Shown here: one piece after another, positions 1 to 64,000 of the stretch
Position numbering within the stretch: the first letter of the stretch is position 1
Layout of the letters: every line of letters starts with the position of its first letter
NCBI GenBank assembly: GCA_965219085.1
Contig: OZ244720.1
Coordinates: forward strand, 707,684 to 771,683
Reading direction: 5' to 3'
Length of the DNA stretch: 64,000 bases
Source: Dehalococcoidia bacterium
GTDB lineage: Bacteria > Chloroflexota > Dehalococcoidia > UBA2979
Notes under the pieces: model-generated
Databases searched by the model: none
What the model was told of the DNA's origin: nothing
What the model saw: only the letters and a program-made list of their open reading frames with translations
Made by a program: the position numbers and the translations under genes

Positions 1-1
1 C

Positions 2-3000
2 ACCGGCACCACCTTCACCGACGCCGACACTGGCGTGCCCATCTACTGGCTGAACGGCAGCAAGGCAGCCGACCACTACCGGGACTTCTATAACGGCAAT
101 TGGGACCAAGAGGCGTCCATGCGGGACGAAGCGGGAACCATCGTTTTCACTTTTCACCCCTGGACGGGCAGCAAACACGACGGCACCGAGGCGTTCAGCA
201 GTGGCGACAGCCGCGCCCTGGGCGCAGCTTCCGTGAGGCGGGGTCAGCCAAACTCGACCGTAGCGGGGAGCGGCCCCCTGTCCAGCAATTCCGACGCGTC
301 AGCCAGCGAGGTTGGGAAATTCTACGCCCTCTCGGACGTGTTCGAGGTATTCACGAACAGCCGGCCCACGGCCGGGCCCACGATCAGCGGCTTCCCCCAG
401 CTGGGGATGACGCTCACCGCCGACGCCTCGACCATCGTCGACCCCGACGGCACGAGCGGCGCCAGCTTCAGCTACCAGTGGGTGCGCAGCGAGGCGGGGA
501 CCGACAGCGAGATCAGCGGCGCGACCGCGACCAGCTACACCCTGGTGGAAGCCGACGTGGGCACGTTGATCAAGGTGACCGTGAGCTACAGCGACGGTGA
601 AGACATGGCCGAGACGGCGACCAGCGAGCCGCTGGGTCCGGTGGGGCGCGTGGTGATCGACTCGGCCGGCAACGTCGACGCCAGGGGCGTCTGGCTCGAG
701 AGCGCCGCCGCAGGAGGCTTCATCATCCGCTTGAGCGATGACGAGGACGACCGGGTCTACGGCTACACCACCGGCCCCCTGACGCACAGTCCCGCCCATG
801 GCTTCGACCTGCACGCGGACAACGGCGACGCCACAGGCATCGCCGCCGCGGACGGCGTGCTGTGGGTGGCCGACCGCGGCGATGACCAGCTCTTCGCCTA
901 CAACGTGGGCGCCAGCGGCACGTTCGGCGCGCGGCTGACGGCCAAGGAGTTCGACCTGCACGCGGACAACCAGCGGCCCGCCGGCGTCTGGACGGACGGC
1001 GAGACCCTCTACGTCGCCGACCCGGACGAAGCCAAGCTCTTCGCCTACCGCGTGGGCGCCGGCGGCACGTTCGGAGAGTCGCTGGCGGACCAGGACGTGG
1101 CGCTGCACGCGGACAACGACGCCCCCTGGGGCGTCTGGTCGACCGGCACGGTGATCTGGGTGGCGGACCGGTCCGACGACTTCATCTACGCCTACAGCCT
1201 CAGCGCCGGCGGCGCGCGGCTCGACGCCGTCGCCCTGCGCTGGGAGTGGCCTCTCGACACGGCCGACGGCAACACCGACCCCTGGGGCATGTGGTCCGAC
1301 GACGACAGGCTGTGGGTGCTTGACGATGGCCGATCGAAGCTCTTCGCGTACTACCTGCCGCTGCCCTCGGCGCCGGACCCGCCGGCTGCAGTCGCGATCA
1401 GCGGCGATGGGGTCGGCGAGCTGACCGTGGAGTGGGAGGCGCCCGGCGACGACGGCGGCAGCGCCATCAGCGGCTACACGGTGCAGTGGAAATCGGGCGC
1501 CGAGAGCTTCGATTCGTCGCGCGAAGGGACGGCCGCCGCGACGGCCCGGTCGCAGACCATCCCGAACCTGACCAACGACACCGAGTACACGCTGCGGGTG
1601 CAGGCGACCAACGCGAACGGCGGCAGCGACTGGGCCGAGACCACGGGCACGCCGCGCGCGGCGGCGGTCTCGATCACGGGGGATACGGAGTTCGTGCGGG
1701 AAGGCACGGCGGCGGCCTTCACGCTGTCGCGCACGGGCCCGGCCGCGGCGGCGCTGACGGTGAGCGTGCTGGTGACGCAGGAGGGCAGCTTCATCGACGG
1801 CACGCTGCCGACGTCGGTGACCATCGCGGCGGGCGATGCCGAGGCGCCGCTGCGCATCGCCACCGAGGACGACGACCTGGGCGAGGACGACGGGTCGATC
1901 AAGGTGACCATCACGGGCGTCTCGTCCGCCATCGCGATCAGCCAGACGGCGGGCTCGGCCACGGTGGCGGTGCGTGATGACTCGGACCTCAAGGCGAAGG
2001 TGTCGGTGGACGTGGAGTCGCTGACCTTCGCGGAGAGCGTCGGCACGGTGACGCTGAAGTACGCCGCGCGCATGGAGCCGAACGTGTCGCCGTTCGCGTT
2101 CGCGGTGTCCGTCCTGACCGACCGCGGCACGGCGAGGACCCTCGACGGTGACTTCGAGGGCTTTTCCGAACACGTCACGGTCGCCGCGACCGATTTCCAG
2201 ATCGAGAACGGGCAGCAGGTGGCGCACAAGACGGTCGACATCACGATCAACAACAACCATGCCGGGCGCTGGGAGGGCGACGAGACGTTCGACTTCCTGG
2301 TGCAGCGCGCTCCCGGCACTCCCGGGTCCGTCCTGGTCGTCGACGGCGACGGGAACAACGCCGTGGGCGGCGCGACCACGACGATCACGATCGCCGACAA
2401 CGATGCGGCGCCGTCGCTGGATATGTCAGTCAGCCCGTCGCTCGTCGAGGAGGGCGACAGCGCGACGCTGACGGTGACGATCGCCGACGGGTCGGCGTTC
2501 GCGGCGGACCAGACCATCGCCCTGACCTTCTCGGGGACCGCGACGCGGGACGTGGATTACACCGCCGACCTCGCTACCGCCGACGTCGATGCGCTGACCC
2601 TCGCGGCGGGCCTGACCGAGGTCGCCGCAACCGTCACCGTTCTCGACGACGCCATCGACGACGATACGGGCGAGACGATCGTGATCGAGGCCGCGCACGC
2701 CGGCACGTCGTTCTCCGAGACCTACACGCTGACGATCGGCGTCGCGTCGCTCGCCAGCGACACGGCGCTGAGCGCTCTGGTGCTGAACGACGGCACGGAC
2801 GACCTGACGCTCACCCCGGCCTTCGCCAGCGGGACGACGAGCTATGCGGCCTCGGTCGGCAACGCCGTCGCGCAGATCACGGTGACGCCGGCGAAGCGCG
2901 ACACGGACGCCTCGCTTGAGTATCTCGACGCGGACGACGCGACCATCAGCGACGCCGATGGCATGACCGCCGGCCAGCAGGTCGATCTGATCGAGGGCGA

Positions 3001-6000
3001 GAACACGATCAAGGTCAAGGTCACCGCCGAGGACGACGCTACGACCGAGACCTACACGGTCGTCGTGACCCGCGCGCAGCGCTGCGATGGAACCCAGCTG
3101 TGGTGCGAAACGATGACTGTTGGGACCGGCGCCGGGACGATCCTTGGTTGGTCTGCATCTGGGATAGTAATTGCCGGAGGTTCCCTCGGCGGCGGCGACC
3201 AGGATTTCGACTACGGCACGCATACGTACAGTTTCGCAATCATTTTCTTGAGCGGCACAACGTTGGGTATCGAATTCGGCGCAGGCGCGGCAGGCGACCT
3301 CGCGAGCACGAGGACCCGGGACAAACTGGTGTTCACCGTGGACGGCCAGGCGTTCGGGCTGGGGGCGGGAAACCTTGCTGCCAATGGCAGAGGCGTGAAC
3401 TGGACCTCGACCGGCCTGACCTGGATGGCCGGCGGCACGGTGGATCTCGAAGTCGTCGAGGCCGCCGTGTCCACCGACGCAGCGCTCAGCGACCTGAGCC
3501 TGAGCGACGGCACGCTCGCCCCCGCGTTCGCGAGCGATACGAACACCTACACCGTTGGAGTCGCGAACAGCGTCGAGACGATCACGCTGACGCCGGCGGC
3601 GAGCCACTCGTGGGCCTCGGTCGAGTATCTCGACGCGAGCGACCTGCCGATCACCGACGCCGACGGAATGACCGATGGCCAGCAGGTGGCGCTCGTGGTG
3701 GGTGCGAACACGATCAAGGTCAAGGTCACGGCCGAGGACGACGCCACGACCCAGACCTACACGCTGACGGTCACCCGAGCGGTGGCGGGGGCTGCCACCG
3801 AGGCGACGCTGAGCGATCTGGTGCTGGACGACGGCACGAGCGAACTGGCGCTCACGCCGGCCTTCGCCAGCGGGACGACGAGCTACACGCGCTGGGTCGG
3901 CAACGGCATCGATCAGATCACGGTGACGCCGGAGACGAGCGATGCGAATGCATCGGTCGAGTATCTCGACGCGGGCGACGCGACCATCAGCGACGCCGAC
4001 ACCATGACCACCGGCCAGCAGATCGATCTCATCGAGGGCGAGAACACGATCAAGGTCAAGGTCACCGCCGAGGACGACGCCACGACCGAGACCTACACGG
4101 TCGTCGTGACCCGCGCGGCCCCTGCCGCCTCGACCGACGCAACACTGAGCGGCCTGGTGCTGAACGACGGCGCCAACGACCTGACGCTCACCCCGGCCTT
4201 CGCCTCGGGGACGACGAGCTACGCGGCTTCGGTCGGCAACGCCGTCTCGCAGATCACGGTGACGCCCACAAAGAGCGACACGGACGCCTCGGTCGAATAT
4301 CTGGACGCGAGCGACGGGGCCATCACCGACGCCGATGGCATGACCGCCGGCCAGCAGGTGGCGCTCGTCGAGGGCGCGAACACGATCAAGGTGAAGGTCA
4401 CCGCGGAGGACGTGATCACGACCGAGACCTACACGGTCGTCGTGACCCGCGCGGCCCCCGCCGCCTCGACCGACGCGACCTTGGTCTCGAACGAAGACGC
4501 AACGGCTGGGACGGGTAACTCAAGCGTCATTCATGCGCAGAGCTTCGTCACCGGAACCAATGCCGGCGGATACACGCTCTCCGAAATCCAGATCCGGCTA
4601 GGAGATTCCAGTGCGGTGCCAGGCGTTACCGGCGTCATCGCGGCCGTCAAGGCCGATGACTCCGGCGCACCGGGCGCCCTCGTCGCCAATCTCGTCAATC
4701 CCGGCAGTCTGACCGCGGACGCATTCAATGCGTTCACCGCGCCGGCCGGCACGACGCTCTCCGCGAACACGACGTACTGGGTGGTGATAAACGAGGAGCG
4801 GAGCAGCAACTCCGACCGGGTGAGGTTGTTCTCTACCGCAGACGATGACGAGGACATAGCCCTGACGGGGTGGAGCATCGGGGACGGCCGCCTGTGGAAG
4901 TCCAACGCATCAGACGCCAGTTGGAACACCTCCGCTGACTCGAATCTGATCATCGTCAAGGGCACCGTGAAGGGGGGCGCCACCAACAACGCGCCGGTCT
5001 TCGCCGACGCCACGACGACGCGCAGCGTGCCCGAGAACAGCGCCGTGGGCACGAACGTCGGGAGCGCGGTCACCGCCACCGACGCCGACAGCGACACGCT
5101 GGAGTACACCCTGGAGGGGACGGATGCCGCGTCCTTCACCATCGTCTCGACTTCCGGCCAGATCCAGACCAAGACGGGGGTGACCTACAACCACGAGGGC
5201 ACGTCCAGCTATTCGGTGACGGTCAAAGCCGACGACGGCAACGGCGGGACCGACACGATCGGGGTGACGGTCACGGTCAGCGACGTGAACGAGGTGCCGT
5301 CGGCGCCGGAAGCGCCGGACGTTACGGCGGCCTCGGGGACGACGGACAGCCTGGTCGTGGACTGGAAGGAGCCGGCCAACACCGGACCGGCGATCACCGA
5401 CTACGACGTGCAGTACCGAAAAGGCAACAGCGGCGCCTTCACCGCCTGGAGCCACACGGACGCCACCACGTCCGCGACGATCACGGGGCTGGAGGCGAGC
5501 ACGTCCTACCAGGTGCAGGTGAAGGCCCGCAACGACGAGGGAGCGAGCGCCTGGTCGGCCAGCGGCACGGGGAGCACCGGGTCGCCAGCCAGCGACGCGG
5601 CGCTGACCGCTCTGGTGCTGAACGACGGCGCCAACGACCTGACGCTGACGCCGACCTTCGCCAGCGGGACGACGAGCTACGCGGCCTCGGTCGGCAACGG
5701 CATCGATCAGATCACGGTGACGCCGGAGAAGAGCGACACTGACGCCTCGGTGGAGTACCTCGACGCGAGCGACGGGGCCATCAGCGATGCCGACGGGTCG
5801 GCCAGCGGCCAGCAGGTGGCGCTCGATGTGGGCGCGAACACGATCAAGGTCAAGGTCACCGCCGAGGACGCGACGACGACCCAGACCTACACGGTCGTCG
5901 TGACCCGCGCGGCCCCCGCCGCCTCGACCGACGCGGCGCTGAGCGGTCTGGTGCTGAACGACGGCGCCAACGACCTGACGCTCACCCCGGCCTTCGCCTC

Positions 6001-9000
6001 GGGGACGACGAGCTACGCGGCTTCGGTCGGCAACGGCATCGATCAGATCACGGTGACGCCAACCAAGAGCGACACGAACGCCTCGCTCGAGTATCTCGAC
6101 GCGAACGGCGCGATCATCAGCGACGCCGACGGGTCGGCCAGCGGCCAGCAGGTGGCGCTCGATGTGGGCGCGAACACGATCAAGGTCAAGGTCACCGCCG
6201 AGGACGCGACGACGACCCAGACCTACACGGTCGTCGTGACCCGCGCGGCCCCCGCCGCCTCGACCGACGCGGCGCTGAGCGGTCTGGTGCTGAACGACGG
6301 CGCCAACGACCTGACGCTCACCCCGGCCTTCGCCTCGGGGACGACGAGCTACGCGGCTTCGGTCGGCAACGGCATCGATCAGATCACGGTGACGCCAACC
6401 AAGAGCGACACGAACGCCTCGCTCGAGTATCTCGACGCGAACGGCGCGATCATCAGCGACGCCGACGGGTCGGCCAGCGGCCAGCAGGTGGCGCTGGAGG
6501 TGGGCGCGAACACGATCAAGGTGAAGGTCACCGCCGAGGACGCGACGACGACCGAGACCTATACGGTCGTCGTGACCCGCGCGGCCCCCGCCGCCTCGAC
6601 CGACGCGGCGCTGAGCGGTCTGGTGCTGAACGGCGGCGCCAACGACCTGACGCTCACGCCGGCCTTCGCCAGCGGGACGACGAGCTACGCGGCCTCGGTC
6701 GGCAACGGCATCGATCAGATCACGGTGACGCCAACCAAGAGCGACACGAACGCCTCGCTCGAGTATCTCGACGCGAACGGCGCGATCATCAGCGACGCCG
6801 ACGGGTCGGCCAGCGGCCAGCAGGTGGCGCTGGAGGTGGGCGCGAACACGATCAAGGTGAAGGTCACCGCCGAGGACGCGACGACGACCGGGACCTACAC
6901 GGTCGTCGTGACGCGCGCGGCCCCCGCCGCCTCGACTGACGCGGCGCTGAGCGGTCTGGTGCTGAACGACGGGACGAACGACCTGACGCTCACCCCGGCC
7001 TTCGCCTCGGGGACGACGAGCTACGCGGCCTCGGTCGGCAACGGCATCGATCAGATCACGGTGACGCCGGAGAAGAGCGACACGGACGCCTCGGTCGAGT
7101 ATCTGGACGGTAACGACGCGGCGATCAGCGACGCCGACGGGTCGGCCGCCGGCCAGCAGGTGGCGCTCGATGTGGGCGCGAACACGATCAAGGTCATGGT
7201 CACCGCCGAGGACGCGACGACGACCGAGACCTACACGGTCGTCGTGACCCGCGCCATGGCGGGTCCGGTGGCGCCGCTGCCGCGGCCAGACACGCTGGTC
7301 AGCAATATCGGTAAAGCTAACACCGGCATCGCCCCCCTGGACGCATATGATTTTACCCAGGAGTTTACGACCGGCGACAACAGCGACGGCTATACGCTAA
7401 CCAGCGTCGACATCGAGTTTGGCCAAGTTGAGGAAGCCAGGATCACCTACGCGGTCAGCATCCGGGAAGACAAGACCGGCGAGCCGGGAAGGAAAATCGA
7501 AAGGCTCACCGACCCGGCCAGGCTCTCGGCCAACGCCCTCAATACGTACACGACATCCGGCATCGCTCTGGCGGCGAACACGACCTACTTCGTACTGGTG
7601 AACAGTAGCACTACCCACACTACCTATCTGCGGTACACCAGTTCGGATGCGGAGGATTCCGGGGCTGCGAGCGATTGGACGATTGGCGACGCCAGCCTCT
7701 TACGGTTCCAGCACGGAGGCACCTGGGGCACTTCTTCCGAGACCATCAAAATCCGCATCAACGGCACGGTGACGGGGGCCGACGCGACGCTGAGCGGTCT
7801 GGCGCTGCACGACGGCGCCAACGAGCTGACGCTCACGCCGACGTTCTCCTCGGGGACGACGAGCTACGCGGCCTCGGTCGGCGACGCCGTCTCGCAGATC
7901 ACGGTGACGCCCACGAAGAGCGACGCGGACGCCTCGGTGGAGTACCTCGACGCGAGCGACGGGGCCATCAGCGACGCCGACGGGATGGCCAGCGGCCAGC
8001 AGGTGGCGCTCGTCTTGGGCGCGAACACGATCAAGCTCAGGGTCACCGCCGCGGACGCGATGACGACCGTGACCTACACGGTCGTCGTCACCCGCGCGGC
8101 GACGGCCTCGAGCGACGCAACGCTGAGCGGTCTGCTGCTGAACGACGGCGCCAACGAGCTGACGCTCACCCCAAGCTTCGCCTCCGGAACGACGAGCTAC
8201 GCGGCCTCGGTCGGCAACGCTGTCTCGCGGATCACGGTGACGCCGGAGAAGAGCCACACGGACGCCTCGCTCGAGTATCTCGACGGAAACGATGCGGCGA
8301 TCAGCGACGCCGACGGGGCGGCCAGCGGCCAGCAGGTGGCGCTCGTGGTGGGCGCGAACACGATCAAGGTCGAAGTCACCGCCGCGGACGCGATGACGAC
8401 CGTGACCTACACGATCGTCGTGACCCGCACCACTGGCCCCGGCACGGAGCCCGGCCCGCCCACCAACGTGCAGGCGTCGGGCAACGCCGAGCTCGGCGTC
8501 ACCTGGGACGCCCCCGACGACGGCGGCAGCGCCATCAGCGGCTACACGCTGCAGTGGAAGTCGGGCGCCGAGAGCTACAGCACGACGCGGCAAGCCACTG
8601 TCACGACCACCACCCACACCATCCCGGCGCTGACCAACGGCACGACCTACACGGTGCGGGTCAAGGCGACCAACACCCACGGCGACAGCGGCTGGACCGA
8701 GATCACGGCCACGCCGGGATCCGGCGCCGGCGTGGCGTCGGTGACGGTGGACCAGGCCAGCATCACCCAGACCAGCGCAGACGTCATCGTGACGGTGGAG
8801 AACCTCCAGGGCGTAGGCCACACGGTGTACGTGCGCTACCGGGAGGCGGGCGCTAACTGGCCGGGGAGCGCGAACCTGCTCCTGGCGACCAGCGGGACTG
8901 CCATCACCGTCACCCTGGCCGGCCTGAGCGGGAACACGGACTACGACGTGGCGGCGTCCCTGGACAGCGGCATCGCCCCGGGAGTCCGGACCGCCAGCTT

Positions 9001-11227
9001 CACGACCTTGCGCACGAAGCCGGGTAAGACCAGGGCGGTGAACGTCACCTTCGAAGGGGACGGCCAGTTCAGCATCGGCTGGACCCAGCCCGAGAACGAC
9101 GGCGGGTCGCCCATCACCGGTTACCAGGTGCAGTGGAAGTCGGGCAGCCAGAGCTTCGGCGGCGATCCGTCGCGGGAGGACACCACCGGGGCTTCGCCGA
9201 GGACCTACGTCGTCACCGGGCTGACCAACGGCACCGCGTACACGGTGCGGGTGATTGCGGTGAACGCCGTCGGCGACGGCCCGCCGTCCGATGAGCAGAC
9301 AGCCACCCCCGTCGTCGGCAAGCCGGACGCGCCCGGCAACGTGCAGGCATTGTCGGGCAACGCCGAGCTGACCGTGACCTGGGACGGCCCCTACGACGGC
9401 GGCAGCGCCATCACCGAGTACACCCTGCAGTGGAAGTCGGGCAACCAGAGCTTCGGGGGCGATCCGTCGCGGGAGGACACCACCGGGGCTTCGCCGAGGA
9501 CCTACGTCGTCACCGGGCTGGCCAACGGCACCCAGTACGCGGTGCGGGTCAAGGCGACCAACACCAACGGCGACAGCGGCTGGTCCGTCGAGGCGACGGG
9601 CACTCCCCGTTCCAGCATCACCACCGGCGGCGGAGGCGGCGGTGGTGGTGGTGGCCCGTCGGGGCCCTCGCCGAGCGAGCTGGACTTCGAGTGGAACGTG
9701 AAGCGCGACCTCGAAGCGCTGGACGGCGGCCACGACACGCCGACCGGCTCCTGGTCCGACGGCACGGTCCTCTGGATCGCCGAGAACGGCCCGGGCGCCG
9801 GCGACGCCGTCTACGCCTACGACCTCCAGACCGGCGAACGGGTGGAGGAGCGCGAGTTCGAACTCGACGAGCGCAACCGCGCGCCGCGCGGCGTCTGGTC
9901 CGACGGCGAGACGGTGTGGGTCTCCGACAGCGGCCAGGACCGCCTCTTCGGCCATGACCTCGAGACGGGCGAGCGGCTGCCGGAGCGCGACCTCGAGCTC
10001 GACGAGGACAACGGCGCCGCCCGCGGCATCTGGTCGGATGGCGAGAGGATGTGGGTGCTCGACGGCGGCAAGGACAGCCTCTTCGCCTACGACCTCGGGA
10101 GCGGCGCGCTGGTGGCCGAGTACGCCCTCGACGACGCCAACGGCGACCCCCACGGCATCTGGTCGGACGGCGTCACGATCTGGGTCTCGGACCACGGCGC
10201 GAAGCGGCTCTTCGCCTACCGCCTCGATGATGGGGCGCTCGTACGCAACAGCGAGGAGGAGTTCACGGAGCTGAGCAAGGCCTCCAACAACAGCCCGCGC
10301 GGCATCTGGTCGGACGGCGAGGTGATCTACGTGGCCGACGAGAGCGACGACAAGGTCTACAGCTACAACATGCCCGACGCGATCGACGCGCGCCTCGCCT
10401 CGCTGACGCTGAGCGGCATCGAGATCGGGGAGTTCTCGGGGGACCGCACGGAGTACGACGGCGTCGCCGCCGAGGGCGTGACGGAGACGACGGTCGAGGC
10501 GGAGGCGCTGCAGCGCCGCACGACCGTCCTCATCGAGCCGGCCGACGCCGGCGGCGACGACACGAACGGCCACCAGCTGGCGCTGGAGGGCATCGACGCG
10601 ATCACGGTCACCGTGACCTCGGCCGACGGCAGCCGCACGCGCGTCTATCGCGTGCGGCTTGAGGGCGGCGCGGCGCAGGAAGCGCCCTGGACGCACTGCT
10701 TGCGCGGCGACATCGCTGAGGGCTTCAGCCTCGTCGTCTATGAGGGCGGCGGCGTCGAGGAACTGGTCACCTGCGCGGAGAGCCGCGATGTCGTGGCCCT
10801 CTACGCGCTGCACGGCGGCGAGTTCGTCTCGTACATCCTTGGAGCGCCGGAGTTCGTGAACCAACCGTTCGTCGAGCTGTTCGCCGATGGCGTCCCCCCG
10901 GTCACGCCGCTGGTCGCTGGGAGCAGCGGACCGCCATCAACGGACCCGAACCTCGGCGACGGCGCCCTGTTGCCCTGGCCGGAGTGCCTGCGCGGCGAGA
11001 TCGCCGCGGGCTTCAGCCTCGTCATCTATGAGGGCGGTAGCGTCGATGATCTCGTGGCCTGCGCGCAGAGCCTGGCCGTCACGGCCCTCTACGCGCTCCA
11101 CGACGGCGAGTTCGTTCCCTACATCCTTGGTGCGCCCGACTTCGTGAACCGCGACTTCAGGGAGTTGTTCGCCGACGGCCTGCCCGCCATCGCAGCACTG
11201 GTCGCCAGGAGCGAGGGGCACCCGTAG
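2..11227 (+). CDS. Giant surface adhesin, 5'-partial, more than 3730 aa. Order: NHL-like propeller repeats (about 700-1370); FN3 (about 1375-1650, 5290-5575, 8440-9600); Calx-beta-like (about 1660-1970, 2390-2700); about 11 cadherin-like beta-sandwich units of about 110 aa (2755-4450, 5581-7260, 7775-8420); one true cadherin domain (about 4985-5290); second NHL-like propeller (about 9690-10380); duplicated C-terminal Cys domain
   Basis: The frame is open from nt 2 (GTG at 35) with no in-frame stop. Repeats of the type LVLNDGxxDLTLTPAFASGTTSYxASVGN...ANTIKVKVTAED match the cadherin-like fold. FN3-like WKSG motifs occur. Repeats of the type D-N-x-x-P-x-G-[VI]-W-[ST]-D-G-x-T-[LI]-W-V-[AS]-D...LF-A-Y match NHL/propeller blades. 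Confidence 0.8.
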   Translation, partial: TGTTFTDADTGVPIYWLNGSKAADHYRDFYNGNWDQEASMRDEAGTIVFTFHPWTGSKHDGTEAFSSGDSRALGAASVRRGQPNSTVAGSGPLSSNSDASASEVGKFYALSDVFEVFTNSRPTAGPTISGFPQLGMTLTADASTIVDPDGTSGASFSYQWVRSEAGTDSEISGATATSYTLVEADVGTLIKVTVSYSDGEDMAETATSEPLGPVGRVVIDSAGNVDARGVWLESAAAGGFIIRLSDDEDDRVYGYTTGPLTHSPAHGFDLHADNGDATGIAAADGVLWVADRGDDQLFAYNVGASGTFGARLTAKEFDLHADNQRPAGVWTDGETLYVADPDEAKLFAYRVGAGGTFGESLADQDVALHADNDAPWGVWSTGTVIWVADRSDDFIYAYSLSAGGARLDAVALRWEWPLDTADGNTDPWGMWSDDDRLWVLDDGRSKLFAYYLPLPSAPDPPAAVAISGDGVGELTVEWEAPGDDGGSAISGYTVQWKSGAESFDSSREGTAAATARSQTIPNLTNDTEYTLRVQATNANGGSDWAETTGTPRAAAVSITGDTEFVREGTAAAFTLSRTGPAAAALTVSVLVTQEGSFIDGTLPTSVTIAAGDAEAPLRIATEDDDLGEDDGSIKVTITGVSSAIAISQTAGSATVAVRDDSDLKAKVSVDVESLTFAESVGTVTLKYAARMEPNVSPFAFAVSVLTDRGTARTLDGDFEGFSEHVTVAATDFQIENGQQVAHKTVDITINNNHAGRWEGDETFDFLVQRAPGTPGSVLVVDGDGNNAVGGATTTITIADNDAAPSLDMSVSPSLVEEGDSATLTVTIADGSAFAADQTIALTFSGTATRDVDYTADLATADVDALTLAAGLTEVAATVTVLDDAIDDDTGETIVIEAAHAGTSFSETYTLTIGVASLASDTALSALVLNDGTDDLTLTPAFASGTTSYAASVGNAVAQITVTPAKRDTDASLEYLDADDATISDADGMTAGQQVDLIEGENTIKVKVTAEDDATTETYTVVVTRAQRCDGTQLWCETMTVGTGAGTILGWSASGIVIAGGSLGGGDQDFDYGTHTYSFAIIFLSGTTLGIEFGAGAAGDLASTRTRDKLVFTVDGQAFGLGAGNLAANGRGVNWTSTGLTWMAGGTVDLEVVEAAVSTDAALSDLSLSDGTLAPAFASDTNTYTVGVANSVETITLTPAASHSWASVEYLDASDLPITDADGMTDGQQVALVVGANTIKVKVTAEDDATTQTYTLTVTRAVAGAATEATLSDLVLDDGTSELALTPAFASGTTSYTRWVGNGIDQITVTPETSDANASVEYLDAGDATISDADTMTTGQQIDLIEGENTIKVKVTAEDDATTETYTVVVTRAAPAASTDATLSGLVLNDGANDLTLTPAFASGTTSYAASVGNAVSQITVTPTKSDTDASVEYLDASDGAITDADGMTAGQQVALVEGANTIKVKVTAEDVITTETYTVVVTRAAPAASTDATLVSNEDATAGTGNSSVIHAQSFVTGTNAGGYTLSEIQIRLGDSSAVPGVTGVIAAVKADDSGAPGALVANLVNPGSLTADAFNAFTAPAGTTLSANTTYWVVINEERSSNSDRVRLFSTADDDEDIALTGWSIGDGRLWKSNASDASWNTSADSNLIIVKGTVKGGATNNAPVFADATTTRSVPENSAVGTNVGSAVTATDADSDTLEYTLEGTDAASFTIVSTSGQIQTKTGVTYNHEGTSSYSVTVKADDGNGGTDTIGVTVTVSDVNEVPSAPEAPDVTAASGTTDSLVVDWKEPANTGPAITDYDVQYRKGNSGAFTAWSHTDATTSATITGLEASTSYQVQVKARNDEGASAWSASGTGSTGSPASDAALTALVLNDGANDLTLTPTFASGTTSYAASVGNGIDQITVTPEKSDTDASVEYLDASDGAISDADGSASGQQVALDVGANTIKVKVTAEDATTTQTYTVVVTRAAPAASTDAALSGLVLNDGANDLTLTPAFASGTTSYAASVGNGIDQITVTPTKSDTNASLEYLDANGAIISDADGSASGQQVALDVGANTIKVKVTAEDATTTQTYTVVVTRAAPAASTDAALSGLVLNDGANDLTLTPAFASGTTSYAASVGNGIDQITVTPTKSDTNASLEYLDANGAIISDADGSASGQQVALEVGANTIKVKVTAEDATTTETYTVVVTRAAPAASTDAALSGLVLNGGANDLTLTPAFASGTTSYAASVGNGIDQITVTPTKSDTNASLEYLDANGAIISDADGSASGQQVALEVGANTIKVKVTAEDATTTGTYTVVVTRAAPAASTDAALSGLVLNDGTNDLTLTPAFASGTTSYAASVGNGIDQITVTPEKSDTDASVEYLDGNDAAISDADGSAAGQQVALDVGANTIKVMVTAEDATTTETYTVVVTRAMAGPVAPLPRPDTLVSNIGKANTGIAPLDAYDFTQEFTTGDNSDGYTLTSVDIEFGQVEEARITYAVSIREDKTGEPGRKIERLTDPARLSANALNTYTTSGIALAANTTYFVLVNSSTTHTTYLRYTSSDAEDSGAASDWTIGDASLLRFQHGGTWGTSSETIKIRINGTVTGADATLSGLALHDGANELTLTPTFSSGTTSYAASVGDAVSQITVTPTKSDADASVEYLDASDGAISDADGMASGQQVALVLGANTIKLRVTAADAMTTVTYTVVVTRAATASSDATLSGLLLNDGANELTLTPSFASGTTSYAASVGNAVSRITVTPEKSHTDASLEYLDGNDAAISDADGAASGQQVALVVGANTIKVEVTAADAMTTVTYTIVVTRTTGPGTEPGPPTNVQASGNAELGVTWDAPDDGGSAISGYTLQWKSGAESYSTTRQATVTTTTHTIPALTNGTTYTVRVKATNTHGDSGWTEITATPGSGAGVASVTVDQASITQTSADVIVTVENLQGVGHTVYVRYREAGANWPGSANLLLATSGTAITVTLAGLSGNTDYDVAASLDSGIAPGVRTASFTTLRTKPGKTRAVNVTFEGDGQFSIGWTQPENDGGSPITGYQVQWKSGSQSFGGDPSREDTTGASPRTYVVTGLTNGTAYTVRVIAVNAVGDGPPSDEQTATPVVGKPDAPGNVQALSGNAELTVTWDGPYDGGSAITEYTLQWKSGNQSFGGDPSREDTTGASPRTYVVTGLANGTQYAVRVKATNTNGDSGWSVEATGTPRSSITTGGGGGGGGGGPSGPSPSELDFEWNVKRDLEALDGGHDTPTGSWSDGTVLWIAENGPGAGDAVYAYDLQTGERVEEREFELDERNRAPRGVWSDGETVWVSDSGQDRLFGHDLETGERLPERDLELDEDNGAARGIWSDGERMWVLDGGKDSLFAYDLGSGALVAEYALDDANGDPHGIWSDGVTIWVSDHGAKRLFAYRLDDGALVRNSEEEFTELSKASNNSPRGIWSDGEVIYVADESDDKVYSYNMPDAIDARLASLTLSGIEIGEFSGDRTEYDGVAAEGVTETTVEAEALQRRTTVLIEPADAGGDDTNGHQLALEGIDAITVTVTSADGSRTRVYRVRLEGGAAQEAPWTHCLRGDIAEGFSLVVYEGGGVEELVTCAESRDVVALYALHGGEFVSYILGAPEFVNQPFVELFADGVPPVTPLVAGSSGPPSTDPNLGDGALLPWPECLRGEIAAGFSLVIYEGGSVDDLVACAQSLAVTALYALHDGEFVPYILGAPDFVNRDFRELFADGLPAIAALVARSEGHP
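5581..7260 (+). repeat. Five tandem, near-identical 336-bp (112-codon) repeats inside the giant adhesin gene
   Basis: Unit starts at 5581, 5917, 6253, 6589 and 6925. Each begins gcggcccccgccgcctcgaccgacgcggcgctgagcggtctggtgctgaacgac and differs by only a few substitutions. Confidence 0.9.
10681..11224 (+). other. Two tandem copies of an unnamed Cys-containing C-terminal domain of about 85 aa
   Basis: Copy 1 is 10681-10920 and copy 2 is 10966-11224. Shared motifs are CLRGEI-AEGFSLV-YEGG-V--LV-CA, ALYALH-GEFV-YILGAP-FVN, and FRELFADG. Confidence 0.6.
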
Positions 11228-11660
11228 GTGGCTCGACGGGGACTACGGGTGATGCGCTGTCCGGGTAGGCGCTCGCACCTGCGCGTATGAGGGCCGTTCT
11301 CCCCGAGGACAACCCGGGATGAGGCCGTCCGTTCGGCCTCACGTTCGCGTACGGGATGGCAGCGCAGACGGTCGCCGAAGGCTCGCGGTGACCGCGGTCG
11401 AGGACAGCGACCGGCCGAACCTGGCCTACGGCGCGCCCGGGCCGGCTCAGGCTCATACGGGGTGCTGGAGTAGGGGCAGCGACCCGGCCTGAGCGGGCCG
11501 GGACCTGCCGCTGTGCGGCGTCCGTGGCTGTCCGGCAGGGTTTCGGGCGACAAAGGAGCCCGCATACATGGACGTGCCCCGTGTCTTGCGGCCTTGCGGC
11601 CTTGCGCCCGCGCCGGCCGGCTCCTTAACGGCGAAACGGCTGCATACATGGACGTGCGGG

Positions 11661-11691
11661 GGAGGCCATCGCTCTGACAGCAATGGCCTCC
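11661..11691 (-). terminator. GC-rich hairpin just 3' of the helicase gene
   Basis: ggaggccatcgc...gcaatggcctcc forms a stem of about 14 bp with one mismatch. No U-tract follows, which is common in high-GC genomes. Confidence 0.35.
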
Positions 11692-11711
11692 CCTCCCTCG
11701 TGCCCCCCGGC

Positions 11712-13994
11712 CTATCCGGGTGTGCCGACCAGGCCCTCCTCGTGTTCCCGCTCCAGCGCCCACTCGAACAGGGAGAGCGTCGGAGCCTCGTCCCGACGCC
11801 GGCGCTTCGGATCGCCGGGCTCCCCGGCCATGAACTCCGCCCACGAGAACAGCGTCTGCTGCCGCTCCGGGGTTTCGTCATCGGCGTTGCCGCCAATGGG
11901 AAGGGCGGTGTGGCCGTTGCCATCGGCCCTGTTGGCGTGGACCTCGACGATCACCGGCTCGGGCGCACGCCAGCCGTCGTCGACCAGCAGCGCCTCGGCC
12001 TCCGCCGCGACCTGCTGCGCCTGGGCGAACACCGACTCGACCGAGCCGGCGTCCTCCTCCCCGGCGACGATCTTCCTCGCGAGCGCGAGCATCAGGTCGT
12101 CACCGTCGTCCCCATAGGCGGCGAGGCCGTCCTCGGGCAGCTCACCCTCAACCGCCAGCGACGATTGGAGCTTCTTCGCCACGAGCTTGAGGGCGTCGGC
12201 CTGCAGGGTGTTCCGGTAGGCCATGAAGACGACCTGCACGGGCTGCGTCTGGCCGATGCGCCAGGACCTGCGGGAGGCCTGGCGCATGGTGTACACGCTG
12301 TAATCCGTTTCGTACCAGCAAATCGTCGGGAACTCCACGAGGTCGAGTCCCGTCTGCACCAGCCGCGGGTGGCAGACGAGCACGTCGACGCCCTCCTCGA
12401 CCCGCTGCGCCACCCACGCCTCGCGGCGCTCGGGCGGCACGGCGTCCGCCTTCATCACCGCGACCCGGAAGCCGTGGCGGCCGAGGAACTCCTCCATGCG
12501 CCCGGTGATGTCGCGCGTGCCCGTGTGGGTCGCGTAGACGAGCACCCTCCGGCCCGCCAGACGCTCGGCGGCGACGAGGTCGACGAGCGCCTGCTCCTTC
12601 GGGTAGAGCTTTTCCGCAGGGAGGGGCGGCACCTGCACGAGCAGCTCCTCGGTCTCCGGGTCGAAGACCGCCTCGCCGCGCGTGCAGCCGTCGGGGTAGG
12701 CGAGCAGCGTCTGCAGGTAGGTGGCCAGCAGCCGCCGCGAGCCCTTCGAGAGCGCGTCCGCGAGCGCCGCCCGCAGCGTCTCGAAGAGCGTGTCGTAGCC
12801 ACTGCGCTGGGAGAGCCCCGTCGCATCGGCTTCCGTGTCCATCGAGGAGAGCAGCACGCGCTCCTCGTAGGGCGGGAGCCCCGAGGCCACGTCCGAGAGC
12901 CGCAGGAACACCGCGTTGCCGATGAGGTGGAAGAGGGCGGCGGGGGCGAGCCCCGGCCGCTCCCTGATCACCTTCCGGTACTTGCGGCGGCGGCTCGTGC
13001 GTCCGTCCTCCTCCGCGATGTCGTCGTCCCTGCCGATCGTGTGCTCGACGAAGCCGTAGCGCTCGATCCAGCGGCCCTCCTCGGAGCGCCCGAACTCCCC
13101 CCGGATCTCCGGGCTGAACCGGTAGAGCAGGTGGAAGAGCGTCGAGGAGTAGCCGCCCATCAGGGTTCCGCTGAGGCTGAGCGACTTGCCGCAGACGTCG
13201 GCGAGGATGCCGGCGGCGATGCCCTGGGCGGAGCCGCGCCCCTTGTACTCGTGCACCTCGTCACCGACCAGCAGGTCGAAGAACCGCTTCAGGCGGAGCT
13301 TCACGTAGTCCGCCAGCGGGTAGCGCTTCGGGCCCGAGCGGTCGGCCTGCCAGAGGCCGGAGCCGCACTCGCCGCAGCGGCGCTTGCGGCGGGCGAGGTC
13401 GCGGGCGAGCAGGGGCACGCCGTCCTTGTCCACGATCTGCGCATGGCAGTCCGGGCAGCACGGCACCTGGAACGGCTCGCCCGTCTCCTCGTGGCGCACC
13501 AGTCCCCGCGCGGTGGTGGCCCAGCGCTGCACGACGGCGGGCTGCCAGCGGTAGGAGAGCTTGGCGCGCTCGCGCGACATGATCGCGAAGAGCGGCCCGG
13601 TGCCGGTCGTGGCGCGCAGCCGCTCCAGGTCGGTGATCGAGGCGACGATCACGGCGCGGGCGCCGGGCACCGTCGCCTCGACCTCGCGCTTCCACTTGCG
13701 CGTGAGGTGCGGCGGGCAGAGCACGAGCACCCGCTCGAAGCCGGCCATATAGGCCGCCGAGGCGGCGATGAAGGTCTTGCCTGTGCCCATCTCCCCGACG
13801 ACGGTCGTGCCGCGCTGCGCCTCGAGCGAGAGCGCCGCGCCGCGGATGGCGTCGGCCTGCGCGCCCAGGGGAGCGCGTAGCAGGGGCGGGAGCGCCCGGT
13901 CCTGCTCGGAGGGCCGATAGCGGGGCGGGTACGACTCCACCACCCGCCGGGCGATGGCGTCGCGGTAGGCGTCGATGAATCCTGCGAGGTCCAT
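11712..13994 (-). CDS. SNF2/DEAD-like superfamily-2 helicase with an internal Cys4 zinc finger
   Basis: ATG at 13994 is preceded by AGGAACGG. Walker A is GEMGTGKT, the DExH box is LLVGDEVHEY, the zinc finger is CCPDCH...CGEC, and motif VI is QASRRSWRIGQ. Confidence 0.8.
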   Translation of the reverse strand: MDLAGFIDAYRDAIARRVVESYPPRYRPSEQDRALPPLLRAPLGAQADAIRGAALSLEAQRGTTVVGEMGTGKTFIAASAAYMAGFERVLVLCPPHLTRKWKREVEATVPGARAVIVASITDLERLRATTGTGPLFAIMSRERAKLSYRWQPAVVQRWATTARGLVRHEETGEPFQVPCCPDCHAQIVDKDGVPLLARDLARRKRRCGECGSGLWQADRSGPKRYPLADYVKLRLKRFFDLLVGDEVHEYKGRGSAQGIAAGILADVCGKSLSLSGTLMGGYSSTLFHLLYRFSPEIRGEFGRSEEGRWIERYGFVEHTIGRDDDIAEEDGRTSRRRKYRKVIRERPGLAPAALFHLIGNAVFLRLSDVASGLPPYEERVLLSSMDTEADATGLSQRSGYDTLFETLRAALADALSKGSRRLLATYLQTLLAYPDGCTRGEAVFDPETEELLVQVPPLPAEKLYPKEQALVDLVAAERLAGRRVLVYATHTGTRDITGRMEEFLGRHGFRVAVMKADAVPPERREAWVAQRVEEGVDVLVCHPRLVQTGLDLVEFPTICWYETDYSVYTMRQASRRSWRIGQTQPVQVVFMAYRNTLQADALKLVAKKLQSSLAVEGELPEDGLAAYGDDGDDLMLALARKIVAGEEDAGSVESVFAQAQQVAAEAEALLVDDGWRAPEPVIVEVHANRADGNGHTALPIGGNADDETPERQQTLFSWAEFMAGEPGDPKRRRRDEAPTLSLFEWALEREHEEGLVGTPG

Positions 13995-14115
13995 GGTTCC
14001 GTTCCTTTCGTCCTGTAGGGTTTGGCGAGCCGCGCGATGCGGCTTGTGACAGAGCGAGGCCCCGTCCCACGCGGGTGGTGGGGCGGGGCCTCGTGGTGCC
14101 GCTCGGAGTGAGCGG

Positions 14116-15152
14116 TCAGGCGGCGATGTCGGTGATCTCGCCGATGTCGAGGTCGAGAGCGACGACGGTGGTGCGCAGCCGCTCCCGGTAGACCTCTTTC
14201 TCAGGCGTGGTTTCCACCAGCACCATCTCCTTTGATGTCTTCCCCTTGACGAGGATGCGACTGCCCTCGGCCTCGAGTTGCAGGTTGTCGAGGAAGCCGG
14301 CCGCCACCAGCATCGCGAGGTGGCCGCGGCGCAGCGGCATGAGTGGCGCGTGCGCCCGTCCTCGGCCGGCCAGAGCGCGTCGGTCACCGTCGCGCTGACC
14401 CAGAGCCCGGAGCGCCGCGACTCCGCAGCCGCGGCCACCGGGTCGATAGTGCGGGTGGCGAAGAGCACCTCGCCGCCGGCGGTCGCCCGGGCGTTGTAGA
14501 CCGGATAGCGCTGGCGGCTCAGCTCCTCGACGTTGCCCTCCATGCACTCCTGCAGCCGCACGGCGCTGTACTGGTCGTACTGCACCTCGGCCTTGCGCGT
14601 GCCCATGACGACGACCTGGTCGAAGGCCTCACGCTCCGGGTCCGGGAAGGCCCAGCAGCGCAGCCGCGCGTAGTGCGAGGCGAGGTAGTTGGCGGAGCCC
14701 GCCAGCCGCCGCCTCGGCACGACGAACACGAGCAGCCCGTGCTCGGCCAGGTAGCGCGTGCAGTGCCTGAGGAACGCGTGCTCGGTGCGCTTCTCCTCGC
14801 CGGCGTCGTCGTCGTACGGGGGATTCAGGTAGAGCAGCCCGAACGCCCCGTTGGCGATCGACGTCTGGAAGAGGTCCGTGCCGAGCACGTGGTCGAGGCG
14901 GTCCTGCGCCTCCTTCGCGCGCTCGGCGTGGAGCTCCACTCCGTAGGTCTCGACGGCGGAGCCGTCGGGACGGTCGATGCGGGCGGCGAGCTGCGCGAGC
15001 GCATCCCCGGCCCCGCAGCAGGGGTCGAGGATGCGCAGCGTGGTCTCGCCGCGGGCAGTGCTGCGAGCCTGCATCAGGCTCGCGATCATCTCGGTGACGC
15101 GTGGCGGCGTCGGGTAGAAACCGCCCTTCGCCTGGGCTGCCAGTCTCATCTC
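14116..15152 (-). CDS. N6-adenine DNA methyltransferase with an apparent frameshift (or genuine disruption) near 14330-14400
   Basis: ATG at 15152 is preceded by GGAAGGAGA. Motif I is ILDPCCGAGDAL and motif IV is LNPPYDDD. From about residue 270 the reading frame turns to Cys/Trp-rich nonsense, while a clean C-terminus (LVAAGFLDNLQLEAEGSRILVKGKTSKEMVLVETTPEKEVY...) continues in another frame to the stop at 14116. Confidence 0.6.
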
Positions 15153-15811
15153 GTGTCTCCTTCCCTGGTCAGGGTTGTCGTGGGCTCCGCGGGCTCCTCC
15201 CGCGGCAGCGTGAGCGTCCCGGCCGCCACGGCGTGCGAGAGGTCCTCGCGCAGCGCCTCGGCATTCGGGGTGCAGCGGTAGGCGGCGATGCCTGCCGACT
15301 GCAGCGGTACGACCTCGGCCTCCGCCAGTCCCCGGTGCCACAGCCAGTCCGCCCAGCTGCGGTGCAGGGGCAGCGGGCTGCGACGATCGAGGAAGCGGTG
15401 GTGCAGGGCGGGTGCCTCCTCCTCGCCCGGGGCGAGCAGCAGGAACGCATCCCGCTCGAAGGCGTACTCGGCCATGCGCGTGTAGACGAGGGCGTGCCAG
15501 CCTCCCGAGACGGGCAGGCGGCCGATCTTCGTCGTCCACGTGCCGAGCGTCTCGTAGGGGACCTCGCAGCGGTGGAATCCGCCCGAGAGCACCGCCCCGT
15601 CCGTGCCGGCGAGCAGGTGCGCGGTCTCCGGCGGGTGCTTGAGGAGGGCGGCCCAGATTGCCTTGAGGGCGCTCTGGGCTCCGACCATCGAGAGGAACCA
15701 GAGTCCCTCCGAGTCGGGGTCGCGCGCGAAGGCGTCGGCCGTGGCCGAGAAGCCGTTCGCGCTGATCGTGTAGAGGTCCTGGGTGTCCGGGGCGGCGTGC
15801 GCCACGAGCAT
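15146..15811 (-). CDS. Hypothetical protein of 221 aa
   Basis: ATG at 15811 is preceded by GGAAGGAGA. Its stop overlaps the methyltransferase start as ATGA. Confidence 0.6.
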   Translation of the reverse strand: MLVAHAAPDTQDLYTISANGFSATADAFARDPDSEGLWFLSMVGAQSALKAIWAALLKHPPETAHLLAGTDGAVLSGGFHRCEVPYETLGTWTTKIGRLPVSGGWHALVYTRMAEYAFERDAFLLLAPGEEEAPALHHRFLDRRSPLPLHRSWADWLWHRGLAEAEVVPLQSAGIAAYRCTPNAEALREDLSHAVAAGTLTLPREEPAEPTTTLTREGDTR

Positions 15812-15873
15812 GGGCTGTCTCCTTCCGTACGTATCTGGTTGGTGGATTGCGCGGGCGAGCGCCCGCGTCTGCG

Positions 15874-16371
15874 TCAGCCGCCGAAGAGCCCGCGCTCCCG
15901 GAGGCTGACGGCTTCGTCGCCGATCACGATGTGGTCGAGCAACTCGATGCCGAGCAGCGTCGCCGCCTCCTCCAGCGCCTTCGTGACGTCGACGTCGTTC
16001 GTGCTCGGCGTCGCGTCTCCGCTGGGGTGGTTGTGGACGACGATCAGGTTCGGGACGGCCTCGACGACCGCCGGGCGCAGCACCTCGGCCAGCCTCACGA
16101 CCGCCGAGTAGCAGTTGCCGAGGTAGATCACCCGCTGGCCGACGACGCGGTTGCGGCGGTCGAGCAACAGCACGCGCAGTTGCTCCTGCGCGAGCGTCCC
16201 CATCTCCGGCCCCAGCAGGCGCTGCACGTCCTCGGGAGAGCCGATGATCGGAGCGTCGGGCTCGCGGTCGGGCCGCGTCTCGACCTCGTAGCGCACCGCC
16301 AGCTCGTTGAGGACATCGAGGTTGCTGCGCAGCGCCGCGAGCAGCGCGTCGGCGTGCCCGGTGGCGGTCAT
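15874..16371 (-). CDS. radC: RadC-like JAB/MPN-domain protein
   Basis: It has the JAMM motif VVHNHPSGDATPS and RadC-like length (165 aa). Its ATG overlaps the upstream stop as ATGA. Confidence 0.75.
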   Translation of the reverse strand: MTATGHADALLAALRSNLDVLNELAVRYEVETRPDREPDAPIIGSPEDVQRLLGPEMGTLAQEQLRVLLLDRRNRVVGQRVIYLGNCYSAVVRLAEVLRPAVVEAVPNLIVVHNHPSGDATPSTNDVDVTKALEEAATLLGIELLDHIVIGDEAVSLRERGLFGG

Positions 16372-16904
16372 GCCGCCACCTCCACGGGCAGCGCCTGCCC
16401 GAGCGGGCAGATGCAGTCCTGGTGGTCGGGAGAAGCGTCGTCGTCGCAGTCGAGGCAGTTGCCGCAGTTGCGGCAGGCCACCCGCTGGTGCGCCGCGTCG
16501 CGGGCGTGACGCCGGGCGACGGTGTCCTCCCAGCAGCAGTTCAGCTCGCAGTTGTCGCCGTGGTCGTCCCCTGCCGCGGCGGCGTCCTGCTCGCAGTCGC
16601 GGCAGTGCGTGCGCCCGCGCACGACGGGGTGGCCGCAGCCGGCGCAGTCCCCGCCGTAGTCGCCTGTGGCCTCGAGCTCGGCCCTCACCGTCCTCTGGAT
16701 GAGGGGGTGGCCGTCGGGGCCTTCGGACTCGGCGACGTAGTGCCAGGCCCACTTCATCCCGAGGTCGGCCCAGTCCGCGGTGCGGTAGGACCAGCGGTCG
16801 CAGGTGCAGTGGCCGTTGAAGTGGTCGGGACCCTCGAGCAGGGTCATGACCAGGTCGTGCCTGCTCACGACCGGCAGCTCGTGGTGATTGGTCGTCCGTG
16901 ACAT
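16368..16904 (-). CDS. Cys-rich hypothetical protein of 178 aa with multiple CxxC-like clusters
   Basis: ATG at 16904 is preceded by AAGGAGAA. It carries more than 20 Cys, for example CAGCGH, CRDCEQD, CRNCGNCLDCDDD. Confidence 0.6.
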   Translation of the reverse strand: MSRTTNHHELPVVSRHDLVMTLLEGPDHFNGHCTCDRWSYRTADWADLGMKWAWHYVAESEGPDGHPLIQRTVRAELEATGDYGGDCAGCGHPVVRGRTHCRDCEQDAAAAGDDHGDNCELNCCWEDTVARRHARDAAHQRVACRNCGNCLDCDDDASPDHQDCICPLGQALPVEVAA

Positions 16905-17023
16905 GGTCGGGTTCTCCTTCGTGGTTGATGGTGTCCGTGATGGATGCGGCGAGGCCGCCCCCTGAGGGAGCGGCCCCGTGTGCGCCCGCGTGTCGGCGGG
17001 CGGCGTCTGTGTGCCGTGGGTGG

Positions 17024-17422
17024 CTAGAAGGGCTGGTCGTCCGCCGTCGCGGCGGCGGCCTCCCGGCTGCCGTTCCCGTTGCCGTTCGTGCGCCCGTTGC
17101 CGTTTGAGTCGAGGAAGATGACCTCCTGCGCGTGCACCTCGCTGCGGTGGCGGCGCTGGCCGTCCTGCGTCTCGTAGCTGTTCTGCGCGAGCGAGCCCGC
17201 GACGAAGATGCGGTTGCCCTTCTTCACGTACTCGGCGACGGCCTCGGCCTGCTTGCCCCAGCAGACGACGCTGTGCCAGTCGGCCTCGGTCTCGCCGTTC
17301 TGACGGCGGCGGTCGGTCGCCAGCCTGAGCTGGCAGATCGCCGTGCCGTTCTGGCTGTACTTGAGCTCGGGCTCCGTGCCCACGCGGCCCAGCAGCTCGA
17401 TGCGGTTGATCGTGCGTGACAT
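17024..17422 (-). CDS. ssb: Single-stranded DNA-binding protein, copy 2
   Basis: MSRTINRIELLGRVGTEPELKY...WH.VVCWGKQAEAV...EV.A.EVIFL forms an OB fold, with the acidic tail DDQPF. ATG at 17422 is preceded by AAGGAGA. Confidence 0.85.
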   Translation of the reverse strand: MSRTINRIELLGRVGTEPELKYSQNGTAICQLRLATDRRRQNGETEADWHSVVCWGKQAEAVAEYVKKGNRIFVAGSLAQNSYETQDGQRRHRSEVHAQEVIFLDSNGNGRTNGNGNGSREAAAATADDQPF

Positions 17423-17568
17423 GTTCAGTCTCCTTCTGGTGATGGTTGTCACCGTGGCGGTGCGGCCTCGCCGCACCTGGTTCGAAACGACGGCGGGGCC
17501 GCCCCCGTCAGGGAGCGGCCCCGTGTGCGCCCGCGCGCGGCGGGCGGCGTCTGTGTGCCGGTGGTTGG

Positions 17569-17961
17569 CTAGAAGGGCTGGTCGTCCGCGACCTCGGCGG
17601 CGGCCTGCTGGCCACCGTTGCCGTTGGAGCGCCCGGTGCCGTTCGAGTCGAGGAAGATGACCTCCTGCGCGTGGACCTCGGTGCGGTAGCGGCGCTGGCC
17701 GTCCTGCGTCTCGTAGCTGTTCTGGGCGAGCGAGCCCGCGACGAAGATGCGATTGCCCTTCTTCACGTACTCGGCCACGGCCTCGGCCTGCTTGCCCCAG
17801 CAGACGACGTTGTGCCAGTCGGCGTCGGTCTCGCCGTTCTGGCGGCGGCGGTCGGTCGCCAGCCTGAGCTGGCAGATCGCGGTGCCGTTCTGGCTGTACT
17901 TCAGCTCGGGGTCGGTCCCGACCCGGCCCAGCAGCTCGATGCGGTTGATCGTCCGTGACAT
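17569..17961 (-). CDS. ssb: Single-stranded DNA-binding protein, copy 1
   Basis: It is about 94% identical to copy 2. ATG at 17961 is preceded by AAGGAGAA, and the tail is DDQPF. Confidence 0.85.
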   Translation of the reverse strand: MSRTINRIELLGRVGTDPELKYSQNGTAICQLRLATDRRRQNGETDADWHNVVCWGKQAEAVAEYVKKGNRIFVAGSLAQNSYETQDGQRRYRTEVHAQEVIFLDSNGTGRSNGNGGQQAAAEVADDQPF

Positions 17962-18154
17962 TTCAGATTCTCCTTTTGGTGTTGGTTGTCACCGTGGTGG
18001 TGCGGCCTCGCCGCACCTGGGTTCGAAACGACGGCGGGGCCGCCCCGAAGGACGGCCCCGTGTGCGCTCCCGGAAGGGAGCGTCTCTGCAGCGCGTGTGC
18101 TCCAGGCACCTGCGATGGGCACCTCCTTCCGTTTGCTTGTTGGCCTTCAGGCGC

Positions 18155-18873
18155 TCAGGCGGCCTTCGGCGTCTCGGTCGCGCCGTCCTCCCGGAGCTTG
18201 CCGGCCGCGGCCTCCACCAGCGGGGTGAGGGCCGCGACCGGGAGCTCGTCGAGATCCTGGCCCGTGCGCTCGCGCACGGCGGACCGCACCTTCGCCTCGT
18301 CGAAGCCGCGGCAGTTGCCGAGGTCGACGAGGGTCTTGCGCAGCGACGGCGCGAGCTCGCCCGTCGCCCCGTCGCCGTAGAGGCTGTTCCCGAACTGGTC
18401 GCCGTAGCTCCGCAGCGCCCGCTTGAGCGCATCCGTGACCGCGCCCTTGTGCGCGGTCTCGTGGCCCTCGACTGTCTCGTCCGCGACGGCCTGGAAGCCG
18501 ACGTCGGTACGCGAGGGCGAGCCGGGAACGGTCACCCGCACGGTCGCGGTGTAGGCGCGCCAGGGCTTGGCCTCGCCCGTCCTCGGGTCGACGCTCTCGC
18601 CCTCCCGTAGTTCGACGGGAGCGACCAGCTCGTAGCCCCAGCCGCCGTGTCCGAAGACGCGGTTGGCCTGGTCGATGACGGTGTACCCCTCGATGTAGGC
18701 GTAGCTGCGGTTGCCGCGCCCCTTGCGCTGCGAGACGAGACCCTCGTCGAGGGGCTCGCCGAGCCGCTGCGTGACGGCGGGTGGGAGGCTGTCCCACACG
18801 AGGTCGCGCTCCGGGACGGGCTCGGGGTGGACGCCGTTGCGGCTGCCGTTGACGGTCGGTGTTGCGTTCGTCA
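18155..18873 (-). CDS. Rad52/Rad22-family single-strand annealing protein
   Basis: ATG at 18873 is preceded by AAGGAGAG. Motifs RSYAYIEGYTVIDQANRVFGHGGW and HKGAVTDALKRALRSYGDQFGN match the Rad52 N-terminal annealing domain. Confidence 0.7.
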
Positions 18874-19076
18874 TGTGTCGCTCTCCTTCGTGCTGTGCAT
18901 GGCTGGATGGACTGGTTGCGGGCCTCCCCAGGGGGAGACCCGTGCGCGGGGCGGAGCCCCGTCGGTCAGCGGTCATCGCGCCTCCTTCCGGTTGGCGGTT
19001 GGCCGGCGGGCACACGGAAGCGGCCCGGCCCCTTCGGGGAGCCGGGCAGTCAATGCCCGTCGGTGGGATGGGTTGG

Positions 19077-20123
19077 TTAGCGGGCGGCGCGAGCCGCCCG
19101 TTCGAGCAGGCGCAGGAAGACTTCCCGCCCCTGCGGCTGGGTCGCAAGTTCGGCCACGTCGGCGATGCCCTGGGGCAGGGCCACGACGGCGGCGCGGCGG
19201 CCAAGCAGGCTGGTGAGCCGCGCCGCCGCCTCGCGTCCGGCGCTGTCTGCATCGAAGGCGATGAAGACGTTGGGGCAGCCCCGCAGGGCGGCGGCCACCC
19301 GCTCCATGCCCTGCGTGCCGAGGGCGGCGCAGGCGGGCAATCCCCACTCGCTCAGGACGAGCCAGTCGAAGACGCCCTCGGTCACGACCGCCCACGGCGA
19401 GGCGTGACCGACCCGTCCCAGCCCGAGCACGGGCTTGGGGCCGGGCAGCGACTGGAAGCGGGGCGAGCGCTCCGGGTCGATGGCGCGTCCCGTGAGCCAG
19501 CGGACGCGACCGCCCGCGACCTCGGGGACGACCACCATGCCGCCGAAGCGCTCGCCGTGCTCCGTGAACAGCCCGCTCTCGCGGATCCGTCCGGAGGTGA
19601 AGCCCGCGGACGCAAGTGCTGTCCGCAGCCCGCGCCCCGGCGCATGGCCGAGGCCGAGCCGCATGGCCGTGTCGAGGTCGATGCCCCGCGAGGCCAGGTA
19701 CGCCCTCGCCTTGGCACTGCGGCGAAGCTGCCCCGCGTAGTACCTCGCCGCCGCCGTCGCGATCGCCGGGTCGGGCGGCGGAACCGCCGTCCGAGCAGCG
19801 GCCCGTCGAGAGGCTCCGAGGTGGGCAGGAGCGGTCGTGGGCGGAGAGGCGTCGAGCCGCCGGATCGCCTCCGGCAGGCTCACGCCCTCGGCGCGCTGGA
19901 TGAAGTCCAGCACGTCGCCGCCCTCGCCGCAGCCGAAGCAGTACCAGCGCTCGGTGTCGGCGTAGACGGTGAAGCTGCCCTCGGCCTCCTCGTGGAAGGG
20001 GCAGATGCCCTGCCGGACGCGGCCCCTGCCGTGCAGGCGAACGCCCGACGCCTCCACCACGTCGCCCAGCGGGTGACGCGCCTTCAGCGCCGCGATGTCG
20101 ACGCGCGCTTGCGCGGCGACCAT
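19077..20123 (-). CDS. DNA primase with a CHC2 zinc finger and a Toprim domain
   Basis: The zinc finger is CPFHEEAEGSFTV...WYCFGCGEGGDVLDF. The Toprim part is VVTEGVFDWL...FIAFDADSAG. The ATG overlaps the upstream stop as TGATG. Confidence 0.8.
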   Translation of the reverse strand: MVAAQARVDIAALKARHPLGDVVEASGVRLHGRGRVRQGICPFHEEAEGSFTVYADTERWYCFGCGEGGDVLDFIQRAEGVSLPEAIRRLDASPPTTAPAHLGASRRAAARTAVPPPDPAIATAAARYYAGQLRRSAKARAYLASRGIDLDTAMRLGLGHAPGRGLRTALASAGFTSGRIRESGLFTEHGERFGGMVVVPEVAGGRVRWLTGRAIDPERSPRFQSLPGPKPVLGLGRVGHASPWAVVTEGVFDWLVLSEWGLPACAALGTQGMERVAAALRGCPNVFIAFDADSAGREAAARLTSLLGRRAAVVALPQGIADVAELATQPQGREVFLRLLERAARAAR

Positions 20124-20587
20124 CACGAGCTGCCCTTCGCCAGGGGCCGCAGTCCCCGCAGGCTGCGCCGCGAGACGACCTTGCCGGAGTGCCAGCGCAT
20201 CCCGAGGACGGCCAGCACCTCCAGTGCCCCGCCGGGCTGCGGGGCGAGCACCGCCGCTCGCCCGGTGGCGGGGCTGTAGACGACCGCCTCGCGCCCCGCG
20301 AAGCGCCGCCGTGTGACATCGAGCCATTCGGCGTACGCCCAGCGCGCCTCCTGCTCCGTGACCCTCTTCAGGTCCGCGCCGGCGAGCACCGCGAGCGCCC
20401 CGTCGAGGTCGCCCTGCCGCCTCAACCGCCGCGCCTCGTGGACGCTGCGGGCGATGCTCGGTTCGGGTTCCGGCGACGCTCCGAGGAGCGCCTCGAAGAC
20501 CCGGTCCACCAGCTCTTCGAGGCTGCGGCCGGGGCGGTCTCCCGCCACCTCCGCAGCCGTGTTCAGCGTTCCCGTTGCCATCGTCAT
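20123..20587 (-). CDS. Hypothetical protein of about 153 aa
   Basis: ATG at 20587 is preceded by AGGAGGA. It is translationally coupled to the primase gene. Confidence 0.5.
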   Translation of the reverse strand: MTMATGTLNTAAEVAGDRPGRSLEELVDRVFEALLGASPEPEPSIARSVHEARRLRRQGDLDGALAVLAGADLKRVTEQEARWAYAEWLDVTRRRFAGREAVVYSPATGRAAVLAPQPGGALEVLAVLGMRWHSGKVVSRRSLRGLRPLAKGSS

Positions 20588-20711
20588 TTCGTGTCCTCCT
20601 GTGGTGTGGTTCCTGGTGCCGGGTCGTGCGCCCTCGCGGGCATGAAGAGGGCCGCCTCCAAAGAGGCGGCCCCATGGCTGGGTGGATACGGTGGGCCGGA
20701 GCCCAGGGTCG

Positions 20712-21215
20712 CTAGCGCCGGACCACCCTCGTGCGGCGGCGGCCGGCAAGCAGCCGTGCGACGAAGATCGCCCCGGCACCGAGCCCGGCCGCGTTGAGCA
20801 CGGCCAGTTCACCGCCGTGGCCGAACAGCAACGGCGCCGCGAGCAGCGCCACCAACCCGACGACCACCGCGGGCTTCCGCCCACGCCTCGTTGGGCGAAC
20901 TGCGGGAGCCTCGGGCATCAGCTCGTAGGCCGTCCAGATGGGCAGCCCGATGACGCCCTCGACCGCGGTGACGGCGTGGGCGCGCGTGCAGCCGCCGGTG
21001 TGGCAGCGCACATCGATGCCGTTGCCGTCGGGCCGCTGCCGGAACGCCAGCCCGTCCGACGCGCCGCCGTGGCAGATGGCGGTAGTCGTCCAGAACCAGC
21101 CCCGCTCGAAGCTCACCCGCTGCGGGATGAGGTTCGCGATGCGGCCGGCGCTCGGTCCTGTGTACTGCTGCGCCGTGGCTCGCATCTCCATGGCGTCCCT
21201 CTGCTCTGTGTTCAT
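20712..21215 (-). CDS. Hypothetical protein with a Cys/His zinc-finger-like N-terminus and a C-terminal transmembrane helix
   Basis: ATG at 21215 is preceded by GAAGGAGG. It has CHGG...CHTGGC and a hydrophobic C-terminal segment. It is the first gene of the minus-strand operon. Confidence 0.55.
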   Translation of the reverse strand: MNTEQRDAMEMRATAQQYTGPSAGRIANLIPQRVSFERGWFWTTTAICHGGASDGLAFRQRPDGNGIDVRCHTGGCTRAHAVTAVEGVIGLPIWTAYELMPEAPAVRPTRRGRKPAVVVGLVALLAAPLLFGHGGELAVLNAAGLGAGAIFVARLLAGRRRTRVVRR

Positions 21216-21790
21216 GTCTCGTGACCTCCTTCGTCACTGCTGCGTTGCTGGTGACCCGTGTCGGCATCCGTGGCTCGGGTAATGGCTGGGTTGTCGCTGC
21301 ACGCACTCCGCCCACGGTCGGATGCCGGACCGGGGAACGGGGTGGCTGGGCCGCGCTCGTGCGAAGCGGCCGGCCTGCGAATCACTCGCGGACGGGCTCG
21401 GTGCAGGGGCGGCGGACGTGAGGAACGGGCCGAGCGCAGGACGCACTCCGCCCAGAGACTCCGGGGCCGAGTGCAGGATGCAACTCGCCCGCGGTCTCCC
21501 GGCGTTCGAGGCAACGTCGGGGGAGCAGCGCTCGACCCTTCTGCTGCCTCCCGCTGCGGGAAGGCGGTTGTCCCTCACTGGATCGCCGTCGGGAGAGCAG
21601 GGCTCTATCCGTCGGGTCGGTCCGGGTCCGGGATGGACCCTCCAGGTTTCTACGGCAGGAAACGCTGGCAAAGCCGGAAACTGCTTGGCAGTGTCGCCTA
21701 GTCCCCGCACCGATGGAAGGGGGTTTGGGCCTCCCGCGCCGAATCACTTGCTGCGATGTAGCTGCGATGTAGCGGGGGCCGACCGGGGCC
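21216..21790 (-). promoter_or_regulatory. 575-bp leader and promoter region of the minus-strand establishment operon, with internal repeats
   Basis: It is noncoding. The 13-mer cgcactccgccca occurs twice (about 21300 and 21440). A tandem ctgcgatgtag x2 sits at 21751-21772. Confidence 0.4.
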
Positions 21791-22756
21791 CTACTTCCGC
21801 CACAACCCGAGGGTCAGCACGCGGCGGACGCAGCGCCAGAACAGCGCCCAGCGGCGCTCCGCCCGCGCGTCTGCCAGCGACTGCTCGCGCCGCCACATCT
21901 CCTTGTCGCGTTCGAGGCGGTCCCAGGGGTAGTAGGCCGGCAGCAGCGTCAGTGCGTGCTCCCGGATGAGGACGAGCTCCAGCTCCCGCATGCGCACCCA
22001 GGCGGTGGCGCGGGCCAGCCTGCTTCTGCCCTGGTCGATGTGCTCGACCCGCACCCGCCGCCACTCCACGATGAGCGGCATCGCCTCGCAGTAGACGAGC
22101 TCCTCGCCGGGCTCCGGCTCCAGCGTGACGATGTCAGGGTACGTTCGCCGGGGCGGGGTGCCCGCCGGTTCCCCGCCGACCGCCGGCCGTGTGTCCGGGT
22201 CGACCGGGGGCAAGGTTGCCAGCCGCCGTTCCCACTGCCTGAGTGTCTGCGCCTGCGCCTCCCGCAGATCCGCGAGGTCGCCGCGGACGGCGTCGAGCCC
22301 GCTTCGCACCGTCTCCTCCAGCGCTCCCGTGCGCTGCTCGAGGGCGCTGAGGCGCTCGCCTTGCCGCACCACCTCGGAGCGCTGATCGGCCAGCAGCCGC
22401 CGCTCCAGTGCCGAAGCCAGGCGCGGCACGAGCCGCCCCGAATTCATGCTCCGCCAGAGCGTCTTGCGGTCGACGCCCAGTTCCTCCGCCGCCTTCACGC
22501 GGCCCACCCGCTTCACGAGGTCGTGCAGCAGCGCCATCAGCCGCAGCTCGCGCACGCTCTCCAAGCTCGGCGTCTCGCCCGTTGCGTCCGGCGCTCCGCC
22601 GTTTGCCGCGCCTCCGTCCATGTTCCCGTTTGCCCCATTTCCCGGCTGTTCTGGAACATCGCCCCGCGCCCGGGGATGTGCCCGATGCCCCATATCCCGG
22701 CGCTCCTGCCCCATGGCGGTGGAATCCGCACTGGAACCGGATTGCTTGCTCGTCAC
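21791..22756 (-). CDS. HTH-containing putative regulator with a coiled-coil region; start codon uncertain
   Basis: The HTH is LMALLHDLVKRVGRVKAAEELGVDRKTLWRSM. Later it has heptad-like Leu/Arg/Glu-rich segments. The gene is divergent from the transfer genes. Confidence 0.5.
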   Translation of the reverse strand: MTSKQSGSSADSTAMGQERRDMGHRAHPRARGDVPEQPGNGANGNMDGGAANGGAPDATGETPSLESVRELRLMALLHDLVKRVGRVKAAEELGVDRKTLWRSMNSGRLVPRLASALERRLLADQRSEVVRQGERLSALEQRTGALEETVRSGLDAVRGDLADLREAQAQTLRQWERRLATLPPVDPDTRPAVGGEPAGTPPRRTYPDIVTLEPEPGEELVYCEAMPLIVEWRRVRVEHIDQGRSRLARATAWVRMRELELVLIREHALTLLPAYYPWDRLERDKEMWRREQSLADARAERRWALFWRCVRRVLTLGLWRK

Positions 22757-22872
22757 GTCCTGTAGGGGCGCTTTCCCCTTGTCCTGCCTGGGTTCTGACC
22801 GCTGGGCCGTTCCGTTACCAACGTCGCTTCTCCTTACACGGCTACCACACCACGACCGGCCCCGTGCCGGCC

Positions 22873-22916
22873 ATGCCTCATAAGGGAGGTCACGCGTGAC
22901 CTCCCTTATGAGGCAT
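22873..22916. promoter_or_regulatory. Perfect 44-bp palindrome (22-bp arms) in the divergent intergenic region
   Basis: atgcctcataagggaggtcacg|cgtgacctcccttatgaggcat is an exact reverse complement. It lies between the HTH gene start (22756) and the first transfer gene (22989). Confidence 0.9.
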
Positions 22917-22988
22917 TACCTCGCGCCGGCTGAGCCGCGACACTCCTCACCCCTGCAAGAACGCTCGTTCTGTAACAAGGAGGCGTCC

Positions 22989-23606
22989 ATGAGGCGGCAA
23001 CCAGGAACAACAGCCGGTAGGGCGAGGCGGCTGAGGACGCTGGCGGCGGCGCTGCTGCTGGCGGCGCTCGCCACCATCCCCTCGAGCGGCGTCGCCCTCG
23101 CCCAGGAGCCGCCCGCGGAGGCCATCGTGCTCGTCAACGAGACCGCCGAGGATCTCGTCGAGCGCAAGGACGACGGACGCTTCATCGCACGCCCCGTCTT
23201 CGACCGCGAGGTCCCGCTCCTCTACTACGGCGTGCGCGACGGCGACACGGGCGATTGGCTCACCGTCGTCTTCCGGGTGCGCGACGACGGCGAGGAGCGG
23301 CGCGACGGCCGCGAGTACTCCTTCGAGTACCCCTTCGAGAACGGCCAGCCCGAACTCGACCCGGAGCGTCCCTACCTGCTGGTGATGCTCGCGGGCGAGC
23401 TGGCGGAGTCGCCGCAGCCCTTCTACGCCGTCATCCCGCCCCACCAGCCCGGCGGTCTCTGGAACAGGGTTCTCGGCGCGCTCGACCCCGAGCGCTGGGG
23501 CAAGGCCGTCGCCCGCTGGGTGATCGAGGGCGCGCACGGGACGCTCTGCGGCGTCGTGGAGCGCGCCTCAGGCGACGACACCGATGTCTGCGAGGTCGCC
23601 CCGTGA
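22989..23606 (+). CDS. Secreted hypothetical protein with a signal peptide (RRLRTLAAALLLAALA)
   Basis: ATG at 22989 is preceded by AAGGAGG. It has a hydrophobic N-terminus, and its stop overlaps the next start as GTGA. Confidence 0.6.
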   Translation: MRRQPGTTAGRARRLRTLAAALLLAALATIPSSGVALAQEPPAEAIVLVNETAEDLVERKDDGRFIARPVFDREVPLLYYGVRDGDTGDWLTVVFRVRDDGEERRDGREYSFEYPFENGQPELDPERPYLLVMLAGELAESPQPFYAVIPPHQPGGLWNRVLGALDPERWGKAVARWVIEGAHGTLCGVVERASGDDTDVCEVAP

Positions 23607-24589
23607 GCGACATCTTCACGGGCACGCCGCCCGGCCTCACCTACGACCACGAGATCGTCCGCCAGGCGTGGACGGCGGTCTGGATCATCACCTCCGGCGC
23701 GCTCGTCGTGATCATCGGCTGGATGGGGCTGAGCCTCATCATCGGCGACCACCTCGGCCGCGCGCAGGCGGGCTGGCGCGAGCTGGTCCCGCGCCTCGGG
23801 CTGGGACTCGTGGCCGCCGCCGCCTCGCTGTGGTGGTGCGCGCTCGTCATCGACGTGGCCGACGCCATCTCCGGCTTCATCGCCGCCGAGCTGGGCGTGA
23901 CCGCCGGCGACATGCTGCGCTCGACGCTGCGCACGCTGCTGACGGCGGTGGCGGCGGGCAGCGTGGGCATGGGCCTGCTGCTGGCCTTGCTCTACCTCGT
24001 CTACGGCTTCTTCGTGCTCTACCTCGTGGTGCAGATGGTGCTGCGCCTCGCGCTGATCGACATCCTGCTGGCGCTCGCGCCGATCGCCCTCGGGCTCTGG
24101 ATCCTCCCGCACACGGCGGGCTGGGGCCGGCACTGGCTGCGCCTCTTCATGACGACCGTCTTCCAGCAGGCGATCCAGCTGATCGCGCTGGCCCTCGGCA
24201 TCGGCTTCCTCAACGAGTACGCCGCGATCGGCGGCGGCGAGCCGATCCAGGACCTCGTCTGGAAGCTGCTGATGTCGCTGGCCTTCATCTACCTGGCGAC
24301 GCGCGTGCCCTCGCTGCTCGGCAACGTCGGGACCTTCGATGCCTGGCTGCACACCCTCCACTTCGGCATGTCCCTGCCCGGCTCGATGGCCCGCTCGGCG
24401 CGCTCCGTGGGGCTGCTGGTGGGCGGCGGCGCGGCGGGCGGCCCGGTGGGTGCGGCGGTTGCCGCCGGGGCCGCGGGCGGAGTGGCCTCGGCGGCGACCT
24501 CGGGCGTGCGCTCGGCGGCCGAGCTGGCGACCCCCTCTTCGGGCGGTGGCGCCGCTGGCGGCGGCGCGCCCAGGAGCAGCAGCGAGTAG
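23603..24589 (+). CDS. TrbL/VirB6-like polytopic membrane protein of a type IV secretion system
   Basis: It has six or more predicted TM helices and a Gly/Ala-rich C-terminal tail, and sits immediately upstream of the pilin and VirB4 genes. Confidence 0.55.
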   Translation: MSDIFTGTPPGLTYDHEIVRQAWTAVWIITSGALVVIIGWMGLSLIIGDHLGRAQAGWRELVPRLGLGLVAAAASLWWCALVIDVADAISGFIAAELGVTAGDMLRSTLRTLLTAVAAGSVGMGLLLALLYLVYGFFVLYLVVQMVLRLALIDILLALAPIALGLWILPHTAGWGRHWLRLFMTTVFQQAIQLIALALGIGFLNEYAAIGGGEPIQDLVWKLLMSLAFIYLATRVPSLLGNVGTFDAWLHTLHFGMSLPGSMARSARSVGLLVGGGAAGGPVGAAVAAGAAGGVASAATSGVRSAAELATPSSGGGAAGGGAPRSSSE

Positions 24590-24734
24590 CGACAACAACA
24601 ACCGCAACCAGGCAGCGCGGCCTCTTCGCGCCGATCGAGACGCAAACGGAGGTGGGAGATGTGCCGGTAGGCGAACGAGCAGCAGCACCGAGAGACGAAC
24701 GAGAACACGCAAACGCGAGAGGAGCGAAACACAA

Positions 24735-25028
24735 GTGGAAGACCTGACTCAGACCATCTCCAACCTGGTGGGCATCCTGCTCGGGGTCGTCGGCGCGATC
24801 GGCGTCGGCTTCTTCATCTACGGGTCCTACCTCTACCTCACCGCCTCGGGCGCACCGCACCAGATGGAGCGCGGCAAGAGCGCGATGATGACCGCTTTGG
24901 CCGGGATCGTCCTGGCGATGGTGGCCTTCGGCGTCGTCGAACTGGTGATGGACGCCGTCGTCAACCCCGTCGTGGATGTCGACGTCCCCGAGCCCACGGG
25001 CGCGACCACGACCACAGAGGGGGGATAG
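24735..25028 (+). CDS. VirB2/TrbC-like pilin (small two-TM protein)
   Basis: GTG at 24735. It is 97 aa with two hydrophobic helices (ILLGVVGAIGVGFFIYG... and MMTALAGIVLAMVAFGVV). Confidence 0.5.
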   Translation: MEDLTQTISNLVGILLGVVGAIGVGFFIYGSYLYLTASGAPHQMERGKSAMMTALAGIVLAMVAFGVVELVMDAVVNPVVDVDVPEPTGATTTTEGG

Positions 25029-25031
25029 GCC

Positions 25032-26789
25032 ATGCGAGAACACGAGGTTCCCACCCACGTGCAGGCCGAGGACCGCGTCCTGCTGTGGTTCACGTTTCCC
25101 CAGATCGTGGCGATGACGGCCGTCTGCGCCCTCGCCTACGGCGTCTACCGCTACGCCCCGTTCGGTCCTTCCGAGGTGCGCATGGCGCTGGCCGTGCTCT
25201 TCGGGCTGGCGGGGCTGGCGGTCGTCGCGGGGCGGATCGGCGGCAGGCGGCTGCCGCTCGTGGCGGCCGACCTGCTGCGGTACGGGCTGGGGGCGCGGCG
25301 CTACGCCGGGCCTCCGGCCGAGCTGGTGCGCAGCGAACAGCCCGCGCCGGCGCAGCCCGCCGAGCGGAATGCCGATCCCGTGCGGCTGCTGGCGCGGCGC
25401 GTGCTGCGCCGGACCCGCCGCGTGAGCCAGCGGCGCAAGGAGGGCGAGCGCCGCAACGGGCGCATGCCCTTCCGCCCCCACCGCCTCTTCGGCAAGCGCC
25501 GCCGCGGCGGCGAGGAGCCCGAGAGCGACAAGCGGGCAGCGACCCGGGAGGACCGGGAGCAGCGGCTCGGCTCGCAGCGGCGAGGCCGGCGCGGCTTCTG
25601 GAAGACCTTCCTGGCGGCGGCCGCGCTGGCGCTGGTCGTCCTCACCGCCCTGCCGCTCGCGGCGGCGCTCGCCCAGGAGCCCGGCGGGGAGGGCTGGAGC
25701 TCGGACGAGATCGAGTTCCAGCCCCCGCCGGAGGTTCCCGGGCGGCGGCTCTTCGTCGAGGAGCTGACCGTCGGCGGCGAGCGGGCCGAGGTCGTCCTGC
25801 GGGCGGCCACCGACCTGGACCTGCGGGTGCGGGCCTACGGCGGAGCCGAGGGGCGCTCGTCCCGCTACTACGCGCTGGCCTCGCTGGAGGCGGGCGAGCG
25901 CGTCCGCTACGACCTGCCCCTGCATGGCCCTTCCCCTTCGCTTGTCTTCTCCTGGCAGGACGAACTGGGGCAGGCCGGGGCCGTCAGCCTCGACGGTGAG
26001 CGGCTCCCCTGGCCGCTGCCCGCCGTCACGGGCGAGCTGTGCGTCCTGCGCGTCGTCTCGCTCGGCTGGACGCCGGGGGCCGTCGAGGGGGCGATCACCT
26101 CGGAGTGCGTGAGCACGACCGAGGAAGCGGTCGTCCTGCAGACGGTCACCGGGCACGCCGACGTGACCACGACGGCCCTGCTGGAAGGCGAGGTCGTTGC
26201 CGTCACCGGGACCATCACGGTCGGCGGAGACGGCTCTGAGACGAGCGTCACGTTTGTCACCGGCGGCAAGACCCGCTTCCGGCTCCCGGTCGCGGCGGGC
26301 GAGGCCGTCCACGCCCTCGCCATCGAGGCGGACCTGGAGGCGTCGCTGCGCATCGCTCTGCCGCCGCTCGTGGAGCTGACGCACTACCCGCGGCGCGTCG
26401 AGCAACTCACGGAGACGGCGGAGGTCAGCATCCCCGCCTTCGGCGACACCGTGACGGAGACGTTCGCGGTGCCCGGCGAGGACGGCGCCTTCACGGAGCA
26501 CAGCGTGACGGCCAGCTGCCACGTCCCCGCCTCGACCGTCCGCCAGGACGTCGTCTTCAGCGTCGTCCACGACGAGCGCGTCGAGGCCGCGGTCACGGAG
26601 CGGGCGCCGCTCGCGCGCAGCCGCGAAGAGGCCCTGGCGCTGGCATCGAGCATCCGGGCAGACGACGCCTACGTGGCGCTGGTCGTGCCGGAGCCCGAGC
26701 CCGAGCCGGACCCGGTCACGCAGACGCCCGCCGGAGACGGCGAGCTGCGGGGTCTCTTCGACCAGCTCGGCTGGGAGTGGGTCTGGTGA
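25032..26789 (+). CDS. Type IV secretion-associated membrane protein (PrgI/VirB3-like N-terminus plus a large extracytoplasmic domain)
   Basis: ATG at 25032. The N-terminus has two TM helices (LLWFTFPQIVAMTAVCALAYGVY). It lies between the pilin and VirB4 genes. Confidence 0.45.
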   Translation: MREHEVPTHVQAEDRVLLWFTFPQIVAMTAVCALAYGVYRYAPFGPSEVRMALAVLFGLAGLAVVAGRIGGRRLPLVAADLLRYGLGARRYAGPPAELVRSEQPAPAQPAERNADPVRLLARRVLRRTRRVSQRRKEGERRNGRMPFRPHRLFGKRRRGGEEPESDKRAATREDREQRLGSQRRGRRGFWKTFLAAAALALVVLTALPLAAALAQEPGGEGWSSDEIEFQPPPEVPGRRLFVEELTVGGERAEVVLRAATDLDLRVRAYGGAEGRSSRYYALASLEAGERVRYDLPLHGPSPSLVFSWQDELGQAGAVSLDGERLPWPLPAVTGELCVLRVVSLGWTPGAVEGAITSECVSTTEEAVVLQTVTGHADVTTTALLEGEVVAVTGTITVGGDGSETSVTFVTGGKTRFRLPVAAGEAVHALAIEADLEASLRIALPPLVELTHYPRRVEQLTETAEVSIPAFGDTVTETFAVPGEDGAFTEHSVTASCHVPASTVRQDVVFSVVHDERVEAAVTERAPLARSREEALALASSIRADDAYVALVVPEPEPEPDPVTQTPAGDGELRGLFDQLGWEWVW

Positions 26790-27103
26790 GGCGGCTCACG
26801 ACCGCCCTGCTCTTCGCCGGGGTCGCGCTGGTCACCACCGGCGCGGCCCCGGCCGAGGAGCTGGCAATGCTCAACGCCTTCGACGAGGCGCTGACGGCGA
26901 TGGCCTACGCCGCCGCCGGGGTCTGCGTCTTCGCCATCGTCTGGGCGGGCTTCCTGCTCATGGCCGACGGCGCCGACGAGCGCGGCGGCGGACGCGCGAA
27001 GAGCGCTGTCTTCCTCGCGGTGTTTGGGCTCGCCCTCGTGCTCTCGGCCAAGGGCGTGGCCGCGCTGCTGCGCCTGGGCGTCGTCCCGATCCCGATCCCC
27101 TAG
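26777..27103 (+). CDS. Small membrane protein of 108 aa
   Basis: GTG at 26777 overlaps the upstream stop. It has two hydrophobic helices. Confidence 0.45.
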   Translation: MGLVRRLTTALLFAGVALVTTGAAPAEELAMLNAFDEALTAMAYAAAGVCVFAIVWAGFLLMADGADERGGGRAKSAVFLAVFGLALVLSAKGVAALLRLGVVPIPIP

Positions 27104-27122
27104 CACCAAGGAGCACACCCCC

Positions 27123-29426
27123 ATGAGACCACTACTCGAACTCGCGAAGCGCGCGGCGGCGATCCTGCCCGGCGGGGCCGCCGCCCAACGGATCGAACCC
27201 GAGGCGGAGACCCCGGTGCCGAAGCCCCCGCCGGGGCTGCCGCTCGCCTTCATGCTCTCGCACCTGGAGGAGGACGGCCCGGTACGCCTCGACGGCGTGA
27301 AGCTCGGCGTCTGCGAGGTGCTGGGCCTCGAGCTGGACGAGCCGAAGCTGGGGGCCTTCGCGGGCGCGCTCAACGCCTGCGACTTCCCGTTGCAGCTGCT
27401 CGTGCGCCAGCACCCACCCGGGCTCGGGAAGCTGCGGGAGGATCTCGCGGAGTCACAGCCCGAGGACCTGCCCCCGCAGACGGAGGCCGCCGCGGACTCG
27501 CTGCGGCGACTGCTGGGCGAGCTGGAGCGCCGCGACGGCATCCTCGACCGCCGCTTCTACGCTGTCTGCGAGCACGAGCGGATAGGCGAGCTGCGGGGCC
27601 TGCTGGCGCGGGCCGGACTCTCCGTCCACCCGCTTGTGGGCCGCCAGTTGCGCATGCTGCTGCTCGCCTCGGCCCTCGGCGGCTCGCCGCGCGAGATCGA
27701 CGAAGACACGCCCACCGAGGTCACGGTCAACCGCCGCGACATCCGCGTCGGGGACCGCCTCGTGCGCTCGCTGCATCTCGGGAAGTGGCCGCGCTCCCTC
27801 TCGCCCGGCTTCCTCCAGAACCTGATGGCGACCGGCGCGCCGATGGACCTCTCCCTCCACCTCGGGCCGATCCCCGCCGCGCAGGCGGCGCGCACGCTGG
27901 AGTGGCAGAAGGTCCGCTTCGAGTCGGCGCAGAGCCTCTCCTTCAAGCGCGGGCGCTCGATGTCCTCGGAGGCGGAGATCGCCCTCGAGGACGTGATGCG
28001 GCTGCGCGACGAGGTGCAGCGCGGGCGCGAACGCCTCTTCCACGCCTCCCTCTCGGTCACGCTCCACGCCGATGACGAGGAGTCCCTGAAGGAGCTGACC
28101 CAGCGGGCCAAGGCCCACTTCGCGGCCTCCCTGGGGAAGCTGGACGCCCTTCCCTTCCGCCAGCGCGAGGGCCTGCTCGCGACGCTGCCGCTGGCGCTCA
28201 ACGCCGTCGCCGTCTGGCGCACGCTCGACACCTCGTCGCTGGCCCGTCTCTACCCCTTCTCCCCGCCCGACCTCGACACCCGTGGCGGCACGCTCTACGG
28301 CATCGACATGCGGGCGTCGTCGCCCGTCGTCTACGACCCCTGGGACGGCACGCACCTCAATGCCAACACCGCCGTGCTCGCGCGCTCGGGAAGCGGGAAA
28401 TCGTTCGCGACCAAGCTGGGCGTGCTGCGCGGGCTCTGCCGGGGCGTCACCGCCTACGTGATCGACCCCGAGGGCGAGTACGCGGACATGGCCCGCGCCG
28501 CGGGCGGACGCGTGCTCTCGCCGGGCGTCGCGGGCGAGGGCATGAACCCCTTCGTCATCGACTCGGGCGATCCCGAGGAGCTGCTGCTGCGCATCGGCAG
28601 CCTCAGGCGGCTGATCGAGGTGATGATCGGGGAGTCGCTCGGCGCCGAGCGGCGAGCCGCCCTCGACCACGCCCTCGCCGCCTACTACGCGCAGCCGCGC
28701 GAACGCACCGGCTTCCGCGACTTCTACGCGTTCCTCAAGGGCGACGAAGCCGATGGCGACCCCGGCCTTGCCAGGCTGCTGCGGCCCTTCGCCACGGGCA
28801 GCCTCCGCCACCTGCTCACCGACGAGGGCGACGACCTGCTCAAGAGCGAAGCGCTGGTGACGGTCTTCGACCTGCGGCTGCTGGAGCCGGAGCTGCGGCC
28901 GGCCGCAGCGATGGTCTGCACCGAGACGGTCTGGGCCGCCGCCGCGCGCGACCCGAAGCCGCGATTGCTGGTCGTCGACGAGGTCTGGTCGATCATGCAG
29001 CACCCCGAGGGCGCGGCCTTCATGGTCTCGCTGGCGAAGCGGGCGCGGAAGCACCGGCTGGGACTGCAGTTCATTACCCAGGACGTGCAGGACCTGCTCT
29101 CCGAGGACCCCTCGCGCGCGATCACCGGCCACTCGGGTCGCGCGCTGCTTCAGAACGCCGCCTTCAAGCTCCTCCTCCAGCAGGACGCCGCCGCCATCTC
29201 GACCGTCGGCGACGCCTTCGACCTCCCCCAGGACCTGCAGCGCTGGCTGCTGTCGTGTCCGCGCGGCGACGGGCTCCTCCTCGCCCGCGGCAACCGCTTC
29301 CCGATCCGCATCGAGGCGACGCCCGAGGAGGCGGAGCTGATCGAGTGGCGGCCCGGCTCGCACCGGCAGGGCAGCGCGACCCCAGCGCCGCAGGAGCCGG
29401 CCGTTCCCGAACCGGGCGACCGATAG
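27123..29426 (+). CDS. VirB4/TrbE-like conjugative ATPase
   Basis: ATG at 27123 is preceded by AAGGAG. Walker A is VLARSGSGKSF and Walker B is RLLVVDEVW. The protein is 767 aa. Confidence 0.8.
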   Translation: MRPLLELAKRAAAILPGGAAAQRIEPEAETPVPKPPPGLPLAFMLSHLEEDGPVRLDGVKLGVCEVLGLELDEPKLGAFAGALNACDFPLQLLVRQHPPGLGKLREDLAESQPEDLPPQTEAAADSLRRLLGELERRDGILDRRFYAVCEHERIGELRGLLARAGLSVHPLVGRQLRMLLLASALGGSPREIDEDTPTEVTVNRRDIRVGDRLVRSLHLGKWPRSLSPGFLQNLMATGAPMDLSLHLGPIPAAQAARTLEWQKVRFESAQSLSFKRGRSMSSEAEIALEDVMRLRDEVQRGRERLFHASLSVTLHADDEESLKELTQRAKAHFAASLGKLDALPFRQREGLLATLPLALNAVAVWRTLDTSSLARLYPFSPPDLDTRGGTLYGIDMRASSPVVYDPWDGTHLNANTAVLARSGSGKSFATKLGVLRGLCRGVTAYVIDPEGEYADMARAAGGRVLSPGVAGEGMNPFVIDSGDPEELLLRIGSLRRLIEVMIGESLGAERRAALDHALAAYYAQPRERTGFRDFYAFLKGDEADGDPGLARLLRPFATGSLRHLLTDEGDDLLKSEALVTVFDLRLLEPELRPAAAMVCTETVWAAAARDPKPRLLVVDEVWSIMQHPEGAAFMVSLAKRARKHRLGLQFITQDVQDLLSEDPSRAITGHSGRALLQNAAFKLLLQQDAAAISTVGDAFDLPQDLQRWLLSCPRGDGLLLARGNRFPIRIEATPEEAELIEWRPGSHRQGSATPAPQEPAVPEPGDR

Positions 29427-29509
29427 GGATGAGCAGGGAGGACGCAGCGATGACCAGCACGGCCCGGCCGTAACGCCAACCCGACCAACACACCGAGAGG
29501 AACACCAAG

Positions 29510-32089
29510 ATGAGACTCAACCCCTTCCGCAGAGCGACGCCCAGGCCGCCTGTCCTGCTGGCGGTGACGCCGCCGCGCTCGGGCGAGCGCACGCTGCTCG
29601 GCGTCGAGAACCTGCTCGCCTCGATCGCCGTCCCTGAACCCTTTGCCCTCGAGCTGGCCGGCGACGAGGACGGCGTCACGCTCATGGCGCGTTGCCTCGA
29701 CGAGCAGGTCGTGCGCGGCCAGATCGCCACCCACTACCCGCAGGCCCGCATCCAAGCGCTGGAGCCGGAACAGGATCCCCTGCGCCTCGCCGAGGGCGAG
29801 CAAGCCTGGGGCACGACCGTGCGCGCGAGCGGCCCCGAGTATGTCTCCCTGCGCGTCTTCCGCGACGACGACCTGCTCGACGCCGGCTCCGACCCGCTCC
29901 TCTCCCTGCTTGGCGCGCTCTCGTCGCTGCGGGAGGGCGAGCGCGTCGTCGCCCGCCTGCTGCTGCGCTCGCTCGGTCCCGACTGGTCCCAGGCCCACCA
30001 GCTCAAGGCCCACCAGCGGCCCGTGCAGGAGCCGCATGACAGCGCCTACACGAGCCAGGTCCGCCAGCACCGCAACGACGGCGTGGCGATGGCCGTCCTC
30101 GGCGCTGGCGCCATCGCCGCCATCAAGGGCTACCAGTGGTGGCAGGCTGGCGAGACCTGGAAGGCGGTCGCCCTCGGCGGCGGCATCGCCCTCACCCTCG
30201 CGGCCGCTGGCTGGGCCTGGGCGCGCTTCCAGCGCGCCCGCAACCGCATCCACGACCCGCTCCTGATCAAGGAGAAGGTCTCGCGCATCGCCTTCGACGC
30301 CGAAATCCAGATCGTCGCGATCCTGCCGGCGAAGAGCGCGAAGGACGGGAGGCGACGGGCGCGGGAGCTGCTCGAGCCGGTGGCGGCCGCCTACCGCCAC
30401 TACGACCACCCCGCGGGCGCCCGCCTGCGGGCCGGGAAGGTGCGGGCCGTGGCGCCCGACCCCGCCCTGCTGCACCCTTCCGGCCCCCGGCTGCTCGGCG
30501 GGCGCAGCGTGCTCGGCGTGCGCGAGGCGGCGGCCCTCTGGCATCCGCCCGGCGCGCGCGACGAGACGCCGCTCGTGGAGCGCTCCGGCGCCAGGGTGCT
30601 GCTGCCCTCCGCCCGGGGCGTCAGGGGCGGCGCGCACGTGGGCGACACCACCGCGGGCAATCCCCGGCCCGTGCACTTCCCCGACGACCTGCTGCGCCGC
30701 CATCACTTCTACGTGGCGCGTACGCGCATGGGCAAGTCGACGCTCATGCACCACCTCGTCGTCCACAAGCTCCGCGAGAAGGCGGCGGGCCGCGACGGTG
30801 ACGCGATCGTCGTCGTCGACCCACACGCCGACCTCGTGGGCGCCCTCCTCGGGCAGGTGCCCGAGTCGCTCGCCGGCCAGGTGCGCCTCGTCGACCTCGC
30901 CGCCCCGGGCGGCTACCCGGGCATCAACCTGCTCGACACGCGGGTTTTCGCCGACCGCGACCGCACCGCCGACTCGGTCGTGCGCGTGGCGAGGGGCCTC
31001 TGGGAGCAGTGGGGCCCGCGCATGCAGTCGATCCTCGAGCAGACCGTGAAGACCCTGCACGAGGCCAACGCCCACCCCGCCACCGCCGCCGACGAGCAGC
31101 ACACGATCCTCGACGGCCTGCCGCTGCTCTCCGACGACGGCTTCCGCGGACACGTCCTGGAGCGGGTCTCCGACCCCTTCCTGCTCGACTGGTGGGCGCG
31201 CGACTTCGGGGGCTGGCGACGCGAGTACCGCGCCGAAGCGCTCGCGCCCGTGCAGACGCGCCTCTCCTACTACGCCTCCTCGAAGCGGGCGCGCGCCATT
31301 CTCGGTCAGCCCCGCTCCACCATCGACCTCAGGCGCACGATCCTCGACGGCGGCATCCTCTTCGTCTCCACCGCGCAGGGCACGGCAGGGCGCGACGTCG
31401 CCGCCCTCGTGGGCGCGTCGATCCTCAACCTCGTCGACGCCGTCATCCGCGAGCAGGGTGACCTGCCGCCGGAACGGCGACGCGGCGCGCTCGTCGTCGT
31501 GGACGAGATGCAGTCGATGCCGGGCGTCGACTACGAGTCGATGCTCTCCGAGCTGGGCAAGTTCGGGGCCTCGTTCGTGCTCGCCACGCAGAGCCTCGAC
31601 AAGCTCGAGGACCTCTCACGCACGATGCGCAACACCCTGCTCGCCAACGTCGGCTGCCTCGCCGTCTTCCAGGTGGCCGGCTCCGACGCGCGCGAGCTCG
31701 TCTGGGAGCTGGACCGCGACCGCATCTCCGAGGAGGACATCGTCTCCCTGCCCGTGCACCACTGCTACGTGCGCGCCACCGTGGGAACGGAGCGCATGCC
31801 GGCCTTCTCGATGCAGGTCCTCAAGCCGGAGGAGGGCGACGCGGATGTCGCCGCGGGCATCCGCGCCGAGGCGTCCTCCTACCTCCTCACCGAGGAGGAG
31901 ATCGCCGCCGGCCAGGCGGAGGGCCGCAGGCGCGTGGAGGAGTACCGCAAGGGCGTCGAGGCGCTCCGCGCCGGCGAGGCTCCCCCGGCAGCGCAGGGCG
32001 ACGGCGCGTCGGTGGACCCCGTGCGCGGGAAGCCGCGCAGCAAGCACTTCCAGCCGCCCGCCGGGGGCTCCGGGGAGGATGAGGCGTGA
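29510..32089 (+). CDS. Type IV coupling protein (VirD4/TraD-like)
   Basis: ATG at 29510. It has an N-terminal TM pair, Walker A YVARTRMGKST and Walker B ALVVVDEMQS. The protein is 859 aa. Confidence 0.75.
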   Translation: MRLNPFRRATPRPPVLLAVTPPRSGERTLLGVENLLASIAVPEPFALELAGDEDGVTLMARCLDEQVVRGQIATHYPQARIQALEPEQDPLRLAEGEQAWGTTVRASGPEYVSLRVFRDDDLLDAGSDPLLSLLGALSSLREGERVVARLLLRSLGPDWSQAHQLKAHQRPVQEPHDSAYTSQVRQHRNDGVAMAVLGAGAIAAIKGYQWWQAGETWKAVALGGGIALTLAAAGWAWARFQRARNRIHDPLLIKEKVSRIAFDAEIQIVAILPAKSAKDGRRRARELLEPVAAAYRHYDHPAGARLRAGKVRAVAPDPALLHPSGPRLLGGRSVLGVREAAALWHPPGARDETPLVERSGARVLLPSARGVRGGAHVGDTTAGNPRPVHFPDDLLRRHHFYVARTRMGKSTLMHHLVVHKLREKAAGRDGDAIVVVDPHADLVGALLGQVPESLAGQVRLVDLAAPGGYPGINLLDTRVFADRDRTADSVVRVARGLWEQWGPRMQSILEQTVKTLHEANAHPATAADEQHTILDGLPLLSDDGFRGHVLERVSDPFLLDWWARDFGGWRREYRAEALAPVQTRLSYYASSKRARAILGQPRSTIDLRRTILDGGILFVSTAQGTAGRDVAALVGASILNLVDAVIREQGDLPPERRRGALVVVDEMQSMPGVDYESMLSELGKFGASFVLATQSLDKLEDLSRTMRNTLLANVGCLAVFQVAGSDARELVWELDRDRISEEDIVSLPVHHCYVRATVGTERMPAFSMQVLKPEEGDADVAAGIRAEASSYLLTEEEIAAGQAEGRRRVEEYRKGVEALRAGEAPPAAQGDGASVDPVRGKPRSKHFQPPAGGSGEDEA

Positions 32090-33759
32090 GGCCCGAGCGC
32101 GACCTGCCGCGGCTGCTCGCGGCCATGCCTTTCCTCGACCGGCTGGAGCTGGTCGCCGTCTCCGGCTGGTCTCGGGGCGCGGTCTACGGGAGCATCCGGG
32201 CGCTGGAGGAGGCGGGGCTCGTGGCCTCCCTCCCCCACGCCTCGGAGCTCGTTGCCCCGACGCGCCGCTACGCCCTCACTGCGGCCGGCCTGCGCCGCCT
32301 CGCCGCCGAGGAGCGCGTGGGCATGCACGAGTTACTGCGCTCGCGGCCCCTCTCGGCGCATGGGCGGCGCATCCTGCTGGAGCGGCTCGACGCCGTCGCC
32401 GTCATCTACCGGCTCGCCTCCGAGATCGCCAACCTCCACTACCCGATCCGCTTCCGCTGGTACCGGGCGATGCCGATGGACGCCGCCATCGCCCTCCCGG
32501 ACGGCCGCACCGTCGCCGTCGTGCGACAGGGGCATACCGCCGATCGCACAGCCTACGCCAAGCGGCTCTGGCGGCTGCGCGAGGGGCCGCGGCCGGGCGC
32601 GTTCCTGCTGCTCGCACCCGATGAGGTGCGCCTCCGGCACACGCGCCGGCTGATGACGGGAGCGCCCGCGCCCGCCTTCCTCGCCCTGGAGCGCGATGCG
32701 ATCTCGTCAGGGCCGGGCGCCCGCATCTGGCGCACGGCGTCCGGCTCGCCCCTCCTTGGGCTCGGCGAGGTCCTGTCCCACGTCGCGGCGCGCGGCGCGT
32801 GGCCCGAGGAACAACCGCCCGCTCTGGCCTCGTTCCCGCGCGACCTGCCTGCCGATCCCCCGGGGTCCCCTGCCGACTGGATGCTCCCCGCGCTGCTCAA
32901 GCCCACCGAGAAGCGCGTCCTCGACTTGCTCTGCGACTGGCCGTGGATCACGCCCGCGCACCTCGGCGTCCTGCTCGGGCTCGGACGGTCGCGGCTCTCC
33001 GCGATCGTGCAGCGGTTGGAGGCGATGGGCCTGCTGGTCGACTCCGCTGTCGCCGGCCGCCGCCGGCTCGGCCTCAGCGACCGCGGGCTGGCGGTGCTCT
33101 CCCGGCGTGACCGCGCGTCTGTGGGCGACGCTAGAAAGCGCTGGAGCATCGCACCCCTCGATCCCGGCGCCGCCGGCTGGCGCAACGTCTCCGGCCGGCG
33201 CAGCCGCCAGCTCCTGCGCAACATCGAGCACACCGCGTCCGTGCACGCCTTCATCTCGGCGCTGGCCGAGCAGGCGCGGGCTTCCAGCTGGGAGGTCGGC
33301 GAGCTCGACCCTCCGCGCCGCGCCTCGCGGTACTTCCCCTACGACGACCGGCTGCACTCCATCCAGCCCGATGCCTTTGGGATGCTGCACCGCGGCGACG
33401 AGATTTGGCCCTTCTTCCTCGAGTGGGAGCGGCGCGCCGTGCACCCGGCCACGATGGCGGCCCGCCTCGCCCCCTACCTGCGCTACTACGCCTCCCACCG
33501 GCCCACCGACGACCACGGCGCCCGGCCGGCTGTCCTCGTCGTCTTCGACGACGAGCTCGCGGCGAACCACTTCCTGCGCGTGGCGCAGGGGGAGCTAGAG
33601 CGCGCGAGGGTCGCGGTGCCGCTGCGAGTCTCGTTCGAGCGGCTCCTGCGGGCAGAGGGGCCGCTGGGACGTGCCTGGCGCGTTCCGGGCGCGCCTCATC
33701 AACAGGCGGGGCCGCTCTCCGGCCACGCCGTCGCCTCCAGTGGGGATTCCGGGCGCTGA
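32086..33759 (+). CDS. Replication-relaxation family protein (putative relaxase or mobilisation protein with a winged-helix N-terminus)
   Basis: GTG at 32086 overlaps the coupling-protein stop (GTGA). The N-terminal winged-helix-like segment is LDRLELVAVSGWSRGAVYGSIRALEEAGLV. The gene sits directly after the coupling-protein gene. Confidence 0.5.
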   Translation: MRPERDLPRLLAAMPFLDRLELVAVSGWSRGAVYGSIRALEEAGLVASLPHASELVAPTRRYALTAAGLRRLAAEERVGMHELLRSRPLSAHGRRILLERLDAVAVIYRLASEIANLHYPIRFRWYRAMPMDAAIALPDGRTVAVVRQGHTADRTAYAKRLWRLREGPRPGAFLLLAPDEVRLRHTRRLMTGAPAPAFLALERDAISSGPGARIWRTASGSPLLGLGEVLSHVAARGAWPEEQPPALASFPRDLPADPPGSPADWMLPALLKPTEKRVLDLLCDWPWITPAHLGVLLGLGRSRLSAIVQRLEAMGLLVDSAVAGRRRLGLSDRGLAVLSRRDRASVGDARKRWSIAPLDPGAAGWRNVSGRRSRQLLRNIEHTASVHAFISALAEQARASSWEVGELDPPRRASRYFPYDDRLHSIQPDAFGMLHRGDEIWPFFLEWERRAVHPATMAARLAPYLRYYASHRPTDDHGARPAVLVVFDDELAANHFLRVAQGELERARVAVPLRVSFERLLRAEGPLGRAWRVPGAPHQQAGPLSGHAVASSGDSGR

Positions 33760-33835
33760 GGGCGGCGCGCCGTACGCTGGCCGCTGTTGGGGTCACCCGG
33801 CAGGCGGCGGGGACAGGCGCTCCCGCAATGGGACG

Positions 33836-34291
33836 CTACGCGACCGCCCGACCCGCCTCCAGGCGCTCTGCGCAGGTGGGACACACGGCGGTACTGGGCT
33901 CCCCGGCCGCCGGCAGCAGGTGATGCAGCAGCCCCAGCTCGAGGGCGAGATTGAACAGCGCGACCAAGTGCCCCTGGTCCGGTCTCGTGCCCGACCGCCA
34001 GCGCCGCACGCAGCGGGCGTTCAGGCGCAGCCGCCGCGCAAGCCCCCGCCACGACAGCCCGGCCGCCTGCAGGAAGCGCTCCAGCCGCTGCGGGAAGTCC
34101 GGCGGGAAGGGCGATGGCTCCACATGGTAGACCCACTGCTGTTGCCGACCCACGTTCACGCCGTCCCACCGCCGGAGCCAGCCGCCTCGGCATCGAGAAC
34201 GGCCAGCGTCAGCCGCATCATGGTGCACATGCCGCCTTCCGTCAGGCCCGGCCGCGGGGCCGCCTCCTCCAGCCGCTCCTCGAACGCGCAC
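33836..34291 (-). CDS. Small HTH protein, paralog of the 34419-34721 gene; start uncertain
   Basis: The HTH is FPQRLERFLQAAGLSWRGLARRLRLNARCVRRWRSG, similar to the neighbouring gene. A true start near 34132 (VYHVEPSPFPP) is possible. Confidence 0.4.
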   Translation of the reverse strand: MRVRGAAGGGGPAAGPDGRRHVHHDAADAGRSRCRGGWLRRWDGVNVGRQQQWVYHVEPSPFPPDFPQRLERFLQAAGLSWRGLARRLRLNARCVRRWRSGTRPDQGHLVALFNLALELGLLHHLLPAAGEPSTAVCPTCAERLEAGRAVA

Positions 34292-34418
34292 AGCTCGATC
34301 GCGAACTCGTCGGGCGAAGCGTCAGCGAGCTCGTCCATTCGCCGCACCCACGCACCAAGTTCCTCCGGGAAGGGCGGCGCGCGGAAGTCCGCGCTCCGAT
34401 CTCGACGTTCCACGGTTC

Positions 34419-34721
34419 CTATCTCCCCCGTCGGTATACGACGGTCACGTCCTCGCCCGTCAGGGCCGCGAGGCCCCCGGGCACGCGCATCGCCAGCCGC
34501 ACCAGCGAGAGCATCGCCCCGCCGTTGGGGGCCGCCCCCTGACGCCAGCGCAGCAGCTGGCGGCTGTCCACCCCCAGCGCCACGGCCAGCCCCTCCCAGG
34601 AGAGCCCTGTCAGCTCCTTCAGCGCCGTCAGCCGCTCGACGAAGTCCTCGGGGACCAGGGCGACGCCCGGCGGAAACGACGCGACGGCCGCGGGACCTCC
34701 GCTAGACATCGGTCCGCTCAA
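34419..34721 (-). CDS. Small HTH protein of 100 aa
   Basis: The HTH is FVERLTALKELTGLSWEGLAVALGVDSRQLLRWRQG. Confidence 0.5.
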   Translation of the reverse strand: MSGPMSSGGPAAVASFPPGVALVPEDFVERLTALKELTGLSWEGLAVALGVDSRQLLRWRQGAAPNGGAMLSLVRLAMRVPGGLAALTGEDVTVVYRRGR

Positions 34722-34944
34722 GGAAGAACAGTTCGTCGAACTCGGCGATCCCGAGCTCCGCCATGAGGCGCGCCCGCACCTTCGCCGAGGGGCTCCGCCT
34801 GCCGCTCATCAGCTGCGACAGGTAGCCAGGGTTGATGCCGACGCGCCGCGCCAACTCGGTCTGGGTCATGTTGTGGCGGGCGAGGTGCTCCCACACGACC
34901 TCGGGCCTGAGCCTCACCCGCAGCGACGGCTGCCTGCGCTTCAT
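34702..34944 (-). CDS. XRE-family HTH transcriptional regulator of 80 aa
   Basis: ATG at 34944. The HTH is MTQTELARRVGINPGYLSQLMSGRRSPS. Confidence 0.65.
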   Translation of the reverse strand: MKRRQPSLRVRLRPEVVWEHLARHNMTQTELARRVGINPGYLSQLMSGRRSPSAKVRARLMAELGIAEFDELFFLERTDV

Positions 34945-35421
34945 GCCGCGTCGTCCCTCCGCGGCGGCTCGCTGCCGGCTCGAGTGTCGCAGCCGGACGT
35001 GGGCGGTTGCCCCGCCGCGCCGTCTCCGTAACCGTCGGGGTGGGCGAGGGCGTGGCGCGCGATGATGCGGGCCAGTGCCCGCAGGCCCTCGAGGCGCATT
35101 CGCTCCTGTTCGTCGGTCAGCCGCTGCTTCGTACTCACGCTTGGGTCCCACTGAACAACTCGCTGCCGGCACCGCGCGGGGTGACAGGCTTGTGAACCAC
35201 GGGTGTACACTCGGATAGTACATCCGTTCGTTTCACGAGAGATTAGCGATTCTCGGGCGCCGAGGCAACAGTTCTGTGACCGATCCGGCCTTTTTGCAAG
35301 GAATTGCTTGCTCCGATGTCACAACGATGTAGCTGGGACGCGGCAGGCGACCTCGATCACGCTAAGGTGAACACGCAGATGAGGAGAAGGAGGCGAGGCT
35401 AACGCATCGCGGGACCCTGGA

Positions 35422-35570
35422 GTGCAGTGCGCGATCTTGGACGGGCTGCCCATGCTCTCAGAGCCCGCGTTCCGGAAGGGGGTGCTGCGCGGCGCGCGCC
35501 TCTTGGACCCGCCAGCAATCAGGCCGACGCCTTGGCACCCGTCCAGACCCGCCTCGCCTATCTCGGGATG
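35422..35570 (+). pseudogene. Decayed remnant of a coupling-protein (VirD4/TraD) gene
   Basis: The translated fragments AILDGLPMLSEPAFRKGVLRGARLLD and ADALAPVQTRLAYL (in a second frame) align to residues TILDGLPLLSDDGFRGHVLERVSDPFLLD...AEALAPVQTRLSYY of the intact coupling protein at 31090-31270. Confidence 0.6.
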
Positions 35571-36497
35571 GGGCGGGCGGCCCCGCGCTCGCCGCGTCAT
35601 GGGGTAAGCCTAGAACCCCGCGCCGCGATTTTCCCTACCCGGCATCCCTCTGACTGAACACGGCGATCTCCAGTTGGCGGGGTTTCGAGTCGGCGGCAGC
35701 CCGAAGCGCTTGGCGCGCCTGAATCTGCCGAACAGGCGCTTGACCGACCCGCAGCCCGGAACACGGGCTGACACCGAAGCACTTGCGGCATGTAGCTGGC
35801 AGCCCCCGACGCCCAGAATTCCCCTTGCGCGGCCTTGCTCCCGCGCGAACGCCCCGCGCTCGAGGTGGGGCGCGGGAGGAGTAGCGGTTGCGGTCGCTAC
35901 AGCTAGCGACACCTGAGTGGCGACTGGCTCGGGTGTCCGGTGCGCTGTGACGGTCGGAGGCTGACGCCTCCTGACTCGGGGCCGAGACTGTGGTCTCGCC
36001 GCCGCAGGCCGTCGCCAGTAACACCAGCGAGCAGGCGAGCCCCGGCAAGAACGATCGGCTCCCCGCATGATGGCCCACCTCCGGGTGCCCGGTCTTAGAG
36101 ACCGGGCGGCACATCGCACTGCGTGTCAAGGACCATACCGTGGACGCGTTGCACCGGGGAGAGAGTTCACCGAAGAAGCACCAGCAATGTCCGCGATGTC
36201 ACACCACGTTCACTTCCAAAATGTATATCGTAACTGGCGGGTAACTCAGTTCGGGCGGCGTGAGTTCGACAGGCCGATCGCCGGGCCGGAGAAGCGGTGT
36301 GGGATCACCGGAATCCAAGAGCGGGTGCGCGGCAGACGGGCTACTCAGAGATGGTCCCGGCCCGGACCACGTCGTGGCGACGCTCGACAAGCGGGATGCC
36401 CTCGACGGGCTGGACGTGCTGCCGGGCTTCTCCTGCGCGGTGAGCGCCGTCGTTGGCGCCCGTTCCGTCCCGGAGCGCTCTGGACACGAGCGAACGC

Positions 36498-37040
36498 ATG
36501 ACCGCGGACGCGACTGATCCGCAACTGGCGAGTCAGGGCCGACGCCTCGCCGGGGCCGTGCTCGACGGCCTGCTGTTCGTCCTCACCCTCGGTATCGGCT
36601 GGGTCATCTGGTACCTGTTCACGGCGCGCGGTGGGCAGAGCCCGGCGAAGCGGCTGCTGGGCATGCGCGTCATCCTCGATGACGGCGCGGTAGCCAGCCG
36701 GAGCTGGATGCTCATCCGCGATCTGGCAGTGCGCGTCATTGCCTTCGGCGCGGTCAACCGGGTGCTGGTCGCGGTGCTCGGTGCGGACGCGGGCGGTGCC
36801 ATCTACGGGCTCGTCTTCGTCGTGGCGGCGCTGTGGTGCGTGTGGGACGCGGACCGCCAGTGCCTCTGGGACAAGATCGTGCGGACGCGCGTCGTGTACG
36901 GCCTGCGCGCCCCCGCCAGCGCCTCAGCGGGCCGCCGCAGGATCCTGCCCGACCTCCGCACTCGCTGGGATCCTCTCGACGCTTCGGCGTACACTTGTTC
37001 TGAGAGCGTACGGAACCTCGCCGATCCTGTAGGCGAGTAG
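36498..37040 (+). CDS. RDD-family membrane protein
   Basis: It has RRLAGAVLDGLLF...GQSPAKRLLGMRV and three TM helices. Confidence 0.6.
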   Translation: MTADATDPQLASQGRRLAGAVLDGLLFVLTLGIGWVIWYLFTARGGQSPAKRLLGMRVILDDGAVASRSWMLIRDLAVRVIAFGAVNRVLVAVLGADAGGAIYGLVFVVAALWCVWDADRQCLWDKIVRTRVVYGLRAPASASAGRRRILPDLRTRWDPLDASAYTCSESVRNLADPVGE

Positions 37041-37088
37041 CGCGGCAGGGCGGTGCCAGTCCGGCCGCGAGCCAGGGAGCACGAACCG

Positions 37089-38702
37089 ATGAACGACCGA
37101 CCCGACCCCACGCCGGCAGCGCTTTATGCCCGCGTCTCCAGCGACCGCCAGGACGTCGACCTCTCCGTCTCAGCCCAACTCCGGGCGCTGCGCGACTACG
37201 CCGAGAAGAACAACTACCTCGTCGTCCGCGAGTACGTCGATGAGGCCGAGAGCGGGCGCGTCGCCGACAGGCCCCAGTTCCAGAAGATGCTCGACGAGGC
37301 CAGCGGCGCGGACGCCCCCTTCCGTGAGATCCTCGTCTGGAAGTTCTCGCGCTTCACCCGCAAGCGCGAGCATGCCGTCGCCTTCAAGTCGATGCTGCGC
37401 CGCCGCGGCGTCCGCGTCGTCTCCATCACCGAGCACGCCGACGACACGCCCACCGGCAAGCTCATGGAGGCGATCATCGAGAGCGTCGACGAGTTCTACA
37501 GCGAGAACCTGGCACAGGAGGTCATGCGCGGCCTGCGCGAGTCGGCCTCTCGCGGATTCTGGGTCGCTCCCCGCGCTCCGTACGGCTACCGCAGGGTGCA
37601 GGTCCAGGACGGCCCGAGGACCCGACCGAAGCTGGAGCTGAATCCGCCCGCTGACGGCATGGTCCGCCGCATCTTCGAGATGGCGCTGCAAGACCGGAGC
37701 GTCCTCGACATCAGCAAGACCCTCAACGCCGAGGGCATCCCGAGTCCCGCAGGCAAGCGCTGGAACAAGACGACCATCCACCAGATGCTCGCCAACGAGA
37801 CCTACACGGGGACCCTGCTCTGGGGCGTCACCGCCAAGGACGGGCTGCCACCCGTGCGCGTGGACGACGCCTTCCCGGCCATCGTTTCCCGGGAGGAGTT
37901 CCGGCAGGTCGCGGCGCTGCTGCGCGCGAGGGCGCCCGCGCAGGTCCACCCCCGGCGCGCCGGTAGCCCCTACCTGCTGAGCGGGCTGGTCAAGTGCCAT
38001 CGGTGCCGCAGGGCGCTCACGGCCGCCGAGGCCAAGAGCGGCAAGTACACCTACTACGTCTGCCAGTCGTTGCTGAAGCGGGGCAGCGGCACGTGCGAGA
38101 CGCCGCGCCTCAACGCGAAGCGCTTCGAGCAGCTGATCATCGACCAGATCCGGGAGCACGTCCTCACCGAGTCCAACATCCGCGACCTCGTGCGGCTCGT
38201 CGATGAGGAGATGGACGGAGTGGCCCGCGAGGAGCGGGCGAAGCTCGAGAGCATCGAGGCGGAGCTGGCCGAGGTGCGCCGCCGGATGGACCGGCTGTGG
38301 CACGCCGTCGAGACCTCCGACCTTGAGGTGAACGACATCCTGCCCCGCATCAGGCAGCACCAGGAGCGCCAGGGACGCCTCGAGGCGGCGGCCCAGGATG
38401 CCCGCACGGCGCTGTCGGAGCGTCGCGTGGTGCTGGACAGCGTGGAGACCATCGCCGCCTTCGCCCGGGAGATGAGCGAGTTCCTGAGGACGAGCGACCT
38501 GACCGAGTCGAAGGCCTTCATCCGCTCCTTCGTGAAGGAGATCGCGGTGAAGCCCGGGACGGCGACGATCCGCTACACGATCCCGACGCCTCCCGACAGC
38601 ACAATCGGCGGTCGAGATGCCGCGGAGGTTGAGTTGCCCGAGGCAGTTCGCAGTACAGTCCAGTATGGCTGGGGACCAGGGATTCGAACCCCGACCTACT
38701 GA
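37089..38702 (+). CDS. Large serine recombinase (integrase)
   Basis: ATG at 37089. The resolvase-type N-terminus is AALYARVSSDRQD with the catalytic Ser. A recombinase domain, the zinc ribbon CHRCRR...YYVC and a coiled coil follow. The last 37 nt overlap tRNA-Gln. Confidence 0.85.
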   Translation: MNDRPDPTPAALYARVSSDRQDVDLSVSAQLRALRDYAEKNNYLVVREYVDEAESGRVADRPQFQKMLDEASGADAPFREILVWKFSRFTRKREHAVAFKSMLRRRGVRVVSITEHADDTPTGKLMEAIIESVDEFYSENLAQEVMRGLRESASRGFWVAPRAPYGYRRVQVQDGPRTRPKLELNPPADGMVRRIFEMALQDRSVLDISKTLNAEGIPSPAGKRWNKTTIHQMLANETYTGTLLWGVTAKDGLPPVRVDDAFPAIVSREEFRQVAALLRARAPAQVHPRRAGSPYLLSGLVKCHRCRRALTAAEAKSGKYTYYVCQSLLKRGSGTCETPRLNAKRFEQLIIDQIREHVLTESNIRDLVRLVDEEMDGVAREERAKLESIEAELAEVRRRMDRLWHAVETSDLEVNDILPRIRQHQERQGRLEAAAQDARTALSERRVVLDSVETIAAFAREMSEFLRTSDLTESKAFIRSFVKEIAVKPGTATIRYTIPTPPDSTIGGRDAAEVELPEAVRSTVQYGWGPGIRTPTY

Positions 38703-38739
38703 TCCAGAGTCAGCTGTCCTACCATTAGACTAGTCCCCA
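38666..38739 (-). tRNA. tRNA-Gln (anticodon CTG)
   Basis: A manual cloverleaf fold gives acceptor UGGGGAC/GUCCCCA, D-arm GUCU/GGAC, anticodon stem GCUGA/UCAGU with loop CUCUGGA, T-arm CGGGG-UUCGAAU-CCCUG, discriminator G, and an encoded CCA. Total length is 74 nt. Confidence 0.8.
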
Positions 38740-38775
38740 GCGGTCGATCCACCCTAACAAACAGCGGCCGACGGG

Positions 38776-40290
38776 TCACGATCCCGCCGCATCATCCTCG
38801 ACGGCCTCGGGCGGGTACGCCTCGACGAGCACGGGCACGGCCGCGCGCATGCGCTCGAGGCAGGGCGTCGCGCCGACGATCTCCATCGTCTCGAACAGCG
38901 GCGGGGTGACGCGCTTCCCGGTCACCGCGACGCGACACAGCATGAACAGGTCGCCGGCGCGCAGGCCGATCTCCTCGGCCGCAGCGCGGAGCGCGGCCTC
39001 CAGCGGCTCGGCGTCCCATGTGTCGGCGAGGGGTTCGAGGGCGGTGATCGCGGCCTCCAGCGCGGGGGCGGCGCGCTCCGGCGTCTTGCGCATGCCGCGC
39101 GCGATGAACTCGCCCGGCTCGGCCACCTCGACCTCCTCGGTGAAGAAGAAGTCGGTCATCGGCGCGACCTCGGAGAGCAGCTTCACGCGCTCCTGGATGA
39201 GCGGCGTGAACGCGTCGACGAGCTCGCCGTCGAGGGGGCGGGCGACCTCGGCGGGCAGGTCGTCGTCGAGGCGCTGCGCGAAGCGGCCGGCGAGGTCGTC
39301 GAGCGACAGCGAGCGCATGTACACGCCGTTCATCCACTCCAGCTTCTCGGTGTCGAACGTCGCCGGCGCCGGGTTGAGGCGGGCGAGGTCGAACGAGGCG
39401 ACGAGCTCGTCGCGCGAGAGGATCTCGGTCGAGTCGTCGAGCGCCCAGCCGGTGATGGCGAGGAAGTTGCACAGCGCCTCGGGCAGGTAGCCGTCGGCGG
39501 CGTAGTCGAGCACGGACTTGGCGCCCTGGCGCTTGGAGAGCTTGCCGCCGCCGGGGCCGAGGATGACCGGCGTGTGCACGAAGATCGGCGGCTCGTAGCC
39601 GAGCGCCTCGAACAGCCGCACGTGGCGCGGCGTCGACGGGATCCACTCGTCGCCGCGCGTGACGTGCGTGATCTCCATCGCATGGTCGTCGACGACGTGC
39701 GCGAGGTGGTACGTGGGGAAGCCGTCCGACTTCAGCATCACGAAGTCGTCGAGGACGCGGTTCTCGTAGGTGATGGCGCCGCGGATCAGGTCCTCGAACG
39801 TCGTCGAGCCCTCGCGCGGCATGCGGAACCGCACGACGTGCGACTCGCCCGCCGCGGCGCGGGCGGCTGTCTCGTCGGGGTCGAGGGCGCGGCAGCGGCC
39901 GGCGTAGCCGGGCGGCTGTCCGCTCGCGCGCTGCTGCTCGCGCAGCGCGCGCAGGTCGTCGGGCGTGCAGAAGCAGCGATAGGCGTTGCCGTCGGCGAGC
40001 AGCCGCTCGATCGCCTCGTGGTAGCGCTCGAGGCGCTGCGACTGGATGTACGGGCCGTACGGCCCGCCCTCCGCCGGCCCCTCGTCCCACTCGATGCCGA
40101 GCCAGCGCAGGGAGTCCTCGATGCGCTGCAGCGAACCCTCGACGGCGCGCGACTGGTCGGTGTCCTCGAGCCGCAGCACGAACGCCCCGCCGAGGCGGCG
40201 CGCGTGCAGCCAGCTCCACAGCGCGGTGCGGATGTTGCCGACGTGTGGGTCGCCGGTCGGGCTGGGCGCGTAGCGTAGTCGCACGGTCAT
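38776..40290 (-). CDS. gltX: Glutamate--tRNA ligase
   Basis: The HIGH motif is PSPTGDPHVGN and the KMSKS-like motif is KLSKR. It is 504 aa and its ATG overlaps the rluD stop (ATGA). Confidence 0.9.
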   Translation of the reverse strand: MTVRLRYAPSPTGDPHVGNIRTALWSWLHARRLGGAFVLRLEDTDQSRAVEGSLQRIEDSLRWLGIEWDEGPAEGGPYGPYIQSQRLERYHEAIERLLADGNAYRCFCTPDDLRALREQQRASGQPPGYAGRCRALDPDETAARAAAGESHVVRFRMPREGSTTFEDLIRGAITYENRVLDDFVMLKSDGFPTYHLAHVVDDHAMEITHVTRGDEWIPSTPRHVRLFEALGYEPPIFVHTPVILGPGGGKLSKRQGAKSVLDYAADGYLPEALCNFLAITGWALDDSTEILSRDELVASFDLARLNPAPATFDTEKLEWMNGVYMRSLSLDDLAGRFAQRLDDDLPAEVARPLDGELVDAFTPLIQERVKLLSEVAPMTDFFFTEEVEVAEPGEFIARGMRKTPERAAPALEAAITALEPLADTWDAEPLEAALRAAAEEIGLRAGDLFMLCRVAVTGKRVTPPLFETMEIVGATPCLERMRAAVPVLVEAYPPEAVEDDAAGS

Positions 40291-41222
40291 GCGGCATCCT
40301 CCTCGGTGTACGCGGCTACCTCGTGGTCAGCGCGGAGCGCCGCGATGGCGTCCTCGACGTCCTCGGGGAGCGGCGCGACGAACTCGCGCCACTCGCCTGT
40401 CGAGGGCAGGCACAGCCCGAGCCGGCGGGCGTGCAGCGCCTGGCGCGTGATGCGCGGCGAGGGGGAGCCGTAGAGGCTGTCACCGATGATCGGGTGGCCG
40501 ATGGCGTCGAGGTGGACACGGATCTGGTGCGTGCGGCCCGTGAGGATGCGCACCTCGACCAGTGCTGCCTCGTCGCCGTACTGCTCCAGCACGCGGTACT
40601 CGCTGAACGCCGGCTCGCCCTTCTCGACGACGGCGCGCCGCGTGGGGTCGGCCGGATCGGGCCCGAGCGGGGCGTCGATGCGGCCGGCGGCCGGCTCGAC
40701 GAAGCCCTCGGCGATGGCGTGGTAGACCTTGAGGATCTCGCGCGCCTTCCACTGCGCGCGCAGCAGGTCGCGGGCCGCCTCGGTCTTCGCGAACGCGATC
40801 GCCCCCGAGGTGTCGCGGTCGAGGCGGTGGACGAGCCCGGAGCGCGCACCGCCGATGGCGGCGACCTCCGGCCGGTGCGCGCGCACGACGTGCACGAGCG
40901 TGACCGCGGGGCGCCCCTGCACCGGGTGGACGAGCAGGCCGGCCGGCTTGTTCACGACCAGCAGCTCGTCGTCCTCGTACAGGACGTCGAAGTCCGCCTC
41001 GGCAGCGAGTGCGTCAAGGTCGGGGGTCGTGGGCAACCGGATCGTGATCTGGGCGCCCGAGCGCACGCGGCGGCCGGGTCGGGTTTGCGGCTTGCCGTCG
41101 ATGTCGGCGTGTCCGGCCTCGATCAGCCGCTGCGCCTGCGAGCGCGAGAGGTGCGTGAGGTGCGCCCCGACGAGCTGGTCGAGGCGCTCCTCGGCGTCCG
41201 CGGTGAACCGCTCGACCTGCAT
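40287..41222 (-). CDS. rluD: RluA-family pseudouridine synthase (RluD-like)
   Basis: It has an S4-like N-terminus and the catalytic motifs LLVVNKPAGLLVHP and HRLDRDTSG. Confidence 0.8.
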   Translation of the reverse strand: MQVERFTADAEERLDQLVGAHLTHLSRSQAQRLIEAGHADIDGKPQTRPGRRVRSGAQITIRLPTTPDLDALAAEADFDVLYEDDELLVVNKPAGLLVHPVQGRPAVTLVHVVRAHRPEVAAIGGARSGLVHRLDRDTSGAIAFAKTEAARDLLRAQWKAREILKVYHAIAEGFVEPAAGRIDAPLGPDPADPTRRAVVEKGEPAFSEYRVLEQYGDEAALVEVRILTGRTHQIRVHLDAIGHPIIGDSLYGSPSPRITRQALHARRLGLCLPSTGEWREFVAPLPEDVEDAIAALRADHEVAAYTEEDAA

Positions 41223-41235
41223 CAGGCGCCTCGCG

Positions 41236-41760
41236 TCACTCGGCCGCTTCGTCCGGCGCGTCGGGCCGTAGCGAGAGCAGGATGAGCGCGATCACGCCGA
41301 CGACGATCGAGGAGTCGGCGAGGTTGAACGCGGGGTAGTGGGTCGGGTCGATGAAGTCGGTGACCTCGCCGCGCAGCAGGCGATCGATGAGATTGCCGAC
41401 CGCCCCGCCCAGCACGAGCGCCAGCGCCACCGTGTAGAGCCGGTCACCGGCGGGCGCGACGTACAGCAGCACGAGCACCACGGCGACCCCGACGAGAGAG
41501 CTGACGACGAGCAGCGGACCTGCGCCCTGCAGGATACCGAAGGCCGCGCCGGTGTTCTCGACGTGGGAGATACGGATCAGCTCGAAGCCGGCCGGCCACG
41601 TCTCGCCCTCGGCGAGCCAGCCGCGGATGAGCGCCTTCGTCGCCTGGTCCAGCACGACCGCGGCGATCGCGATCGTGGCGAAGAGCCGCGCCTGCGGCGC
41701 GTGCGAGGCCGGTGCGGACTCGCGCACGGAGGCGCCGGGGCTGGCTTCGATGCGTTCCAT
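41236..41760 (-). CDS. lspA: Lipoprotein signal peptidase II
   Basis: It has four TM helices and the motifs GNLIDRL and FNLADS. Confidence 0.8.
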   Translation of the reverse strand: MERIEASPGASVRESAPASHAPQARLFATIAIAAVVLDQATKALIRGWLAEGETWPAGFELIRISHVENTGAAFGILQGAGPLLVVSSLVGVAVVLVLLYVAPAGDRLYTVALALVLGGAVGNLIDRLLRGEVTDFIDPTHYPAFNLADSSIVVGVIALILLSLRPDAPDEAAE

Positions 41761-41940
41761 GGGGTCATCGTAGCCGAGCGCGCGGTTCCAGTCCGAGGCG
41801 GGCGCGCGCGGCCGGGGAGCTCGCGAGCCGCCCCACTACGTGGGTAGTAAGCGCGGTTGTGACCCCCTCGCAACGCCCGATACGATGGATCGGCCGCGAG
41901 GATCTCCCGGGCGTGGCCGCCCGAGACGAGAGGGGGAGCC

Positions 41941-42546
41941 GTGACGACCCAACAGGCCGGCAACAAGCCGAGTCGCCCACCCGAAGCCGACCGACTGCCT
42001 CCGGGGCAGCGGCTCACCGACGGCTGGCCAGTGCTCACCTACGGCTCGACGCCTCGTGTCGACCTCGCGACGTGGGAGTTCCGCATCTTCGGCCTGGTCG
42101 AGGGGGAGCAGCGCCTGAGCTGGGATGAGTTCAACGCGCTCCCGCAGATCGATACGACCACGGACATCCACTGCGTCACCACGTGGAGCCGCTACGACAA
42201 CCGCTGGCAGGGCGTCCGCTTCCGCGACCTCCTGGAGCTGGTCACGGTGCTGCCCGAGGCGAACGAGGTGATGTTCCACTCCTACGGCGGCTACACGACG
42301 AACGTGCCGCTCGACGAGCTCATGGGCGACGACGTGCTCCTCGCGCACAGCCACGACGGCCAACCCCTCGGACCCGACCACGGCGGCCCGCTGCGCGGGG
42401 TGATCCCGCAGCTCTACTTCTGGAAGAGCGCGAAGTGGGTGCGCGGCATCGAGTTCCTGCCCGAGGTCCGCCCGGGCTTCTGGGAGATGTACGGCTACCA
42501 CATCCACGGCGACCCGTGGAAAGAGGAGCGCTACGTCGGCGACTAG
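41941..42546 (+). CDS. Molybdopterin-binding oxidoreductase domain protein (sulfite-oxidase/MsrP-like)
   Basis: GTG at 41941. It has the conserved DIHCVTTWSR...WQGV and Mo-cofactor domain features. Confidence 0.6.
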   Translation: MTTQQAGNKPSRPPEADRLPPGQRLTDGWPVLTYGSTPRVDLATWEFRIFGLVEGEQRLSWDEFNALPQIDTTTDIHCVTTWSRYDNRWQGVRFRDLLELVTVLPEANEVMFHSYGGYTTNVPLDELMGDDVLLAHSHDGQPLGPDHGGPLRGVIPQLYFWKSAKWVRGIEFLPEVRPGFWEMYGYHIHGDPWKEERYVGD

Positions 42547-42616
42547 CCTCGTCTGTAGCCGCCTGCCTCGTCTGTCGAGGAGCCCCGAAACTCGGCCCAC
42601 TCCCCCGCATGGCAGA

Positions 42617-42642
42617 GAGAGGCCCGCGTGAGCGGGCCTCTC
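42617..42642. terminator. Bidirectional GC-rich hairpin between convergent genes
   Basis: gagaggcccgc-gtga-gcgggcctctc is a perfect 11-bp stem with a 4-nt loop. Confidence 0.55.
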
Positions 42643-42664
42643 CGTGTGCGACCGCTGCCGTGGT

Positions 42665-43440
42665 TCAGGCGATGCGGCGTCGGGTGTAGACGGCCGCGCC
42701 CGCGACGAGCATGACGGCCGCGGTGAGCGCTGCCCACTGCCACGCGGCGGGCCCGCTGGTAGCGGTCACCAGCCCGGCGTTGCCGGTGTTGGGACGCGGC
42801 ATGGTCTGCTGGACCACCTCGATCGTGGCGGTCGCCTGCGTGCCGCTCACGAGGTCGAGCAGGCGGATCGTCTCGGTGGTGGCGACGCCGTGTCGACGTT
42901 GTCGACGCCGCGCGAGGGGTCGGGCTGGCCGCCGTCGAAGCCCGTGAACAGCCCGGTGTTCTCCTCGGTGCCGGCCTCGTAGGCTCGCAGCTCGATGGTC
43001 TGGCTGAGCGGCGTGTCGCCGTCGAAGAGCGCGACCGACTGCAGCCCGACGAAGCCGTCGTTCGTCGCGACGAGCATCTGCGCCGTGGGGAGCAGGTCAC
43101 CAGGCTCGGCCGTCACCTCGAAGACTACCGTCGCGCCGCTCGCGGGGGCTGCGTCAATCTCGCCCGCGCCGAGCGCGGACACCGCCTCGGCAGGGTTGCC
43201 GATCTCGGCGATACGCTCGATGGCGAGCGACGCCTCGGCGTCGCGGGCCCAGAGCGCGCCGGAATCGGTGTGCACGAGCCAGGCCCCGGGACTGAGGATC
43301 TGCTCCGGGTCGCTCGCGTTGGTGATCGTCACCCGGAACGTCACCGGGCGGGCGGCCTCCGTGGTACTCGCGAGGCCGGACAGCATTGCCGCGGCCAGGG
43401 CGAGCACCAGGATCGCTGTGATGGGGGTACGGAACATGTT
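42665..43440 (-). CDS. Secreted spondin-N-like domain protein with an apparent frameshift before a C-terminal TM anchor
   Basis: ATG at about 43440 with signal peptide MFRTPITAILVLALAAAMLSG. The main frame stops at 42847, but an overlapping frame continues as ...TIEVVQQTMPRPNTGNAGLVTATSGPAAWQWAALTAAVMLVAGAAVYTRRRIA, a sorting-signal-like tail of TM helix plus basic residues. Confidence 0.45.
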
Positions 43441-43571
43441 GCACCCCTCCTTTCTCGCACCTTTCCAATACCTAGTCTCGCACATTTCAAGACCAAGTAT
43501 CACACTGGGGCGAAAAAAAACGCGCCGGCCAAGAGTCGGCGCGTCGGGCGATCGGATCGGAGTTGGCGCTG

Positions 43572-44754
43572 CTAGACCGTATGGAGTGACCGGCTCCGAG
43601 TTCGCAAACTCGCGGGTTACAGACGCGAGGCATGCAGAGCCGCATGCGAAAGGAGCCGGTCAGGAAGATGACTACCACATACGCAGGGATGGATGCACAC
43701 GCGCGGGCGATCCACGTGGCGGTGCTGGCGCCGGGGGCCGAGCGGCCCGAGGAGTGGCAGCTGGCGAACGAGCCGAAGGCGGTGAAGCGGCTCGCGCAGC
43801 GCCTGCGGCGCATGGCGCCGGGGCCGCTCGTGGCCTGCTACGAGGCCGGGCCGGGCGGCTTCGCGCTGCAGCGCCGGCTGGAGGCCGAGGGCGTCGAATG
43901 CCGGGTGATCGCCCCGGCGCTGATCCCCAGGCGACCCGGCGACCGCGTCAAGACCGACCGTCGCGACGCACGGAAGCTCGCCGAGCTGCTGCGCGCGGAC
44001 CTGCTCACGGCGGTGCATCCCCCGACCATCGACCAGGAGGCGGTGCGCGACCTCTGCCGGGCGCGCGAGGACGCCGTGACCGACCGCACGCGGGCGCGCC
44101 ACCGCCTGGCGAAGCTGCTGCTGCGGCGCGGCATCGCCTACGACGGGCGGAACTGGACGCTGCGGCACCGCCGCTGGCTGCTGACGCTGCGCTTCGAACA
44201 CCCGGCCGCGCAGGCCACCTTCGACGACTACCTGCGCGCGCTCGAGGGCGTGGAGGAGCGGCTGCGCACGCTGGAGCAGGAACTGGCCGCGTGTGCCGCC
44301 AGCGACGACTACCGCGAGGCGGTGGGGCTGCTGCGCTGCTTCCGCGGGGTCGACACGGTGACGGCGATGACGGTGCTGGCCGAACTCGGCGACGTCACGC
44401 GCTTCGGCAGCGCCCGGCAGCTGATGTCCTACCTCGGGCTGACGCCGAGCGAGCACAGCAGCGGGGCGCGCCAGCGGCGGGGGCCGATCACGAAGACAGG
44501 GAACAGCCACGTGCGCCGCATCCTGGTGGAGAGCGCCTGGCACTACCGCCACCCGCCGCGGGTCGGCGCAGCCCTGCGCAAGCGGCGGGAGGGCCAGCCG
44601 GGCTGGGCCGTGGTGCTGGCCGACCGGGCGCAGACCCGGCTCTATCGCCGCCACCGGCGGCTGGCCGCTCACGGCAAGCCGTCGGTCGTGGCGAACACCG
44701 CCGTCGCCCGCGAACTTGCGGGCTACCTGTGGGCGGTGCTGCGGCGTATCCCCG
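43572..44754 (+). mobile_element. IS110-family insertion sequence, copy 1 (about 1183 bp)
   Basis: Boundaries are defined by identity to the inverted copy at 49010-50194. It has no obvious terminal inverted repeats. Confidence 0.75.
43668..44754 (+). CDS. IS110-family transposase (DEDD); the ORF reads through the insertion-sequence end into flanking DNA
   Basis: It has MTTTYAGMDAHARAIHVAVL and the C-terminal motif YLGLTPSEHSSG. Confidence 0.75.
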
Positions 44755-44913
44755 CCGGCCTCGACCTCCCGAACCATCTCCAGCCGGGCAGCCGGTGTCA
44801 GACGCGCGTTAGGATGTGCCACGAGAGGCTCCTCTCCTGCTCCTGGTGCGTTCGTGACACACACAGCAGCAGGCGGAGCCCCTCACCTGCAACAACCTAC
44901 GTGGGAACTACAC

Positions 44914-46392
<1,479 letters not shown>

Positions 46393-46618
46393 GTACTGCA
46401 CTCCTGTAGCGCAGTGCGGGGCGGTGGCGCGTAATGTTGCGGCAGGTTTCCGACTGGCGCTAGTACCCCGCGCAGAGTTCGTCTGCGTTGCGGCCAACAC
46501 GTGCTAGAATGCATGCGCTGGCCCCCGGAACGCCGACCGGGAAGCCACTCCCCTCTGGACGCCGAGTCGAATCGAGGCATGCACTCGTGAGAGGGAAGAA
46601 CCACGTGAGATCCTTGAA

Positions 46619-47072
46619 CATGCCGGGCGGTCGCCGCGGAGGCGGCGGTCTGGTCTTCGTGACGGTGGTCGCCGCTGCCGCGGTCGCCGTGTTCCTGTGG
46701 TGGCGACGCCGCCAGGACGCACGGATGCGGGAAGCCGCCGAGACGCCGCAGGCGTGGGCGCCGCCCGCCGCGCCCGCGCCAGCCGCGCAACCCGAGCCCA
46801 TGGCCGCTCCGGCCCAGCCCATGGCGGCTGCTCCAGCCGCGCCCGCGGCGCCGCCGATGGCGCCACCGGCGCCGGCCGCGCCACCGGCGCCGGCCGCCCC
46901 GCCGATGGCTCCTCCGCCAATGGCGGCGCCCATGCAGGCGCCGGCGGCGCAGCAGCCCGTGGCGGCGGCGGTCCCTAACGGGAACGGGCACCCGCCGATG
47001 GCTGCCGCCCCCGACGGCAGTGGCGTGCCGATGTATGCGCAACCGCTCGGAGCGATGCCCGTCGCCCGGTAG
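46619..47072 (+). CDS. Membrane-anchored Pro/Ala-rich low-complexity protein
   Basis: It has one TM helix (LVFVTVVAAAAVAVFLWW) and then APAAPPMAPP-type repeats. Confidence 0.4.
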
Positions 47073-47271
47073 CGGGCAAGCAGACCCTCAGGAACTGGTT
47101 CACGGCCTCGCTCGGCACTCCGGGCGGGGCCGTTTTCTCGTATCGCAGCCCATTCGACGCGCGCCGGACACGACAGCGTGGGTCGCGCCCGACGGTGACC
47201 GGCCCGCCGAGCGCGGTCCGGATGCACGTATGACCGTGGGTGCGGGCGTTGGTATCCTCGGAGAGTCAGCA

Positions 47272-47347
47272 GCCCCCATCGTCTAGGGGACCAGGACGCC
47301 ACCCTTTCAAGGTGGAAACAGCGGTTCGAATCCGCTTGGGGGTACCA
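47272..47347 (+). tRNA. tRNA-Glu (anticodon TTC)
   Basis: A manual fold gives acceptor GCCCCCA/UGGGGGU, anticodon stem CCACC/GGUGG with loop CUUUCAA, T-loop UUCGAAU, and an encoded CCA. Confidence 0.7.
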
Positions 47348-47415
47348 AGGTTTTTAGGGGTTCCTGCAATTTACCGTTCGGTCGATCGCACGAAATGGGG
47401 CCATTTTGGGGCCAT

Positions 47416-47568
47416 CTACTCAAGCATGTCGTCGAGCGCTTCGGCCGCCGCGTCCTGTTGGCCAGGCAGCACATGGGTGTAGACGTCGAGCGTGAACGCT
47501 GCACGAGAGTGCCCGAGCCGCTGCGCAACCGTCTTGGGGTCGACGCCTGCCCGGATCCATTGGCTAGC
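47416..47568 (-). pseudogene. C-terminal fragment of a tyrosine integrase, truncated by the IS481-family insertion
   Basis: It has LGHSRAAFTLDVYTHVLPGQQ, the catalytic Tyr region. It is adjacent to tRNA-Glu. Confidence 0.55.
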
Positions 47569-48638
47569 TGTAGTTCCCACGTAGGTTGTTGACACCTGCA
47601 GGGCGTCTTGAACCCTGCAGGGGTTGCTCGTGAAGGGAGCCTCCGGGAGAAGGTGTGAGTAACAAGCCAGCACCTTGCACCTGGAGGCTCCGATGCATCG
47701 TAACGCCCGACTGACCTTCCTCGCCCGCCGCACGATGGTGGAACGCATCGCCGCGGGCCGCGCGGTCGCGCACGTCGCCGCCGAGATGGGCGTCTCCCGT
47801 CCGACCGCCTACAAGTGGTGGCGACGCTGGCTGGAGGAGGGCGAGGCCGGTCTCGAGGACCGCCCCAGCCGCCCGCGACGCTCCCCGGCGCGTGTCCCGG
47901 CACGGCTGGAGCGCGCGATCGAGCGCCTGCGCCGCCGCGAGAAGCTCGGTCCGGCACGCATCGGCTTCCGCCTCGGGATGCACGCCTCCACCGTCCACCG
48001 CGTGCTGTGCCGCCGCGGCCTCAACCGCCTCGCCTGGCTCGACCGCCCGAGCGGGCAGCGGATCCGCCGCCCCCGGCGCTACGAGCATGCCCGCCCGGGC
48101 GACCTGCTGCACATCGACGTCAAGAAGCTGGGGCGCATGCCCCCGGGCGGCGGCTGGCGCGCCCACGGACGGGGCCAGGCGCCGCGCAGCCGCGCCGGCT
48201 ACGCCTTCATCCACTCCGCCGTGGACGACCACACGCGCCTCGCCTACAGCGAGATCCTCGCGGACGAGCGCGCCGTCAGCGCAGCCGCCTTCCTGCAGCG
48301 GGCGTGGGCCTGGTTCGCCGAGCTCGGCATCGAGGTGCGGGCCGTGCTCACCGATAATGGCGGCGCCTACAAGAGCCGCCTGTTCAGCTCCGCCTGCCGC
48401 CTCAGCGGCGGGCGGGCGAAGCGGACCCGGCCCTACCGCCCGCAAACCAACGGCAAGGTCGAGCGCTTCCACCGCACGCTGCTCGAGGAGTGGGCCTACG
48501 TCCGCGTCTACCGCAGCGAGGCCGAACGCGCAGCCGCCCTCGGACCTTCGCTGCACCGCTACAATCATCACCGTTGCCACACCGCGATCGGAGGTGAACC
48601 CCCGATCAGCCGTGTCAACAACGTCCCGGGACACTACA
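47569..48638 (+). mobile_element. IS481-family insertion sequence (about 1070 bp)
   Basis: Imperfect terminal inverted repeats of about 28 bp are tgtagttcccacgtaggttgttgacac on the left and the reverse complement of gtgtcaacaacgtcccgggacactaca on the right. Confidence 0.7.
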
Positions 48639-48643
48639 CCTGA
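47693..48643 (+). CDS. IS481-family DDE transposase
   Basis: It has an MHRNARLT-type N-terminal HTH and an rve-type DDE core (LLHIDVKKLG...DNGGAY...NGKVERF). Confidence 0.8.
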   Translation: MHRNARLTFLARRTMVERIAAGRAVAHVAAEMGVSRPTAYKWWRRWLEEGEAGLEDRPSRPRRSPARVPARLERAIERLRRREKLGPARIGFRLGMHASTVHRVLCRRGLNRLAWLDRPSGQRIRRPRRYEHARPGDLLHIDVKKLGRMPPGGGWRAHGRGQAPRSRAGYAFIHSAVDDHTRLAYSEILADERAVSAAAFLQRAWAWFAELGIEVRAVLTDNGGAYKSRLFSSACRLSGGRAKRTRPYRPQTNGKVERFHRTLLEEWAYVRVYRSEAERAAALGPSLHRYNHHRCHTAIGGEPPISRVNNVPGHYT

Positions 48644-48960
48644 TATGGAGTGACCGGCTGTCAAGCAGCACCGGCGGTGGTCGTGGCGATCCGGCTCCGG
48701 AACGGGGGGAGATGGACGAACGAGGGCGCTGCTTCGACGACGTGTCACTCTGATATTCGCGGGTTGCCTGTGGCCTTGCCGCATGACCGTGCTTCGCCGG
48801 GAGGGGTCGCCGTCTAGCATCGCGGGTTGACGGCGCCGGGCGCCGCTGCCGCATAGGTGTACCGCGCATCCTCCTGAGCCTGCCCTCGCTCATCCACCCC
48901 CTCCTGCTCCGGAACGGCGTACCGCCGTCTCCGCCCTCGCCGCGGACCGGGCGCGTTGTA

Positions 48961-50097
48961 TCAGGCCGCCGCCTGCTCCCGGGCGCCGGCCTTCGGCTCT
49001 CCCGCGGATGCGGGGATACGCCGCAGCACCGCCCACAGGTAGCCCGCAAGTTCGCGGGCGACGGCGGTGTTCGCCACGACCGACGGCTTGCCGTGAGCGG
49101 CCAGCCGCCGGTGGCGGCGATAGAGCCGGGTCTGCGCCCGGTCGGCCAGCACCACGGCCCAGCCCGGCTGGCCCTCCCGCCGCTTGCGCAGGGCTGCGCC
49201 GACCCGCGGCGGGTGGCGGTAGTGCCAGGCGCTCTCCACCAGGATGCGGCGCACGTGGCTGTTCCCTGTCTTCGTGATCGGCCCCCGCCGCTGGCGCGCC
49301 CCGCTGCTGTGCTCGCTCGGCGTCAGCCCGAGGTAGGACATCAGCTGCCGGGCGCTGCCGAAGCGCGTGACGTCGCCGAGTTCGGCCAGCACCGTCATCG
49401 CCGTCACCGTGTCGACCCCGCGGAAGCAGCGCAGCAGCCCCACCGCCTCGCGGTAGTCGTCGCTGGCGGCACACGCGGCCAGTTCCTGCTCCAGCGTGCG
49501 CAGCCGCTCCTCCACGCCCTCGAGCGCGCGCAGGTAGTCGTCGAAGGTGGCCTGCGCGGCCGGGTGTTCGAAGCGCAGCGTCAGCAGCCAGCGGCGGTGC
49601 CGCAGCGTCCAGTTCCGCCCGTCGTAGGCGATGCCGCGCCGCAGCAGCAGCTTCGCCAGGCGGTGGCGCGCCCGCGTGCGGTCGGTCACGGCGTCCTCGC
49701 GCGCCCGGCAGAGGTCGCGCACCGCCTCCTGGTCGATGGTCGGGGGATGCACCGCCGTGAGCAGGTCCGCGCGCAGCAGCTCGGCGAGCTTCCGTGCGTC
49801 GCGACGGTCGGTCTTGACGCGGTCGCCGGGTCGCCTGGGGATCAGCGCCGGGGCGATCACCCGGCATTCGACGCCCTCGGCCTCCAGCCGGCGCTGCAGC
49901 GCGAAGCCGCCCGGCCCGGCCTCGTAGCAGGCCACGAGCGGCCCCGGCGCCATGCGCCGCAGGCGCTGCGCGAGCCGCTTCACCGCCTTCGGCTCGTTCG
50001 CCAGCTGCCACTCCTCGGGCCGCTCGGCCCCCGGCGCCAGCACCGCCACGTGGATCGCCCGCGCGTGTGCATCCATCCCTGCGTATGTGGTAGTCAT
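48961..50097 (-). CDS. IS110-family transposase, copy 2; its C-terminus is supplied by flanking DNA
   Basis: The protein is identical to copy 1 up to ...YLWAVLRRIP. Confidence 0.75.
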   Translation of the reverse strand: MTTTYAGMDAHARAIHVAVLAPGAERPEEWQLANEPKAVKRLAQRLRRMAPGPLVACYEAGPGGFALQRRLEAEGVECRVIAPALIPRRPGDRVKTDRRDARKLAELLRADLLTAVHPPTIDQEAVRDLCRAREDAVTDRTRARHRLAKLLLRRGIAYDGRNWTLRHRRWLLTLRFEHPAAQATFDDYLRALEGVEERLRTLEQELAACAASDDYREAVGLLRCFRGVDTVTAMTVLAELGDVTRFGSARQLMSYLGLTPSEHSSGARQRRGPITKTGNSHVRRILVESAWHYRHPPRVGAALRKRREGQPGWAVVLADRAQTRLYRRHRRLAAHGKPSVVANTAVARELAGYLWAVLRRIPASAGEPKAGAREQAAA

Positions 50098-50194
50098 CTT
50101 CCTGACCGGCTCCTTTCGCATGCGGCTCTGCATGCCTCGCGTCTGTAACCCGCGAGTTTGCGAACTCGGAGCCGGTCACTCCATACGGTCTAGG
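49010..50194 (-). mobile_element. IS110-family insertion sequence, copy 2, identical to copy 1 and inverted
   Basis: Nucleotide identity to 43572-44754. Its left end directly abuts the IS5 inverted repeat at 50195. Confidence 0.75.
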
Positions 50195-51374
50195 GATGGT
50201 CTGAACAACTCGCCTGAGCGGGTGAGCAGATGCGATCATGGGGCGACCCGGAGAGGGGCGGCCCATGCAGCAGCGTTCGTTCGGCAGCGTCGAGTACGAG
50301 CACAAGAAGGTCAAGACGAGGCGGCAGGCGTTCCTCGAGCGCATGGACGGGCTCGTCCCCTGGGCTGAGCTGGAGCAGCGCATCGCGCCCGTCTACCCGA
50401 AGCGCGGCCGCGGACGCCGCCCCTACGCGCTGCGCGTGATGCTGCGCATCCACTGCCTGCAGCTCTGGTTCAACCTCAGCGACCCCGGCATGGAGCAGGA
50501 ACTCTACGACTCCCGCTCGATGCTCGAGTTCGCCGGTCTCAGCCTCTCCGAGCCGATCCCCGATGAGACGACGATCCTCAACTTCCGCCACCTGCTGGAG
50601 CGCCATCAGCTGGGAACGGCGCTGTTCGCGACGATCAACGCGCACCTGGCACGGCAGGGGCTGCAGGTGTGCGAGGGCACGATCGTGGACTCCACGATCA
50701 TCAGCGCGCCGTCATCGACGAAGAACCGCGAGCGTGCGCGCGACCCCGAGATGCACCAGACCAGCAAGGGCCGGCAGTGGTACTTCGGGATGAAGCTGCA
50801 CGCCGGCACGGATGCGCGGACGGGGCTGGTCCACAGCGTGAGCACGACGGCGGCGAACGTCTCAGACGTGACCGAGGCGCATCGCCTCTTGCACGGCGGC
50901 GAGACGGAGGCGTGGGGCGATGCCGGCTACCAGGGAGTGGAGAAGCGCCCGGAGCACGCGGGGTCGGAGGTGAGCTGGCAGGTGGCGATGCGTCCGGGTC
51001 TCAGGCGGCAGCTGGCGCCGGGGGGCGAGGAGGCGCAGGCGGAGCGGCGCAAGGCCTCGGTGCGCGCCAAGGCTGAGCATCCGTTTCTCTACGTGAAGCG
51101 GCACTTCGGGTACGCGCAGGTCCGCTACCGGGGTCTTGAGAAGAACCGCCAGCGTCTCATGCTGCTGCTCGGTTTCACGAACCTGTTGCGAGCCGAGCCT
51201 CAGCTCGCCTGATCGCGGGAGCGCTGCGTCCGGAATCGCTCCCGCAGGCGAGCCCGCAGCGGAGTGGGAACGGGATCGCCCCCTGAACCGCGGCATCGGC
51301 CCCCGCAGCGCGGCTCGGCACGCCGATCGGCCCGCACCGCGCCCGATACGCCACCTGTTCAGACCTTCCCTAGG
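50195..51374 (+). mobile_element. IS5-family insertion sequence (about 1180 bp)
   Basis: Terminal inverted repeats are GGATGGTCTGAACA on the left and the reverse complement GGAAGGTCTGAACA on the right. Confidence 0.7.
50265..51212 (+). CDS. IS5-family DDE transposase
   Basis: It has the DDE_Tnp_1 motifs DSTIISAPSSTKN and GDAGYQGV...YRGLEKN. Confidence 0.8.
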   Translation: MQQRSFGSVEYEHKKVKTRRQAFLERMDGLVPWAELEQRIAPVYPKRGRGRRPYALRVMLRIHCLQLWFNLSDPGMEQELYDSRSMLEFAGLSLSEPIPDETTILNFRHLLERHQLGTALFATINAHLARQGLQVCEGTIVDSTIISAPSSTKNRERARDPEMHQTSKGRQWYFGMKLHAGTDARTGLVHSVSTTAANVSDVTEAHRLLHGGETEAWGDAGYQGVEKRPEHAGSEVSWQVAMRPGLRRQLAPGGEEAQAERRKASVRAKAEHPFLYVKRHFGYAQVRYRGLEKNRQRLMLLLGFTNLLRAEPQLA

Positions 51375-51516
51375 TCATCGACGGGCTGGACACAGCAGCC
51401 CATGCTGCCATCGCAGCAGCGCCGACATGGCGACGCGGGCGTGCAAAAGGGGTCTTCCCGGTTCTACGTAATGCTCTCGTCCTGAGGCCCCCCGAGCGGG
51501 GGCCAGGGATCAGTCC

Positions 51517-51880
51517 TTGGGGGCTCCCGCAGCCACGCCGGAATGTCTCGCACCGCATGCGCCGCTGGTGGCCCAGAGCAACGGACCGCCCTGGGTGGAC
51601 CCATTCGGGGACGACGACCGCCAGACGTGGGCGGAGTGCCTGCGCGGCGAGGTCGCCGAGGGCTTCAGCCGCGTCGTCTTCGAGGGGGCAGCGTCGACGA
51701 CCTCGTGGCCTGCTCGGAGCGCCTGCAGGTGACGGCCCTCTACGCCCTGCACGACGGCGGGTGGGTCTCCTGCATCCTCGGCGCGCCGGAGTGGGTGAAC
51801 GCCGAGTTCCGGGAGTTGTTCGCCGAGGGCGTTCCCTCGATCACGCCGCTCGTCGTCAGGAGTGAGGGGCCTCCGGAAGC
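51517..51880 (+). pseudogene. Orphan, frameshifted 3' fragment encoding the adhesin C-terminal Cys domain; it begins right at the IS5 right end
   Basis: QTWAECLRGEVAEGFSRVVFEGA, then after a frameshift VDDLVACSERLQVTALYALHDGGWVSCILGAPEWVNAEFRELFAEGVPSITPLV, match the domains at 10681-11224. Confidence 0.6.
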
Positions 51881-51941
51881 CAACTGCCTGAGCTTGGCGG
51901 GTTCGAGCGCTGCAAGAGTTGCTCAAACGCAGCCCGCGTGG

Positions 51942-52598
51942 TCAGTCATCCAACAGACCGTTCCGCACGGCCCAGACCACGATCTCCTGCTTCGTGGCAA
52001 CGCCGAGCTTGTTCTGAATCGTGTAGATGGCGTTCCTGATGGTGACGGGCTTGACTCCCCTGGCCTCCGCAATCGCGCTGTATGACGTGCCCCGGGAGAA
52101 CGCCGCCAGTATCTCCCGCTCCCTCCGCGTCAGCTCGTCGTGCTGCTCGTCAACTTCCGCCCCGCTTCGTATCCGGCCGAATACCCGCCTCACCACCTCG
52201 TTCGGCACATGCATCTCACCGGCAGCCACGACCTTCACCGTGCTCAGGAGCTGGTCCATTCCGGATGTCTTCTGAAGATAGCCGGTCGCACCGGCGGCCA
52301 GCGCCTCGATCACCGCGTCCTCCTCGGTTGAGGCGGTCAGCATGATCACTCGTGTGTCGGGCGCGGAATCCATGATCTCCCGGCACGCCTCCACGCCGTC
52401 CTTCCCGGGCATCATGACGTCCATGACGACCACGTCGGGTGACAGTTCTGAGGCTGCTCGCACCGCCTCCACTCCGTCCCTGGCCTGTCCGACCACCTCG
52501 AACTCCTCAGTCTGCTCGAGCATCGACTGGAGACCTTCCAGCATGATCGAATGGTCGTCGACGAGCAGGACCCTGATGCGGCTAGACTCTGTCGACAC
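51942..52598 (-). CDS. NarL/LuxR-family response regulator
   Basis: The receiver domain has IRVLLVDDH and a conserved Asp. The C-terminus has a LuxR HTH. Confidence 0.85.
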   Translation of the reverse strand: MSTESSRIRVLLVDDHSIMLEGLQSMLEQTEEFEVVGQARDGVEAVRAASELSPDVVVMDVMMPGKDGVEACREIMDSAPDTRVIMLTASTEEDAVIEALAAGATGYLQKTSGMDQLLSTVKVVAAGEMHVPNEVVRRVFGRIRSGAEVDEQHDELTRREREILAAFSRGTSYSAIAEARGVKPVTIRNAIYTIQNKLGVATKQEIVVWAVRNGLLDD

Positions 52599-52599
52599 G

Positions 52600-53856
52600 C
52601 TACGCCTCCTGTACCTCGCGACCCAACGGCATCACGCAGGTGACGCACGCGCCACCATCCGGCCCCCGGGGCTCGACGATGAGGCGTCCGCCCAGGCGCT
52701 CGGCGCCCGCGCGCATGTTTGCGAAGCCGTGGCCGCGCTCCTCGTAGTCGCCGGGAAGTCCCGGCCCGTCGTCCGACACCGAGAGCCTGATCTCACGCCG
52801 TCCGAAGTCGAGCCCGATCAGCACCCTGCTCGCGTCGGCATGGCGGAAGGCGTTGGTGAGGGCGTTGTGGGCGATCGTGAACAGCACACTCCTCGCCTCG
52901 ATCGGAAGAGGCGGCTCCACGCCGTTCTGCGTCAGCTCCGCCGGCACCGAGGTAACGGATGTGAACGTCGCAACGTGGGAGTCCAGGGTCCTGCCCAGCT
53001 CCCTGCCGTCGAATATGCGGCCCATGTCTATCGGGTGTCTCAGCTGCCAGATGGCGGTCTTCGACAGCAGGGAGGTCGCTTCGAGCCTGGCGCTGAGCTC
53101 CTCATTGGAGTCCCCGGCAAGCCGCCTGGCGGCATCGATACCCAGGCCGATCAGGTACGCGGACTGCGCCGTCGTGTCGTGAACGGACTGGGAGAGCTCG
53201 ATCCGCTCGCGTTGAAGTACCTGCTCCCGTTCCGCCGCGGCCCTCCACCTGGTCCGCTCGAAGCCGACGATCAGGTTGACCGATGCAGCCACCGCGTACA
53301 TGACGAAGAGTCTGGCCAGGAGGGGCTTCTCGTCGCGTACCCCTGTGTCGATTCCGTCCCCAACCGAGAGGCTAATCGCAAGATAGAGGAGGGCCACGCT
53401 CGTCACACAGGCCATGGTCAGCCTGAACGACGTGAAGACCACCGCGTACCCGGCCAGCGGGGGGTAGTAGAGCAGGTGCAGGAAGTAGTGGTTGAACCCT
53501 CCCCCGACCACCGTGGCGCCCGAGATCATAGTGAGATCCATCACGGCGAGCGCGACGAGCCAGCGCCAGGTGATGGCCGTGTTCGCGAGCCGGTAGTGCG
53601 TGTATCCGTTGAACGCGACCAGCAGCAGGGCCAGCGGTACATACACGACGTACATCTCCGGCCAACCCACAGGCCGGTAGGCCAGCTGCACGAGCACGAA
53701 CGCGACCACGAACCAGTGCAGCCAGACCAGGACGGTCGCGACGTATCTCAGCCCGTCCGGGTCGAGCCGGATGAGCGCCGAGCCGCTGAGCCGGACGGCG
53801 CTGGAGGGTGTCCCGATCGGGTCCAAGCCCCGGCTCTGGCGGTGCGCCTGAGACAT
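52600..53856 (-). CDS. Sensor histidine kinase (HisKA_3/DesK-NarX type)
   Basis: It has N-terminal TM helices, an H-box (SVHDTTAQSAY) and HATPase_c (DDGPGLP...GHGFANMRAGAERLGG). Confidence 0.8.
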   Translation of the reverse strand: MSQAHRQSRGLDPIGTPSSAVRLSGSALIRLDPDGLRYVATVLVWLHWFVVAFVLVQLAYRPVGWPEMYVVYVPLALLLVAFNGYTHYRLANTAITWRWLVALAVMDLTMISGATVVGGGFNHYFLHLLYYPPLAGYAVVFTSFRLTMACVTSVALLYLAISLSVGDGIDTGVRDEKPLLARLFVMYAVAASVNLIVGFERTRWRAAAEREQVLQRERIELSQSVHDTTAQSAYLIGLGIDAARRLAGDSNEELSARLEATSLLSKTAIWQLRHPIDMGRIFDGRELGRTLDSHVATFTSVTSVPAELTQNGVEPPLPIEARSVLFTIAHNALTNAFRHADASRVLIGLDFGRREIRLSVSDDGPGLPGDYEERGHGFANMRAGAERLGGRLIVEPRGPDGGACVTCVMPLGREVQEA

Positions 53857-54533
53857 GTTCTCCCCGGGATGCACACGAGAGCAGGGAGCATCTAGCTGGT
53901 CCAAGCAGTGCACCCCTGCCTGCAAATCTCGCTGACGCGGGTTGAGTCCACAAGAGCAGGCGTACCTGTCTCAGTCGCAGAAGGGCACTCCCTCAGAGCA
54001 AACAAACTTGCCTCCTCATTGTGTCGCTCGGCACTTACCAGTAGCTCGAGCGATCTTCACGATCGACCGGACACGGAGTGGATCGTTTCGTCCAACCAGC
54101 CGGACCAGGGGTAGGCGCGCGGACACCCCAGACCGTGCGTGGAAGGCATTCAGATGGCGCTCGGCAGACCAGTCGATGCACCTGTAGGCGCGGGCGGAAC
54201 GCCGGCCCCGGCCGTCGTTGCGCCGCTCGGTGTGGCCACCGTGCACGTCGAAGCACTGACCCCCTTTTTATGTCATCTATTCGTCGGCTGTCAATGACGC
54301 CTGCTGCGTCCGATCCCGCCAGGCCGCACCTCGGCACCGCGCCTGCTGGAGTAGTGCGCCATGGCCTCTAGCCGACAGGCCGCCGCTCGCGCCGTCCGGA
54401 ACGTCCCCCTGACGTGGGCCCGTCGCACCGTCCCATCTCGCTGGTGCTGGCTGCGCTCGCCTTCACATGCATGCTGTCGGGCACCCGCACGAGTTCGCTG
54501 ACGGCCTGAGGCTACAGCTGGTAGGTCAGCGGC

Positions 54534-57500
54534 ATGGGTGAGCTGAGCGAGGACACGTTCAGCTGGGGGGACCAGACGATCGAGGTGAAGCCGGTGTTGC
54601 TGCAGTCCGGCCACCTGCTGCTGAGCGTAGCGCCGGAGCCGGCCGACGGGTTCGTGCTCGACATGGACGGAACGGGGTTTGCCTCGGCCGACGCCACGTT
54701 GCGCCGGAATGACACGTTGATTGGGTACCTCTGGACGGCCCCGGACCTGAGCTGGGCGAAGGACGACACGGTCGCGCTGCGCCTGAGCTGGGTGGAGGCG
54801 GAGGAGGACCCCGCGTCGGCGCAGGAAGTGGTGACGGTGGTGAAGGATGCGACGGCGACACCCACACCGACACCCACGCCGACCCCCACACCCACGCCAA
54901 CGCCCACGGCCCCGCCGGCCCGGCCCACGGGACTCTCCGCCACGGCCTCCCCTGGCGCGATCGCGCTGAGCTGGGATGACCCGTCCGACGCGACCATCAC
55001 GCACTACGAGGTGTTCCGGCGGGACACCACGATCCACGCGCTCGGGGAGTTCATCACGCTCGAGGCGAACACGGGCTCGGCGGCCACCACCTACACGGAA
55101 GTGAGCGTGGAGCCAGAGCGCAAGTACGTGTACCGGGTGAAGGCCGTGAACGCCCACAGCGCCAGCCAGTGGTCGAGCTTCGCCAGCGCCACCACCCCGC
55201 CCGCGCCCGTCCCGCCTGCCACCGAGGACCTGGCCGCAGCCGGCCTCACCGCCACGCTTCCCGAAGGCGGCGGCGTGGCCCTGAGCTGGACCGCTCCGGT
55301 GGAGGACGCCGATAGCGTCACCGGCTACGAGGTCCTGCGCGCGGTGGGCAACGGGGAGCTGACCACCCTGGTCTCCGACACCGGGAACACAGCCACCAGC
55401 TACACCGACGCGACCGCGACCGCGACCGCGACCGCGACCGAGGCGGGCGAGACCTATGCCTCCCAGGTGAAGGCGATCCGGGGCGAGGAGCGCAGTCAGC
55501 CATCGGGCGAGGCCCAGGTGCAGGTCCCCCACGCCGCCGCCGACCTCGCCCCCAGCGGGCTGACCGCCACGCTGGTCGAAGGCGGCGGCATGAGCCTGAG
55601 CTGGACCGCGCCGGCGGAGGACGCCGCCAGCGTCAGCGGCTACGAGATCCTGCGCGCCGTGGGCGACGGAGCGCTGACCACGGTGGTGTCCGACACCGGG
55701 AACACGGCCACCGCCTACACGGACGCCACCGCGACCGAGGGGGGCCAGACCTACACCTACGAGGTGAAGGCGATCCGGGGCGAGGAGCGCAGCCAGGCCT
55801 CGGGCGAGGCCCGGGTCCAGGTCCCCCATGACGCCGTTGACCGCGCCCCCAGCGGTCTGACCGCCACGCTTGTCGAAGGCGGCGGCGTGAGCCTGACATG
55901 GGCCGCCCCGGCGGAGGACGCCGACAGCGTCAGCAGCTACGAGATCCTGCGCGCCGTGGGCGACGGCGAGCCGGCCACGCTCGTGGCCGACACCAGTTCC
56001 ACGGCTAGCACGTACGCCGACGCCACGGCGACCGAGGCGGGGGAGACCTACGCCTACCGTGTGAAGGCCATCCGGGACGAGGACCGCAGCGGGGCGTCCG
56101 GCGAGGCCCAGGTCCAGATCCCCCATGCCGCCGTTGACCGCGCCCCCAGCGGCCTCGTCGCCACGCTGGTCGAAGGCGGCGGGGTGAGCCTGAGCTGGAC
56201 GGCCCCGGCGGAGGACGCCGACAGCGTGACCGGCTACGAGATCCTGCGCGCTAAGGGCCAAGGCGGGCTGGCCACGCTGGTCGCCGACACCCAGTCCACG
56301 TGACCACCCATACGGACGCTGCGGTTACGGAGGCCGGCGAGTCCTACACCTACGAGGTCAAGGCCATCCACGGCACCGAGAAGAGCGACGCCTCCAACCA
56401 GGCCGTGGTGGCCGTGCCACAGGCCGCCGAAGATCTGGCTCCCTCCAACCTGACAGCCGCGGTTGCCGAAGGCGGCGGCGTGACTCTGAGCTGGACCGCC
56501 CCTGCGCAGGACGCCGACGGCGTCAGCGGCTACGAGATCCTGCGCGCCGTGGGCGGGGGAGAGCTGACCACCCTCGTGTCCGACACCGAGTCCACCGACG
56601 CGACCTACACCGACGTCACCGCGACCGGGGCGGGCGAGACCTACGCCTACCAGGTGAAGGCCGTCCGCGGCGAGGACCGCAGCGAGCCCTCGGCCGAAGC
56701 TTCGGTCGCCCTGCTCGCGGCCGCCGTCGCGGCGTGCGAGTTCGATGCCGAGGGCGGTGATCTGCCCGCGGACAGGAGCACGGCCTGCACGCTCGAGGTC
56801 GGCGGTTCCGTGCGCGGCGAGCGCGGAGCGGCCAGCGATGTCGACTGGGTCCGGGTCGACCTGCAAGCCCTCGCCACCTACCAGTTCGACATGCGCGGCA
56901 AGTCGACCGGCTCCTGGCAGCTGGTCGACGGCGTGCCCGCCTTCGTCTCCGTGGGCACACTGGAGGATCCAAAGCTGCTGGGCATCTACGACGCCAGCGG
57001 CGCCCTGGTCGCGGGCACGGACTCGGAGGTGGCGGGCACGGGCAAGGACAGCCGCATCGCGTCGTTCAGTCCCGCCGCCGACGGCGTCTATTACATCTCC
57101 GCCTCGGCCGAGGGCGCCTGGACGGGAACCTACGAACTCTCGCTGACGGTGACGGCCGGCACGCACGTGGCGGATCTGGCGTTGCTCGCCCCGACCGGCC
57201 TGACCGCCACCATTGCCGACGGCGGCGGATACACGCTGACGTGGACGGCCCCCGCGGAGGCGGCCGATTCGGTCACCGGCTACGAGATCCTGCGCGCCGT
57301 CGGCGAGGGAGCGCTGAGGACCCTCGTCGCCGACACCCGGTCTACGGCGACCGCCTACACGGACGCGACCGCCAGTCAACCGGGGACGAGCTACGCCTAC
57401 CGCGCGATCGCCCTGCGCGACGGGGTGAAGAGCCAGCAGTCCAACGAGGCATCGGTCGACCTGCCGGTACGCGGCGGCGTGACGCTGACCTGCCCCGCGA

Positions 57501-58345
57501 CCGACACCGATTGCAGCGGGACGGGACCGGCGGACCTGGCGGTCACGAAGACGGCCGCCGGGCTGCGGCTGAGCTGGAACCCGCCGCCGGAACCGACGCT
57601 GACCGGCGCCGAGACGACGGTGCTGCAGTACCAGATCATGCGCTCGCCGGGCGATGACGACTACGGCCTCATGACCCGCGTCGACGCCGATGCGCGCAGC
57701 TACCTCGACACCACGGCGCGGCGCGGCCAGTACCGCTGCCAGGTGCGCGCGATCTATTTCGTGAACGAGGCCTGCGCCTCGCTGCGTGACATCGATGTGG
57801 ACCTGATGATCGGCGGGACCGAGTACGAGCCGGTCGACGGGCTGAGGTCGGACGGCACGACGCTGTGGGCCAGCGACCGTAGCAGGGCCGCCATTCTTGC
57901 GTTCAGGCTGTCAGACGGCGTCCGCGACGGTAGCAGGGACATCATCGCCGAGGACAACTCAGACCCCCGTGGTCTGTGGGGGCGCGAGGGCACGCTCTGG
58001 GCGCTGACCGAGTCCGGGTCCGGGAGCACGAAGATCACGCTGGATGGCTACTCCCTCACCGACGGGACATTCGGTAACCGCACGGCGCGGCTCACGCTGG
58101 GGCCCAAGGCGGACACCACCGGTGCGCCGACATCGGGATACGGACTGTGGGCGGACGAGGACACCTTCTGGATATCGGAGGTGCCGTCCTCGTCCCTCTT
58201 CGCCTACGACTGGGCCGACAGCGGGACGCTGGCCAGGAACCCGGGGAAGGAGCTGAGCCCGAGCATATCGTACGCCAGCCTCTCCACATCGATGTGGGGC
58301 GATGGGACGACGATGTGGATGGCCACCTCGCTCTCCGGGTCTTGA
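54534..58345 (+). CDS. Second giant surface protein (FN3 repeats plus NHL-like propeller). It is frameshifted at about 56295-56303 and 3'-truncated by the IS5 fragment
   Basis: There are eight or more FN3 units (LSWTAPAEDADSVTGYEILRA...YRVKAIRGE). The repeat unit continues across the TGA at 56301 in the +1 frame. Propeller blades run 57800-58345 and the ORF ends inside the IS5-derived sequence. Confidence 0.6.
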
Positions 58346-58578
58346 GAAGAACCGCTAGCGTCTCATGCTGCTGCTCGGCTTCACGAACCTGTTGCGAGCC
58401 GAGCCTCAGCTCGCCTGATCGCGGGAGCGCTGCGTCCGAAATCGCTCCCGCAGGCGAGCCCGCAGCGGAATGGGAACGGGATCGCCCCCTGAACCGCGGC
58501 ATCGGCCCCCGCAGCGCGGCTCGGGACGCCGATCGGCCCGCACCGCGCCCGATACGCCACCTGTTCAGACCTTCCCTA
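58342..58578 (+). mobile_element. Orphan 3'-terminal fragment (about 237 bp) of the IS5-family element
   Basis: It is about 97% identical to 51139-51375 and ends in the same right inverted repeat (cacctgttcagaccttccc). Confidence 0.8.
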
Positions 58579-58579
58579 A

Positions 58580-58900
58580 CGTACGCGGGGGCGAGCGTCG
58601 CCGCGGGGAGCTTCGCCGCCGCAACCGCGCTCGACACGACGTGGACGGCGCCGGCGGCGACCACCGCCGATCAAGAGATCACGCTGACGCTGACAGTGAC
58701 CGACGACAGCAGCCCCACCAACAGCGCGGCGAGCACGGTGGTCGTGATCGTCAGGCCGGATCGGGCGCCGCTGGTGGAGGTCAGTCCAACGGCGGCGATC
58801 GTCGCCGGCGTCGCCCCCGAGGTGAGCCTGGAGGCGACGGTCACGGACCACGAGACCGACAGCGACGACCTGACTTACTTAAGCCCTGATCCACCGAAGA
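58580..58900 (+). pseudogene. Fragment of an Ig-like or cadherin-like surface-protein gene
   Basis: It encodes TWTAPAATTADQEITLTLTVTDDSSPTNSAASTVVVIVRPDRAPLVEVSP... with no start codon. It is flanked by insertion-sequence fragments. Confidence 0.3.
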
Positions 58901-58993
58901 AGAGCGCGCGAGGGGCTGCGGTTGGGTGCTCCGCTGTAGCTGGGACAATGGGTTTTGAGAATTCACGTCACAGCCACAGGGAGCACCCATTCG

Positions 58994-60305
58994 ATGCTAG
59001 CAGCGAGTAACCCCGAGCGGATAGACATCGCCTCAGGCGACGACCGCCTCGTGGACCACGCGGGCCTGCTGCTCCCCGCCACGCTCGCTGGCCGGCTCGG
59101 CCTCCGTGCACTGGCGGACGCCCACCTCGACCTCGGTGACGCAGCGGGGCGCGCGAACGCCGGCGACAAGCTGCTGACCCTGGTCGCCTCGGCGCTCGCG
59201 GGCGGCGACTGCATCGACGACGCCGCTGCGTTGCGCGCCGGCGGGACGGCGAGCGTGCTGGCTTGCACGGTCAAGGCGCCGTCCACCCTGGGCACGTTCT
59301 TGCGCAGCTTCCGCTGGGGCCACGTCCGCCAGCTCGACCGCGTCAGCCGCGCATTGCTCGCCCGCGCATGGGCGGCCGGGGCGGGACCCGGCGCGGCGCC
59401 GTTCACGATCGACCTCGACTCGACGATCTGTGAGACCTACGGCCTGGCGAAGGAGGGCGCCCGCCACCACGGCTACACGGGCGTGCACGGCTACCACCCG
59501 CTGCTCGCCGTTGCGGCCGGGACGGGTGACGTGCTGATGGCGCGACTGCGCGAGGGCCGCGCCAACACCGCCCGCGGCGCCGCCCACTTCCTGCGTGAGA
59601 CGGTGGCGCGGGTCCGCGACGCCGGGGCGAGCGGGCAGCTCACGGTGCGCGCCGACAGCGGCTCCTACAACCACGCGGTCGTCGCCGTCTGCCGCAAGCA
59701 GGATGTCCGCTTCTCGGTCACGATCCGCCAGCAGCCGAGCGTGCGTAGGCTGATCGAGGCGATACCGCAAGCGGACTGGACGCCGATCCCGTACTGGCTG
59801 CCGGGCGGCGCCGATGTCGCCGAGACGACCTACACGCCGTTCCAGCACACGGGGGACGCCAGCGCGGTCCGGCTCATCGTGCGGCGCGTCAAGCCGGCGC
59901 CCGGCTCACAGCTCGTACAGCTACCACGCCTTCATCAGCGACCGCGCGGGGGAGATGATGGAGCTCGAGGCGGACCATCGCCGTCACGCCGAGGTCGAGA
60001 ACGCGATCCGCGACCTCAAGTACGGCGTCGGGCTCAACCATCTCCCCTCGGGCCGCTTCGCCGCGAACGCGGCGTGGCTCGCGGTGCAGGTGATCGCGCA
60101 CAACCTCGCCCGCTGGACGGCACGGCTCGGGCTCGGCGAGGGAATCGTCACCACCAGGACGCTCAGGCGGCGCTATTTCGCCCTCGCCGGACGGCTCACC
60201 CACTCGGCACGGCGCTGGACCCTGCACCTCCCCAGGCGCTGGCCCTGGGCCGGTCAGCTGGCAGCCGCGCTCGCGCGACTACGGGCGATACCGCTCCCGG
60301 CCTGA
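58994..60305 (+). pseudogene. IS1380-family transposase with an internal frameshift or deletion
   Basis: The N-terminal part ends ...VRLIVRRVKPAPGSQL. The C-terminal part (YSYHAFISDRAG...HAEVENAIRDLKYGVGLNHLPSG) continues in a different frame from about 59900. Confidence 0.6.
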
Positions 60306-60387
60306 CGCCCGCTCACAGCGCCGGCCCGGGTCCGAGGCTCGCGCCAGCATGCCCGCGCACGCCTCGCGCTCCCCAGCTCCCGCGCCC

Positions 60388-61200
60388 TCAGCGCCCCCGA
60401 GCTACGCTGAGCGACGGCTCATGGCTCCGGCCGGCGAACACCGACACACCTGCCGAACTCTCCGGCATACCGGCATCCCGCCCCCTCAAGCCTCGATCGG
60501 TGTATTCGGGCTTAGCAGCACAGCTCCAGCAGCGCGCTCGACCGGCGTCGCGAGGCGAGTGGCATCCGCGCACGCGGCGGCCAGCGCCGAGGCGCGGGCG
60601 CCCGCTCCGCGCTCCGGCACGCGCAGCCGGTCGGCCCTGACGACCATCTCCGCGAGGTAGGTCCGCGTGTAGGCCGCGCCCGAGGCCTCGGAGTCGCCCA
60701 TCGTCATCTCGAGGAAACCCCTGAGCGTCGTCCTGAGCGACTGGGGCGCGCCGATGCACCGCAGGTAGTCGCCGAAGGTCTCCTCCCCGTCGAGCTCCGC
60801 GAGGCGGCTCCCGCTGGCGAAACCGAGGGACTGCCGCTCGGCGAACAGCCCCCGGAACAGCCGGGCGGCGGGCCGGGGCGCACGGCGTGAGAGCAGGCCC
60901 AACGCCCGCTGCCGGGAGGTTGCGGAGCAGGTTGGCCGGGGAGAGGCGGGGCGTCATCGTCACCCAGCGGCCGCCGCGGTACCAGCCGAGCCGCATCTTC
61001 GACGGAAGGAGCGGCAGACCGAGTTCGCCGCAGATGCGGAAGGCGACATCGTAGGAGGAGCAGAAGAAGTCGGCGCCGGTGTCGATGGAGAAGCCGTGCA
61101 CCTCGTCGCTGCGGAGGCGCCCGCCCACTCGGTCGCCAGCCTCGAGCAGGAGCACTTCGAGACCGCGCCGCCTGAGGGTGTAGGCGGCGGCCAGCCCACA
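60388..61200 (-). pseudogene. FAD-dependent amine-oxidase-like oxidoreductase, N-terminally truncated and frameshifted
   Basis: The FAD-binding beta-alpha-beta remnant is GLAAAYTLRRRGLEVLLLEAGDRVGGR. The downstream frame changes at about 60900. Confidence 0.5.
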
Positions 61201-61262
61201 TACAGCGAGTGTATCTGCGAGCGGGTATCAATCTATACGACCTCTCGACCGACTGCCCCCTG

Positions 61263-62948
61263 CTATTCCCTATCCTTCAGGAAGTCTGACAGGCCGTCCA
61301 TAGTGATCGTGGCCCGGCCGCCAGTTGCATGATAGAAATTGCTGGCTCCCTGGAGCAACATGTGGTCACGATCACCTGGGTGGCTTTGCCAGGATACGTC
61401 GTAGCTCAAGCGGTCCAATATCGCGGGGGTCGCCGAATAATCCGTACCGACCAGCAAGACTACTGCAGCGCGAAAGTCCTTCTGAGCCTTGGAAGTCTCG
61501 GGAACTCGTGGCCCATGCTCAGCGATGATGTCATCAATCGTATACGCCTCGAACCCACTGGCGGTGAACACACGATACCCATTGTCATCCTCAATGACAT
61601 TGCCTTCCTCGCCCCACAGCCATTCGCCGTTCACCGCAATTCGGAAGTCCGGGACGTCCTCTGGAGGTATGAGGCCCGCCAGATACAACTCTATGGGGCA
61701 GTACACGTAGAGACTTGGGCTGAATTCGTGTGAATACCTCCCGTCACCGAGATCTATCATCGTGGAAATGTTATACCCGTCCAGAATGCAGTGGTCGTTG
61801 ATGAATCCCCAATGTGGATAGGGTGGCACGACGAAGTTCGCCCACCGATGCATTAACTCGTGGAGAAGAACACCATTGACAAAGTCTCCCCCCCAACTGT
61901 AATCGTAAGTATTAATGTAGATCACACCCTGAAGCTCTTTCGCGGACTCCCATCTCTGGCCTTCGGCGAAAATCAGCTGCCCAACTCCCTTTACATCGTT
62001 CTTTACCCCAACGTAGTAGGCACCGTGAGGAACACCCGGCTCAAGCCGGTCACTGGTCAAGTTGGCCACAAATACTAGAAAATCGAACTCATCGTTGAAG
62101 TATTCATAGAAACGTGCTGCGTATTCTGTCAACGGCACATCACGTCCACCATAGGCGAGGTCTTCCTCGACGGGTAGGACGAACACATTGTCGTTGTATA
62201 TCTGCGGGCCTGCAACAGCGATAGACGGAGGGACGGGCGTGGGCGTGGGCGTAGGGACGGGTGTGGGCGTTGCAGCAGGGACGGGCGTGGCCGTGGGCGT
62301 AGGGACGGGTGTGGGCGTTGCAGCAGGGACGGGCGTGGCCGTGGGCGTCAGCGTTGGTTCTGGCGTGGGAGTTGCGGTCGGGCGTGCCGTGGGCGTAGGG
62401 ACGGGTGTAGGCGTTGCAGCAGGGACGGGCGTGGCCGTGGGCGTCAGCGTTGGTTCTGGCGTGGGAGTTGCGGTCGGGCGTGCCGTGGGCGTAGGGACGG
62501 GTGTAGGCGTTGCAGCAGGGACGGGCGTGGCCGTGGAGGTCGGGACAGCGGTGGGCCTTGCAGTAGGTACGGGCGTGGCCGTGGGCGTCAGCGTTGGTTC
62601 TGGCGTGGGAGTTGCGGTCGGAGTGGCGGTCGGCGCGGTCGGTGTCGGGGTCGGCGTGTCGGTCGGGATGGGCGTAGGAGTCGGCGTTGCCGTAGATGCA
62701 GCGGTCGGTGTGTCGATTGGTGAGGGCGTGGGGGTCGCCGTTGCGGTCGGTGTCGGTTCGCGGGTAGTCGCCTCGGTGGGCGTCACAAGGGGGGCTGACG
62801 CTTCCTCCGACTCGGACCTACAGGCGACAGCGACGAGCACGAGCAAGACGCCCACCAGACCAGGGACGGAACGTACCGCTAGAGTTCGTAGCGGCGAACT
62901 CCCCGGGCGGGGGCGTGGCTTCGCCAGTTGTATCTTCGCCCCAAGCAT
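61263..62948 (-). CDS. Secreted lipoprotein: a Pro/Thr-rich linker followed by a putative HExxH zinc-metallopeptidase domain
   Basis: The signal and lipobox are [13 protein letters not shown]. The P/T-rich linker spans about 170 aa. The C-terminal domain has LLHELMHRW. The 3' 900 bp are about 50% GC against about 70% in the flanks. Confidence 0.6.
62190..62700. repeat. Imperfect tandem nucleotide repeats encoding the Pro/Thr-rich linker
   Basis: Units of the form gggacgggcgtggccgtgggcgtagggacgggtgtgggcgttgcagcag repeat. Confidence 0.8.
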
Positions 62949-62968
62949 TCGACGGGCCTGTTGGCTCC

Positions 62969-64000
62969 TCATCCCTCGACCTTTGGATTAGGTGGGTTAG
63001 CTTGGTCATAATTGCTGCTGCCCCAGCATCCGACGGCGCCGTCGGTCCTCACCCCGCAGGTGTGGAGCCACCCGGCGCTGACCGAAGTGAACTCCCCCGG
63101 CGGTGGCGTGGCTTGACCAACAACATTGCCGCCGAAATCATCATTGGAGCCCCAGCATTCGACGGCGCCGTCGGTCCTCACCCCGCAGCTGTGGAGCGCC
63201 CCGGCGCTGACCGAGGCGAACTCCCTCGGCGGTGGAGTGGCCTGGCCAACAACATTGCCGTCCTCATCCTCGTTTAACCCCCAGCATTGGACGGAGCCGT
63301 CGATGCTTACCCCGCAGGTGTGGAACCACCCGGCGCTGACCGAGGCGAACTCCCCGGACGGCGGCGTGGCCTGACCAACTACATTGCCGTCATCATCCTC
63401 GTTGAGTCCCCAGCATTCGACGGCGCCGTCGGTCCTCACGCCGCAGGTGTGGAGCGCCCCGGCGCTGACCGAGGCGAACTCCCCGGACGGCGGCGTGGCC
63501 TGGCCAGCAACATTGCCGTCCGGATCCTCGTTGAATCCCCAGCATTCGACGGAGCCGTCGATGCTTACCCCGCAGGTGTGGAACGCCCCGGCGCTGACCG
63601 AGGCGAAGGAACCTCCGGGCGGCGTGGCTTGACCATCCTCGTTTAACCCCCAGCATTCGACGGCGCCGTCGGTCCTCACCCCGCAGGTGTGGGCGGCCCC
63701 GGCGCTGACCGAGGCGAACTCCCCGGACGGCGGCGTGGCTTGACCATCCTTGTTGAATCCCCAGCACTCGACGGCGCCGTCGATACTTACCCCGCAGGTG
63801 TGGAACACCCCGGCGCTGACCGAGATGAACTCCGCTTGCGCCGCTCTGGCATCTCTTCGCGGAGCCGTCAGCCCGCGGGCCTGTTTACCCCAGCATTCGA
63901 CGGAGCCGTCGGTCCTCACACCGCAGGTGTGTCTGTCCCCCGCGCTGACCGAGGCGAACTCCCCGGACGGCGGCGTGGCATACACGCTGGACCCCCAGCA
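62969..64000 (-). CDS. RCC1-repeat (beta-propeller) protein, 5'-partial; the start lies beyond the window
   Basis: It has six or more repeats of [32 protein letters not shown]. Confidence 0.7.

What the first reader, a model, noticed from the sequence alone, without database searches (positions are those of the whole stretch)
10681..11224. Unnamed Cys-containing C-terminal domain, duplicated at the adhesin tail and present as an orphan cassette 40 kb away
The domain is about 85 aa with conserved CLRGE, ALYALH, ILGAP-FVN and ELFADG motifs. It occurs twice in tandem at the C-terminus of the giant adhesin. It occurs a third time as a frameshifted orphan at 51517-51880 directly after an IS5 element. 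A C-terminal module with orphan copies resembles the cassette logic of polymorphic surface or toxin proteins. The two conserved cysteines suggest a disulfide-stabilised anchoring or effector domain. I know of no named family for it.
Basis: inference. Interest (0 to 1): 0.6.

Follow-up and report, generated by a model that had tools for sequence, protein, structure and literature searches.

The report
Unnamed tandem tail domain of giant adhesins
The giant surface protein ends in two copies of a small, previously unnamed domain that many large secreted proteins of sponge-associated Chloroflexota share, probably as a common handle tethering them to the cell envelope, and the distant "orphan" copy is a decayed gene remnant left among insertion sequences.

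Summary
The giant ORF (2-11227, +) ends in two ~85-aa copies (10682-10939 and 10967-11224, 68% identical). A third copy lies at 51622-51875.

The domain matches nothing in Pfam, NCBIfam or PDB sequences. A confident AlphaFold model (pLDDT 91) has no Foldseek neighbour in PDB or BFVD.

It is still a large family: 846 clusters at 50% identity. The pair almost always sits at the extreme C-terminus of 1000-5000-aa proteins. Many members have Sec signal peptides, and their bodies are varied (Cadherin-like, fn3, LRR, Kelch, Calx-beta, subtilase). In reference genomes it occurs only in Dehalococcoidia/Tepidiformaceae MAGs, several from sponges, with at least 9 loci per genome.

The most likely role, by inference only, is a shared module that tethers or docks these proteins to the envelope of a monoderm cell.

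The polymorphic-toxin "cassette" idea is not supported. The tail is the conserved part of these proteins, not the variable part. There is no immunity gene. The orphan has lost most of copy 1, carries a 1-nt frameshift and has lost its stop codon, and it sits behind three stacked insertion sequences. In the closest related contig, an IS splits the orthologous tail from its gene.

Verdict: a new domain family of a familiar kind, of moderate interest.

The parts
2..11227 (+). Giant repeat protein gene. It is open from the window edge, so the 5' end lies outside the window and at least 3741 codons are visible. It has 12 Cadherin-like domains, 5 fn3 domains and propeller-like repeats.
   Evidence: There is no in-frame stop between positions 2 and 34. 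Pfam scores: PF12733 1e-155, PF00041 4e-73.
10388..10669 (+). Last Cadherin-like beta-sandwich, immediately before the tail pair. It is part of the conserved ~310-aa 3' module shared by paralogues.
   Evidence: Many homologous fragments carry PF12733 directly before the pair.
10682..10939 (+). Tail domain copy 1 (~86 aa), with element order beta-alpha-beta-beta-alpha-beta and cysteines in CLRG and C-A-E-S.
   Evidence: HMM 147 bits; model pLDDT above 90.
10940..10966 (+). Short Pro/Gly/Asp-rich linker between the two copies. It is the low-confidence segment of the model.
   Evidence: pLDDT about 60 for residues 91-100.
10967..11224 (+). Tail domain copy 2. The protein ends 0-16 residues after this domain across the family.
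51517..51621 (+). Degraded end of a former copy 1 (LGAP..., with an 8-aa deletion) plus the inter-domain linker of a lost paralogous gene.
   Evidence: (alignments to P0122-P0148, P0136).
51622..51886 (+). Orphan copy 2. It has a 1-nt deletion frameshift near 51683-51688 and has lost its stop codon (AAC TGC where relatives have AAC then stop). It is a pseudogene remnant.
50194..51369 (+). IS5-family element. The transposase ORF is 50238-51212. Its terminal inverted repeats are GGATGGTCTGAACA / TGTTCAGACCTTCC, and CTAG is duplicated on both sides (50190-50193 and 51370-51373).
   Evidence: DDE_Tnp_1 2e-27, DUF772.
48644..50193 (-). IS110-family element abutting the IS5. A second copy of part of it, 100% identical and inverted, lies at 43572-44755.
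47675..48643 (+). IS481-family transposase gene, the third IS in the stack upstream of the orphan.
   Evidence: rve, LZ_Tnp_IS481, HTH_28.
54534..58345 (+). Second gene of the same giant-protein family (fn3 repeats plus the same propeller-like repeats). It is split into two frames at 56300. A partial IS5 right end (58329-58578) cuts it off before the Cadherin-like and tail module.

Best explanation
The 10682-11224 segment encodes a tandem pair of a previously unnamed ~85-aa alpha/beta domain. The pair is the shared C-terminal module of a large paralogous family of Sec-secreted surface proteins, often giant, in sponge-associated Dehalococcoidia/Tepidiformaceae (Chloroflexota). These bacteria are monoderm, with a peptidoglycan layer and an S-layer.

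Proposed mechanism, by inference: the N-terminal signal peptide exports the protein. The two domains pack into one compact, disulfide-stabilised unit. That unit non-covalently docks the cell-proximal C-terminus onto a common envelope partner, which could be peptidoglycan, a wall polymer, the S-layer or a receptor protein. The variable Cadherin/fn3/LRR/Kelch body then projects outward towards the host matrix. The invariant residues lie in two glycine-rich strand-to-helix loops (GG[ST] and GAPxFVN), which are the likely binding site.

The copy at 51.5 kb is the decayed 3' remnant of another family member, lost through IS-associated rearrangement. It is not a functional cassette.
For: Shown:
- The pair is real and conserved.
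- The family has 846 clusters at 50% identity with E<=1e-3. In the top hits the pair ends within a few residues of the C-terminus of 1000-5146-aa proteins. It lies 0-14 residues from the stop codon in 71 genomic loci.
- 259 of 268 members carry exactly two copies.
- Many full-length members start with typical Sec signal peptides.
- Passenger architectures are diverse: Cadherin-like, fn3, LRR, Kelch, Calx-beta, DUF11, Peptidase_S8, PPDK_N.
- The reference-genome scan found the pair only in Dehalococcoidia/Tepidiformaceae/Chloroflexota MAGs, apart from one 8-kb contig binned as Gammaproteobacteria. There are at least 9 loci per genome, often in arrays.
- The AF2 models are confident: pLDDT 91 with pTM 0.83 for the pair, and 92 with 0.82 for one domain.
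- The cysteine pair is present in 465 of 476 instances and both cysteines are lost together in a divergent branch.
- There is no C-terminal hydrophobic segment and no LPXTG motif.
- Some members append sub-threshold SH3b-like domains after the pair. SH3b is a class of wall-binding domains, so this places envelope-binding elements at this end of the protein.

Orphan as debris.
Confidence: 0.5

Rival explanations
1. Distal binding tip. The N-terminus holds the protein at the cell, and the conserved tail pair is the outermost domain. It would bind a common host ligand (sponge matrix or glycan) or mediate cell-cell contact.
For: The residues are conserved in loop positions typical of ligand sites. 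The proteins carry eukaryote-like adhesion repeats and come from sponge symbionts. The acidic surface is not typical of wall-binding modules.
Against: Full-length members have cleavable-looking Sec signal peptides rather than N-terminal anchors. The same tip on at least 9 very different stalks per genome, including a subtilase, is harder to explain than a common anchor. SH3b-like domains are added beyond the pair in some members.
Confidence: 0.2
2. Export, sorting or folding module. The pair would be recognised by a dedicated export or processing machine, or act as an intramolecular chaperone, and be removed afterwards. This would resemble T9SS C-terminal domains or tailspike C-terminal chaperone domains.
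For: The position is strictly C-terminal across hundreds of otherwise unrelated passengers.
Against: The hosts are monoderm and the proteins already have Sec signals. No conserved partner gene recurs next to the loci: the common downstream neighbours are other family genes, a GAF-domain protein and transposases. No cleavage motif was identified. The T9SS CTD, PEP-CTERM and LPXTG models do not match.
Confidence: 0.15
3. Polymorphic toxin or effector system with orphan cassettes. The tail would be a deliverable effector, and orphan copies would be spare modules that recombine into the full gene.
For: Truncated tail copies do recur: in the window at 51.5 kb, at L027 19687-20040, and in L035, L049 and L074.
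Against: The tail is the conserved part of the family, not the variable part. No immunity-like gene follows it. Pfam finds no pre-toxin boundary motif or toxin domain. The orphan is frameshifted, truncated and has lost its stop. The orphans sit at IS insertions.
Confidence: 0.03
4. Recombination handle. The conserved 3' module and its remnants would serve as homology tracts for gene conversion or shuffling among paralogues, diversifying the surface repertoire.
For: Some paralogues in the same genome have nearly identical tails (L003/L004 100%, L011/L013 98%, L017/L022 96%). The genes also lie in arrays.
Against: Most paralogues in a genome differ by 10-45%, and many have 95-99% orthologues in other genomes. 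That indicates old, vertically kept copies. The window orphan is only about 77% identical in DNA to the adhesin tail. Recent tandem duplication explains the identical pairs.
Confidence: 0.05

Closest known systems
Non-covalent C-terminal wall or S-layer binding modules of monoderm bacteria (SLH, CWB2, SH3b, LysM, GW)
   Same: These are small folded domains repeated in tandem at one end of Sec-exported surface proteins. Many paralogues with different functional bodies share them, and they lack a membrane segment. SH3b-like domains even follow the pair in some members.
   Different: There is no sequence match to any of these families and no structural neighbour. The domain is acidic and carries a conserved cysteine pair. 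Binding has not been tested.
T9SS C-terminal domain (Por_Secre_tail) of Bacteroidota
   Same: Both are conserved ~80-100-aa C-terminal domains shared by dozens of otherwise unrelated secreted or surface proteins per genome.
   Different: The T9SS CTD is a beta-sandwich used by an outer-membrane secretion machine in diderms and is cleaved. Here the model is alpha/beta, the hosts are monoderm Chloroflexota, the domain is duplicated, and no NCBIfam or Pfam match exists.
Dockerin modules of cellulosomal proteins
   Same: Both are internally duplicated C-terminal modules carried by many different secreted proteins, which would plug them into a common partner.
   Different: Dockerins are ~70-aa duplicated calcium-binding helix pairs. 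This module is two 85-aa beta-alpha-beta-beta-alpha-beta domains with no match to dockerin. No cohesin-like partner has been identified.
Polymorphic toxin C-terminal and orphan modules (Rhs, CdiA-CT)
   Same: Both involve large surface proteins and truncated 3' copies elsewhere in the genome.
   Different: In this family the conservation pattern is inverted (constant tail, variable body). There are no immunity genes, and the orphans are decayed and flanked by IS elements.

Membership tests
Any named Pfam-A / NCBIfam domain | Profile HMM match at or near the curated cut-off | tested here: not met
   The best Pfam hit is Rv1893-like at E 0.1 and 12.7 bits against a cut-off of 27. NCBIfam gives no hit. 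Scanning 32 members individually shows no meaningful recurrent family.
Any solved structure (sequence or fold) | Significant profile hit to PDB sequences, or Foldseek E<=1e-3 with TM>0.5 | tested here: not met
Polymorphic toxin systems (Rhs/CDI-type) | Conserved N-terminal body with a hypervariable C-terminal toxin domain | tested here: not met
   The C-terminal pair is conserved at 55-100% among paralogues and across 846 clusters, while the bodies vary.
Polymorphic toxin systems (Rhs/CDI-type) | Cognate immunity gene immediately downstream of the toxin domain and of orphan modules | tested here: not met
   Downstream of 11227 is a methylase-helicase on the opposite strand. Downstream of the orphan is a response regulator on the opposite strand.
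Polymorphic toxin systems (Rhs/CDI-type) | Orphan modules are intact and can be joined to the main gene through a shared boundary | tested here: not met
   The orphan has a frameshift, an internal deletion and a lost stop, and is only about 77% identical in DNA to the adhesin tail.
Sortase (LPXTG) / exosortase (PEP-CTERM-like) sorting signals | Short motif followed by a hydrophobic helix and a basic tail at the extreme C-terminus | tested here: not met
   One of 268 members has an LPxTG-like string in its last 60 residues. The longest hydrophobic run in the last 40 residues is 10 or fewer. NCBIfam CTERM models do not hit.
T9SS C-terminal domain | Match to Por_Secre_tail-type models, a beta-sandwich fold and a diderm host with T9SS | tested here: not met
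   There is no model match. The predicted fold is alpha/beta. Tepidiformales lack outer-membrane genes (PMC10284905).
SLH / CWB2 / LysM / SPOR / SH3b wall-binding domains | Sequence-profile membership of the tail domain itself | tested here: not met
   The tail pair has no hits. Only the extra domains after the pair in some members give sub-threshold SH3_3 hits, at E 0.008-0.16 and below the 27-bit cut-off.
SLH / CWB2 / LysM / SPOR / SH3b wall-binding domains | Binding to peptidoglycan or secondary wall polymers | not testable with these tools
   This needs binding assays with purified sacculi or S-layer.
Ferredoxin-like (beta-alpha-beta-beta-alpha-beta) fold | The same order of elements and a structural match to ferredoxin-like domains | tested here: inconclusive
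   The order of elements matches.

The most novel reading that the evidence does not exclude
The tandem tail is a fold not yet represented among solved structures, and it defines a lineage-specific surface-display system. In this reading, one docking module and one envelope receptor together tether the whole repertoire of giant host-interaction proteins (about ten or more per genome) in sponge-symbiotic Dehalococcoidia. These bacteria would then display adhesins without sortase-type or SLH-type anchors.
Probability: 0.35. Interest if true: 0.55.

Novelty: new variant of a known kind. Interest (0 to 1): 0.4.

Why it matters
Sponge-associated Chloroflexota are abundant and uncultured, and they are known for eukaryote-like adhesion repeats. 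How they hold such proteins on the cell is unknown. A single conserved tail shared by at least nine proteins per genome gives three practical things. It is a sequence marker for cataloguing the symbionts' surface repertoire. It is a small, well-folded target (about 180 aa) for binding and structural studies. It may also lead to an envelope-attachment mechanism not yet described in monoderm Chloroflexota.

There is also an annotation warning. Many database 'proteins' of 120-320 aa that carry this tail are fragments. They arise from single-base indels in long-read assemblies or from IS insertions. They are not small genes or cassettes.

Tried and rejected
1. Short homologues as free-standing cassettes. 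The top 120 hits (145-317 aa) and the 119-133-aa hits looked like small genes. Inspection of L001 and L002 showed each overlaps the end of a 1382-2445-aa ORF in another frame because of a 1-nt indel. Most short ORFs in reference-genome loci likewise continue upstream in another frame. The idea was rejected, except for a few true remnants (L027, L035, L049, L074).

2. The ICE carrying a replacement 3' end, with the orphan as the displaced original tail. This was rejected. The ICE-like block ends at the serine recombinase (38.7 kb), housekeeping genes follow it, and the orphan lies 13 kb further on.

3. The lost gene body lying just upstream of the IS stack. This was rejected. There is no family homology between 41 and 51.3 kb, and the region holds IS481, IS110 and IS5.

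5. A conserved neighbouring gene, such as a processing enzyme or receptor. Clustering of downstream ORFs across 71 loci found only more family genes, a GAF-domain protein in 15 loci and IS5-type transposases in 7 loci.

6. General concerted evolution of the tails within genomes. This was not seen: only 22 of 65 nearest neighbours are in the same genome.

7. Looking up the window's own source through its gltX product. It is not on record.

8. Context of the divergent five-copy member P0268. It gave no taxonomic clue.


Full report
**1. Observation**

The + strand ORF covering 2-11227 is open from the window edge, with no in-frame stop in bases 2-34. It encodes at least 3741 residues, with 12 Cadherin-like (PF12733) domains, 5 fn3 domains and further repeats. 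Read in frame, its last 181 residues are two tandem copies of an ~86-aa unit. Copy 1 is 10682-10939, a 9-residue linker follows, and copy 2 is 10967-11224, with the stop at 11225. The two copies are 68% identical (tblastn E 2e-35).

A six-frame HMM scan of the whole window finds only one more copy. It is split between two frames at 51622-51690 and 51681-51875 by a 1-nt deletion in the conserved E-G-G codons.

**2. No named family and no known fold**

Pfam-A and NCBIfam give no hit for the pair. Scanning 32 family members individually against Pfam gives no meaningful recurrent weak hit. A profile search of PDB sequences gives nothing.

AlphaFold2 with family alignments gives confident models. 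The pair scores pLDDT 91.2 and pTM 0.83, and a single domain scores pLDDT 91.9 and pTM 0.82. Each domain has the element order beta-alpha-beta-beta-alpha-beta. The high pTM of the pair suggests the two domains pack against each other.

**3. A large family with a fixed architecture**

An exhaustive HMMER search of 1.84 billion cluster representatives finds 846 clusters at E<=1e-3 and 185 at E<=1e-30. In the top hits the pair occupies the last ~190 residues of proteins of 1000-5146 aa, for example 3067-3257 of 3258.

- Of the 268 members retrieved, 259 have exactly two copies.
- In 71 genomic loci the pair ends 0-14 codons before the stop.
- Many full-length members start with typical Sec signal peptides, for example MRWAASLALVAALCLATPAERAGAQA.
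- The bodies vary: Cadherin-like, Cadherin, fn3, LRR, Kelch, Calx-beta, DUF11, subtilase, PPDK_N.
- A Cadherin-like domain and one blade of an unnamed propeller-like repeat usually precede the pair, so about 310 residues at the 3' end are conserved.
- Both cysteines of a domain are present in 465 of 476 instances.
- A divergent branch (P0266, P0268) has five dispersed copies that lack both cysteines. It keeps the invariant core GG...GAPxFVN..F.
- The domains are acidic (median pI 4.3), as are the bodies.
- There is no C-terminal hydrophobic segment and no LPXTG-like motif.

**4. Where the family occurs**

A scan of one genome per GTDB species returned 151 matches. All are in Dehalococcoidia, Tepidiformaceae or Chloroflexota MAGs, except one 8-kb contig binned as Gammaproteobacteria, which comes from the same SB0675 sample set as a Chloroflexi bin. 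SB0675 also yielded Poribacteria, which are sponge symbionts.

Single genomes hold at least 9 loci, for example OZ253575.1, OZ246422.1 and OZ253555.1, and the loci are often in tandem arrays. The scan uses peptide patterns, so 'only in this lineage' applies to close relatives.

Published work shows that Tepidiformales are monoderm, with a cytoplasmic membrane, a ~20-nm peptidoglycan layer and an S-layer. [quoted passage not shown] The window has 70.5% G+C. Its tail is closest to a Dehalococcoidia MAG at 79-80%.

**5. The short homologues are mostly artefacts**

The best 120 hits of the first homology search are only 145-317 aa long and start inside the conserved module, for example at MYVADESD.... 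In L001 and L002 each such ORF overlaps the end of a 2445-aa or 1382-aa ORF in another frame. The cause is a single extra base relative to the window sequence.

In the reference genomes, most short tail-bearing ORFs likewise have family homology just upstream in another frame. These are split giant genes, not cassettes.

**6. The orphan**

Homology to the family starts at about 51517 with LGAP. It continues through a copy-1 tail carrying an 8-residue deletion, then the linker, then copy 2. Copy 2 carries the frameshift. The usual ending ...RSEGPPEAN-stop now reads AAC TGC, so the frame runs on into the convergent response-regulator gene.

There is no other family homology between 41 and 51.3 kb. 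Immediately upstream lie three insertion sequences:
- an IS481-type transposase gene at 47675-48643;
- an IS110-type element at 48644-50193;
- an IS5-type element at 50194-51369, flanked by CTAG on both sides.

The window also holds a second family gene at 54534-58345, with fn3 repeats and the same propeller-like repeats. It is broken into two frames at 56300. A 250-bp partial IS5 right end (58329-58578, 97% identical to the full copy) cuts it off before its Cadherin-like and tail module.

In the closest related contig (L074), the orthologous tail is 92% identical in DNA. An IS4-like element separates it from the orthologous Cadherin-like segment, which is 94% identical. A 91% identical copy of that IS sits at window 58882-60515. 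That insertion created the 200-aa 'orphan' P0001.

Other true remnants exist. L027 19687-20040 lies next to an IS5-type transposase, and further remnants are in L035 and L049. The orphans are therefore best read as IS-associated erosion of a large gene family.

**7. Mechanism**

What is shown:
- Sec signal peptides at the N-terminus of many members;
- a constant folded tail at the C-terminus with varied bodies in between;
- many paralogues per genome;
- monoderm hosts;
- a conserved cysteine pair, consistent with an extracellular domain;
- no sortase- or exosortase-type signal.

What is inferred: the tail pair is a non-covalent tethering or docking module that fixes the C-terminus to a common envelope partner. 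This would parallel SLH, CWB2, SH3b or dockerin modules.

A small additional clue comes from five members (P0186, P0211, P0237, P0247, P0267). They add one or more Cys-containing domains after the pair and an acidic linker. The best Pfam hit for three of the four such tails scanned is the bacterial SH3 domain, although it is sub-threshold (E 0.008-0.16). SH3b domains commonly bind cell walls (established knowledge). This places envelope-binding elements at this end, but it also allows that the pair itself has another role.

The invariant residues lie in the beta1-alpha1 loop (GG[ST]) and the beta3-alpha2 loop (GAPxFVN). These are typical ligand-binding positions in alpha/beta domains; that reading is inference.

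The acidity of the domain argues against simple electrostatic binding to anionic wall polymers. I put about 0.5 on the overall explanation. Within that, the descriptive part (what it is, and the orphan as debris) is near 0.85 and the tethering mechanism is near 0.4.

**8. Rivals**

- Distal ligand-binding tip: 0.2.
- Cleaved export, sorting or folding domain: 0.15.
- Recombination handle: 0.05.
- Polymorphic-toxin cassette: 0.03.

The toxin reading fails three defining tests: a variable C-terminus, an adjacent immunity gene, and intact orphans. Concerted evolution is not general. Tails within a genome are 55-100% identical, and many have 95-99% orthologues in other genomes.

**9. Novelty and verdict**

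This is a real, previously unnamed domain family, with no detectable sequence or structural relative in the libraries that could be searched. Its architectural role as the shared C-terminal module of a surface-protein repertoire is a familiar one.

I rate it a new variant of a known kind, with moderate interest (0.4). It is useful as a marker and as an experimental handle for sponge-symbiont surface biology. It is not a new type of genetic system, and the 'orphan cassette' aspect is ordinary IS-driven decay.

Noticed in passing
window 11700-38702: An integrative-conjugative-element-like block starts right after the adhesin stop. It encodes a DUF6094 methylase-helicase fusion (11712-15539, -), a primase (19077-20675, -), a VirB4/TraG-like ATPase (27024-29426), a coupling protein (29510-32089), a relaxase-like protein (32086-33759) and a large serine recombinase (37053-38702). 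Housekeeping genes follow from 38776 (gltX, a pseudouridine synthase, malic enzyme).
   Followed up: partly
window 43572-44755 and 48644-50193: There are two copies of an IS110-type element in inverted orientation. They are 100% identical over 1184 bp and then diverge at the transposase 3' end. The identity stops exactly at the CTAG that the IS5 duplicated.
   Followed up: partly
window 54534-58345 and 58329-58578: A second giant-family gene (fn3 repeats plus propeller-like repeats) is split into two frames at 56300. A 250-bp partial IS5 right end truncates it, and it has no Cadherin-like or tail module. Fragments resembling another giant-protein body follow the IS5 piece (about 58600-58900).
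   Followed up: partly
window 58882-60515; L074 8349-10013: An IS4-like element (DDE_Tnp_1_4) in the window is 91% identical to the copy in the closest related contig. There it is inserted exactly between the Cadherin-like domain and the tail pair of the orthologous adhesin.
   Followed up: yes
window about 700-1400 and 9700-10380 (protein residues about 230-460 and 3225-3450): A ~45-aa repeat, W(S/T)DG.T(L/I)(Y/W)VAD....K(L/V)(F/Y)AY, looks like beta-propeller blades. Pfam flags it only as a weak NCH3 hit. It may be another unnamed repeat family typical of these proteins.
   Followed up: no
L001 9950-10060; L002 9950-10060: Single-base indels in long-read metagenome assemblies split giant genes. 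As a result the protein databases hold hundreds of spurious 120-320-aa 'proteins' that start inside the conserved 3' module.
   Followed up: yes
P0186, P0211, P0237, P0247, P0267 (residues after the tail pair): Some family members add one to several Cys-containing ~65-aa domains (..NTGG.GV..R.DC....R...GW.DG..V.....G.GRC.GW..V......SWV...Y.) after an acidic linker. Their best Pfam match is bacterial SH3 (SH3_3), below threshold.
   Followed up: partly
P0266, P0268 (L075 5072-9163): A divergent branch of the domain has five dispersed, cysteine-free copies about 170 aa apart, in proteins with a signal peptide. One member also has Kelch repeats. The taxon is unknown.
   Followed up: partly
window 51942-53925 (-); L074 19630-20599; 15 of 71 related loci: A NarL-type response regulator and a HisKA_3 kinase lie convergent to the orphan and are syntenic in the closest relative. 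A GAF-domain protein recurs downstream of family genes in 15 loci. This may be regulatory linkage.
   Followed up: no
window 62229-62750, 63000-63979 and 16947-18067: These regions contain internal DNA repeats. Two are short-period tandem arrays near the right end of the window, 72-86% identical between units. The third is a ~580-bp tandem duplication at 91% identity inside the ICE-like block.
   Followed up: no
window 51483-51501: A G+C-rich hairpin (GGCCCCC-GAGC-GGGGGCC) lies in the 145-nt spacer between the IS5 end and the orphan. Its origin is unknown.
   Followed up: no

Follow-up and report, generated by a model that had tools for sequence, protein, structure and literature searches.

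The 64 000 nt of Dehalococcoidia DNA analysed here (the window) carry, within an integrated conjugative element (ICE), an operon of 11 genes that on balance, though with considerable reserve, we take to be a DNA-processing, establishment and anti-restriction module of the element. Judged by sequence comparison, the unit of this operon that survives across phyla consists of a protein without a family name (B), a DUF6094 methyltransferase and a helicase, often with radC upstream.

Genetic setting and gene content

The region is part of a T4SS-type ICE in a high-GC, Tepidiformaceae-like Dehalococcoidia chromosome. An earlier note on this DNA had proposed an integrated conjugative element, and the genes that bear this out are those for TrbL/VirB6 (23255–24589), a VirB4-like ATPase (26895–29426), a coupling protein (29474–32089), a Replic_Relax relaxase (32083–33759) and a large serine recombinase (37041–38702) that abuts tRNA-Gln and gltX. 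The ICE backbone spans at least ~27 kb, roughly 11.63–38.67 kb, and the operon and that of the T4SS/relaxase genes are divergently transcribed. The same note had likened the operon to a leading-region island; we withhold assignment to a leading region because no oriT was identified for the element, and the divergent transcription also counts against it. Searches with Pfam and NCBIfam found no initiator (Rep) gene in the operon, and no homologues of psiB, ardA or klcA and no known anti-CRISPRs were detected.

Genes were called from a GC3 frame plot together with stop-to-stop ORFs. The genes previously listed, their order and their minus-strand orientation are real by frame plot, ORFs and Pfam, but they number 11 and not ten. 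The features are as follows.

21791..22756, minus strand: N, 321 aa (GC3 frame plot), upstream of the operon
20712..21215, minus strand: K, 167 aa (ORF and frame plot)
20123..20587, minus strand: J, 154 aa (ORF)
19077..20126, minus strand: CHC2-Toprim primase (Pfam, TIGR01391)
18155..18874 (alternative start 18976), minus strand: Rad52/Rad22-family single-strand annealing protein (Pfam, TIGR00607)
17569..17961, minus strand: SSB1, 130 aa (Pfam, TIGR00621)
17024..17422, minus strand: SSB2, 132 aa (Pfam)
16368..16904, minus strand: D, 178 aa, Cys/His-rich
15874..16371, minus strand: RadC-like JAB-domain protein, 165 aa (Pfam, motif)
15146..15811, minus strand: B, 221 aa, family without a name
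14116..15149, minus strand: DUF6094 N6-adenine-type methyltransferase, 344 aa after a 1-nt repair (Pfam)
11712..13994, minus strand: SNF2/SF2-type helicase or translocase, 760 aa (Pfam, PHROG 62)
11562..11693, minus strand: conserved non-coding element (hairpin and motif copies) that closes the operon

Translational coupling, claimed for the module as a whole, applies to three of the ten junctions, at which the genes overlap by 4 nt (J/primase by GTGA, and the stop codons of D and B with the starts of radC and the methyltransferase gene, respectively, by ATGA). Elsewhere the intergenic gaps measure 62–202 nt, and every one of them contains a ribosome-binding site of the GAAGGAG type. N, which has the same orientation and lies outside the region covered by the earlier note, is syntenic with the module in relatives, being found upstream of K/J at 29–58% identity in most related loci; its Pfam matches are sub-threshold (HTH_8 and coiled-coil-like, weak), and it is a possible regulator.

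Profile-HMM searches assigned the primase, Rad52 protein, SSBs, RadC, methyltransferase and helicase, and returned no match for K, J, D or B in Pfam, NCBIfam, PHROGs or PADLOC. The primase matches Zn_ribbon_DnaG (7.7e-20), Toprim_3 (4.8e-10) and DNAG_N (5.7e-5) in Pfam as well as TIGR01391 (3.6e-38), and has intact CPFH...CFGC, EGVFD and DADSAG motifs; it is a DnaG-type primase of the conjugative element that combines a primase core with a CHC2 zinc finger and a Toprim domain. The annealing protein matches Rad52_Rad22 (7.2e-26) and TIGR00607 (1.6e-21). Both SSBs match Pfam SSB (SSB1 at 7e-35, SSB2 at 7.6e-33), and SSB1 exceeds the family cut-off of TIGR00621 (8.5e-38). Their genes form 573-bp tandem repeat units of 93% DNA identity, and a relative 93% identical to the window copy (L002) has a single ssb; by this comparison the pair is a window-specific tandem duplication. 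RadC (Pfam RadC, 5.2e-35) retains the HNHPSG motif. Among the proteins without matches, K has a C/H cluster (CH...CH..C) and, by hydropathy, two C-terminal hydrophobic segments (residues ~113–135 and 137–157), and D contains 15 Cys and 13 His.

Conservation among relatives

The operon order is retained, at 45–97% protein identity, in ~70 of 79 related Dehalococcoidia/Tepidiformaceae loci, which come from many genomes, and because it recurs in so many independent loci the arrangement is far beyond chance. K is found in ~40 of the 79, and in 68 related loci J immediately precedes the primase (median gap 3 nt). As many as five copies of the element occur per chromosome, with mosaic slot contents among them. 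A full-length ardC (ArdcN 2e-35, MPTase-PolyVal 7e-38) occupies the slot between radC and B in 19 related loci, DUF2958 and DUF7007 fill other slots, and an extra protein of ~350 aa lies between Rad52 and SSB in 72 instances. The C-terminus of the latter contains Cys and looks Cas4/RecB-like by eye, Pfam having confirmed the neighbour TSCPD only; the window copy has no exonuclease-like gene. In one relative (L001), KAP NTPases and QatB and QatC-like defence genes lie just downstream of the helicase.

The operon is closed by a hairpin with a 15-bp stem (11659–11693), followed by two copies of GTCCATGTATGC with a T-rich tail (11642–11653 and 11562–11573; 0.05 copies expected). The closest relatives remain similar in DNA only as far as 11625–11642. 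The same layout is found in at least 30 related loci, in which the stems differ in sequence and still fold; the element has no Rfam family match. Hairpin and motif mark the end of the operon and of the conserved backbone. Should they be an oriT with conventional polarity (nick on the 3' side of the hairpin), the recipient would receive the operon last, not first.

The B, methyltransferase and helicase unit

The methyltransferase matches DUF6094 (2.8e-30) and N6_Mtase (5.7e-6), with NPPY and ILDPCCGAG (FxGxG-type) motifs intact. In the raw sequence a single open frame (15149 to 11712) spans methyltransferase and helicase, and we rejected the apparent fusion: the two read as one ORF because of a 1-nt deletion in a C run at ~14346, seen in the frame plot and in DNA alignments with L002, L003 and L004, which shifts the frame, and the intact homologues are separate genes of 344–352 aa. 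The deletion is probably an assembly error; as read, the frameshift in this gene speaks against an establishment function. The helicase (ResIII and Helicase_C; PHROG 62 at 2e-36) has intact GTGKT and DEVH motifs and a Cys4 insert (CCPDC...CGECG). Homologues 36–46% identical adjoin DUF6094 genes on conjugative plasmids, and members of the helicase family occur on 316 plasmids, 117 of them typed as conjugative. PADLOC and NCBIfam gave matches of the methyltransferase to mad2 (8e-14) and of the helicase to DpdE, ZorD, DrmD and BrxH (1e-8 to 1e-3), all far under the family cut-offs and covering generic methyltransferase or helicase cores only. Neither a nuclease nor a PLD, protease or other effector accompanies the pair, PADLOC yielding only these weak generic matches.

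B has 721 close homologues and 500 cluster representatives, 235 of the latter at E<1e-10. Its AF2 model is of high quality (pLDDT 93, pTM 0.85), matches no known fold and contains no recognizable motif suggesting a role. The adjacency of B, methyltransferase and helicase is kept at ~30% identity in L081, pOCEPR01 and pKLC102, all three carrying B homologues in the same position (hhalign 97.5% for pOCEPR01 and, profile to profile, 95.7%, E 9e-9, for pKLC102). RadC lies upstream of B in 80 loci, and radC is also found upstream of the DUF6094–helicase pair in a Vibrio plasmid; in Thermoanaerobacterium pMU3262 it is Rad52 that adjoins the pair. D is confined to closer relatives and missing from ~34 more distant loci, although its N-terminal motif reappears in a 118-aa protein in the radC–B slot of other loci. 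The trio of Cys-rich D, RadC and B that the earlier note regarded as conserved is therefore not the conserved unit, D being absent from the more distant half of the family; what extends across phyla is B with DUF6094 and helicase, often preceded by radC.

Relation to known systems

An adenine methylase paired with a SWI2/SNF2-type ATPase, RadC, DnaG-type primases and ArdC-N typify the polyvalent proteins of conjugative elements and their solo neighbourhoods (Iyer et al., 2017; PMC5512222), and the resemblance to P1 DarB suggested in the earlier note fits the 'DNA methylase-helicase dyad' of conjugative elements and phages described there, of which P1 DarB is the archetype. The operon shares with these the coupling of the two enzymes and, near the pair in a T4SS element, a DnaG-Toprim primase and RadC, joined in relatives by ArdC-N with an MPTase metallopeptidase. 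It differs in having one gene per domain and not a fused single polypeptide, in a methyltransferase of the uncharacterized DUF6094 family, and in the third partner, B (no Pfam family), that precedes it. These domains being separate genes here, the operon therefore appears to comprise single-gene versions of them. Families enriched in the leading regions of plasmids include SSB, ArdC, primases and orphan or adenine methyltransferases (Samuel et al., 2024; PMC11541004), in agreement with the earlier statement that such regions carry ssb and anti-restriction methyltransferases. The co-oriented SSB, orphan adenine methyltransferase and primase, and ArdC in relatives, recall such islands; the latter, however, are defined by oriT adjacency and orientation for transcription from the transferred strand, and the likeness here is one of gene content and co-orientation. 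The plasmid methyltransferase M.EcoGIX of pESBL, which protects entering DNA (PMC7736820), is a small enzyme that stands on its own and has no helicase partner.

Pseudomonas ICEs of the pKLC102/PAPI-1 type (MPF_G, MOBH) have the same gene order, a 201-aa protein (in pKLC102 the remote B homologue), DUF6094 and a DEAD/DEAH-type helicase (~37% identical), and variable cargo follows immediately downstream of the helicase. They differ in T4SS type, relaxase (Replic_Relax in the window) and integrase (tyrosine, as against serine in the window), and in pKLC102 the methyltransferase is longer (481 aa) and the triad is co-oriented with traD, whereas in the window triad and T4SS operon diverge. Oceanithermus profundus pOCEPR01 (conjugative, MOBC, MPF_T) has a 209-aa B homologue (E 5e-12), DUF6094 (341 aa) and a helicase-related protein (44% identical) joined by 4-nt overlaps, and upstream, in equal orientation, an ArdC-like gene; it is a plasmid and not an ICE, and within the 17 kb examined none of radC, Rad52, SSB and primase adjoins the triad.

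Function of the operon

Our working hypothesis, drawn largely from what is known of the protein families, is that after transfer the element's SSB would coat the incoming single-stranded DNA, the primase would start complementary-strand synthesis, and the Rad52-type protein, which in most relatives is paired with an exonuclease-like gene, would aid recircularization or recombination, with RadC (JAB fold) perhaps processing nucleic acid or protein. B, the methyltransferase and the SNF2-like translocase may act as one unit that, in the manner suggested for P1 DarB, tracks along the new duplex and methylates it ahead of cleavage by the recipient's restriction enzymes. Primases of conjugative elements serve, after their own transfer, to prime ssDNA, and DarB shields DNA in cis (PMC5512222). 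B would most likely serve the methyltransferase–helicase pair as an adaptor or regulatory subunit.

We think it unlikely, if deserving of attention, that the operon is instead a replication and maintenance module. In this reading the excised ICE would copy itself independently of the chromosome in the donor and subsequently in the transconjugant by means of its own primase, SSB and SF2 helicase, intermediates would be repaired or resolved by Rad52 and RadC, and the methyltransferase would mark element DNA for regulation or self-recognition and not for evading restriction. Primase, SSB and helicase make up a minimal replisome-accessory set and could equally serve the excised element in the donor, a point against the establishment reading; in pKLC102-type ICEs a 'STY4534 family ICE replication protein' is encoded a few kb upstream of the DUF6094–helicase pair, the hairpin with its tandem motif units could be an origin or primase site, and the element, with up to five copies on one chromosome, would seem to be highly active. 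The helicase, however, is of SNF2/ResIII type, lacks DnaB- or PcrA-like features and is always paired with a methyltransferase; ardC, a demonstrated anti-restriction gene family, sits inside the operon in relatives; and no Rep gene was found in it. Quite improbable, in our view, is that B, methyltransferase and helicase form a BREX-, DISARM- or MADS-like immunity system carried as ICE cargo against phages or competing plasmids, as the weak mad2 and helicase matches, the defence genes downstream in L001 and the defence hotspot of PAPI-1 islands between TraG and 'a putative helicase' (PMC12629846) might suggest. Those matches stop at generic cores, an effector partner is absent, and the triad stands in the invariant backbone, between radC and the element's end, not in a variable cargo slot, and adjoins ArdC, RadC or Rad52 in conjugative elements of three phyla.

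The bet/exo/ssb module of SXT/R391 ICEs resembles the operon in that an ICE carries a single-strand annealing protein along with SSB, and relatives of the window element have an exonuclease-like gene as well; the SXT/R391 annealing protein belongs to the RecT/Bet family, whereas that of the window is of the Rad52 family and its copy has no exonuclease. By analogy, Rad52 with exonuclease, SSB and RadC might recombine resident element copies into hybrid ICEs, the methyltransferase–helicase triad being an unrelated neighbour. The annealing protein, the Cas4/RecB-like slot protein, the several copies per genome and their mosaic slots are in keeping with this, but it accounts for only two to four of the 11 genes, and we see little likelihood in it as the function of the operon; it is, moreover, compatible with the establishment role and not an alternative to it.

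The gene set of the operon is itself already of a known kind. What the comparison adds is B, a protein without a family name that is conserved across conjugative elements from three or more phyla as the partner of an uncharacterized methyltransferase–helicase pair.

Results

Operon structure

Raw ORF lists for the window (G+C content ~70 %) are swamped by spurious frames, and for this reason genes were called from a third-position GC frame plot combined with stop-to-stop translations. The earlier note had described a ten-gene, translationally coupled module; 11 minus-strand genes were found, spanning 11712-21215.

Genes of the operon, and the co-oriented gene N, in order of transcription
21791-22756, minus: N (321 aa), a twelfth co-oriented gene, upstream of K across a 575-nt non-coding gap
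20712-21215, minus: K, 167-aa Cys/TM protein; no match in Pfam, NCBIfam, PHROGs or PADLOC
20123-20587, minus: J, 154 aa; no match in Pfam, NCBIfam, PHROGs or PADLOC
19077-20126, minus: primase; backed by Pfam, NCBIfam and PHROGs
18155-18874, minus: Rad52-family protein; backed by Pfam, NCBIfam and PHROGs
17569-17961, minus: SSB1; backed by Pfam, NCBIfam and PHROGs
17024-17422, minus: SSB2; backed by Pfam, NCBIfam and PHROGs
16368-16904, minus: D, 178-aa Cys/His-rich protein; no match in Pfam, NCBIfam, PHROGs or PADLOC
15874-16371, minus: RadC; backed by Pfam, NCBIfam and PHROGs
15146-15811, minus: B, 221-aa protein of an unnamed family; no match in Pfam, NCBIfam, PHROGs or PADLOC
15149 down to 14116, minus: methyltransferase; DUF6094, N6_Mtase
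13994 down to 11712, minus: helicase; ResIII, Helicase_C

Profile searches (Pfam, NCBIfam, PHROGs) bore out the identities proposed for the primase, the Rad52-family protein, both SSBs, RadC, the methyltransferase and the helicase, and motif inspection found the catalytic signatures of all assigned proteins intact. The primase, SSB, Rad52 and RadC part of the operon is ordinary for conjugative elements. The claimed translational coupling holds at three junctions only (J/primase, D/RadC and B/methyltransferase), where start and stop overlap by 4 nt; the remaining junctions are gaps of 62-202 nt, each with a strong GAAGGAG-type ribosome-binding site. Consensus scans of the operon revealed neither sigma-70-type promoters nor canonical terminators. 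The two ssb genes, with their near-identical upstream regions, arise from a tandem duplication of a 573-bp unit (16956-18072, 93 % identity). A single ssb copy is present in L002, the window's closest relative (93 % identical), and the duplication is, judging from these sequences, recent.

In the raw sequence one open frame begins at the start of the methyltransferase and continues as far as the stop of the helicase, giving an apparent protein of 1145 aa. The frame plot shows the coding frame switching for ~270 nt within the methyltransferase region, and alignment to the related loci L002, L003 and L004 shows that a C run at ~14346 (within 14340-14350) is short by 1 nt; because the wrong frame has no stop after the deletion, the methyltransferase and helicase ORFs are joined in silico. 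In intact form, the homologue is a gene of its own, separate from the helicase and encoding 344-345 aa. Since other related loci carry sporadic single-base indels that differ from the window's, the deletion is most likely a long-read homopolymer or assembly error rather than the mark of a pseudogene.

The operon is closed by a non-coding element (11562-11693). On the minus strand it reads as a hairpin with a 15-bp stem (11659-11693) and then two copies, at 11642-11653 and 11562-11573, of GTCCATGTATGC with a T-rich tail. At least 30 related loci have this layout of hairpin plus motif at the end of their conserved backbone, with one to three tandem units spaced ~40 nt, and the stems vary in sequence between loci yet always fold (-27 to -45 kcal/mol when each sequence is folded separately). 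The element matched no Rfam family; it is a candidate that could represent an oriT, a primase (ssi) site, part of an att site or a terminator.

The integrated conjugative element

All 11 operon genes are co-oriented, yet divergent from a T4SS/relaxase operon that encodes p241, TrbL/VirB6 (23255-24589), a 587-aa protein, a VirB4-like ATPase (26895-29426; matches to P-loop_TraG, AAA_10 and TraC_F_IV), a coupling protein (29474-32089; TrwB_AAD_bind) and a Replic_Relax relaxase (32083-33759; PF13814, 1.3e-9, exceeding the family cut-off). PF13814 is listed among relaxase families by Samuel et al. (PMC11541004). Past the relaxase lie four small minus-strand HTH regulators, an RDD protein and a large serine recombinase (37041-38702, plus strand; Resolvase, Recombinase and Zn_ribbon_recom domains), the final 37 nt of whose ORF are overlapped by tRNA-Gln(CTG) (38666-38739, minus strand). 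The element adjoins the 3' end of this tRNA gene, beside gltX, which together with a pseudouridine synthase gene and lspA forms the housekeeping flank. At the left edge, nucleotide similarity to the closest relatives ends at 11625-11642, just past the helicase. From this T4SS, relaxase and recombinase context and the loss of similarity at the left edge, the sequence identifies the element as an ICE with a conserved backbone of ~27 kb; the placement of the operon within an integrated conjugative element, as the earlier note had it, thus stands, with T4SS genes, coupling protein, relaxase and a serine recombinase abutting tRNA-Gln and gltX. A second copy of the tRNA-Gln 3' end is absent within the window, no clear terminal inverted repeats were found at the ICE ends, and comparison of the two putative ends for att-type repeats, direct or inverted, gave nothing convincing.

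Convergent with the helicase, and outside the backbone common to relatives, is an ORF (2-11227, plus strand) of more than 3742 aa that runs off the window start and contains 12 cadherin-like beta-sandwich and five fn3 repeats with a periodicity of 336 nt. As similarity to relatives stops just past the helicase, its product is either variable ICE cargo (an adhesin) or that of a chromosomal gene. A perfect 44-nt palindrome (ATGCCTCATAAGGGAGGTCACG joined to CGTGACCTCCCTTATGAGGCAT) occupies 22873-22916, the divergent junction between N and the T4SS operon; each of its strands offers a GTG start and a GGGAGG ribosome-binding site. A palindrome with a different stem is kept in L057, L064, L070 and L071, and it probably controls both operons, acting as an operator or as an mRNA hairpin. 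The chromosomal flank contains a cluster of insertion sequences (43590-51212).

Transposase genes in the chromosomal flank
43590-45011, plus: IS110-family transposase
47663-48643: IS481-type integrase-core transposase
48961-50175, minus: IS110-family transposase
50226-51212: DDE_Tnp_1 transposase

Related loci and their variable slots

B has 721 close homologues (67-95 % identity). A pattern scan across one genome per species yielded 504 encoding sites, from which 79 loci were kept; all 79 come from MAGs of Dehalococcoidia, Tepidiformaceae or other Chloroflexota, and in many cases one chromosome has several. OZ253575.1 has five copies (L028, L033, L035, L037 and L038) and OZ241859.1 four (L010, L024, L031 and L054). 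In Tepidiformaceae chromosomes with four to five copies these are diverged (B 74-81 % identical) and the genomes measure 3-3.8 Mb, an unusually high ICE load. When all window proteins were compared by tblastn, the order N-K-J-primase-Rad52-SSB-(D)-RadC-B-methyltransferase-helicase was found in ~70 of the 79 loci, and the divergent p241/p587 genes lie upstream of the operon in related loci too. D is confined to the nearer half of the family and K to about half of it.

Spacing between genes varies at defined slots among the related loci. Inserted ORFs were clustered and representatives scanned for domains; none of the insertions listed here is present in the window copy.

Insertions at variable slots of related loci
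RadC-B slot: full-length ArdC (ArdcN + MPTase-PolyVal), 19 loci
Rad52-SSB slot: TSCPD protein and a ~350-aa protein, 72 instances
Variable slot: DUF7007, 30 instances
Variable slot: DUF2958, 14 instances
Several intergenic slots: group II intron reverse transcriptase/maturase genes, L057 11048-13042 and 15 other sites
Helicase to terminal hairpin element: PRTRC cassette in a distant branch, L077 14700-19100, also L042, L044, L047, L048, L063, L073 and L080

The PRTRC cassette comprises PRTRC_C (ubiquitin-like), PRTRC_B, PRTRC_A (JAB) and a PRTRC ThiF-family protein. Directly downstream of the helicase in L001 (14609-18584) are genes for two KAP-family NTPases, a QatB-family protein and a QueC-like (QatC-type) protein.

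The B-DUF6094-helicase triad

Among 1.8 billion cluster representatives, a profile search recovered 500 clusters for the B family, 235 of them at E<1e-10. Among these is a distant member, P0199 (~31 % identical), whose contig has the order UvrD-like helicase, B, DUF6094, helicase; a search with P0199 as query returned P0199 alone. B has a confident structural model, without a known structural relative. Longer B homologues were uninformative as to domain fusions, the RadC+B and MutS_I+B cases looking like gene-call artefacts.

Against PLSDB plasmids the whole operon module gave no megablast match, and B and two distant B homologues gave no tblastn match against plasmids; plasmid homologues of B were reached only via the neighbouring helicase and profile comparison. 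The helicase search returned 316 plasmid records, 117 of them typed conjugative, and a DUF6094 gene precedes the helicase in all four records inspected. In Oceanithermus pOCEPR01 a B homologue precedes DUF6094 (hhalign 97.5 %, E 5e-12, full length), with an ArdC-like gene upstream. In Pseudomonas pKLC102 a 201-aa protein precedes DUF6094; its comparison with B gave 67 % from single sequences and 95.7 % (E 9e-9, 175 columns) between profiles, which indicates a remote B homologue. The Vibrio pVA1-like plasmid order is radC, DUF3275, DUF6094, hypothetical, SNF2, and in Thermoanaerobacterium pMU3262 genes for an ADP-ribosyltransferase and Rad52 come after the DUF6094-helicase pair. Membership of B in DUF3275 was rejected: PF11679 was unmatched even at E<=1, and hhalign of B or pKLC102-family profiles with the Vibrio DUF3275 protein gave 0.1-1 % probability.

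The methyltransferase matches DUF6094 (2.8e-30) and N6_Mtase (5.7e-6) in Pfam, with an AdoMet motif (ILDPCCGAG) at residue 40 and NPPY at residue 109. Homologues of the helicase are annotated 'SNF2-related protein', its placement in the SWI2/SNF2 clade resting on weak matches (DrmD, ZorD, PHROG 62). Adjacency of the two genes is kept in elements of Chloroflexota, Deinococcota, Pseudomonadota and Bacillota. B, DUF6094 and helicase neighbours recur in pOCEPR01, pKLC102 and the distant contig. On this comparison it is therefore the triad of B, DUF6094 methyltransferase and SNF2-like helicase, frequently with radC, that persists between phyla and in elements whose T4SS, relaxase and integrase types are unrelated. 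The trio of Cys-rich D, RadC and B, previously singled out as the conserved unit, does not hold, D being restricted to nearer relatives.

Discussion

The operon reads as a solo-gene version of the conjugative establishment/anti-restriction toolkit. Polyvalent proteins of conjugative elements and the corresponding solo neighbourhoods hold an adenine methylase-SWI2/SNF2 pair, RadC, DnaG-type Toprim primases priming transferred ssDNA, and ArdC-N with an MPTase domain (Iyer et al., PMC5512222); genes enriched in leading regions include orphan methyltransferases, SSB, ArdC and primase/helicase families (Samuel et al., PMC11541004); a plasmid methyltransferase protects entering DNA (Fomenkov et al., PMC7736820); and in PAPI-1 islands the site adjoining 'a putative helicase' is a hotspot for cargo and defence genes (PMC12629846). 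The variable DNA downstream of the window's helicase parallels this hotspot, and the Qat/KAP defence-type cargo of L001 occupies the matching position. Because its content fits these reports, we favour, with somewhat better than even confidence, an establishment and anti-restriction module. SSB would coat the incoming strand, the primase would prime on it, Rad52 would anneal or recircularise the incoming DNA, and the B-methyltransferase-helicase unit would perform translocase-coupled methylation. The content of the earlier note's observation was confirmed with corrections, and its interpretation as a leading-region establishment/anti-defence island is partly supported.

Whether the operon would form a leading region depends on the position of oriT and its nick, for which the terminal hairpin is a candidate. 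Were the hairpin an oriT with its nick on the plus strand of the window, the operon would count as the leading region; a nick of the usual polarity (3' of the hairpin, on the strand reading hairpin then motif) would have it enter last. The window has leading-region-type content in its two SSB copies and its orphan adenine-type methyltransferase; ardC lies in the same operon in relatives. The four small genes beside the relaxase (33.8-35.2 kb) were considered as an alternative leading region and rejected, being the HTH regulators. A donor-side replication and maintenance module, to which the primase, SSB and helicase genes could equally belong, is an unlikely reading, though one we keep in mind. 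We think it quite improbable that the operon is a recombination module of the SXT bet/exo kind, a reading that is in any case compatible with, rather than exclusive of, a role in establishment. That the triad is a methylation-based defence system carried as cargo is likewise very doubtful: components of BREX, DISARM and MADS do match, but far below cut-offs (DrmD scores 23 bits where the cut-off is 610, and MAD2 16.5 where it is 720); PADLOC matches are partial only, leaving B, RadC, D, K and J unmatched; an effector is absent; and the triad belongs to the backbone rather than to cargo.

The establishment reading draws further on DarB, the archetype of the methylase-SWI2/SNF2 pair, which protects P1 DNA in cis (PMC5512222). 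The DarB-type pairing suggested earlier is upheld, in that an adenine methyltransferase with NPPY adjoins an SNF2-like helicase and this adjacency is kept in four phyla; the likeness lies in a (D/N)PPY adenine methyltransferase next to an SWI2/SNF2-type ATPase. We found no functional literature on DUF6094. It is tempting to speculate that the triad is a dedicated three-subunit machine of conjugative elements, coupling ATP-driven translocation to methylation of freshly transferred DNA, although we hold this only tentatively. Such a machine would be ancient, as Chloroflexota, Deinococcota and Pseudomonadota would share it on ICEs and plasmids whose T4SS, relaxase and integrase types are unrelated, and B would load or target it, for example at an ssDNA/dsDNA junction or on a host defence protein.

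We found no description in the literature of T4SS-type ICEs of Dehalococcoidia/Tepidiformaceae, and such ICEs appear undescribed in this phylum; the present analysis documents a prolific family of them there, with up to five copies per chromosome. The DUF6094-helicase pair is a backbone component of many conjugative elements, among them Pseudomonas ICEs of clinical relevance and Vibrio pVA1-like plasmids, and the present comparison shows that a third, unnamed protein family, B, accompanies it across phyla. If the three-subunit machine is real, it would amount to a counter-restriction mechanism that is widespread yet undescribed, and Pseudomonas pKLC102/PAPI-1 would be a system in which to test it. 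A triad acting as a translocase-driven anti-restriction methylation system would help to set ICE host range, and the Pseudomonas homologues would allow this to be tested directly.

Follow-up and report, generated by a model that had tools for sequence, protein, structure and literature searches.

A conserved 44-bp palindrome in the divergent control region of a Dehalococcoidia-type conjugative element is a candidate oriT repeat

Introduction

In the Enterococcus plasmid pAD1, which encodes the MOBC relaxase TraX, oriT2 reportedly contains a large inverted repeat in which the nick is located. This repeat is said to be about 140 bp long and imperfect, and the specificity of the system is reported to map to adjacent short direct repeats and not to the inverted repeat. 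In RP4 (traJ/traK) and R388 (trwA), oriT lies in divergent promoter regions, and relaxosome proteins repress the flanking promoters. Temperate phages and integrative conjugative elements carry immunity cassettes, such as the lambda-like immunity regions and the SetR/ImmR systems. To our knowledge, MOBC is the least understood of the relaxase superfamilies; moreover, we know of no Chloroflexota conjugative element that has been characterised experimentally, and none turned up in the literature searched.

The protein family PF13814 corresponds to the MOBC relaxase superfamily, which has been noted to occur alongside VirD4 coupling proteins and serine integrases (PMC5357655). In class 8 of the streptococcal IMEs, a VirD4 coupling protein, a MOBC relaxase and a serine integrase are found together (PMC5357655). 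Here, we describe a long perfect palindrome in an element that encodes proteins of these families. Features of its kind, namely oriT repeats and control-region dyads, are known; this instance is new and lies in an uncharacterised element family.

Results

A unique palindrome in a conjugative element

The window, by which we mean the whole stretch of 64,000 nucleotides that was analysed, had been described in a sequence-only reading as containing an exact 44-bp palindrome between an HTH gene and a type IV secretion operon. This palindrome was borne out and proved to be unique in the window as well. It consists of ATGCCTCATAAGGGAGGTCACG followed directly by CGTGACCTCCCTTATGAGGCAT, that is, of two perfect 22-nt arms with zero spacer. 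No second copy of the 22-nt arm was found in the 64-kb window with up to 3 mismatches allowed, and the runner-up among the perfect palindromes has arms of only 9 nt. The longest arm obtained in 200 shuffles was 12 nt, and the chance expectation for palindromes with 22-nt arms is 1.1e-7. The palindrome forms a local A+T-rich island in surrounding DNA of 71% G+C, and its centre is a CG dinucleotide, which is palindromic too.

The element in the window is conjugative and integrated in a 3.3-Mb contig; judged by its sequence, it is an integrative conjugative element of a Chloroflexota (Dehalococcoidia-type) genome. The positions of its features are collected in Table 1. On the plus strand, T1 is followed by more secretion genes, including one for a pilin-like protein. 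With a relaxase, a coupling protein and a VirB4-like ATPase encoded, the element fits what is required for an oriT. A PDB sequence search with the relaxase returned marginal MarR matches only. On the minus strand, the HTH gene is followed by an unknown gene and by genes for a DnaG-like primase, a Rad52-like protein and two SSBs, and a 1275-aa methyltransferase/helicase is encoded on the same side.

Table 1. Features of the window (positions counted from its first nucleotide)
Feature	Position	Strand	Remarks
HTH/long coiled-coil/helical C-terminal-domain protein	21791..22756	-	N-terminal half hypervariable
22-codon ORF from TTG 22821	22753..22821	-	TGA overlaps GTG 22756
Block 1, GTGGTGTGGTAGCCGTGTAAGGAGA	22829..22853	-	Family consensus GTGrTGTsATnnnCGTGTACAGrGA
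Palindrome, class A dyad	22873..22916	none	Putative inverted repeat for relaxase recognition at oriT; putative upstream element common to both promoters
Block 2, GACACT, -10-like hexamer of the transfer operon	22939..22944	+	Conserved (CASACT in relatives)
GAAC-N4-GTTC dyad, AGAACG-CT-CGTTCT	22958..22971	none	Between block 2 and RBS
T1, first transfer-operon gene, including RBS	22977..23606	+	ATG 22989, 205 aa, signal-peptide-like N-terminus
VirB4-like ATPase	27024-29426	+	
VirD4-type coupling protein	29510..32089	+	Member of the exchangeable DNA-processing set
MOBC-type relaxase, PF13814 Replic_Relax	32086..33759	+	PadR-like and MarR-like winged-helix regions
Relaxase residues 251-350, hypervariable MarR-like winged helix	32836..33135	+	Recognition helix GLGRSRLSAIVQRL
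Large serine recombinase	37053-38702	+	

The divergent arrangement of HTH gene and first transfer gene held up on closer reading, but the start codons first assigned to both genes had to be corrected or qualified. T1 is preceded by the RBS AAGGAGG at 22977-22983 and starts at ATG 22989, not at a GTG inside the palindrome. The start of the HTH gene is ambiguous, since the public annotation P0001 (276 aa) implies ATG 22621, the longest ORF (321 aa) opens at GTG 22756, and several homologues start at a TTG equivalent to 22821, directly after a conserved SD-like AAGGAGA. In close homologues, the stretch corresponding to 22753-22821 is in frame with the HTH protein (forms of 298-357 aa), and homologues of 342-349 aa cover 98-100% of the 321-aa ORF. 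A start linked to block 1 and in frame with the HTH protein was found in L004, L010, L020, L036, L040, L061, L064, L044, L073 and others. We take TTG 22821 to be the probable true start. The predicted structure of the HTH protein comprises an N-terminal three-helix HTH, a single helix of 70 residues and a helical C-terminal domain. Searches of NCBIfam, Pfam and, by fold, the PDB assigned it to no family beyond a weak cII/XRE-like HTH, and we consider it a candidate regulator or relaxosome accessory protein.

Position and symmetry are conserved among relatives

Homologues of the HTH protein number more than 350. When reference genomes were scanned by alignment, 80 loci were returned, nearly all of them in Dehalococcoidia/Tepidiformaceae MAGs and often several per genome; a plasmid collection, searched at the DNA level with the control region and at the protein level with the relaxase, gave no matches. 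These relatives are integrative conjugative or mobilizable elements of two architectures. Full elements are arranged like the window, with the relaxase gene about 9-10 kb downstream of the palindrome. In reduced elements, the HTH gene stands back to back with the coupling-protein and relaxase genes, and about 18 such elements have the HTH gene and the site directly against these genes. Reduced copies share only 5.6-6 kb, which comprise the relaxase, the coupling protein, the intergenic region, the HTH gene and part of a convergent gene. In these minimal modules the palindrome region is the sole sizeable non-coding stretch, and any oriT of the minimal module should therefore lie there. One further copy, L139, is decayed.

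At most loci, a palindrome or hairpin-type repeat was found at an equal distance upstream of the HTH gene. A comparison with related elements, as proposed in the sequence-only reading, thus showed position and dyad symmetry to be kept across dozens of them, and on this basis the palindrome is clearly a functional element. Perfect arms of at least 10 nt occur in 27 of the 80 loci and perfect palindromes of at least 44 bp in 8, among which L028 carries a perfect 78-mer. The sites fall into five classes: class A, to which the window belongs, with ATGCCyyATAAGGGG...CCCCTTATrrGGCAT; class B, with CCTGcAAGGGGG...CCCCCTTgCAGG; the longer class C, with TGAGGGGGG...CCCCCCTCA; class D, made of arrays of GGTGTCAC/GTGACACC with three-residue GGG/CCC runs; and class E, made of two or three short dyads AGTCCCC-N4-GGGGACT.

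Layout of the divergent control region

The divergent start codons of T1 (ATG 22989) and the HTH gene (TTG 22821) are 167 bp apart, and the palindrome is centred within this gap. On either side of the site stands a non-coding block that recurs in every class and in both architectures. Block 2, which reads tcGAGTSTGrgg on the opposite strand, is conserved throughout; 17 nt upstream of it, a weak -35-like TTACCT (22916-22921) overlaps the last base of the palindrome. About 60 of 81 loci, with every site class among them, have block 1 on the same strand and at a constant distance. It starts 15-19 nt from the palindrome on the HTH side and ends with an SD-like AGGGA/AAGGAGA, and the start codon follows 7-18 nt further on. 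Its 5' half looks like a TGn-TGTnAT -10-like element, and its 3' half would serve as the SD of the HTH gene. The distance from the palindrome edge is 22 nt to CASACT and 22-23 nt to the TGTnAT of block 1 (23 nt in the window). The dyad would thus lie symmetrically, just upstream of two back-to-back promoters with weak -35 elements. A scan for sigma-70 consensus promoters in 22600-23100 found nothing, so this promoter assignment is drawn from the conserved blocks only. Sigma-54, ECF and structured-RNA readings of block 1 were considered by eye, and none was convincing.

Between block 2 and the RBS of T1 lies a GAAC-N4-GTTC dyad that occurs once in the window and at the equivalent place in L038, L047, L085, L101, L131 and L133; it was found in L135 as well. 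The same dyad recurs between divergent XRE-type genes beside ImmA-like peptidase genes in L082, L085 and L133, and in L085 and L133 LexA_DNA_bind genes are also present at these loci. We take it to be a LexA-type (SOS-box-like) box, which makes it a candidate LexA-type operator of the transfer operon. With a separate candidate operator at this position, the large palindrome is not needed for transcriptional control.

The symmetric spacing to both -10-like hexamers is nevertheless the pattern expected of a shared transcriptional operator, and it counts against an oriT. The palindrome could be an operator or activator site of the adjacent HTH/coiled-coil protein, with no role in DNA processing; a dimer or tetramer on the dyad would then abut both -35 regions and co-regulate the transfer operon and the protein's own operon. 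Several observations agree with such an operator. The 70-residue helix behind the predicted HTH would suit dimerisation. The outer AAGGGG...CCCCTT motifs keep a constant span of 26 bp, whether or not the centre is paired, and classes D and E resemble arrays of short dyads, as is typical of operators. Furthermore, a clade without an adjacent transfer operon retains the HTH-proximal arm, which likewise counts against an oriT.

The site is exchanged together with DNA-processing genes

When the window was compared with L064, L040 or L061, DNA identity was 88-92% over the secretion genes up to 22979 and again to the left of 21736; in between, no similarity was seen in the intergenic region or over the HTH gene's first ~160 codons. 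A comparison of the window with L064/L081 gave 90% for the secretion genes, 80% for coupling protein and relaxase, and no similarity for the site and the N-terminal half of the HTH protein. In the co-resident elements L137 and L138, the secretion genes are 97.5% identical and coupling protein and relaxase 73%, and site and HTH gene are unrelated. By these comparisons, the site, the HTH N-terminal half, the coupling protein and the relaxase form an exchangeable DNA-processing set, which flanks a conserved secretion block in full elements and is contiguous in reduced ones.

Since the site and the HTH N-terminal half are swapped jointly between elements that are otherwise 88-97% identical, a cognate HTH/operator cassette was first suggested, in line with the sequence-only reading, which had listed a master operator among its options. 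Reading of the site by the adjacent HTH protein found no support. The co-resident elements L007, L009 and L016 speak neither for nor against it, as their breakpoints fall to either side of the site and their reading heads are conserved. The head types cut across the site classes: RKTLWR heads were seen beside sites of classes A, C and E, and YRTVSR heads beside those of classes C and D. L001 (the same as L135) has a head nearly identical to that of the window, yet its class E site is near-identical to that of L064, whose head differs. In Mantel tests, site similarity correlated with the reading head at r = 0.55, not above the values for the HTH C-terminal domain (0.63) and T1 (0.61). Moreover, the rather conserved head would have a better candidate target in block 1, namely its invariant TGTACA core, which may be the HTH protein's own operator, and no family assignment backs a role as repressor. 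Although it would fit the layout of the control region, an operator of the HTH protein is thus an unlikely explanation of the palindrome, though the leading alternative to an oriT.

Site class appears to follow the winged helix of the relaxase

The window's relaxase is a chimera whose make-up parallels the site. Its residues 1-250 group with the clade that has class E sites (75-84%). Its winged-helix segment, in contrast, matches that clade at only 47-59% identity and has its nearest counterparts (68-70%) among class C relaxases, and class C sites have a G-run...C-run design in common with class A. Across the elements, class E sites go with a GVSxRR..Q...PL-type helix (typically GVSGxRV[S/A]QLVLPL) and a deletion of 3-4 residues, as seen in L081, L082, L085, L133, L135/L136 and L138. 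Classes A-C (G-run...C-run) and class D go with helices of the (K/R/G)RSRLSxxxxRL type in about 20 elements. The dichotomy was seen in about 7 E and about 20 non-E elements, which are phylogenetically clustered, and it rests on two or three recombination events.

Recombinant elements are consistent with this pairing. A prediction set beforehand, that an E-type relaxase N-terminus with a window-type helix should go with a class A palindrome, was matched by L131, whose site is TAATGCCTCATAGGGGAGGGCACG followed directly by CGTGCCCCCCCTTATGCGGCGTGG and whose block 1 is identical to that of the window. The window and L131 thus both combine an E-type N-terminus (74-84%), a non-E helix and a class A palindrome, and L133 has an E-type helix and class E dyads. 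The relaxase helix of L001/L135 belongs to the E family, with the deletion, and is 58-65% identical to E types and 51-56% to others. L138 has a class E site and an E-type helix, and the co-resident L137 a G-run palindrome and a non-E helix.

A finer code was not apparent. The palindrome of L137 is class-B-like, and its helix is unlike those of class B. The class A relaxases (window, L101, L102 and L117) do not cluster in the winged helix, and the inner palindrome of L009 differs from those of L007 and L016 even though their winged helices are 92-93% identical. No relaxase in the database has a winged helix more than 71% identical to that of the window, and the best match, L084, has a class C site and not a class A site. 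Thus, the site class appears to follow the MarR-like winged-helix segment of the relaxase at the level of E versus non-E, without a fine-scale code, a correspondence that rests mainly on one dichotomy.

Given this correspondence and the lack of any other sizeable non-coding region in the minimal modules, we tentatively favour the reading that the palindrome is a relaxase-recognition inverted repeat at the core of oriT, placed so as to gate both promoters as well. Among the three roles put forward in the sequence-only reading, an origin or nick-related site therefore fits best and an operator of the adjacent HTH protein is unsupported; cruciform or hairpin formation at the palindrome is plausible. 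In the scheme that we infer, the relaxase would bind the dyad through its variable MarR-like winged helix, either in dimeric form on duplex DNA or on a hairpin that is extruded or single-stranded, and would nick one strand in or beside the repeat; the coupling protein would then hand the nicked strand to the secretion system. The dyad would abut the -35 positions of both back-to-back promoters, so a bound relaxosome would gate the transfer operon and the HTH/primase/Rad52/SSB operon. The features that speak for a transcriptional role are compatible with this oriT reading and do not exclude it. Against it stand the perfect 44-bp zero-spacer palindrome itself, which is longer and more perfect than typical oriT repeats, and the most divergent relatives (L067, L071, L076 and L078), which are without a long palindrome.

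Symmetry of the dyad and the remaining explanations

The symmetry of the site was investigated in an ungapped alignment of 25 class A and class B sites. Changes on both sides were observed at 16 of the 22 mirror positions, and 91.5% of the cells were complementary, compared to 40-58% in slid-partner controls. The symmetry ends sharply at position 22, and the very centre is usually symmetric.

Such compensatory changes would also fit a palindrome that acts through its structure alone, as a cruciform or a single-strand hairpin that no protein reads by sequence; examples would be a single-strand origin or a site that primes complementary-strand synthesis after transfer, an Frpo-type single-strand promoter for the primase/SSB/Rad52 operon, and a supercoil-sensing cruciform between the divergent promoters. 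Indeed, the inner arms are free to vary, with changes compensated on the opposite arm, and at fine scale none of the protein segments corresponds to them; the dyad centres range from zero spacer to loops of 12 nt. The predicted fold across 161 nt including the palindrome is very stable (-76.8 kcal/mol, z = -5.5). In L028, the palindrome was lengthened to 78 bp through inverted duplication of the flank, a possible footprint of hairpin-templated synthesis, and L097 has lost the palindrome core, as happens with unstable palindromes. The neighbouring genes for a primase, a Rad52-like annealase and two SSBs resemble plasmid leading regions. However, the mismatches (34 G-T, 19 A-C and 37 others) bear no clear wobble signature, and symmetry is kept at the central 4 nt even though a hairpin cannot pair them, which also counts against an oriT. 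Within classes, the sequence of the outer arms and the abrupt edge at 44 bp are both kept, which points to sequence recognition. As to an Frpo-type promoter, the stem holds no -35/-10 pair and at 22 bp is too short for a full promoter, and the downstream genes have the same sense as the first-transferred strand, so that they would be unreadable from it. A role through structure alone is therefore rather improbable.

Both the symmetric centre and the growth of the L028 palindrome to 78 bp look like products of hairpin-templated copying at the site. Such copying is known as a mutational bias of quasi-palindromes, and it could be just this bias here. More speculatively, it could stem from a nick at the dyad centre that turns the arms into terminal repeats of the transferred strand. 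In that case, a symmetric dimer of the restriction-endonuclease-like MOBC relaxase would recognise the palindrome and nick it at the centre or close by; the arms would become terminal inverted repeats of the transferred single strand, whose ends would anneal in the recipient into a panhandle or a hairpin, aiding recircularisation or self-priming. One arm would be re-copied from the other at each transfer, which would explain both the symmetry, including the unpairable centre, despite diverged arms and the 78 bp of L028. Taken as a whole, this chain of a symmetric dimer, a central nick, terminal repeats and arm re-copying strikes us as improbable. If true, such an origin would differ from the design of the HUH relaxases, with a hairpin and an offset nick.

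It is very improbable that the palindrome works at the RNA level, as a hairpin in the 5' leader of one divergent transcript or of both, with the function of a stabiliser, a processing site or an attenuator. The palindrome would be very stable as RNA, and its arms hold an SD-like (AAGGGAGG) and an anti-SD-like (CCTCCCTT) stretch. However, the -10-like hexamers are located beyond the palindrome edges and point away from it, so that transcription would not include the palindrome; moreover, it has no T-run, the mismatches show no strand asymmetry, and the Rfam search of the region gave no match at gathering score. The sub-threshold Rfam hits were miRNA-hairpin look-alikes only, and a known RNA family was rejected on these grounds. 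An intrinsic bidirectional terminator was rejected likewise, as the T-run is missing, a scan of 22600-23100 found no terminator-like site, and the flanking genes diverge.

A breakage or rejoining site other than oriT is hardly credible: perfect zero-spacer palindromes of 40-80 bp are a hallmark of telomere-resolution sites, a form that this one has, and the element encodes a large serine recombinase, but the element is integrated, no protelomerase or tyrosine recombinase is encoded near the site, the minimal modules hold only relaxase, coupling-protein and HTH genes, and, as regards an attP or resolution site of the serine recombinase, the dyad is intact, perfect, internal to the element and 14 kb from the recombinase gene. 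An attP would be an imperfect dyad of about 50 bp, divided between attL and attR at the ends of the integrated element. Serine-integrase att sites need directionality, given by a non-palindromic central dinucleotide, which the CG centre would abolish.

Discussion

These elements are built around a secretion block that is conserved, with the exchangeable DNA-processing set on either side of it, and several variants can coexist in one genome. If the palindrome is indeed the core of oriT, a fragment of about 200 bp (~22820-22990) together with the three-gene module could be used to build mobilisable vectors for Dehalococcoidia-type bacteria. In addition, site classes A-E, paired with types of winged helix, would constitute a natural specificity series for target recognition by a restriction-enzyme-like relaxase.

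By analogy, the closest precedent for an oriT core at the palindrome would be oriT2 of pAD1 with the relaxase TraX. Both systems have a relaxase of the PF13814 (MOBC) superfamily and a VirD4/TraG-like coupling protein; in both, a large inverted repeat lies in a short non-coding region beside the coupling-protein and relaxase genes, and specificity differs between close relatives. In the window, unlike in pAD1, the variable part is the repeat itself, a perfect 44-mer placed between putative back-to-back promoters; in full elements it is located about 9 kb upstream of the relaxase gene, and the host belongs to a different phylum.

With RP4 and R388, the locus shares a cis site between divergent transfer-related operons and an inverted repeat that is recognised by DNA-processing proteins (putatively so here), and the neighbouring small DNA-binding protein could be an accessory factor and autoregulator. 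In contrast, the relaxases of RP4 and R388 are HUH enzymes (MOBP and MOBF) that nick at a defined position about 8 nt from a repeat of about 10-19 bp, whereas the relaxase here is of the restriction-endonuclease-like MOBC type and the repeat is much longer and perfect.

The streptococcal IMEs of class 8 have the identical trio of protein families in a compact mobilisation module, but they belong to another phylum, and no oriT, HTH/coiled-coil gene or palindrome is reported for them (PMC5357655). As in the immunity cassettes of phages and integrative conjugative elements, a DNA-binding domain and a divergent control region are exchangeable here and differ between co-resident elements. Unlike in those cassettes, however, the adjacent head does not track the site here, and the winged helix of the distant relaxase appears to do so.

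Conserved sequences around the palindrome

The features located in this part of the analysis are listed in the table. We observed that block 1, the conserved non-coding stretch flanking the 44-bp palindrome on the side of the HTH gene, is better conserved than the palindrome itself. It was found in about 60 of 81 related loci, with every site class and both architectures (full and reduced elements) represented. Its TGTACA core is invariant, and in the group that has diverged furthest (L076 and L067) it reappears in the form of TGTRCA repeats. Block 1 may be the operator of the HTH protein itself, merged with -10 and SD signals.

The palindrome was found to vary in several ways. In one relative (L028), an inverted copy of one flank (GAAAGACGGGGGCCG) has been added to the usual 44-mer at its other end, where it takes the place of the normal flank on the transfer-operon side. 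Moreover, two reduced elements (L007 and L016) each carry two tandem palindrome units, and the unit of L009, which is from the same genome as both, is partly duplicated. The site of L097 resembles that of the L052 type without the palindrome core, the remainder being GTCAAGGCTTGAC, and it looks like the core was deleted from a site of this type.

Coordinates of features in the window and in related loci
Feature	Position	Strand	Remark
Block 1, GTGrTGTsATnnnCGTGTACAGrGA	22829-22853	minus	Conserved in relatives
AGAACG-CT-CGTTCT	22958-22971		Between -10-like block 2 (conserved stretch on the transfer-gene side) and RBS of first transfer gene
22-codon ORF	22753-22821	minus	Start TTG 22821; TGA overlaps GTG 22756 of HTH ORF (GTGA)
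ATGGGGCA, three copies (HTH-sense)	22631-22717		Spaced 30-55 nt; low-complexity N-terminal extension of HTH ORF
Direct repeats, 2 x 50 nt	21515-21636		72% identical, 72 nt apart; in 575-bp gap from HTH gene to next gene
HTH-headed operon	17024-20675 and 11712-15539	minus	Gene content in text
3730-aa ORF	35-11227		12 cadherin-like and 5 fibronectin type III stretches
Perfect 78-bp palindrome	L028 5630-5707		
Relaxase-adjacent cargo	L131 11777-17479; L084 11670-13339		Varies among relatives

A GAAC-N4-GTTC box before the transfer operon

The motif GAAC-N4-GTTC occurs only once in the window, and the form of this box matches that of the LexA (SOS) box of Gram-positive bacteria and Dehalococcoides. 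It was found at the equivalent position in L038, L047, L085, L101, L131 and L133, and also in the spacer that separates divergent XRE-type genes (L082, L085, L133 and L135); adjoining these XRE-type pairs are genes for ImmA-like peptidases (L082, L085 and L133) and LexA_DNA_bind proteins (L085 and L133). In the first set of loci, the motif was present in 3 of 62, about 25-fold over background but not family-wide. The box suggests that transfer is under SOS-type control in the lineage of the window.

Start and downstream gap of the HTH gene

In close homologues, the 22-codon stretch and the HTH ORF are fused into a single ORF of 342-349 aa. There are two readings of the 22-codon ORF of the window: a leader ORF with translational coupling to the HTH ORF, or the product of a frameshift, whether real or an assembly error. 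GGGGCA repeats resembling the ATGGGGCA copies were seen in L001, L002 and L131. The gap after the HTH gene is about 90% conserved in comparison with L064 and L040.

Co-resident elements, cargo and other genes

Two full elements (L137 and L138) reside in one genome (OZ253575.1). Their T3 proteins are identical and their secretion genes 97.5% identical. The two share no related HTH/site region, and identity in the coupling protein/relaxase module is only 73%. This pattern indicates that either the secretion block underwent recent gene conversion or the DNA-processing set was swapped. On one contig, an element of class A and one of class E (L010 and L040) are near neighbours, about 73 kb apart; thus, elements of different site classes coexist in the same chromosome. 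Among the relaxase-adjacent cargo of L131 and L084 are genes of defence type (GAP1-N1, DO-GTPase, GASH and GAAD domains, AbiTii and DUF3800).

The 3730-aa repeat protein may serve in mating as an adhesin on the cell surface, and similar giant repeat proteins adjoin transfer genes in L081 (5759 aa), L134, L138 and L139. The HTH-headed operon encodes a DnaG-like primase, a Rad52-like annealase, two SSB paralogues and a DUF6094 methyltransferase/helicase fusion, a gene set reminiscent of the leading or establishment regions of plasmids.

Follow-up and report, generated by a model that had tools for sequence, protein, structure and literature searches.

We analysed a window of 64,000 nucleotides from a Dehalococcoidia bacterium (contig OZ244720.1), in which the following genes and features precede and include a set of housekeeping genes:

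1-11227, plus strand: 3' part (11.2 kb) of a giant gene encoding a repeat protein of at least 3730 aa, with 12 Cadherin-like domains and 5 fn3 domains in Pfam, its frame open to the window start
11562-11693, no strand assigned: downstream of the methylase-helicase gene, two copies of GCATACATGGACGTGC (11562-11577, 11642-11657) and a GC-rich hairpin (11659-11693)
11712-15539, minus strand: fusion of a DNA methyltransferase (DUF6094/N6_Mtase) and an SNF2-type helicase (ResIII/Helicase_C; Pfam)
15874-16371, minus strand: RadC-like JAB-domain protein (Pfam E=5e-35)
17024-17476 and 17569-17961, minus strand: two single-strand-binding protein genes (Pfam SSB)
18155-19252, minus strand: Rad52/22-family single-strand annealing protein (Pfam E=1e-25)
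19077-20126, minus strand: DnaG-type primase (CHC2 zinc finger and Toprim; Pfam)
20123-22756, minus strand: three ORFs (20123-20884, 20712-21215, 21791-22756) with coding potential and no Pfam family above cut-off
22989-23606, plus strand: unknown 205-aa protein, no family match
23603-24589, plus strand: TrbL/VirB6 (Pfam)
24735-25028, plus strand: T4SS pilin-like protein (Pfam; NCBIfam match, Mbov_0395-like, below cut-off)
25032-26789, plus strand: unknown 585-aa protein, no family match
26777-27103, plus strand: 108-aa small protein in the VirB3/PrgI position
27024-29426, plus strand: VirB4-type conjugation ATPase (Pfam P-loop_TraG, AAA_10 and TraC_F_IV above cut-offs)
29510-32089, plus strand: type IV coupling protein (Pfam TrwB_AAD_bind, 28.1 bits; cut-off 20.5)
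32086-33759, plus strand: relaxase candidate (Replic_Relax, PF13814, 39 bits against a cut-off of 25.3; MarR-type winged helix)
34419-35223, minus strand: small regulator genes including a Cro/CI-type HTH_3 protein (Pfam)
36453-37040, plus strand: RDD-family membrane protein (Pfam), directly upstream of the recombinase gene
37089-38702 (alternative start 37053), plus strand: large serine recombinase (integrase) of 537-549 aa (Pfam Resolvase, Recombinase and Zn_ribbon_recom)
38666-38739, minus strand: intact host tRNA-Gln(CTG) (ARAGORN; all 74 nt identical to element-free L082)
38776-41760, minus strand: host flank of gltX, rluD and lspA (Pfam; syntenic with L081-L088 and L092 at a nucleotide identity of 81-90%)

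An earlier note on this DNA had described a type IV secretion (T4SS) set followed by regulators and a large serine recombinase, and Pfam matches backed the TrbL, pilin-like protein, VirB4, coupling protein and relaxase candidate at 22989-33759. The name PrgI-like that it gave to one protein is backed by position alone: the ORF lies just upstream of VirB4 and has only sub-threshold pilin/TrbC matches. VirB4 matched the CD1110-family model of NCBIfam with E=6e-70, below its cut-off. The relaxase candidate does not belong to the canonical MOB families, and a cell-wall hydrolase was not recognised. The first block of this operon (22989-27103) is collinear in L049 at 68-93% amino-acid identity, and the ORF at 21791-22756, which diverges from the operon, has a homologue in 16 related loci. 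The two single-strand-binding protein genes are a recent duplication, sharing a 300-nt repeat of 94% identity (family D16). Part of the similarity between the giant gene and its homologues in L049 and L055 comes from a C-terminal domain shared with a host-side gene at 51684-51875.

We then compared the window with 79 related loci, all from metagenome-assembled genomes of Dehalococcoidia/Chloroflexota, giving a family set of 80 entries. The relaxase candidate was found upstream of the recombinase in 54 of the 80 and the coupling protein in 35. Homologues of the small regulator genes lay just upstream of the recombinase in 54 and 62 entries. In L015, L023, L036, L045 and L058 a homologue of the methylase-helicase gene lies no more than 10 kb from the recombinase. 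Several copies per genome occur among the relatives, and the family is widespread in Dehalococcoidia. Beyond the tRNA, the gltX, rluD and lspA genes reported earlier were confirmed by Pfam, and nine loci in related genomes keep the lspA-rluD-gltX-tRNA-Gln synteny without the element, with GltX about 90% identical in L081-L088. The same site is occupied in L092, by a 90%-identical recombinase with an identical junction sequence and a host flank about 90% identical. This linkage and synteny uphold the reading of an integrative conjugative element (ICE) placed at tRNA-Gln by the adjacent recombinase. We consider it quite probable that the first 38.7 kb of the window are the right-hand part of an ICE, put by its large serine recombinase at the 3' tip of tRNA-Gln(CTG), the body of the tRNA being the host's. 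The order from left to right would be the giant cadherin/fn3 surface-protein gene, a minus-strand DNA-processing module, the plus-strand T4SS operon of Gram-positive type, the coupling protein, the relaxase candidate, HTH regulators and, as the extreme right end, the CcrB-like recombinase.

The left boundary had been sought at 11.2-11.7 kb, where a direct repeat was noted. The repeat exists, as 16 nt and not 17 bp (gcatacatggacgtgc, at 11562-11577 and 11642-11657, one base from the coordinates first given). L023, L036 and L028 have kept the motif and hairpin, placed as in the window with respect to the methylase gene. Since other elements thus carry it downstream of their methylase-helicase gene, the motif is internal to the element, and we rejected it as an att site in favour of an internal conserved motif or terminator. 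The genes at 11.7-22.8 kb are, moreover, element-type. An end at 11.2-11.7 kb, with the giant adhesin-like gene being the host's or part of a separate, older island at the same hot spot, would be in keeping with the 485-bp intergenic gap between convergent gene ends (11228-11711) and with the variability of the tRNA-Gln trailer, a hot spot in which relatives have different small islands; accretion by reuse of occupied sites is also common in the family, and 13 nt at 11223-11235 match the L084/L085 trailer, a match that is not significant (E=0.31). We nevertheless regard such an end as unlikely, since neither a P'-arm-like sequence nor a correctly spaced TGGCTG core was found in the gap, and homologues of the last ~500 aa of the giant protein adjoin conjugation genes: in L049 they immediately precede the T4SS operon, and in the inverted element of L055 they lie upstream of the relaxase candidate. 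The giant gene region shows no synteny with element-free relatives, and the two relatives point to the gene being probably cargo or an adhesin of the element. The conserved host flank (F420H2_quin_red, PAC2, MFS and RecQ) is absent from the window, and neither attL nor a P' arm was found in it; for these reasons, and with the giant gene as probable cargo, the ICE likely extends beyond the window. As neither site was found, the extent of the element is undefined and it may be incomplete.

The element could also be a fixed, immobile relic that owes its position at the tRNA to an old insertion. Several relatives are plainly decayed: L049 has a frameshift in VirB4 and a truncated coupling protein, L092, L023 and L036 lack T4SS genes, and L007 carries IS elements. 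However, the conjugation ORFs and the recombinase of the window are all full length with a strong coding signal, the recombinase retains its N-terminal ...ALYARVSSDRQD motif, close relatives differ in site occupancy (L081-L088 empty, L092 occupied), and genomes can hold several copies. A relic thus seems improbable, and we favour an ICE that may still be mobile.

ARAGORN called the tRNA at 38666-38739 on the minus strand, and the recombinase ORF ends at 38702 on the plus strand with a TGA stop (38700-38702); the last 37 nt of the gene (38666-38702) are therefore the exact antisense of the tRNA-Gln(CTG) 3' half, as had been seen before. The window contains this 37-mer a single time (0 expected by chance), and neither a second copy with up to 3 mismatches nor a displaced tRNA fragment was found there. 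The conserved recombinase protein stops at 38660, and its last 14 codons (QYGWGPGIRTPTY plus the stop) are a read-through of a spacer and of the antisense host tRNA; the reading frame simply extends into the host gene. A database protein of 537 aa (P0001) is 100% identical to the window recombinase, and homologues carry variable C-terminal tails derived from antisense translation of a tRNA (e.g. GIRTP).

Across the family, TGG (the encoded CCA) sits 5 nt past the last conserved recombinase codon in 77 of the 80 entries, and in 47 of the 80 a complete tRNA begins at that TGG. The adjacent tRNAs comprise nine isotypes (Ile, Val, Arg, Met, Ala, Gln, Lys, Leu and Glu); six further entries show tRNA-like fragments whose T-loop box stands at the same index. 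Where the stop codon falls depends on the tRNA, and the junction is fixed relative to the CCA and not to the stop codon. The recombinase 3' ends of L012 (tRNA-Ile) and L016 (tRNA-Ala) show 100% identity across 600 nt and part after TGGTGG; those of L050 and L053, also 100% identical, part after 11 nt. Such lineages, with identical recombinases beside different tRNAs, set the upper bound on what the element contributes to a tRNA: no more than 4-6 nt, namely CCA, the discriminator base and then 1-2 bases of the acceptor. Of 48 adjacent tRNAs, 47 have an acceptor stem that pairs 7/7. The check that the earlier note had named, comparison with related genomes lacking the insertion, agreed: in the nine element-free loci similarity to the window is lost exactly at the CCA, with blastn matches of L081 and L082 ending at 38666/38663. 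The tRNA-Gln itself is identical in L082 and has 1-3 mismatches in the other element-free relatives. Because the junction is fixed at the CCA, identical recombinases lie beside different tRNAs and empty-site similarity ends at the CCA, the crossover is placed in the last ~6 nt of the tRNA. The proposal that the element provides the 37-nt 3' half was thus not borne out; the bases overlapped by the recombinase gene are the host's, bar at most 4-6 nt at the tip. A crossover inside the tRNA (anticodon stem or T-arm) with an element-borne 3' part is the mode of classical tyrosine-integrase tDNA islands, and here, with the element's own 37 nt completing tRNA-Gln, it would account for the precise overlap and fit, as either model does, a 3' half identical in occupied and empty loci, but it is largely refuted and very improbable given the CCA-bound junction, the single 37-mer and the different tRNA 3' halves beside the same recombinase genes, each pairing perfectly with its own 5' acceptor strand.

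With the crossover placed at the tRNA tip, two features of the putative attP could be marked:

38646-38665, plus strand: putative P arm (GTTCGCAGTACAGTC, 38646-38660) and 5-nt spacer CAGTA (38661-38665), within the recombinase 3' end
38666-38671, plus strand: core TGGCTG, antisense of CCA, discriminator G73 and acceptor bases 72-71

P arm and spacer have the same position and length in all 80 entries. An inverted P' arm was seen in 21 attP-like junctions of the form P-N5-TGGT-gg-GCC(T/G)-N5-P', none of them recovered for the Gln-targeting lineage among the loci examined; the tails of L001 and of the metagenome matches L089 and L091 are uninterpretable. In L007 the P arm recurs 10 kb upstream as an exact inverted copy of 20 nt. 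The T-loop box stands at index 19 in 46 of 47 tRNAs, compared with index ~25 for the P' box. The symmetry of these sites suggests an attP of about 50 bp whose outer box mimics the tRNA T-loop. In such a scheme attP would read P(15)-N5-TGGN-xx-NNNN-N5-P'(15), its outer GTTCG/CGAAC-like boxes imitating the T-loop box. In large serine integrases, the motif of the attB half-site lies nearer the centre than that of attP (A118 integrase work), and the T-loop box of the tRNA half-site, 6 bp closer to the centre, would represent this usual offset. The crossover would fall within the first 6 nt from the encoded CCA (38666-38671), possibly at the TG dinucleotide 38670-38671 if the symmetry centre of the 50-bp sites is taken as guide. 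It would therefore leave the tRNA intact and all but its last 4-6 nt host DNA, the core being the only part that could be element-derived. With the P arm inside the 3' end of its own gene, the recombinase frame would after integration read antisense tRNA to a chance stop, acquiring a site-dependent C-terminal tail. Specificity in attB would reside only in the tRNA-side half, and many tRNAs could therefore serve as targets, occupied sites be reused and arrays of elements arise.

The closest precedent appears to be the DsiB/ssrA islands of Dehalococcoides. DsiB is a CcrB-like serine integrase that converges on the ssrA 3' end; its ORF overlaps the att site, the islands occur in tandem arrays, and the crossover was inferred to lie mid T-loop in a 20-bp repeat (McMurdie et al. 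2011, PMC3146451). Likened by description and not by sequence, the two systems share the bacterial class, a CcrB-like large serine recombinase at the island edge converging on the 3' end of a tRNA-like RNA, an ORF over the att site with a context-dependent stop, and tandem arrays by repeated use of the site. In contrast to DsiB, which targets ssrA, the window family targets ordinary tRNA genes of at least nine isotypes, shares a core of about 6-10 nt with the crossover probably at acceptor positions 71-72, and carries a full T4SS, coupling protein and relaxase candidate, whereas the ssrA islands were judged mobilizable only. The window element also lacks their neighbouring small serine recombinase (DsiA), ParB and Mom module.

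The recombinase has the Resolvase, Recombinase and zinc-ribbon domain order of SCCmec CcrA/CcrB, phiC31, Bxb1, A118 and SPbeta SprA. Its nearest NCBIfam model is CcrB, and its PDB relatives are SPbeta SprA/YokA and the A118 integrase. The putative attP of about 50 bp with inverted arms and insertion at the 3' end of a conserved gene are likewise shared with this group. Unlike these enzymes, which use protein-coding or intergenic targets with two specific half-sites, the window family appears to have one specific half-site, the tRNA acceptor/T-arm, the other half (the tRNA trailer) not being conserved. Islander-type tDNA islands and ICEs resemble it in using the 3' side of a tRNA gene, in leaving the tRNA functional and in forming tandem islands at hot spots. 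Their tyrosine integrases belong, however, to another recombinase superfamily, and the window has no long tRNA-fragment direct repeat, at most 4-6 nt being element-borne. Finally, Gram-positive-type (FA/FATA class) T4SS ICEs (Tn916/CTn1/ICESt3 lineages, Mycoplasma ICEs) share the CD1110-family VirB4, VirB6/TrbL, a small pilin-like membrane protein (Mbov_0395-like) and, in the same operon, a coupling protein, the window matches all being below NCBIfam cut-offs. These ICEs have MOBT or MOBP relaxases where the window has a Replic_Relax candidate, and the window differs from them in host phylum (Chloroflexota), integrase type and target.

A large serine recombinase gene and a tRNA-Gln(CTG) gene converge and overlap downstream of a set of conjugation genes in the window, whose G+C content is ∼70%. 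The features concerned are as follows.

22989–23606, plus strand: open reading frame without a family match, in the T4SS block
23603–24589, plus strand: TrbL/VirB6 (Pfam)
24735–25028, plus strand: T4SS pilin-like protein (Pfam/NCBIfam)
25032–26789, plus strand: 585-aa open reading frame without a family match, in the T4SS block
26777–27103, plus strand: 108-aa open reading frame in the VirB3/PrgI position (sub-threshold matches only)
27024–29426, plus strand: VirB4 ATPase (Pfam P-loop_TraG, AAA_10 and TraC_F_IV above cut-offs)
29510–32089, plus strand: type IV coupling protein (TrwB_AAD_bind, 28.1 bits, cut-off 20.5)
32086–33759, plus strand: Replic_Relax/MarR relaxase candidate (PF13814 above cut-off)
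37053/37089–38702, plus strand: recombinase (Pfam Resolvase, Recombinase and Zn_ribbon_recom)
38666–38739, minus strand: tRNA-Gln(CTG) (ARAGORN)

The recombinase reading frame ends with a TGA codon at 38700–38702, and its final 37 nt are the exact antisense of the 3′ half of tRNA-Gln, a 37-mer that occurs only once in the window. The ARAGORN call and the position of the stop codon therefore bear out the 37-nt overlap described in the earlier note. The product (537–549 aa) contains a resolvase catalytic domain (PF00239, E = 8e-33), a Recombinase domain (PF07508, E = 7e-20) and a zinc ribbon (PF13408, E = 2e-12), the composition and approximate size (about 500–600 aa) of a large serine recombinase. 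The nearest NCBIfam model was CcrB (E = 7.5e-39, below the cut-off), and relatives in the PDB were SPbeta SprA/YokA and the A118 integrase. Homologues number in the thousands, and the best 120 were all at least 72% identical. Exact-sequence look-ups of the window GltX, the recombinase and P0001, a 537-aa database protein 100% identical to it, returned no record.

Pfam and NCBIfam searches confirmed a T4SS gene set followed by regulators and then the recombinase. The VirB4 ATPase matched the NCBIfam VirB4 CD1110 model (E = 6e-70), and both the VirB4-family ATPase and the type IV coupling protein expected of an integrative conjugative element (ICE) are present. The gene previously called PrgI-like does lie upstream of VirB4, but showed sub-threshold matches only. 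The relaxase candidate had no match among the canonical MOB relaxase families or the NCBIfam models, and is followed by HTH regulators and an RDD protein upstream of the recombinase. GC-frame analysis and a codon-usage gene caller placed a block of minus-strand genes at 11712–22756, diverging from the T4SS operon. By Pfam, this block encodes a fusion of a DNA methyltransferase with an SNF2-type helicase, RadC, two SSB proteins, a Rad52-family annealing protein and a DnaG-type primase. Such functions are typical of conjugative elements, and the element extends further left than the interval (22989–38739) described in the earlier note. Inside the element, a 300-nt direct repeat with 94% identity (17076–17375 and 17615–17914) marks a recent tandem duplication of SSB.

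Element-free relatives (L081–L088) were reached through ∼90%-identical homologues of the window GltX. They share with the window the order tRNA-Glu … malic enzyme … lspA-rluD-gltX-tRNA-Gln at 81–87% nucleotide identity, and the presence of gltX, rluD and lspA beyond tRNA-Gln in the window was likewise confirmed. No recombinase or conjugation genes were found at the tRNA-Gln site of these relatives. Similarity to the window in blastn stops at 38666 (L081) and 38663 (L082), that is, at the CCA, and the tRNA-Gln of L082 is identical to that of the window over 74/74 nt. Comparison with insertion-free relatives, which had been proposed as the way to define both ends, thus located attR but gave no attL in the window. 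In another relative (L092), the same tRNA-Gln/gltX site is occupied; its recombinase is 90% identical, the junction sequence is identical, and the host flank is ∼90% identical to that of the window. The L092 element (1–10000) has a coupling protein and a relaxase candidate, with ParA-like and SLFN_AlbA_2 genes in place of the TrbL–VirB4 operon, and may be a mobilizable derivative. The window element therefore has an integrase at its end and an attachment site that is empty in L081–L088, and the occupied and empty loci together show that the site is polymorphic among close relatives, as expected of a mobile element.

Downstream of tRNA-Gln, each element-free relative carries a small island of its own (AAA_21 + SLT_3, SieB, DUF2806, GmrSD and others), followed by a conserved flank encoding F420H2_quin_red, MFS, PAC2, TRI12-type MFS, VTT, Fe-S biosynthesis and RecQ proteins. 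The first 2–6 kb past tRNA-Gln is a hot spot for islands in L081–L088 (GmrSD, SieB, AAA_21 + SLT_3 and DUF2806 + SLT_3), and no integrase gene was called beside tRNA-Gln in these loci. The downstream proteins of L081 and L082, including members of the conserved flank, had no match in the window. On the other side, tRNA-Gln and an oppositely oriented tRNA-Glu(TTC) gene (47272–47347) are 8.5 kb apart, an arrangement that is not due to the insertion because it is conserved in L081–L083 and L092.

A scan of one genome per species identified at least 575 related loci. All 80 retrieved loci belong to metagenome-assembled genomes of Dehalococcoidia, Tepidiformaceae or Chloroflexota, and a single chromosome holds as many as three copies of the family, as in OZ241919.1. 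Junctions were counted in 80 sequences (the window and 79 loci, leaving out the truncated L005), anchored on the last conserved codon of the recombinase. Within 10 kb upstream of the recombinase, a relaxase candidate was present in 54/80, a coupling protein in 35/80, small HTH genes in 54–62/80 and VirB4, at the edge of the flank, in 11/80. The entire T4SS block of locus L049 is collinear with that of the window at 68–93% amino-acid identity, and shorter, T4SS-less or decayed members of the family were also seen (L023, L036, L045, L058 and L007). The ∼10-kb member in L007 (1433–11580) encodes RCC1-repeat and He_PIG Ig-domain surface proteins, an IS110 transposase and a PLD nuclease, without conjugation genes.

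These junctions bear directly on the earlier proposal that the element provides the 3′ half of tRNA-Gln. The triplet 6–8 nt past the last conserved codon is TGG in 77/80 junctions, and in 47/80 a complete minus-strand tRNA with an encoded CCA starts exactly at that TGG (Ile 11, Val 7, Arg 6, Met 6, Ala 6, Gln 5, Lys 3, Leu 2 and Glu 1). In six further junctions, where a tRNA-like fragment was not called as a tRNA, the T-loop box occupies the same index. CCA is also encoded in 26/28 non-target tRNA genes of these loci. Loci L012 (tRNA-Ile) and L016 (tRNA-Ala) have recombinase 3′ ends that are 100% identical over 600 nt and the spacer, and yet their flanks part after TGGTGG; in L050 and L053, again with 100% identical 3′ ends, the divergence begins after 11 nt. 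The same pattern, with divergence 6–12 nt from the start of TGG, holds for about 40 more pairs of at least 93% identity. Moreover, the 3′ acceptor strand on the recombinase side pairs 7/7 with the 5′ strand in 47/48 tRNAs. Identical recombinases joined to differing tRNAs, with intact acceptor pairing, are incompatible with an element-borne tRNA segment of 37 nt or even 20 nt. Islands that carry a tRNA 3′ fragment would keep that segment constant within an integrase lineage, and this constancy was absent from L012/L016 and the ∼40 other pairs.

These alignments leave room for at most about 6 nt of element-borne tRNA; the 3′ half of tRNA-Gln is of host origin, and the recombinase reading frame continues into it. 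Homologous proteins agree through ‘…RSTV’ and then split into tails such as GWGPGIRTPTY, GCRAGIRTPTKG and TPGRTRTRDPLLRRQPLYPSELQ, which are translated antisense tRNA T-arms; in its integrated state, the window recombinase ends in QYGWGPGIRTPTY. A displaced tRNA 3′ fragment, sought as a second copy of the 37-mer with up to 3 mismatches, was not found in the window, and the far end may lie outside it. Taken together, it is highly probable that an ICE was placed at tRNA-Gln by the serine recombinase with the tRNA 3′ half derived from the host. The type of element and its site had been recognised correctly, but the origin of the tRNA 3′ half had not.

Junctions without a called tRNA provided a view of the putative attP. 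Of these, 21/32 share the form P(15 nt, GTT...)-N5-TGGT-gg-GCC(T/G)-N5-P′(15 nt, ...AAC), a 50-bp site with imperfect inverted arms, in which P is the presumed arm in the recombinase 3′ end and P′ its inverted counterpart. The right arm is non-coding in 7/21 (class A), and in the remaining 14/21 it lies within the 3′ end of another recombinase gene that converges on the first. Isolated P′ arms that follow (T/A)GGTGGGCCT were present in L036, L037, L048 and L061. In L007, the P arm and spacer recur 10 kb upstream as an exact inverted copy of 20 nt, which bounds a small element. An inserted IS1380-type element was rejected as the source of the class A tails, since no inverted terminal copy occurs within 4 kb and the sequence is an inverted copy of the P arm; the transposase gene of L007 simply lies near such a tail.

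The symmetry centre of the 50-bp site falls on nucleotides 5–6 from the T of TGG, equivalent to tRNA positions 72–71 and within the first 6 nt from TGG to which divergence of the close pairs bounds the crossover. At the tRNA junctions, the T-loop box TCGAA is at index 19 in 46/47; the outer box of P and P′ lies 6 nt further from the centre. An inward shift of 6 nt is the usual offset of attB relative to attP half-sites in large serine integrases, as known from work on the A118 integrase. In addition, GTTCG in the P arm resembles GTTCGA of the T-loop. The core varies with the target, being TGGTgg for Ile, Met, Lys, Val and Ala, TGGTac for Arg and Leu, TGGTag for Glu and TGGCtg for Gln. At the level of the family (21 attP-like and 47 tRNA junctions), the sites therefore show the ∼50-bp attP, inverted arms and inner attB motif of serine integrases, an architecture, including the form of attP, that is deduced from sequence comparison. 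By symmetry only, the crossover dinucleotide in the window would be TG at 38670–38671, a placement on which we are evenly divided; in that case, the element would contribute only TGGC, equivalent to CCA and G73. Somewhat more tentatively, we propose a one-sided half-site model of attB.

Conservation does not extend to the trailer side of attB, and an occupied site (P arm-core-tRNA) should therefore still serve as a target. Insertion of a second element of the same type at an occupied site would generate a class A junction; in L077, a second recombinase gene starts 9.6 kb downstream. An element with a second type of recombinase and a core of opposite polarity would instead generate head-on pairs. 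Such pairs were seen in L011, L014, L019, L025, L028, L033, L039, L040, L055, L059, L064, L065, L066 and L070, where the second recombinase is full length and tail-to-tail with the first (about 11.6–13.2 kb per locus), with 43–65% amino-acid identity (mostly 53–60%). The two 3′ ends together make one 50-bp attP-like site, and the inverted element that holds the second gene has a relaxase candidate or coupling protein of its own. Inversion between two attR sites was set aside as an origin of these pairs in favour of sequential insertion, because an asymmetric central dinucleotide would block inverted recombination. The head-on pairs may represent head-on accretion at one tRNA, and the arrays as a whole may have arisen by re-use of the site, which matches the tandem ‘accretion’ described for the ssrA islands of Dehalococcoides.

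Of the two ends that delimit an ICE, only attR was found. A left boundary at 11.2–11.7 kb had been suggested from a direct repeat, which does exist, although its length is 16 nt rather than 17 nt and its copies are at 11562 and 11642 instead of 11563 and 11643. The repeat and an adjoining hairpin occur at the same place, just past the stop codon of the methylase-helicase gene, in L023, L036 and L028. Such conservation indicates that the repeat is internal, and that the proposed boundary is wrong or at best unproven; the repeat and hairpin are probably a terminator or regulatory motif. Searches of the window for attL with the 37-nt tRNA half, trailer-like B arms from empty sites, class A and class B P′ arms, the L001 tail, a position-weight matrix of 78 P arms (both strands) and a spacing-constrained TGGC..GAAC pattern found none. 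Candidates at 11525 (TGGCTGTCCGGCAGGGTTTCGGG) and 11229 were dropped as they lacked a P′-like arm at the required spacing. Unfiltered tblastx of class A flanks against the window gave only noise on this GC-rich DNA. A single metagenome scan with the P arm and TGGCT recovered three short contigs, namely a tRNA-Gln(TTG) junction and two tails that are identical to each other and uninterpretable, and no attP of the Gln lineage.

The conserved host flank is missing from the window, and the left part of the window is occupied by a giant gene whose frame is open from the window start to 11227 (12 Cadherin-like and 5 fn3 domains). In L049, homologues of the last ∼500 residues of its product are encoded immediately upstream of the T4SS operon, and in L055 they precede the relaxase candidate of the inverted element; part of this similarity is due to a C-terminal domain that is also encoded at 51684–51875, on the host side. 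Since homologues of the giant gene adjoin conjugation genes and the host flank is missing, the element, or an array that includes it, likely exceeds 38.7 kb and runs past the left end of the window. The ∼192-nt unit encoding the C-terminal domain is present twice at the end of the giant gene (10745–10936 and 11033–11224), and the copy at 51684–51875 (78% identity) belongs to a small gene beyond the tRNA, on its host side.

The closest described system is that of the ssrA-specific islands of Dehalococcoides, which lie in tandem arrays and have at their edge DsiB (GenBank ACZ62382), a CcrB-like 540-aa serine recombinase that converges on the 3′ end of the tmRNA gene and whose reading frame overlaps att (PMC3146451). 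The window recombinase is likewise CcrB-like, converges on the 3′ end of an RNA gene and overlaps att with its reading frame. Unlike the ssrA islands, which target the tmRNA gene, the window family targets ordinary tRNA genes of many isotypes, and the window element has an apparently complete conjugation apparatus. [quoted passage not shown] The ssrA-island module consists of DsiA (a small serine recombinase), RecF-like, ParB and Mom proteins; the window has the RDD protein and HTH regulators instead, and no second resolvase domain.

Tyrosine integrases classically land in tRNA genes. [quoted passage not shown] Our coverage of the literature, which was incomplete, found nothing that pre-empts a tRNA-targeting family, and the DsiB islands were the sole close precedent within it. 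What is new here is a DsiB-like serine-integrase element that is both tRNA-targeting and conjugative, in a family of at least 575 loci, with several copies per genome, whose insertion point at the CCA/acceptor tip of many tRNA genes is constant to the nucleotide. To our knowledge, conjugation has barely been described in the phylum Chloroflexota, where this family carries an apparently full conjugation machinery. If the T-loop box and the acceptor/CCA tip form one specific attB half-site and the trailer is free, which we consider a real possibility but just short of an even chance, these would be the first clear large serine integrases to specify ordinary tRNA genes. Such a half-site, if true, would explain how one near-identical enzyme uses several tRNA isotypes, how occupied sites are re-used to give tandem and head-on arrays, and why the recombinase C-terminus varies with the state of integration, possibly as a built-in switch. 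It would also represent a natural serine integrase with a modular, partly generic target, of relevance to the engineering of new landing sites, and a mechanism by which islands accrete at the tRNA genes of Dehalococcoidia, among them lineages associated with sponges and the subsurface. For annotation, a recombinase reading frame that overlaps a tRNA need not imply that the tRNA was rebuilt by the element.

Several other features were observed on the host side of the window. A 250-nt direct repeat with 97% identity (51123–51372 and 58329–58578) has copies 7.2 kb apart, and the region between them includes two repeat-rich open reading frames (54534–56303 and 56300–58345) with ∼297-nt internal repeats. 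At about 59915–60307 (open reading frame 59955–60305), a fragment is 74% identical at the protein level to the C-terminus of the IS1380/DDE_Tnp_1_4-type transposase of L007, and lies at the start of a stretch of lower G+C content (60–63 kb, 61–66% G+C). Tandem repeats, with periods of 24/48 nt and 129 nt, are densely packed at 62196–62683 and 62892–63986, within long minus-strand open reading frames of this low-GC region (61263–62972 and 62969–63985).
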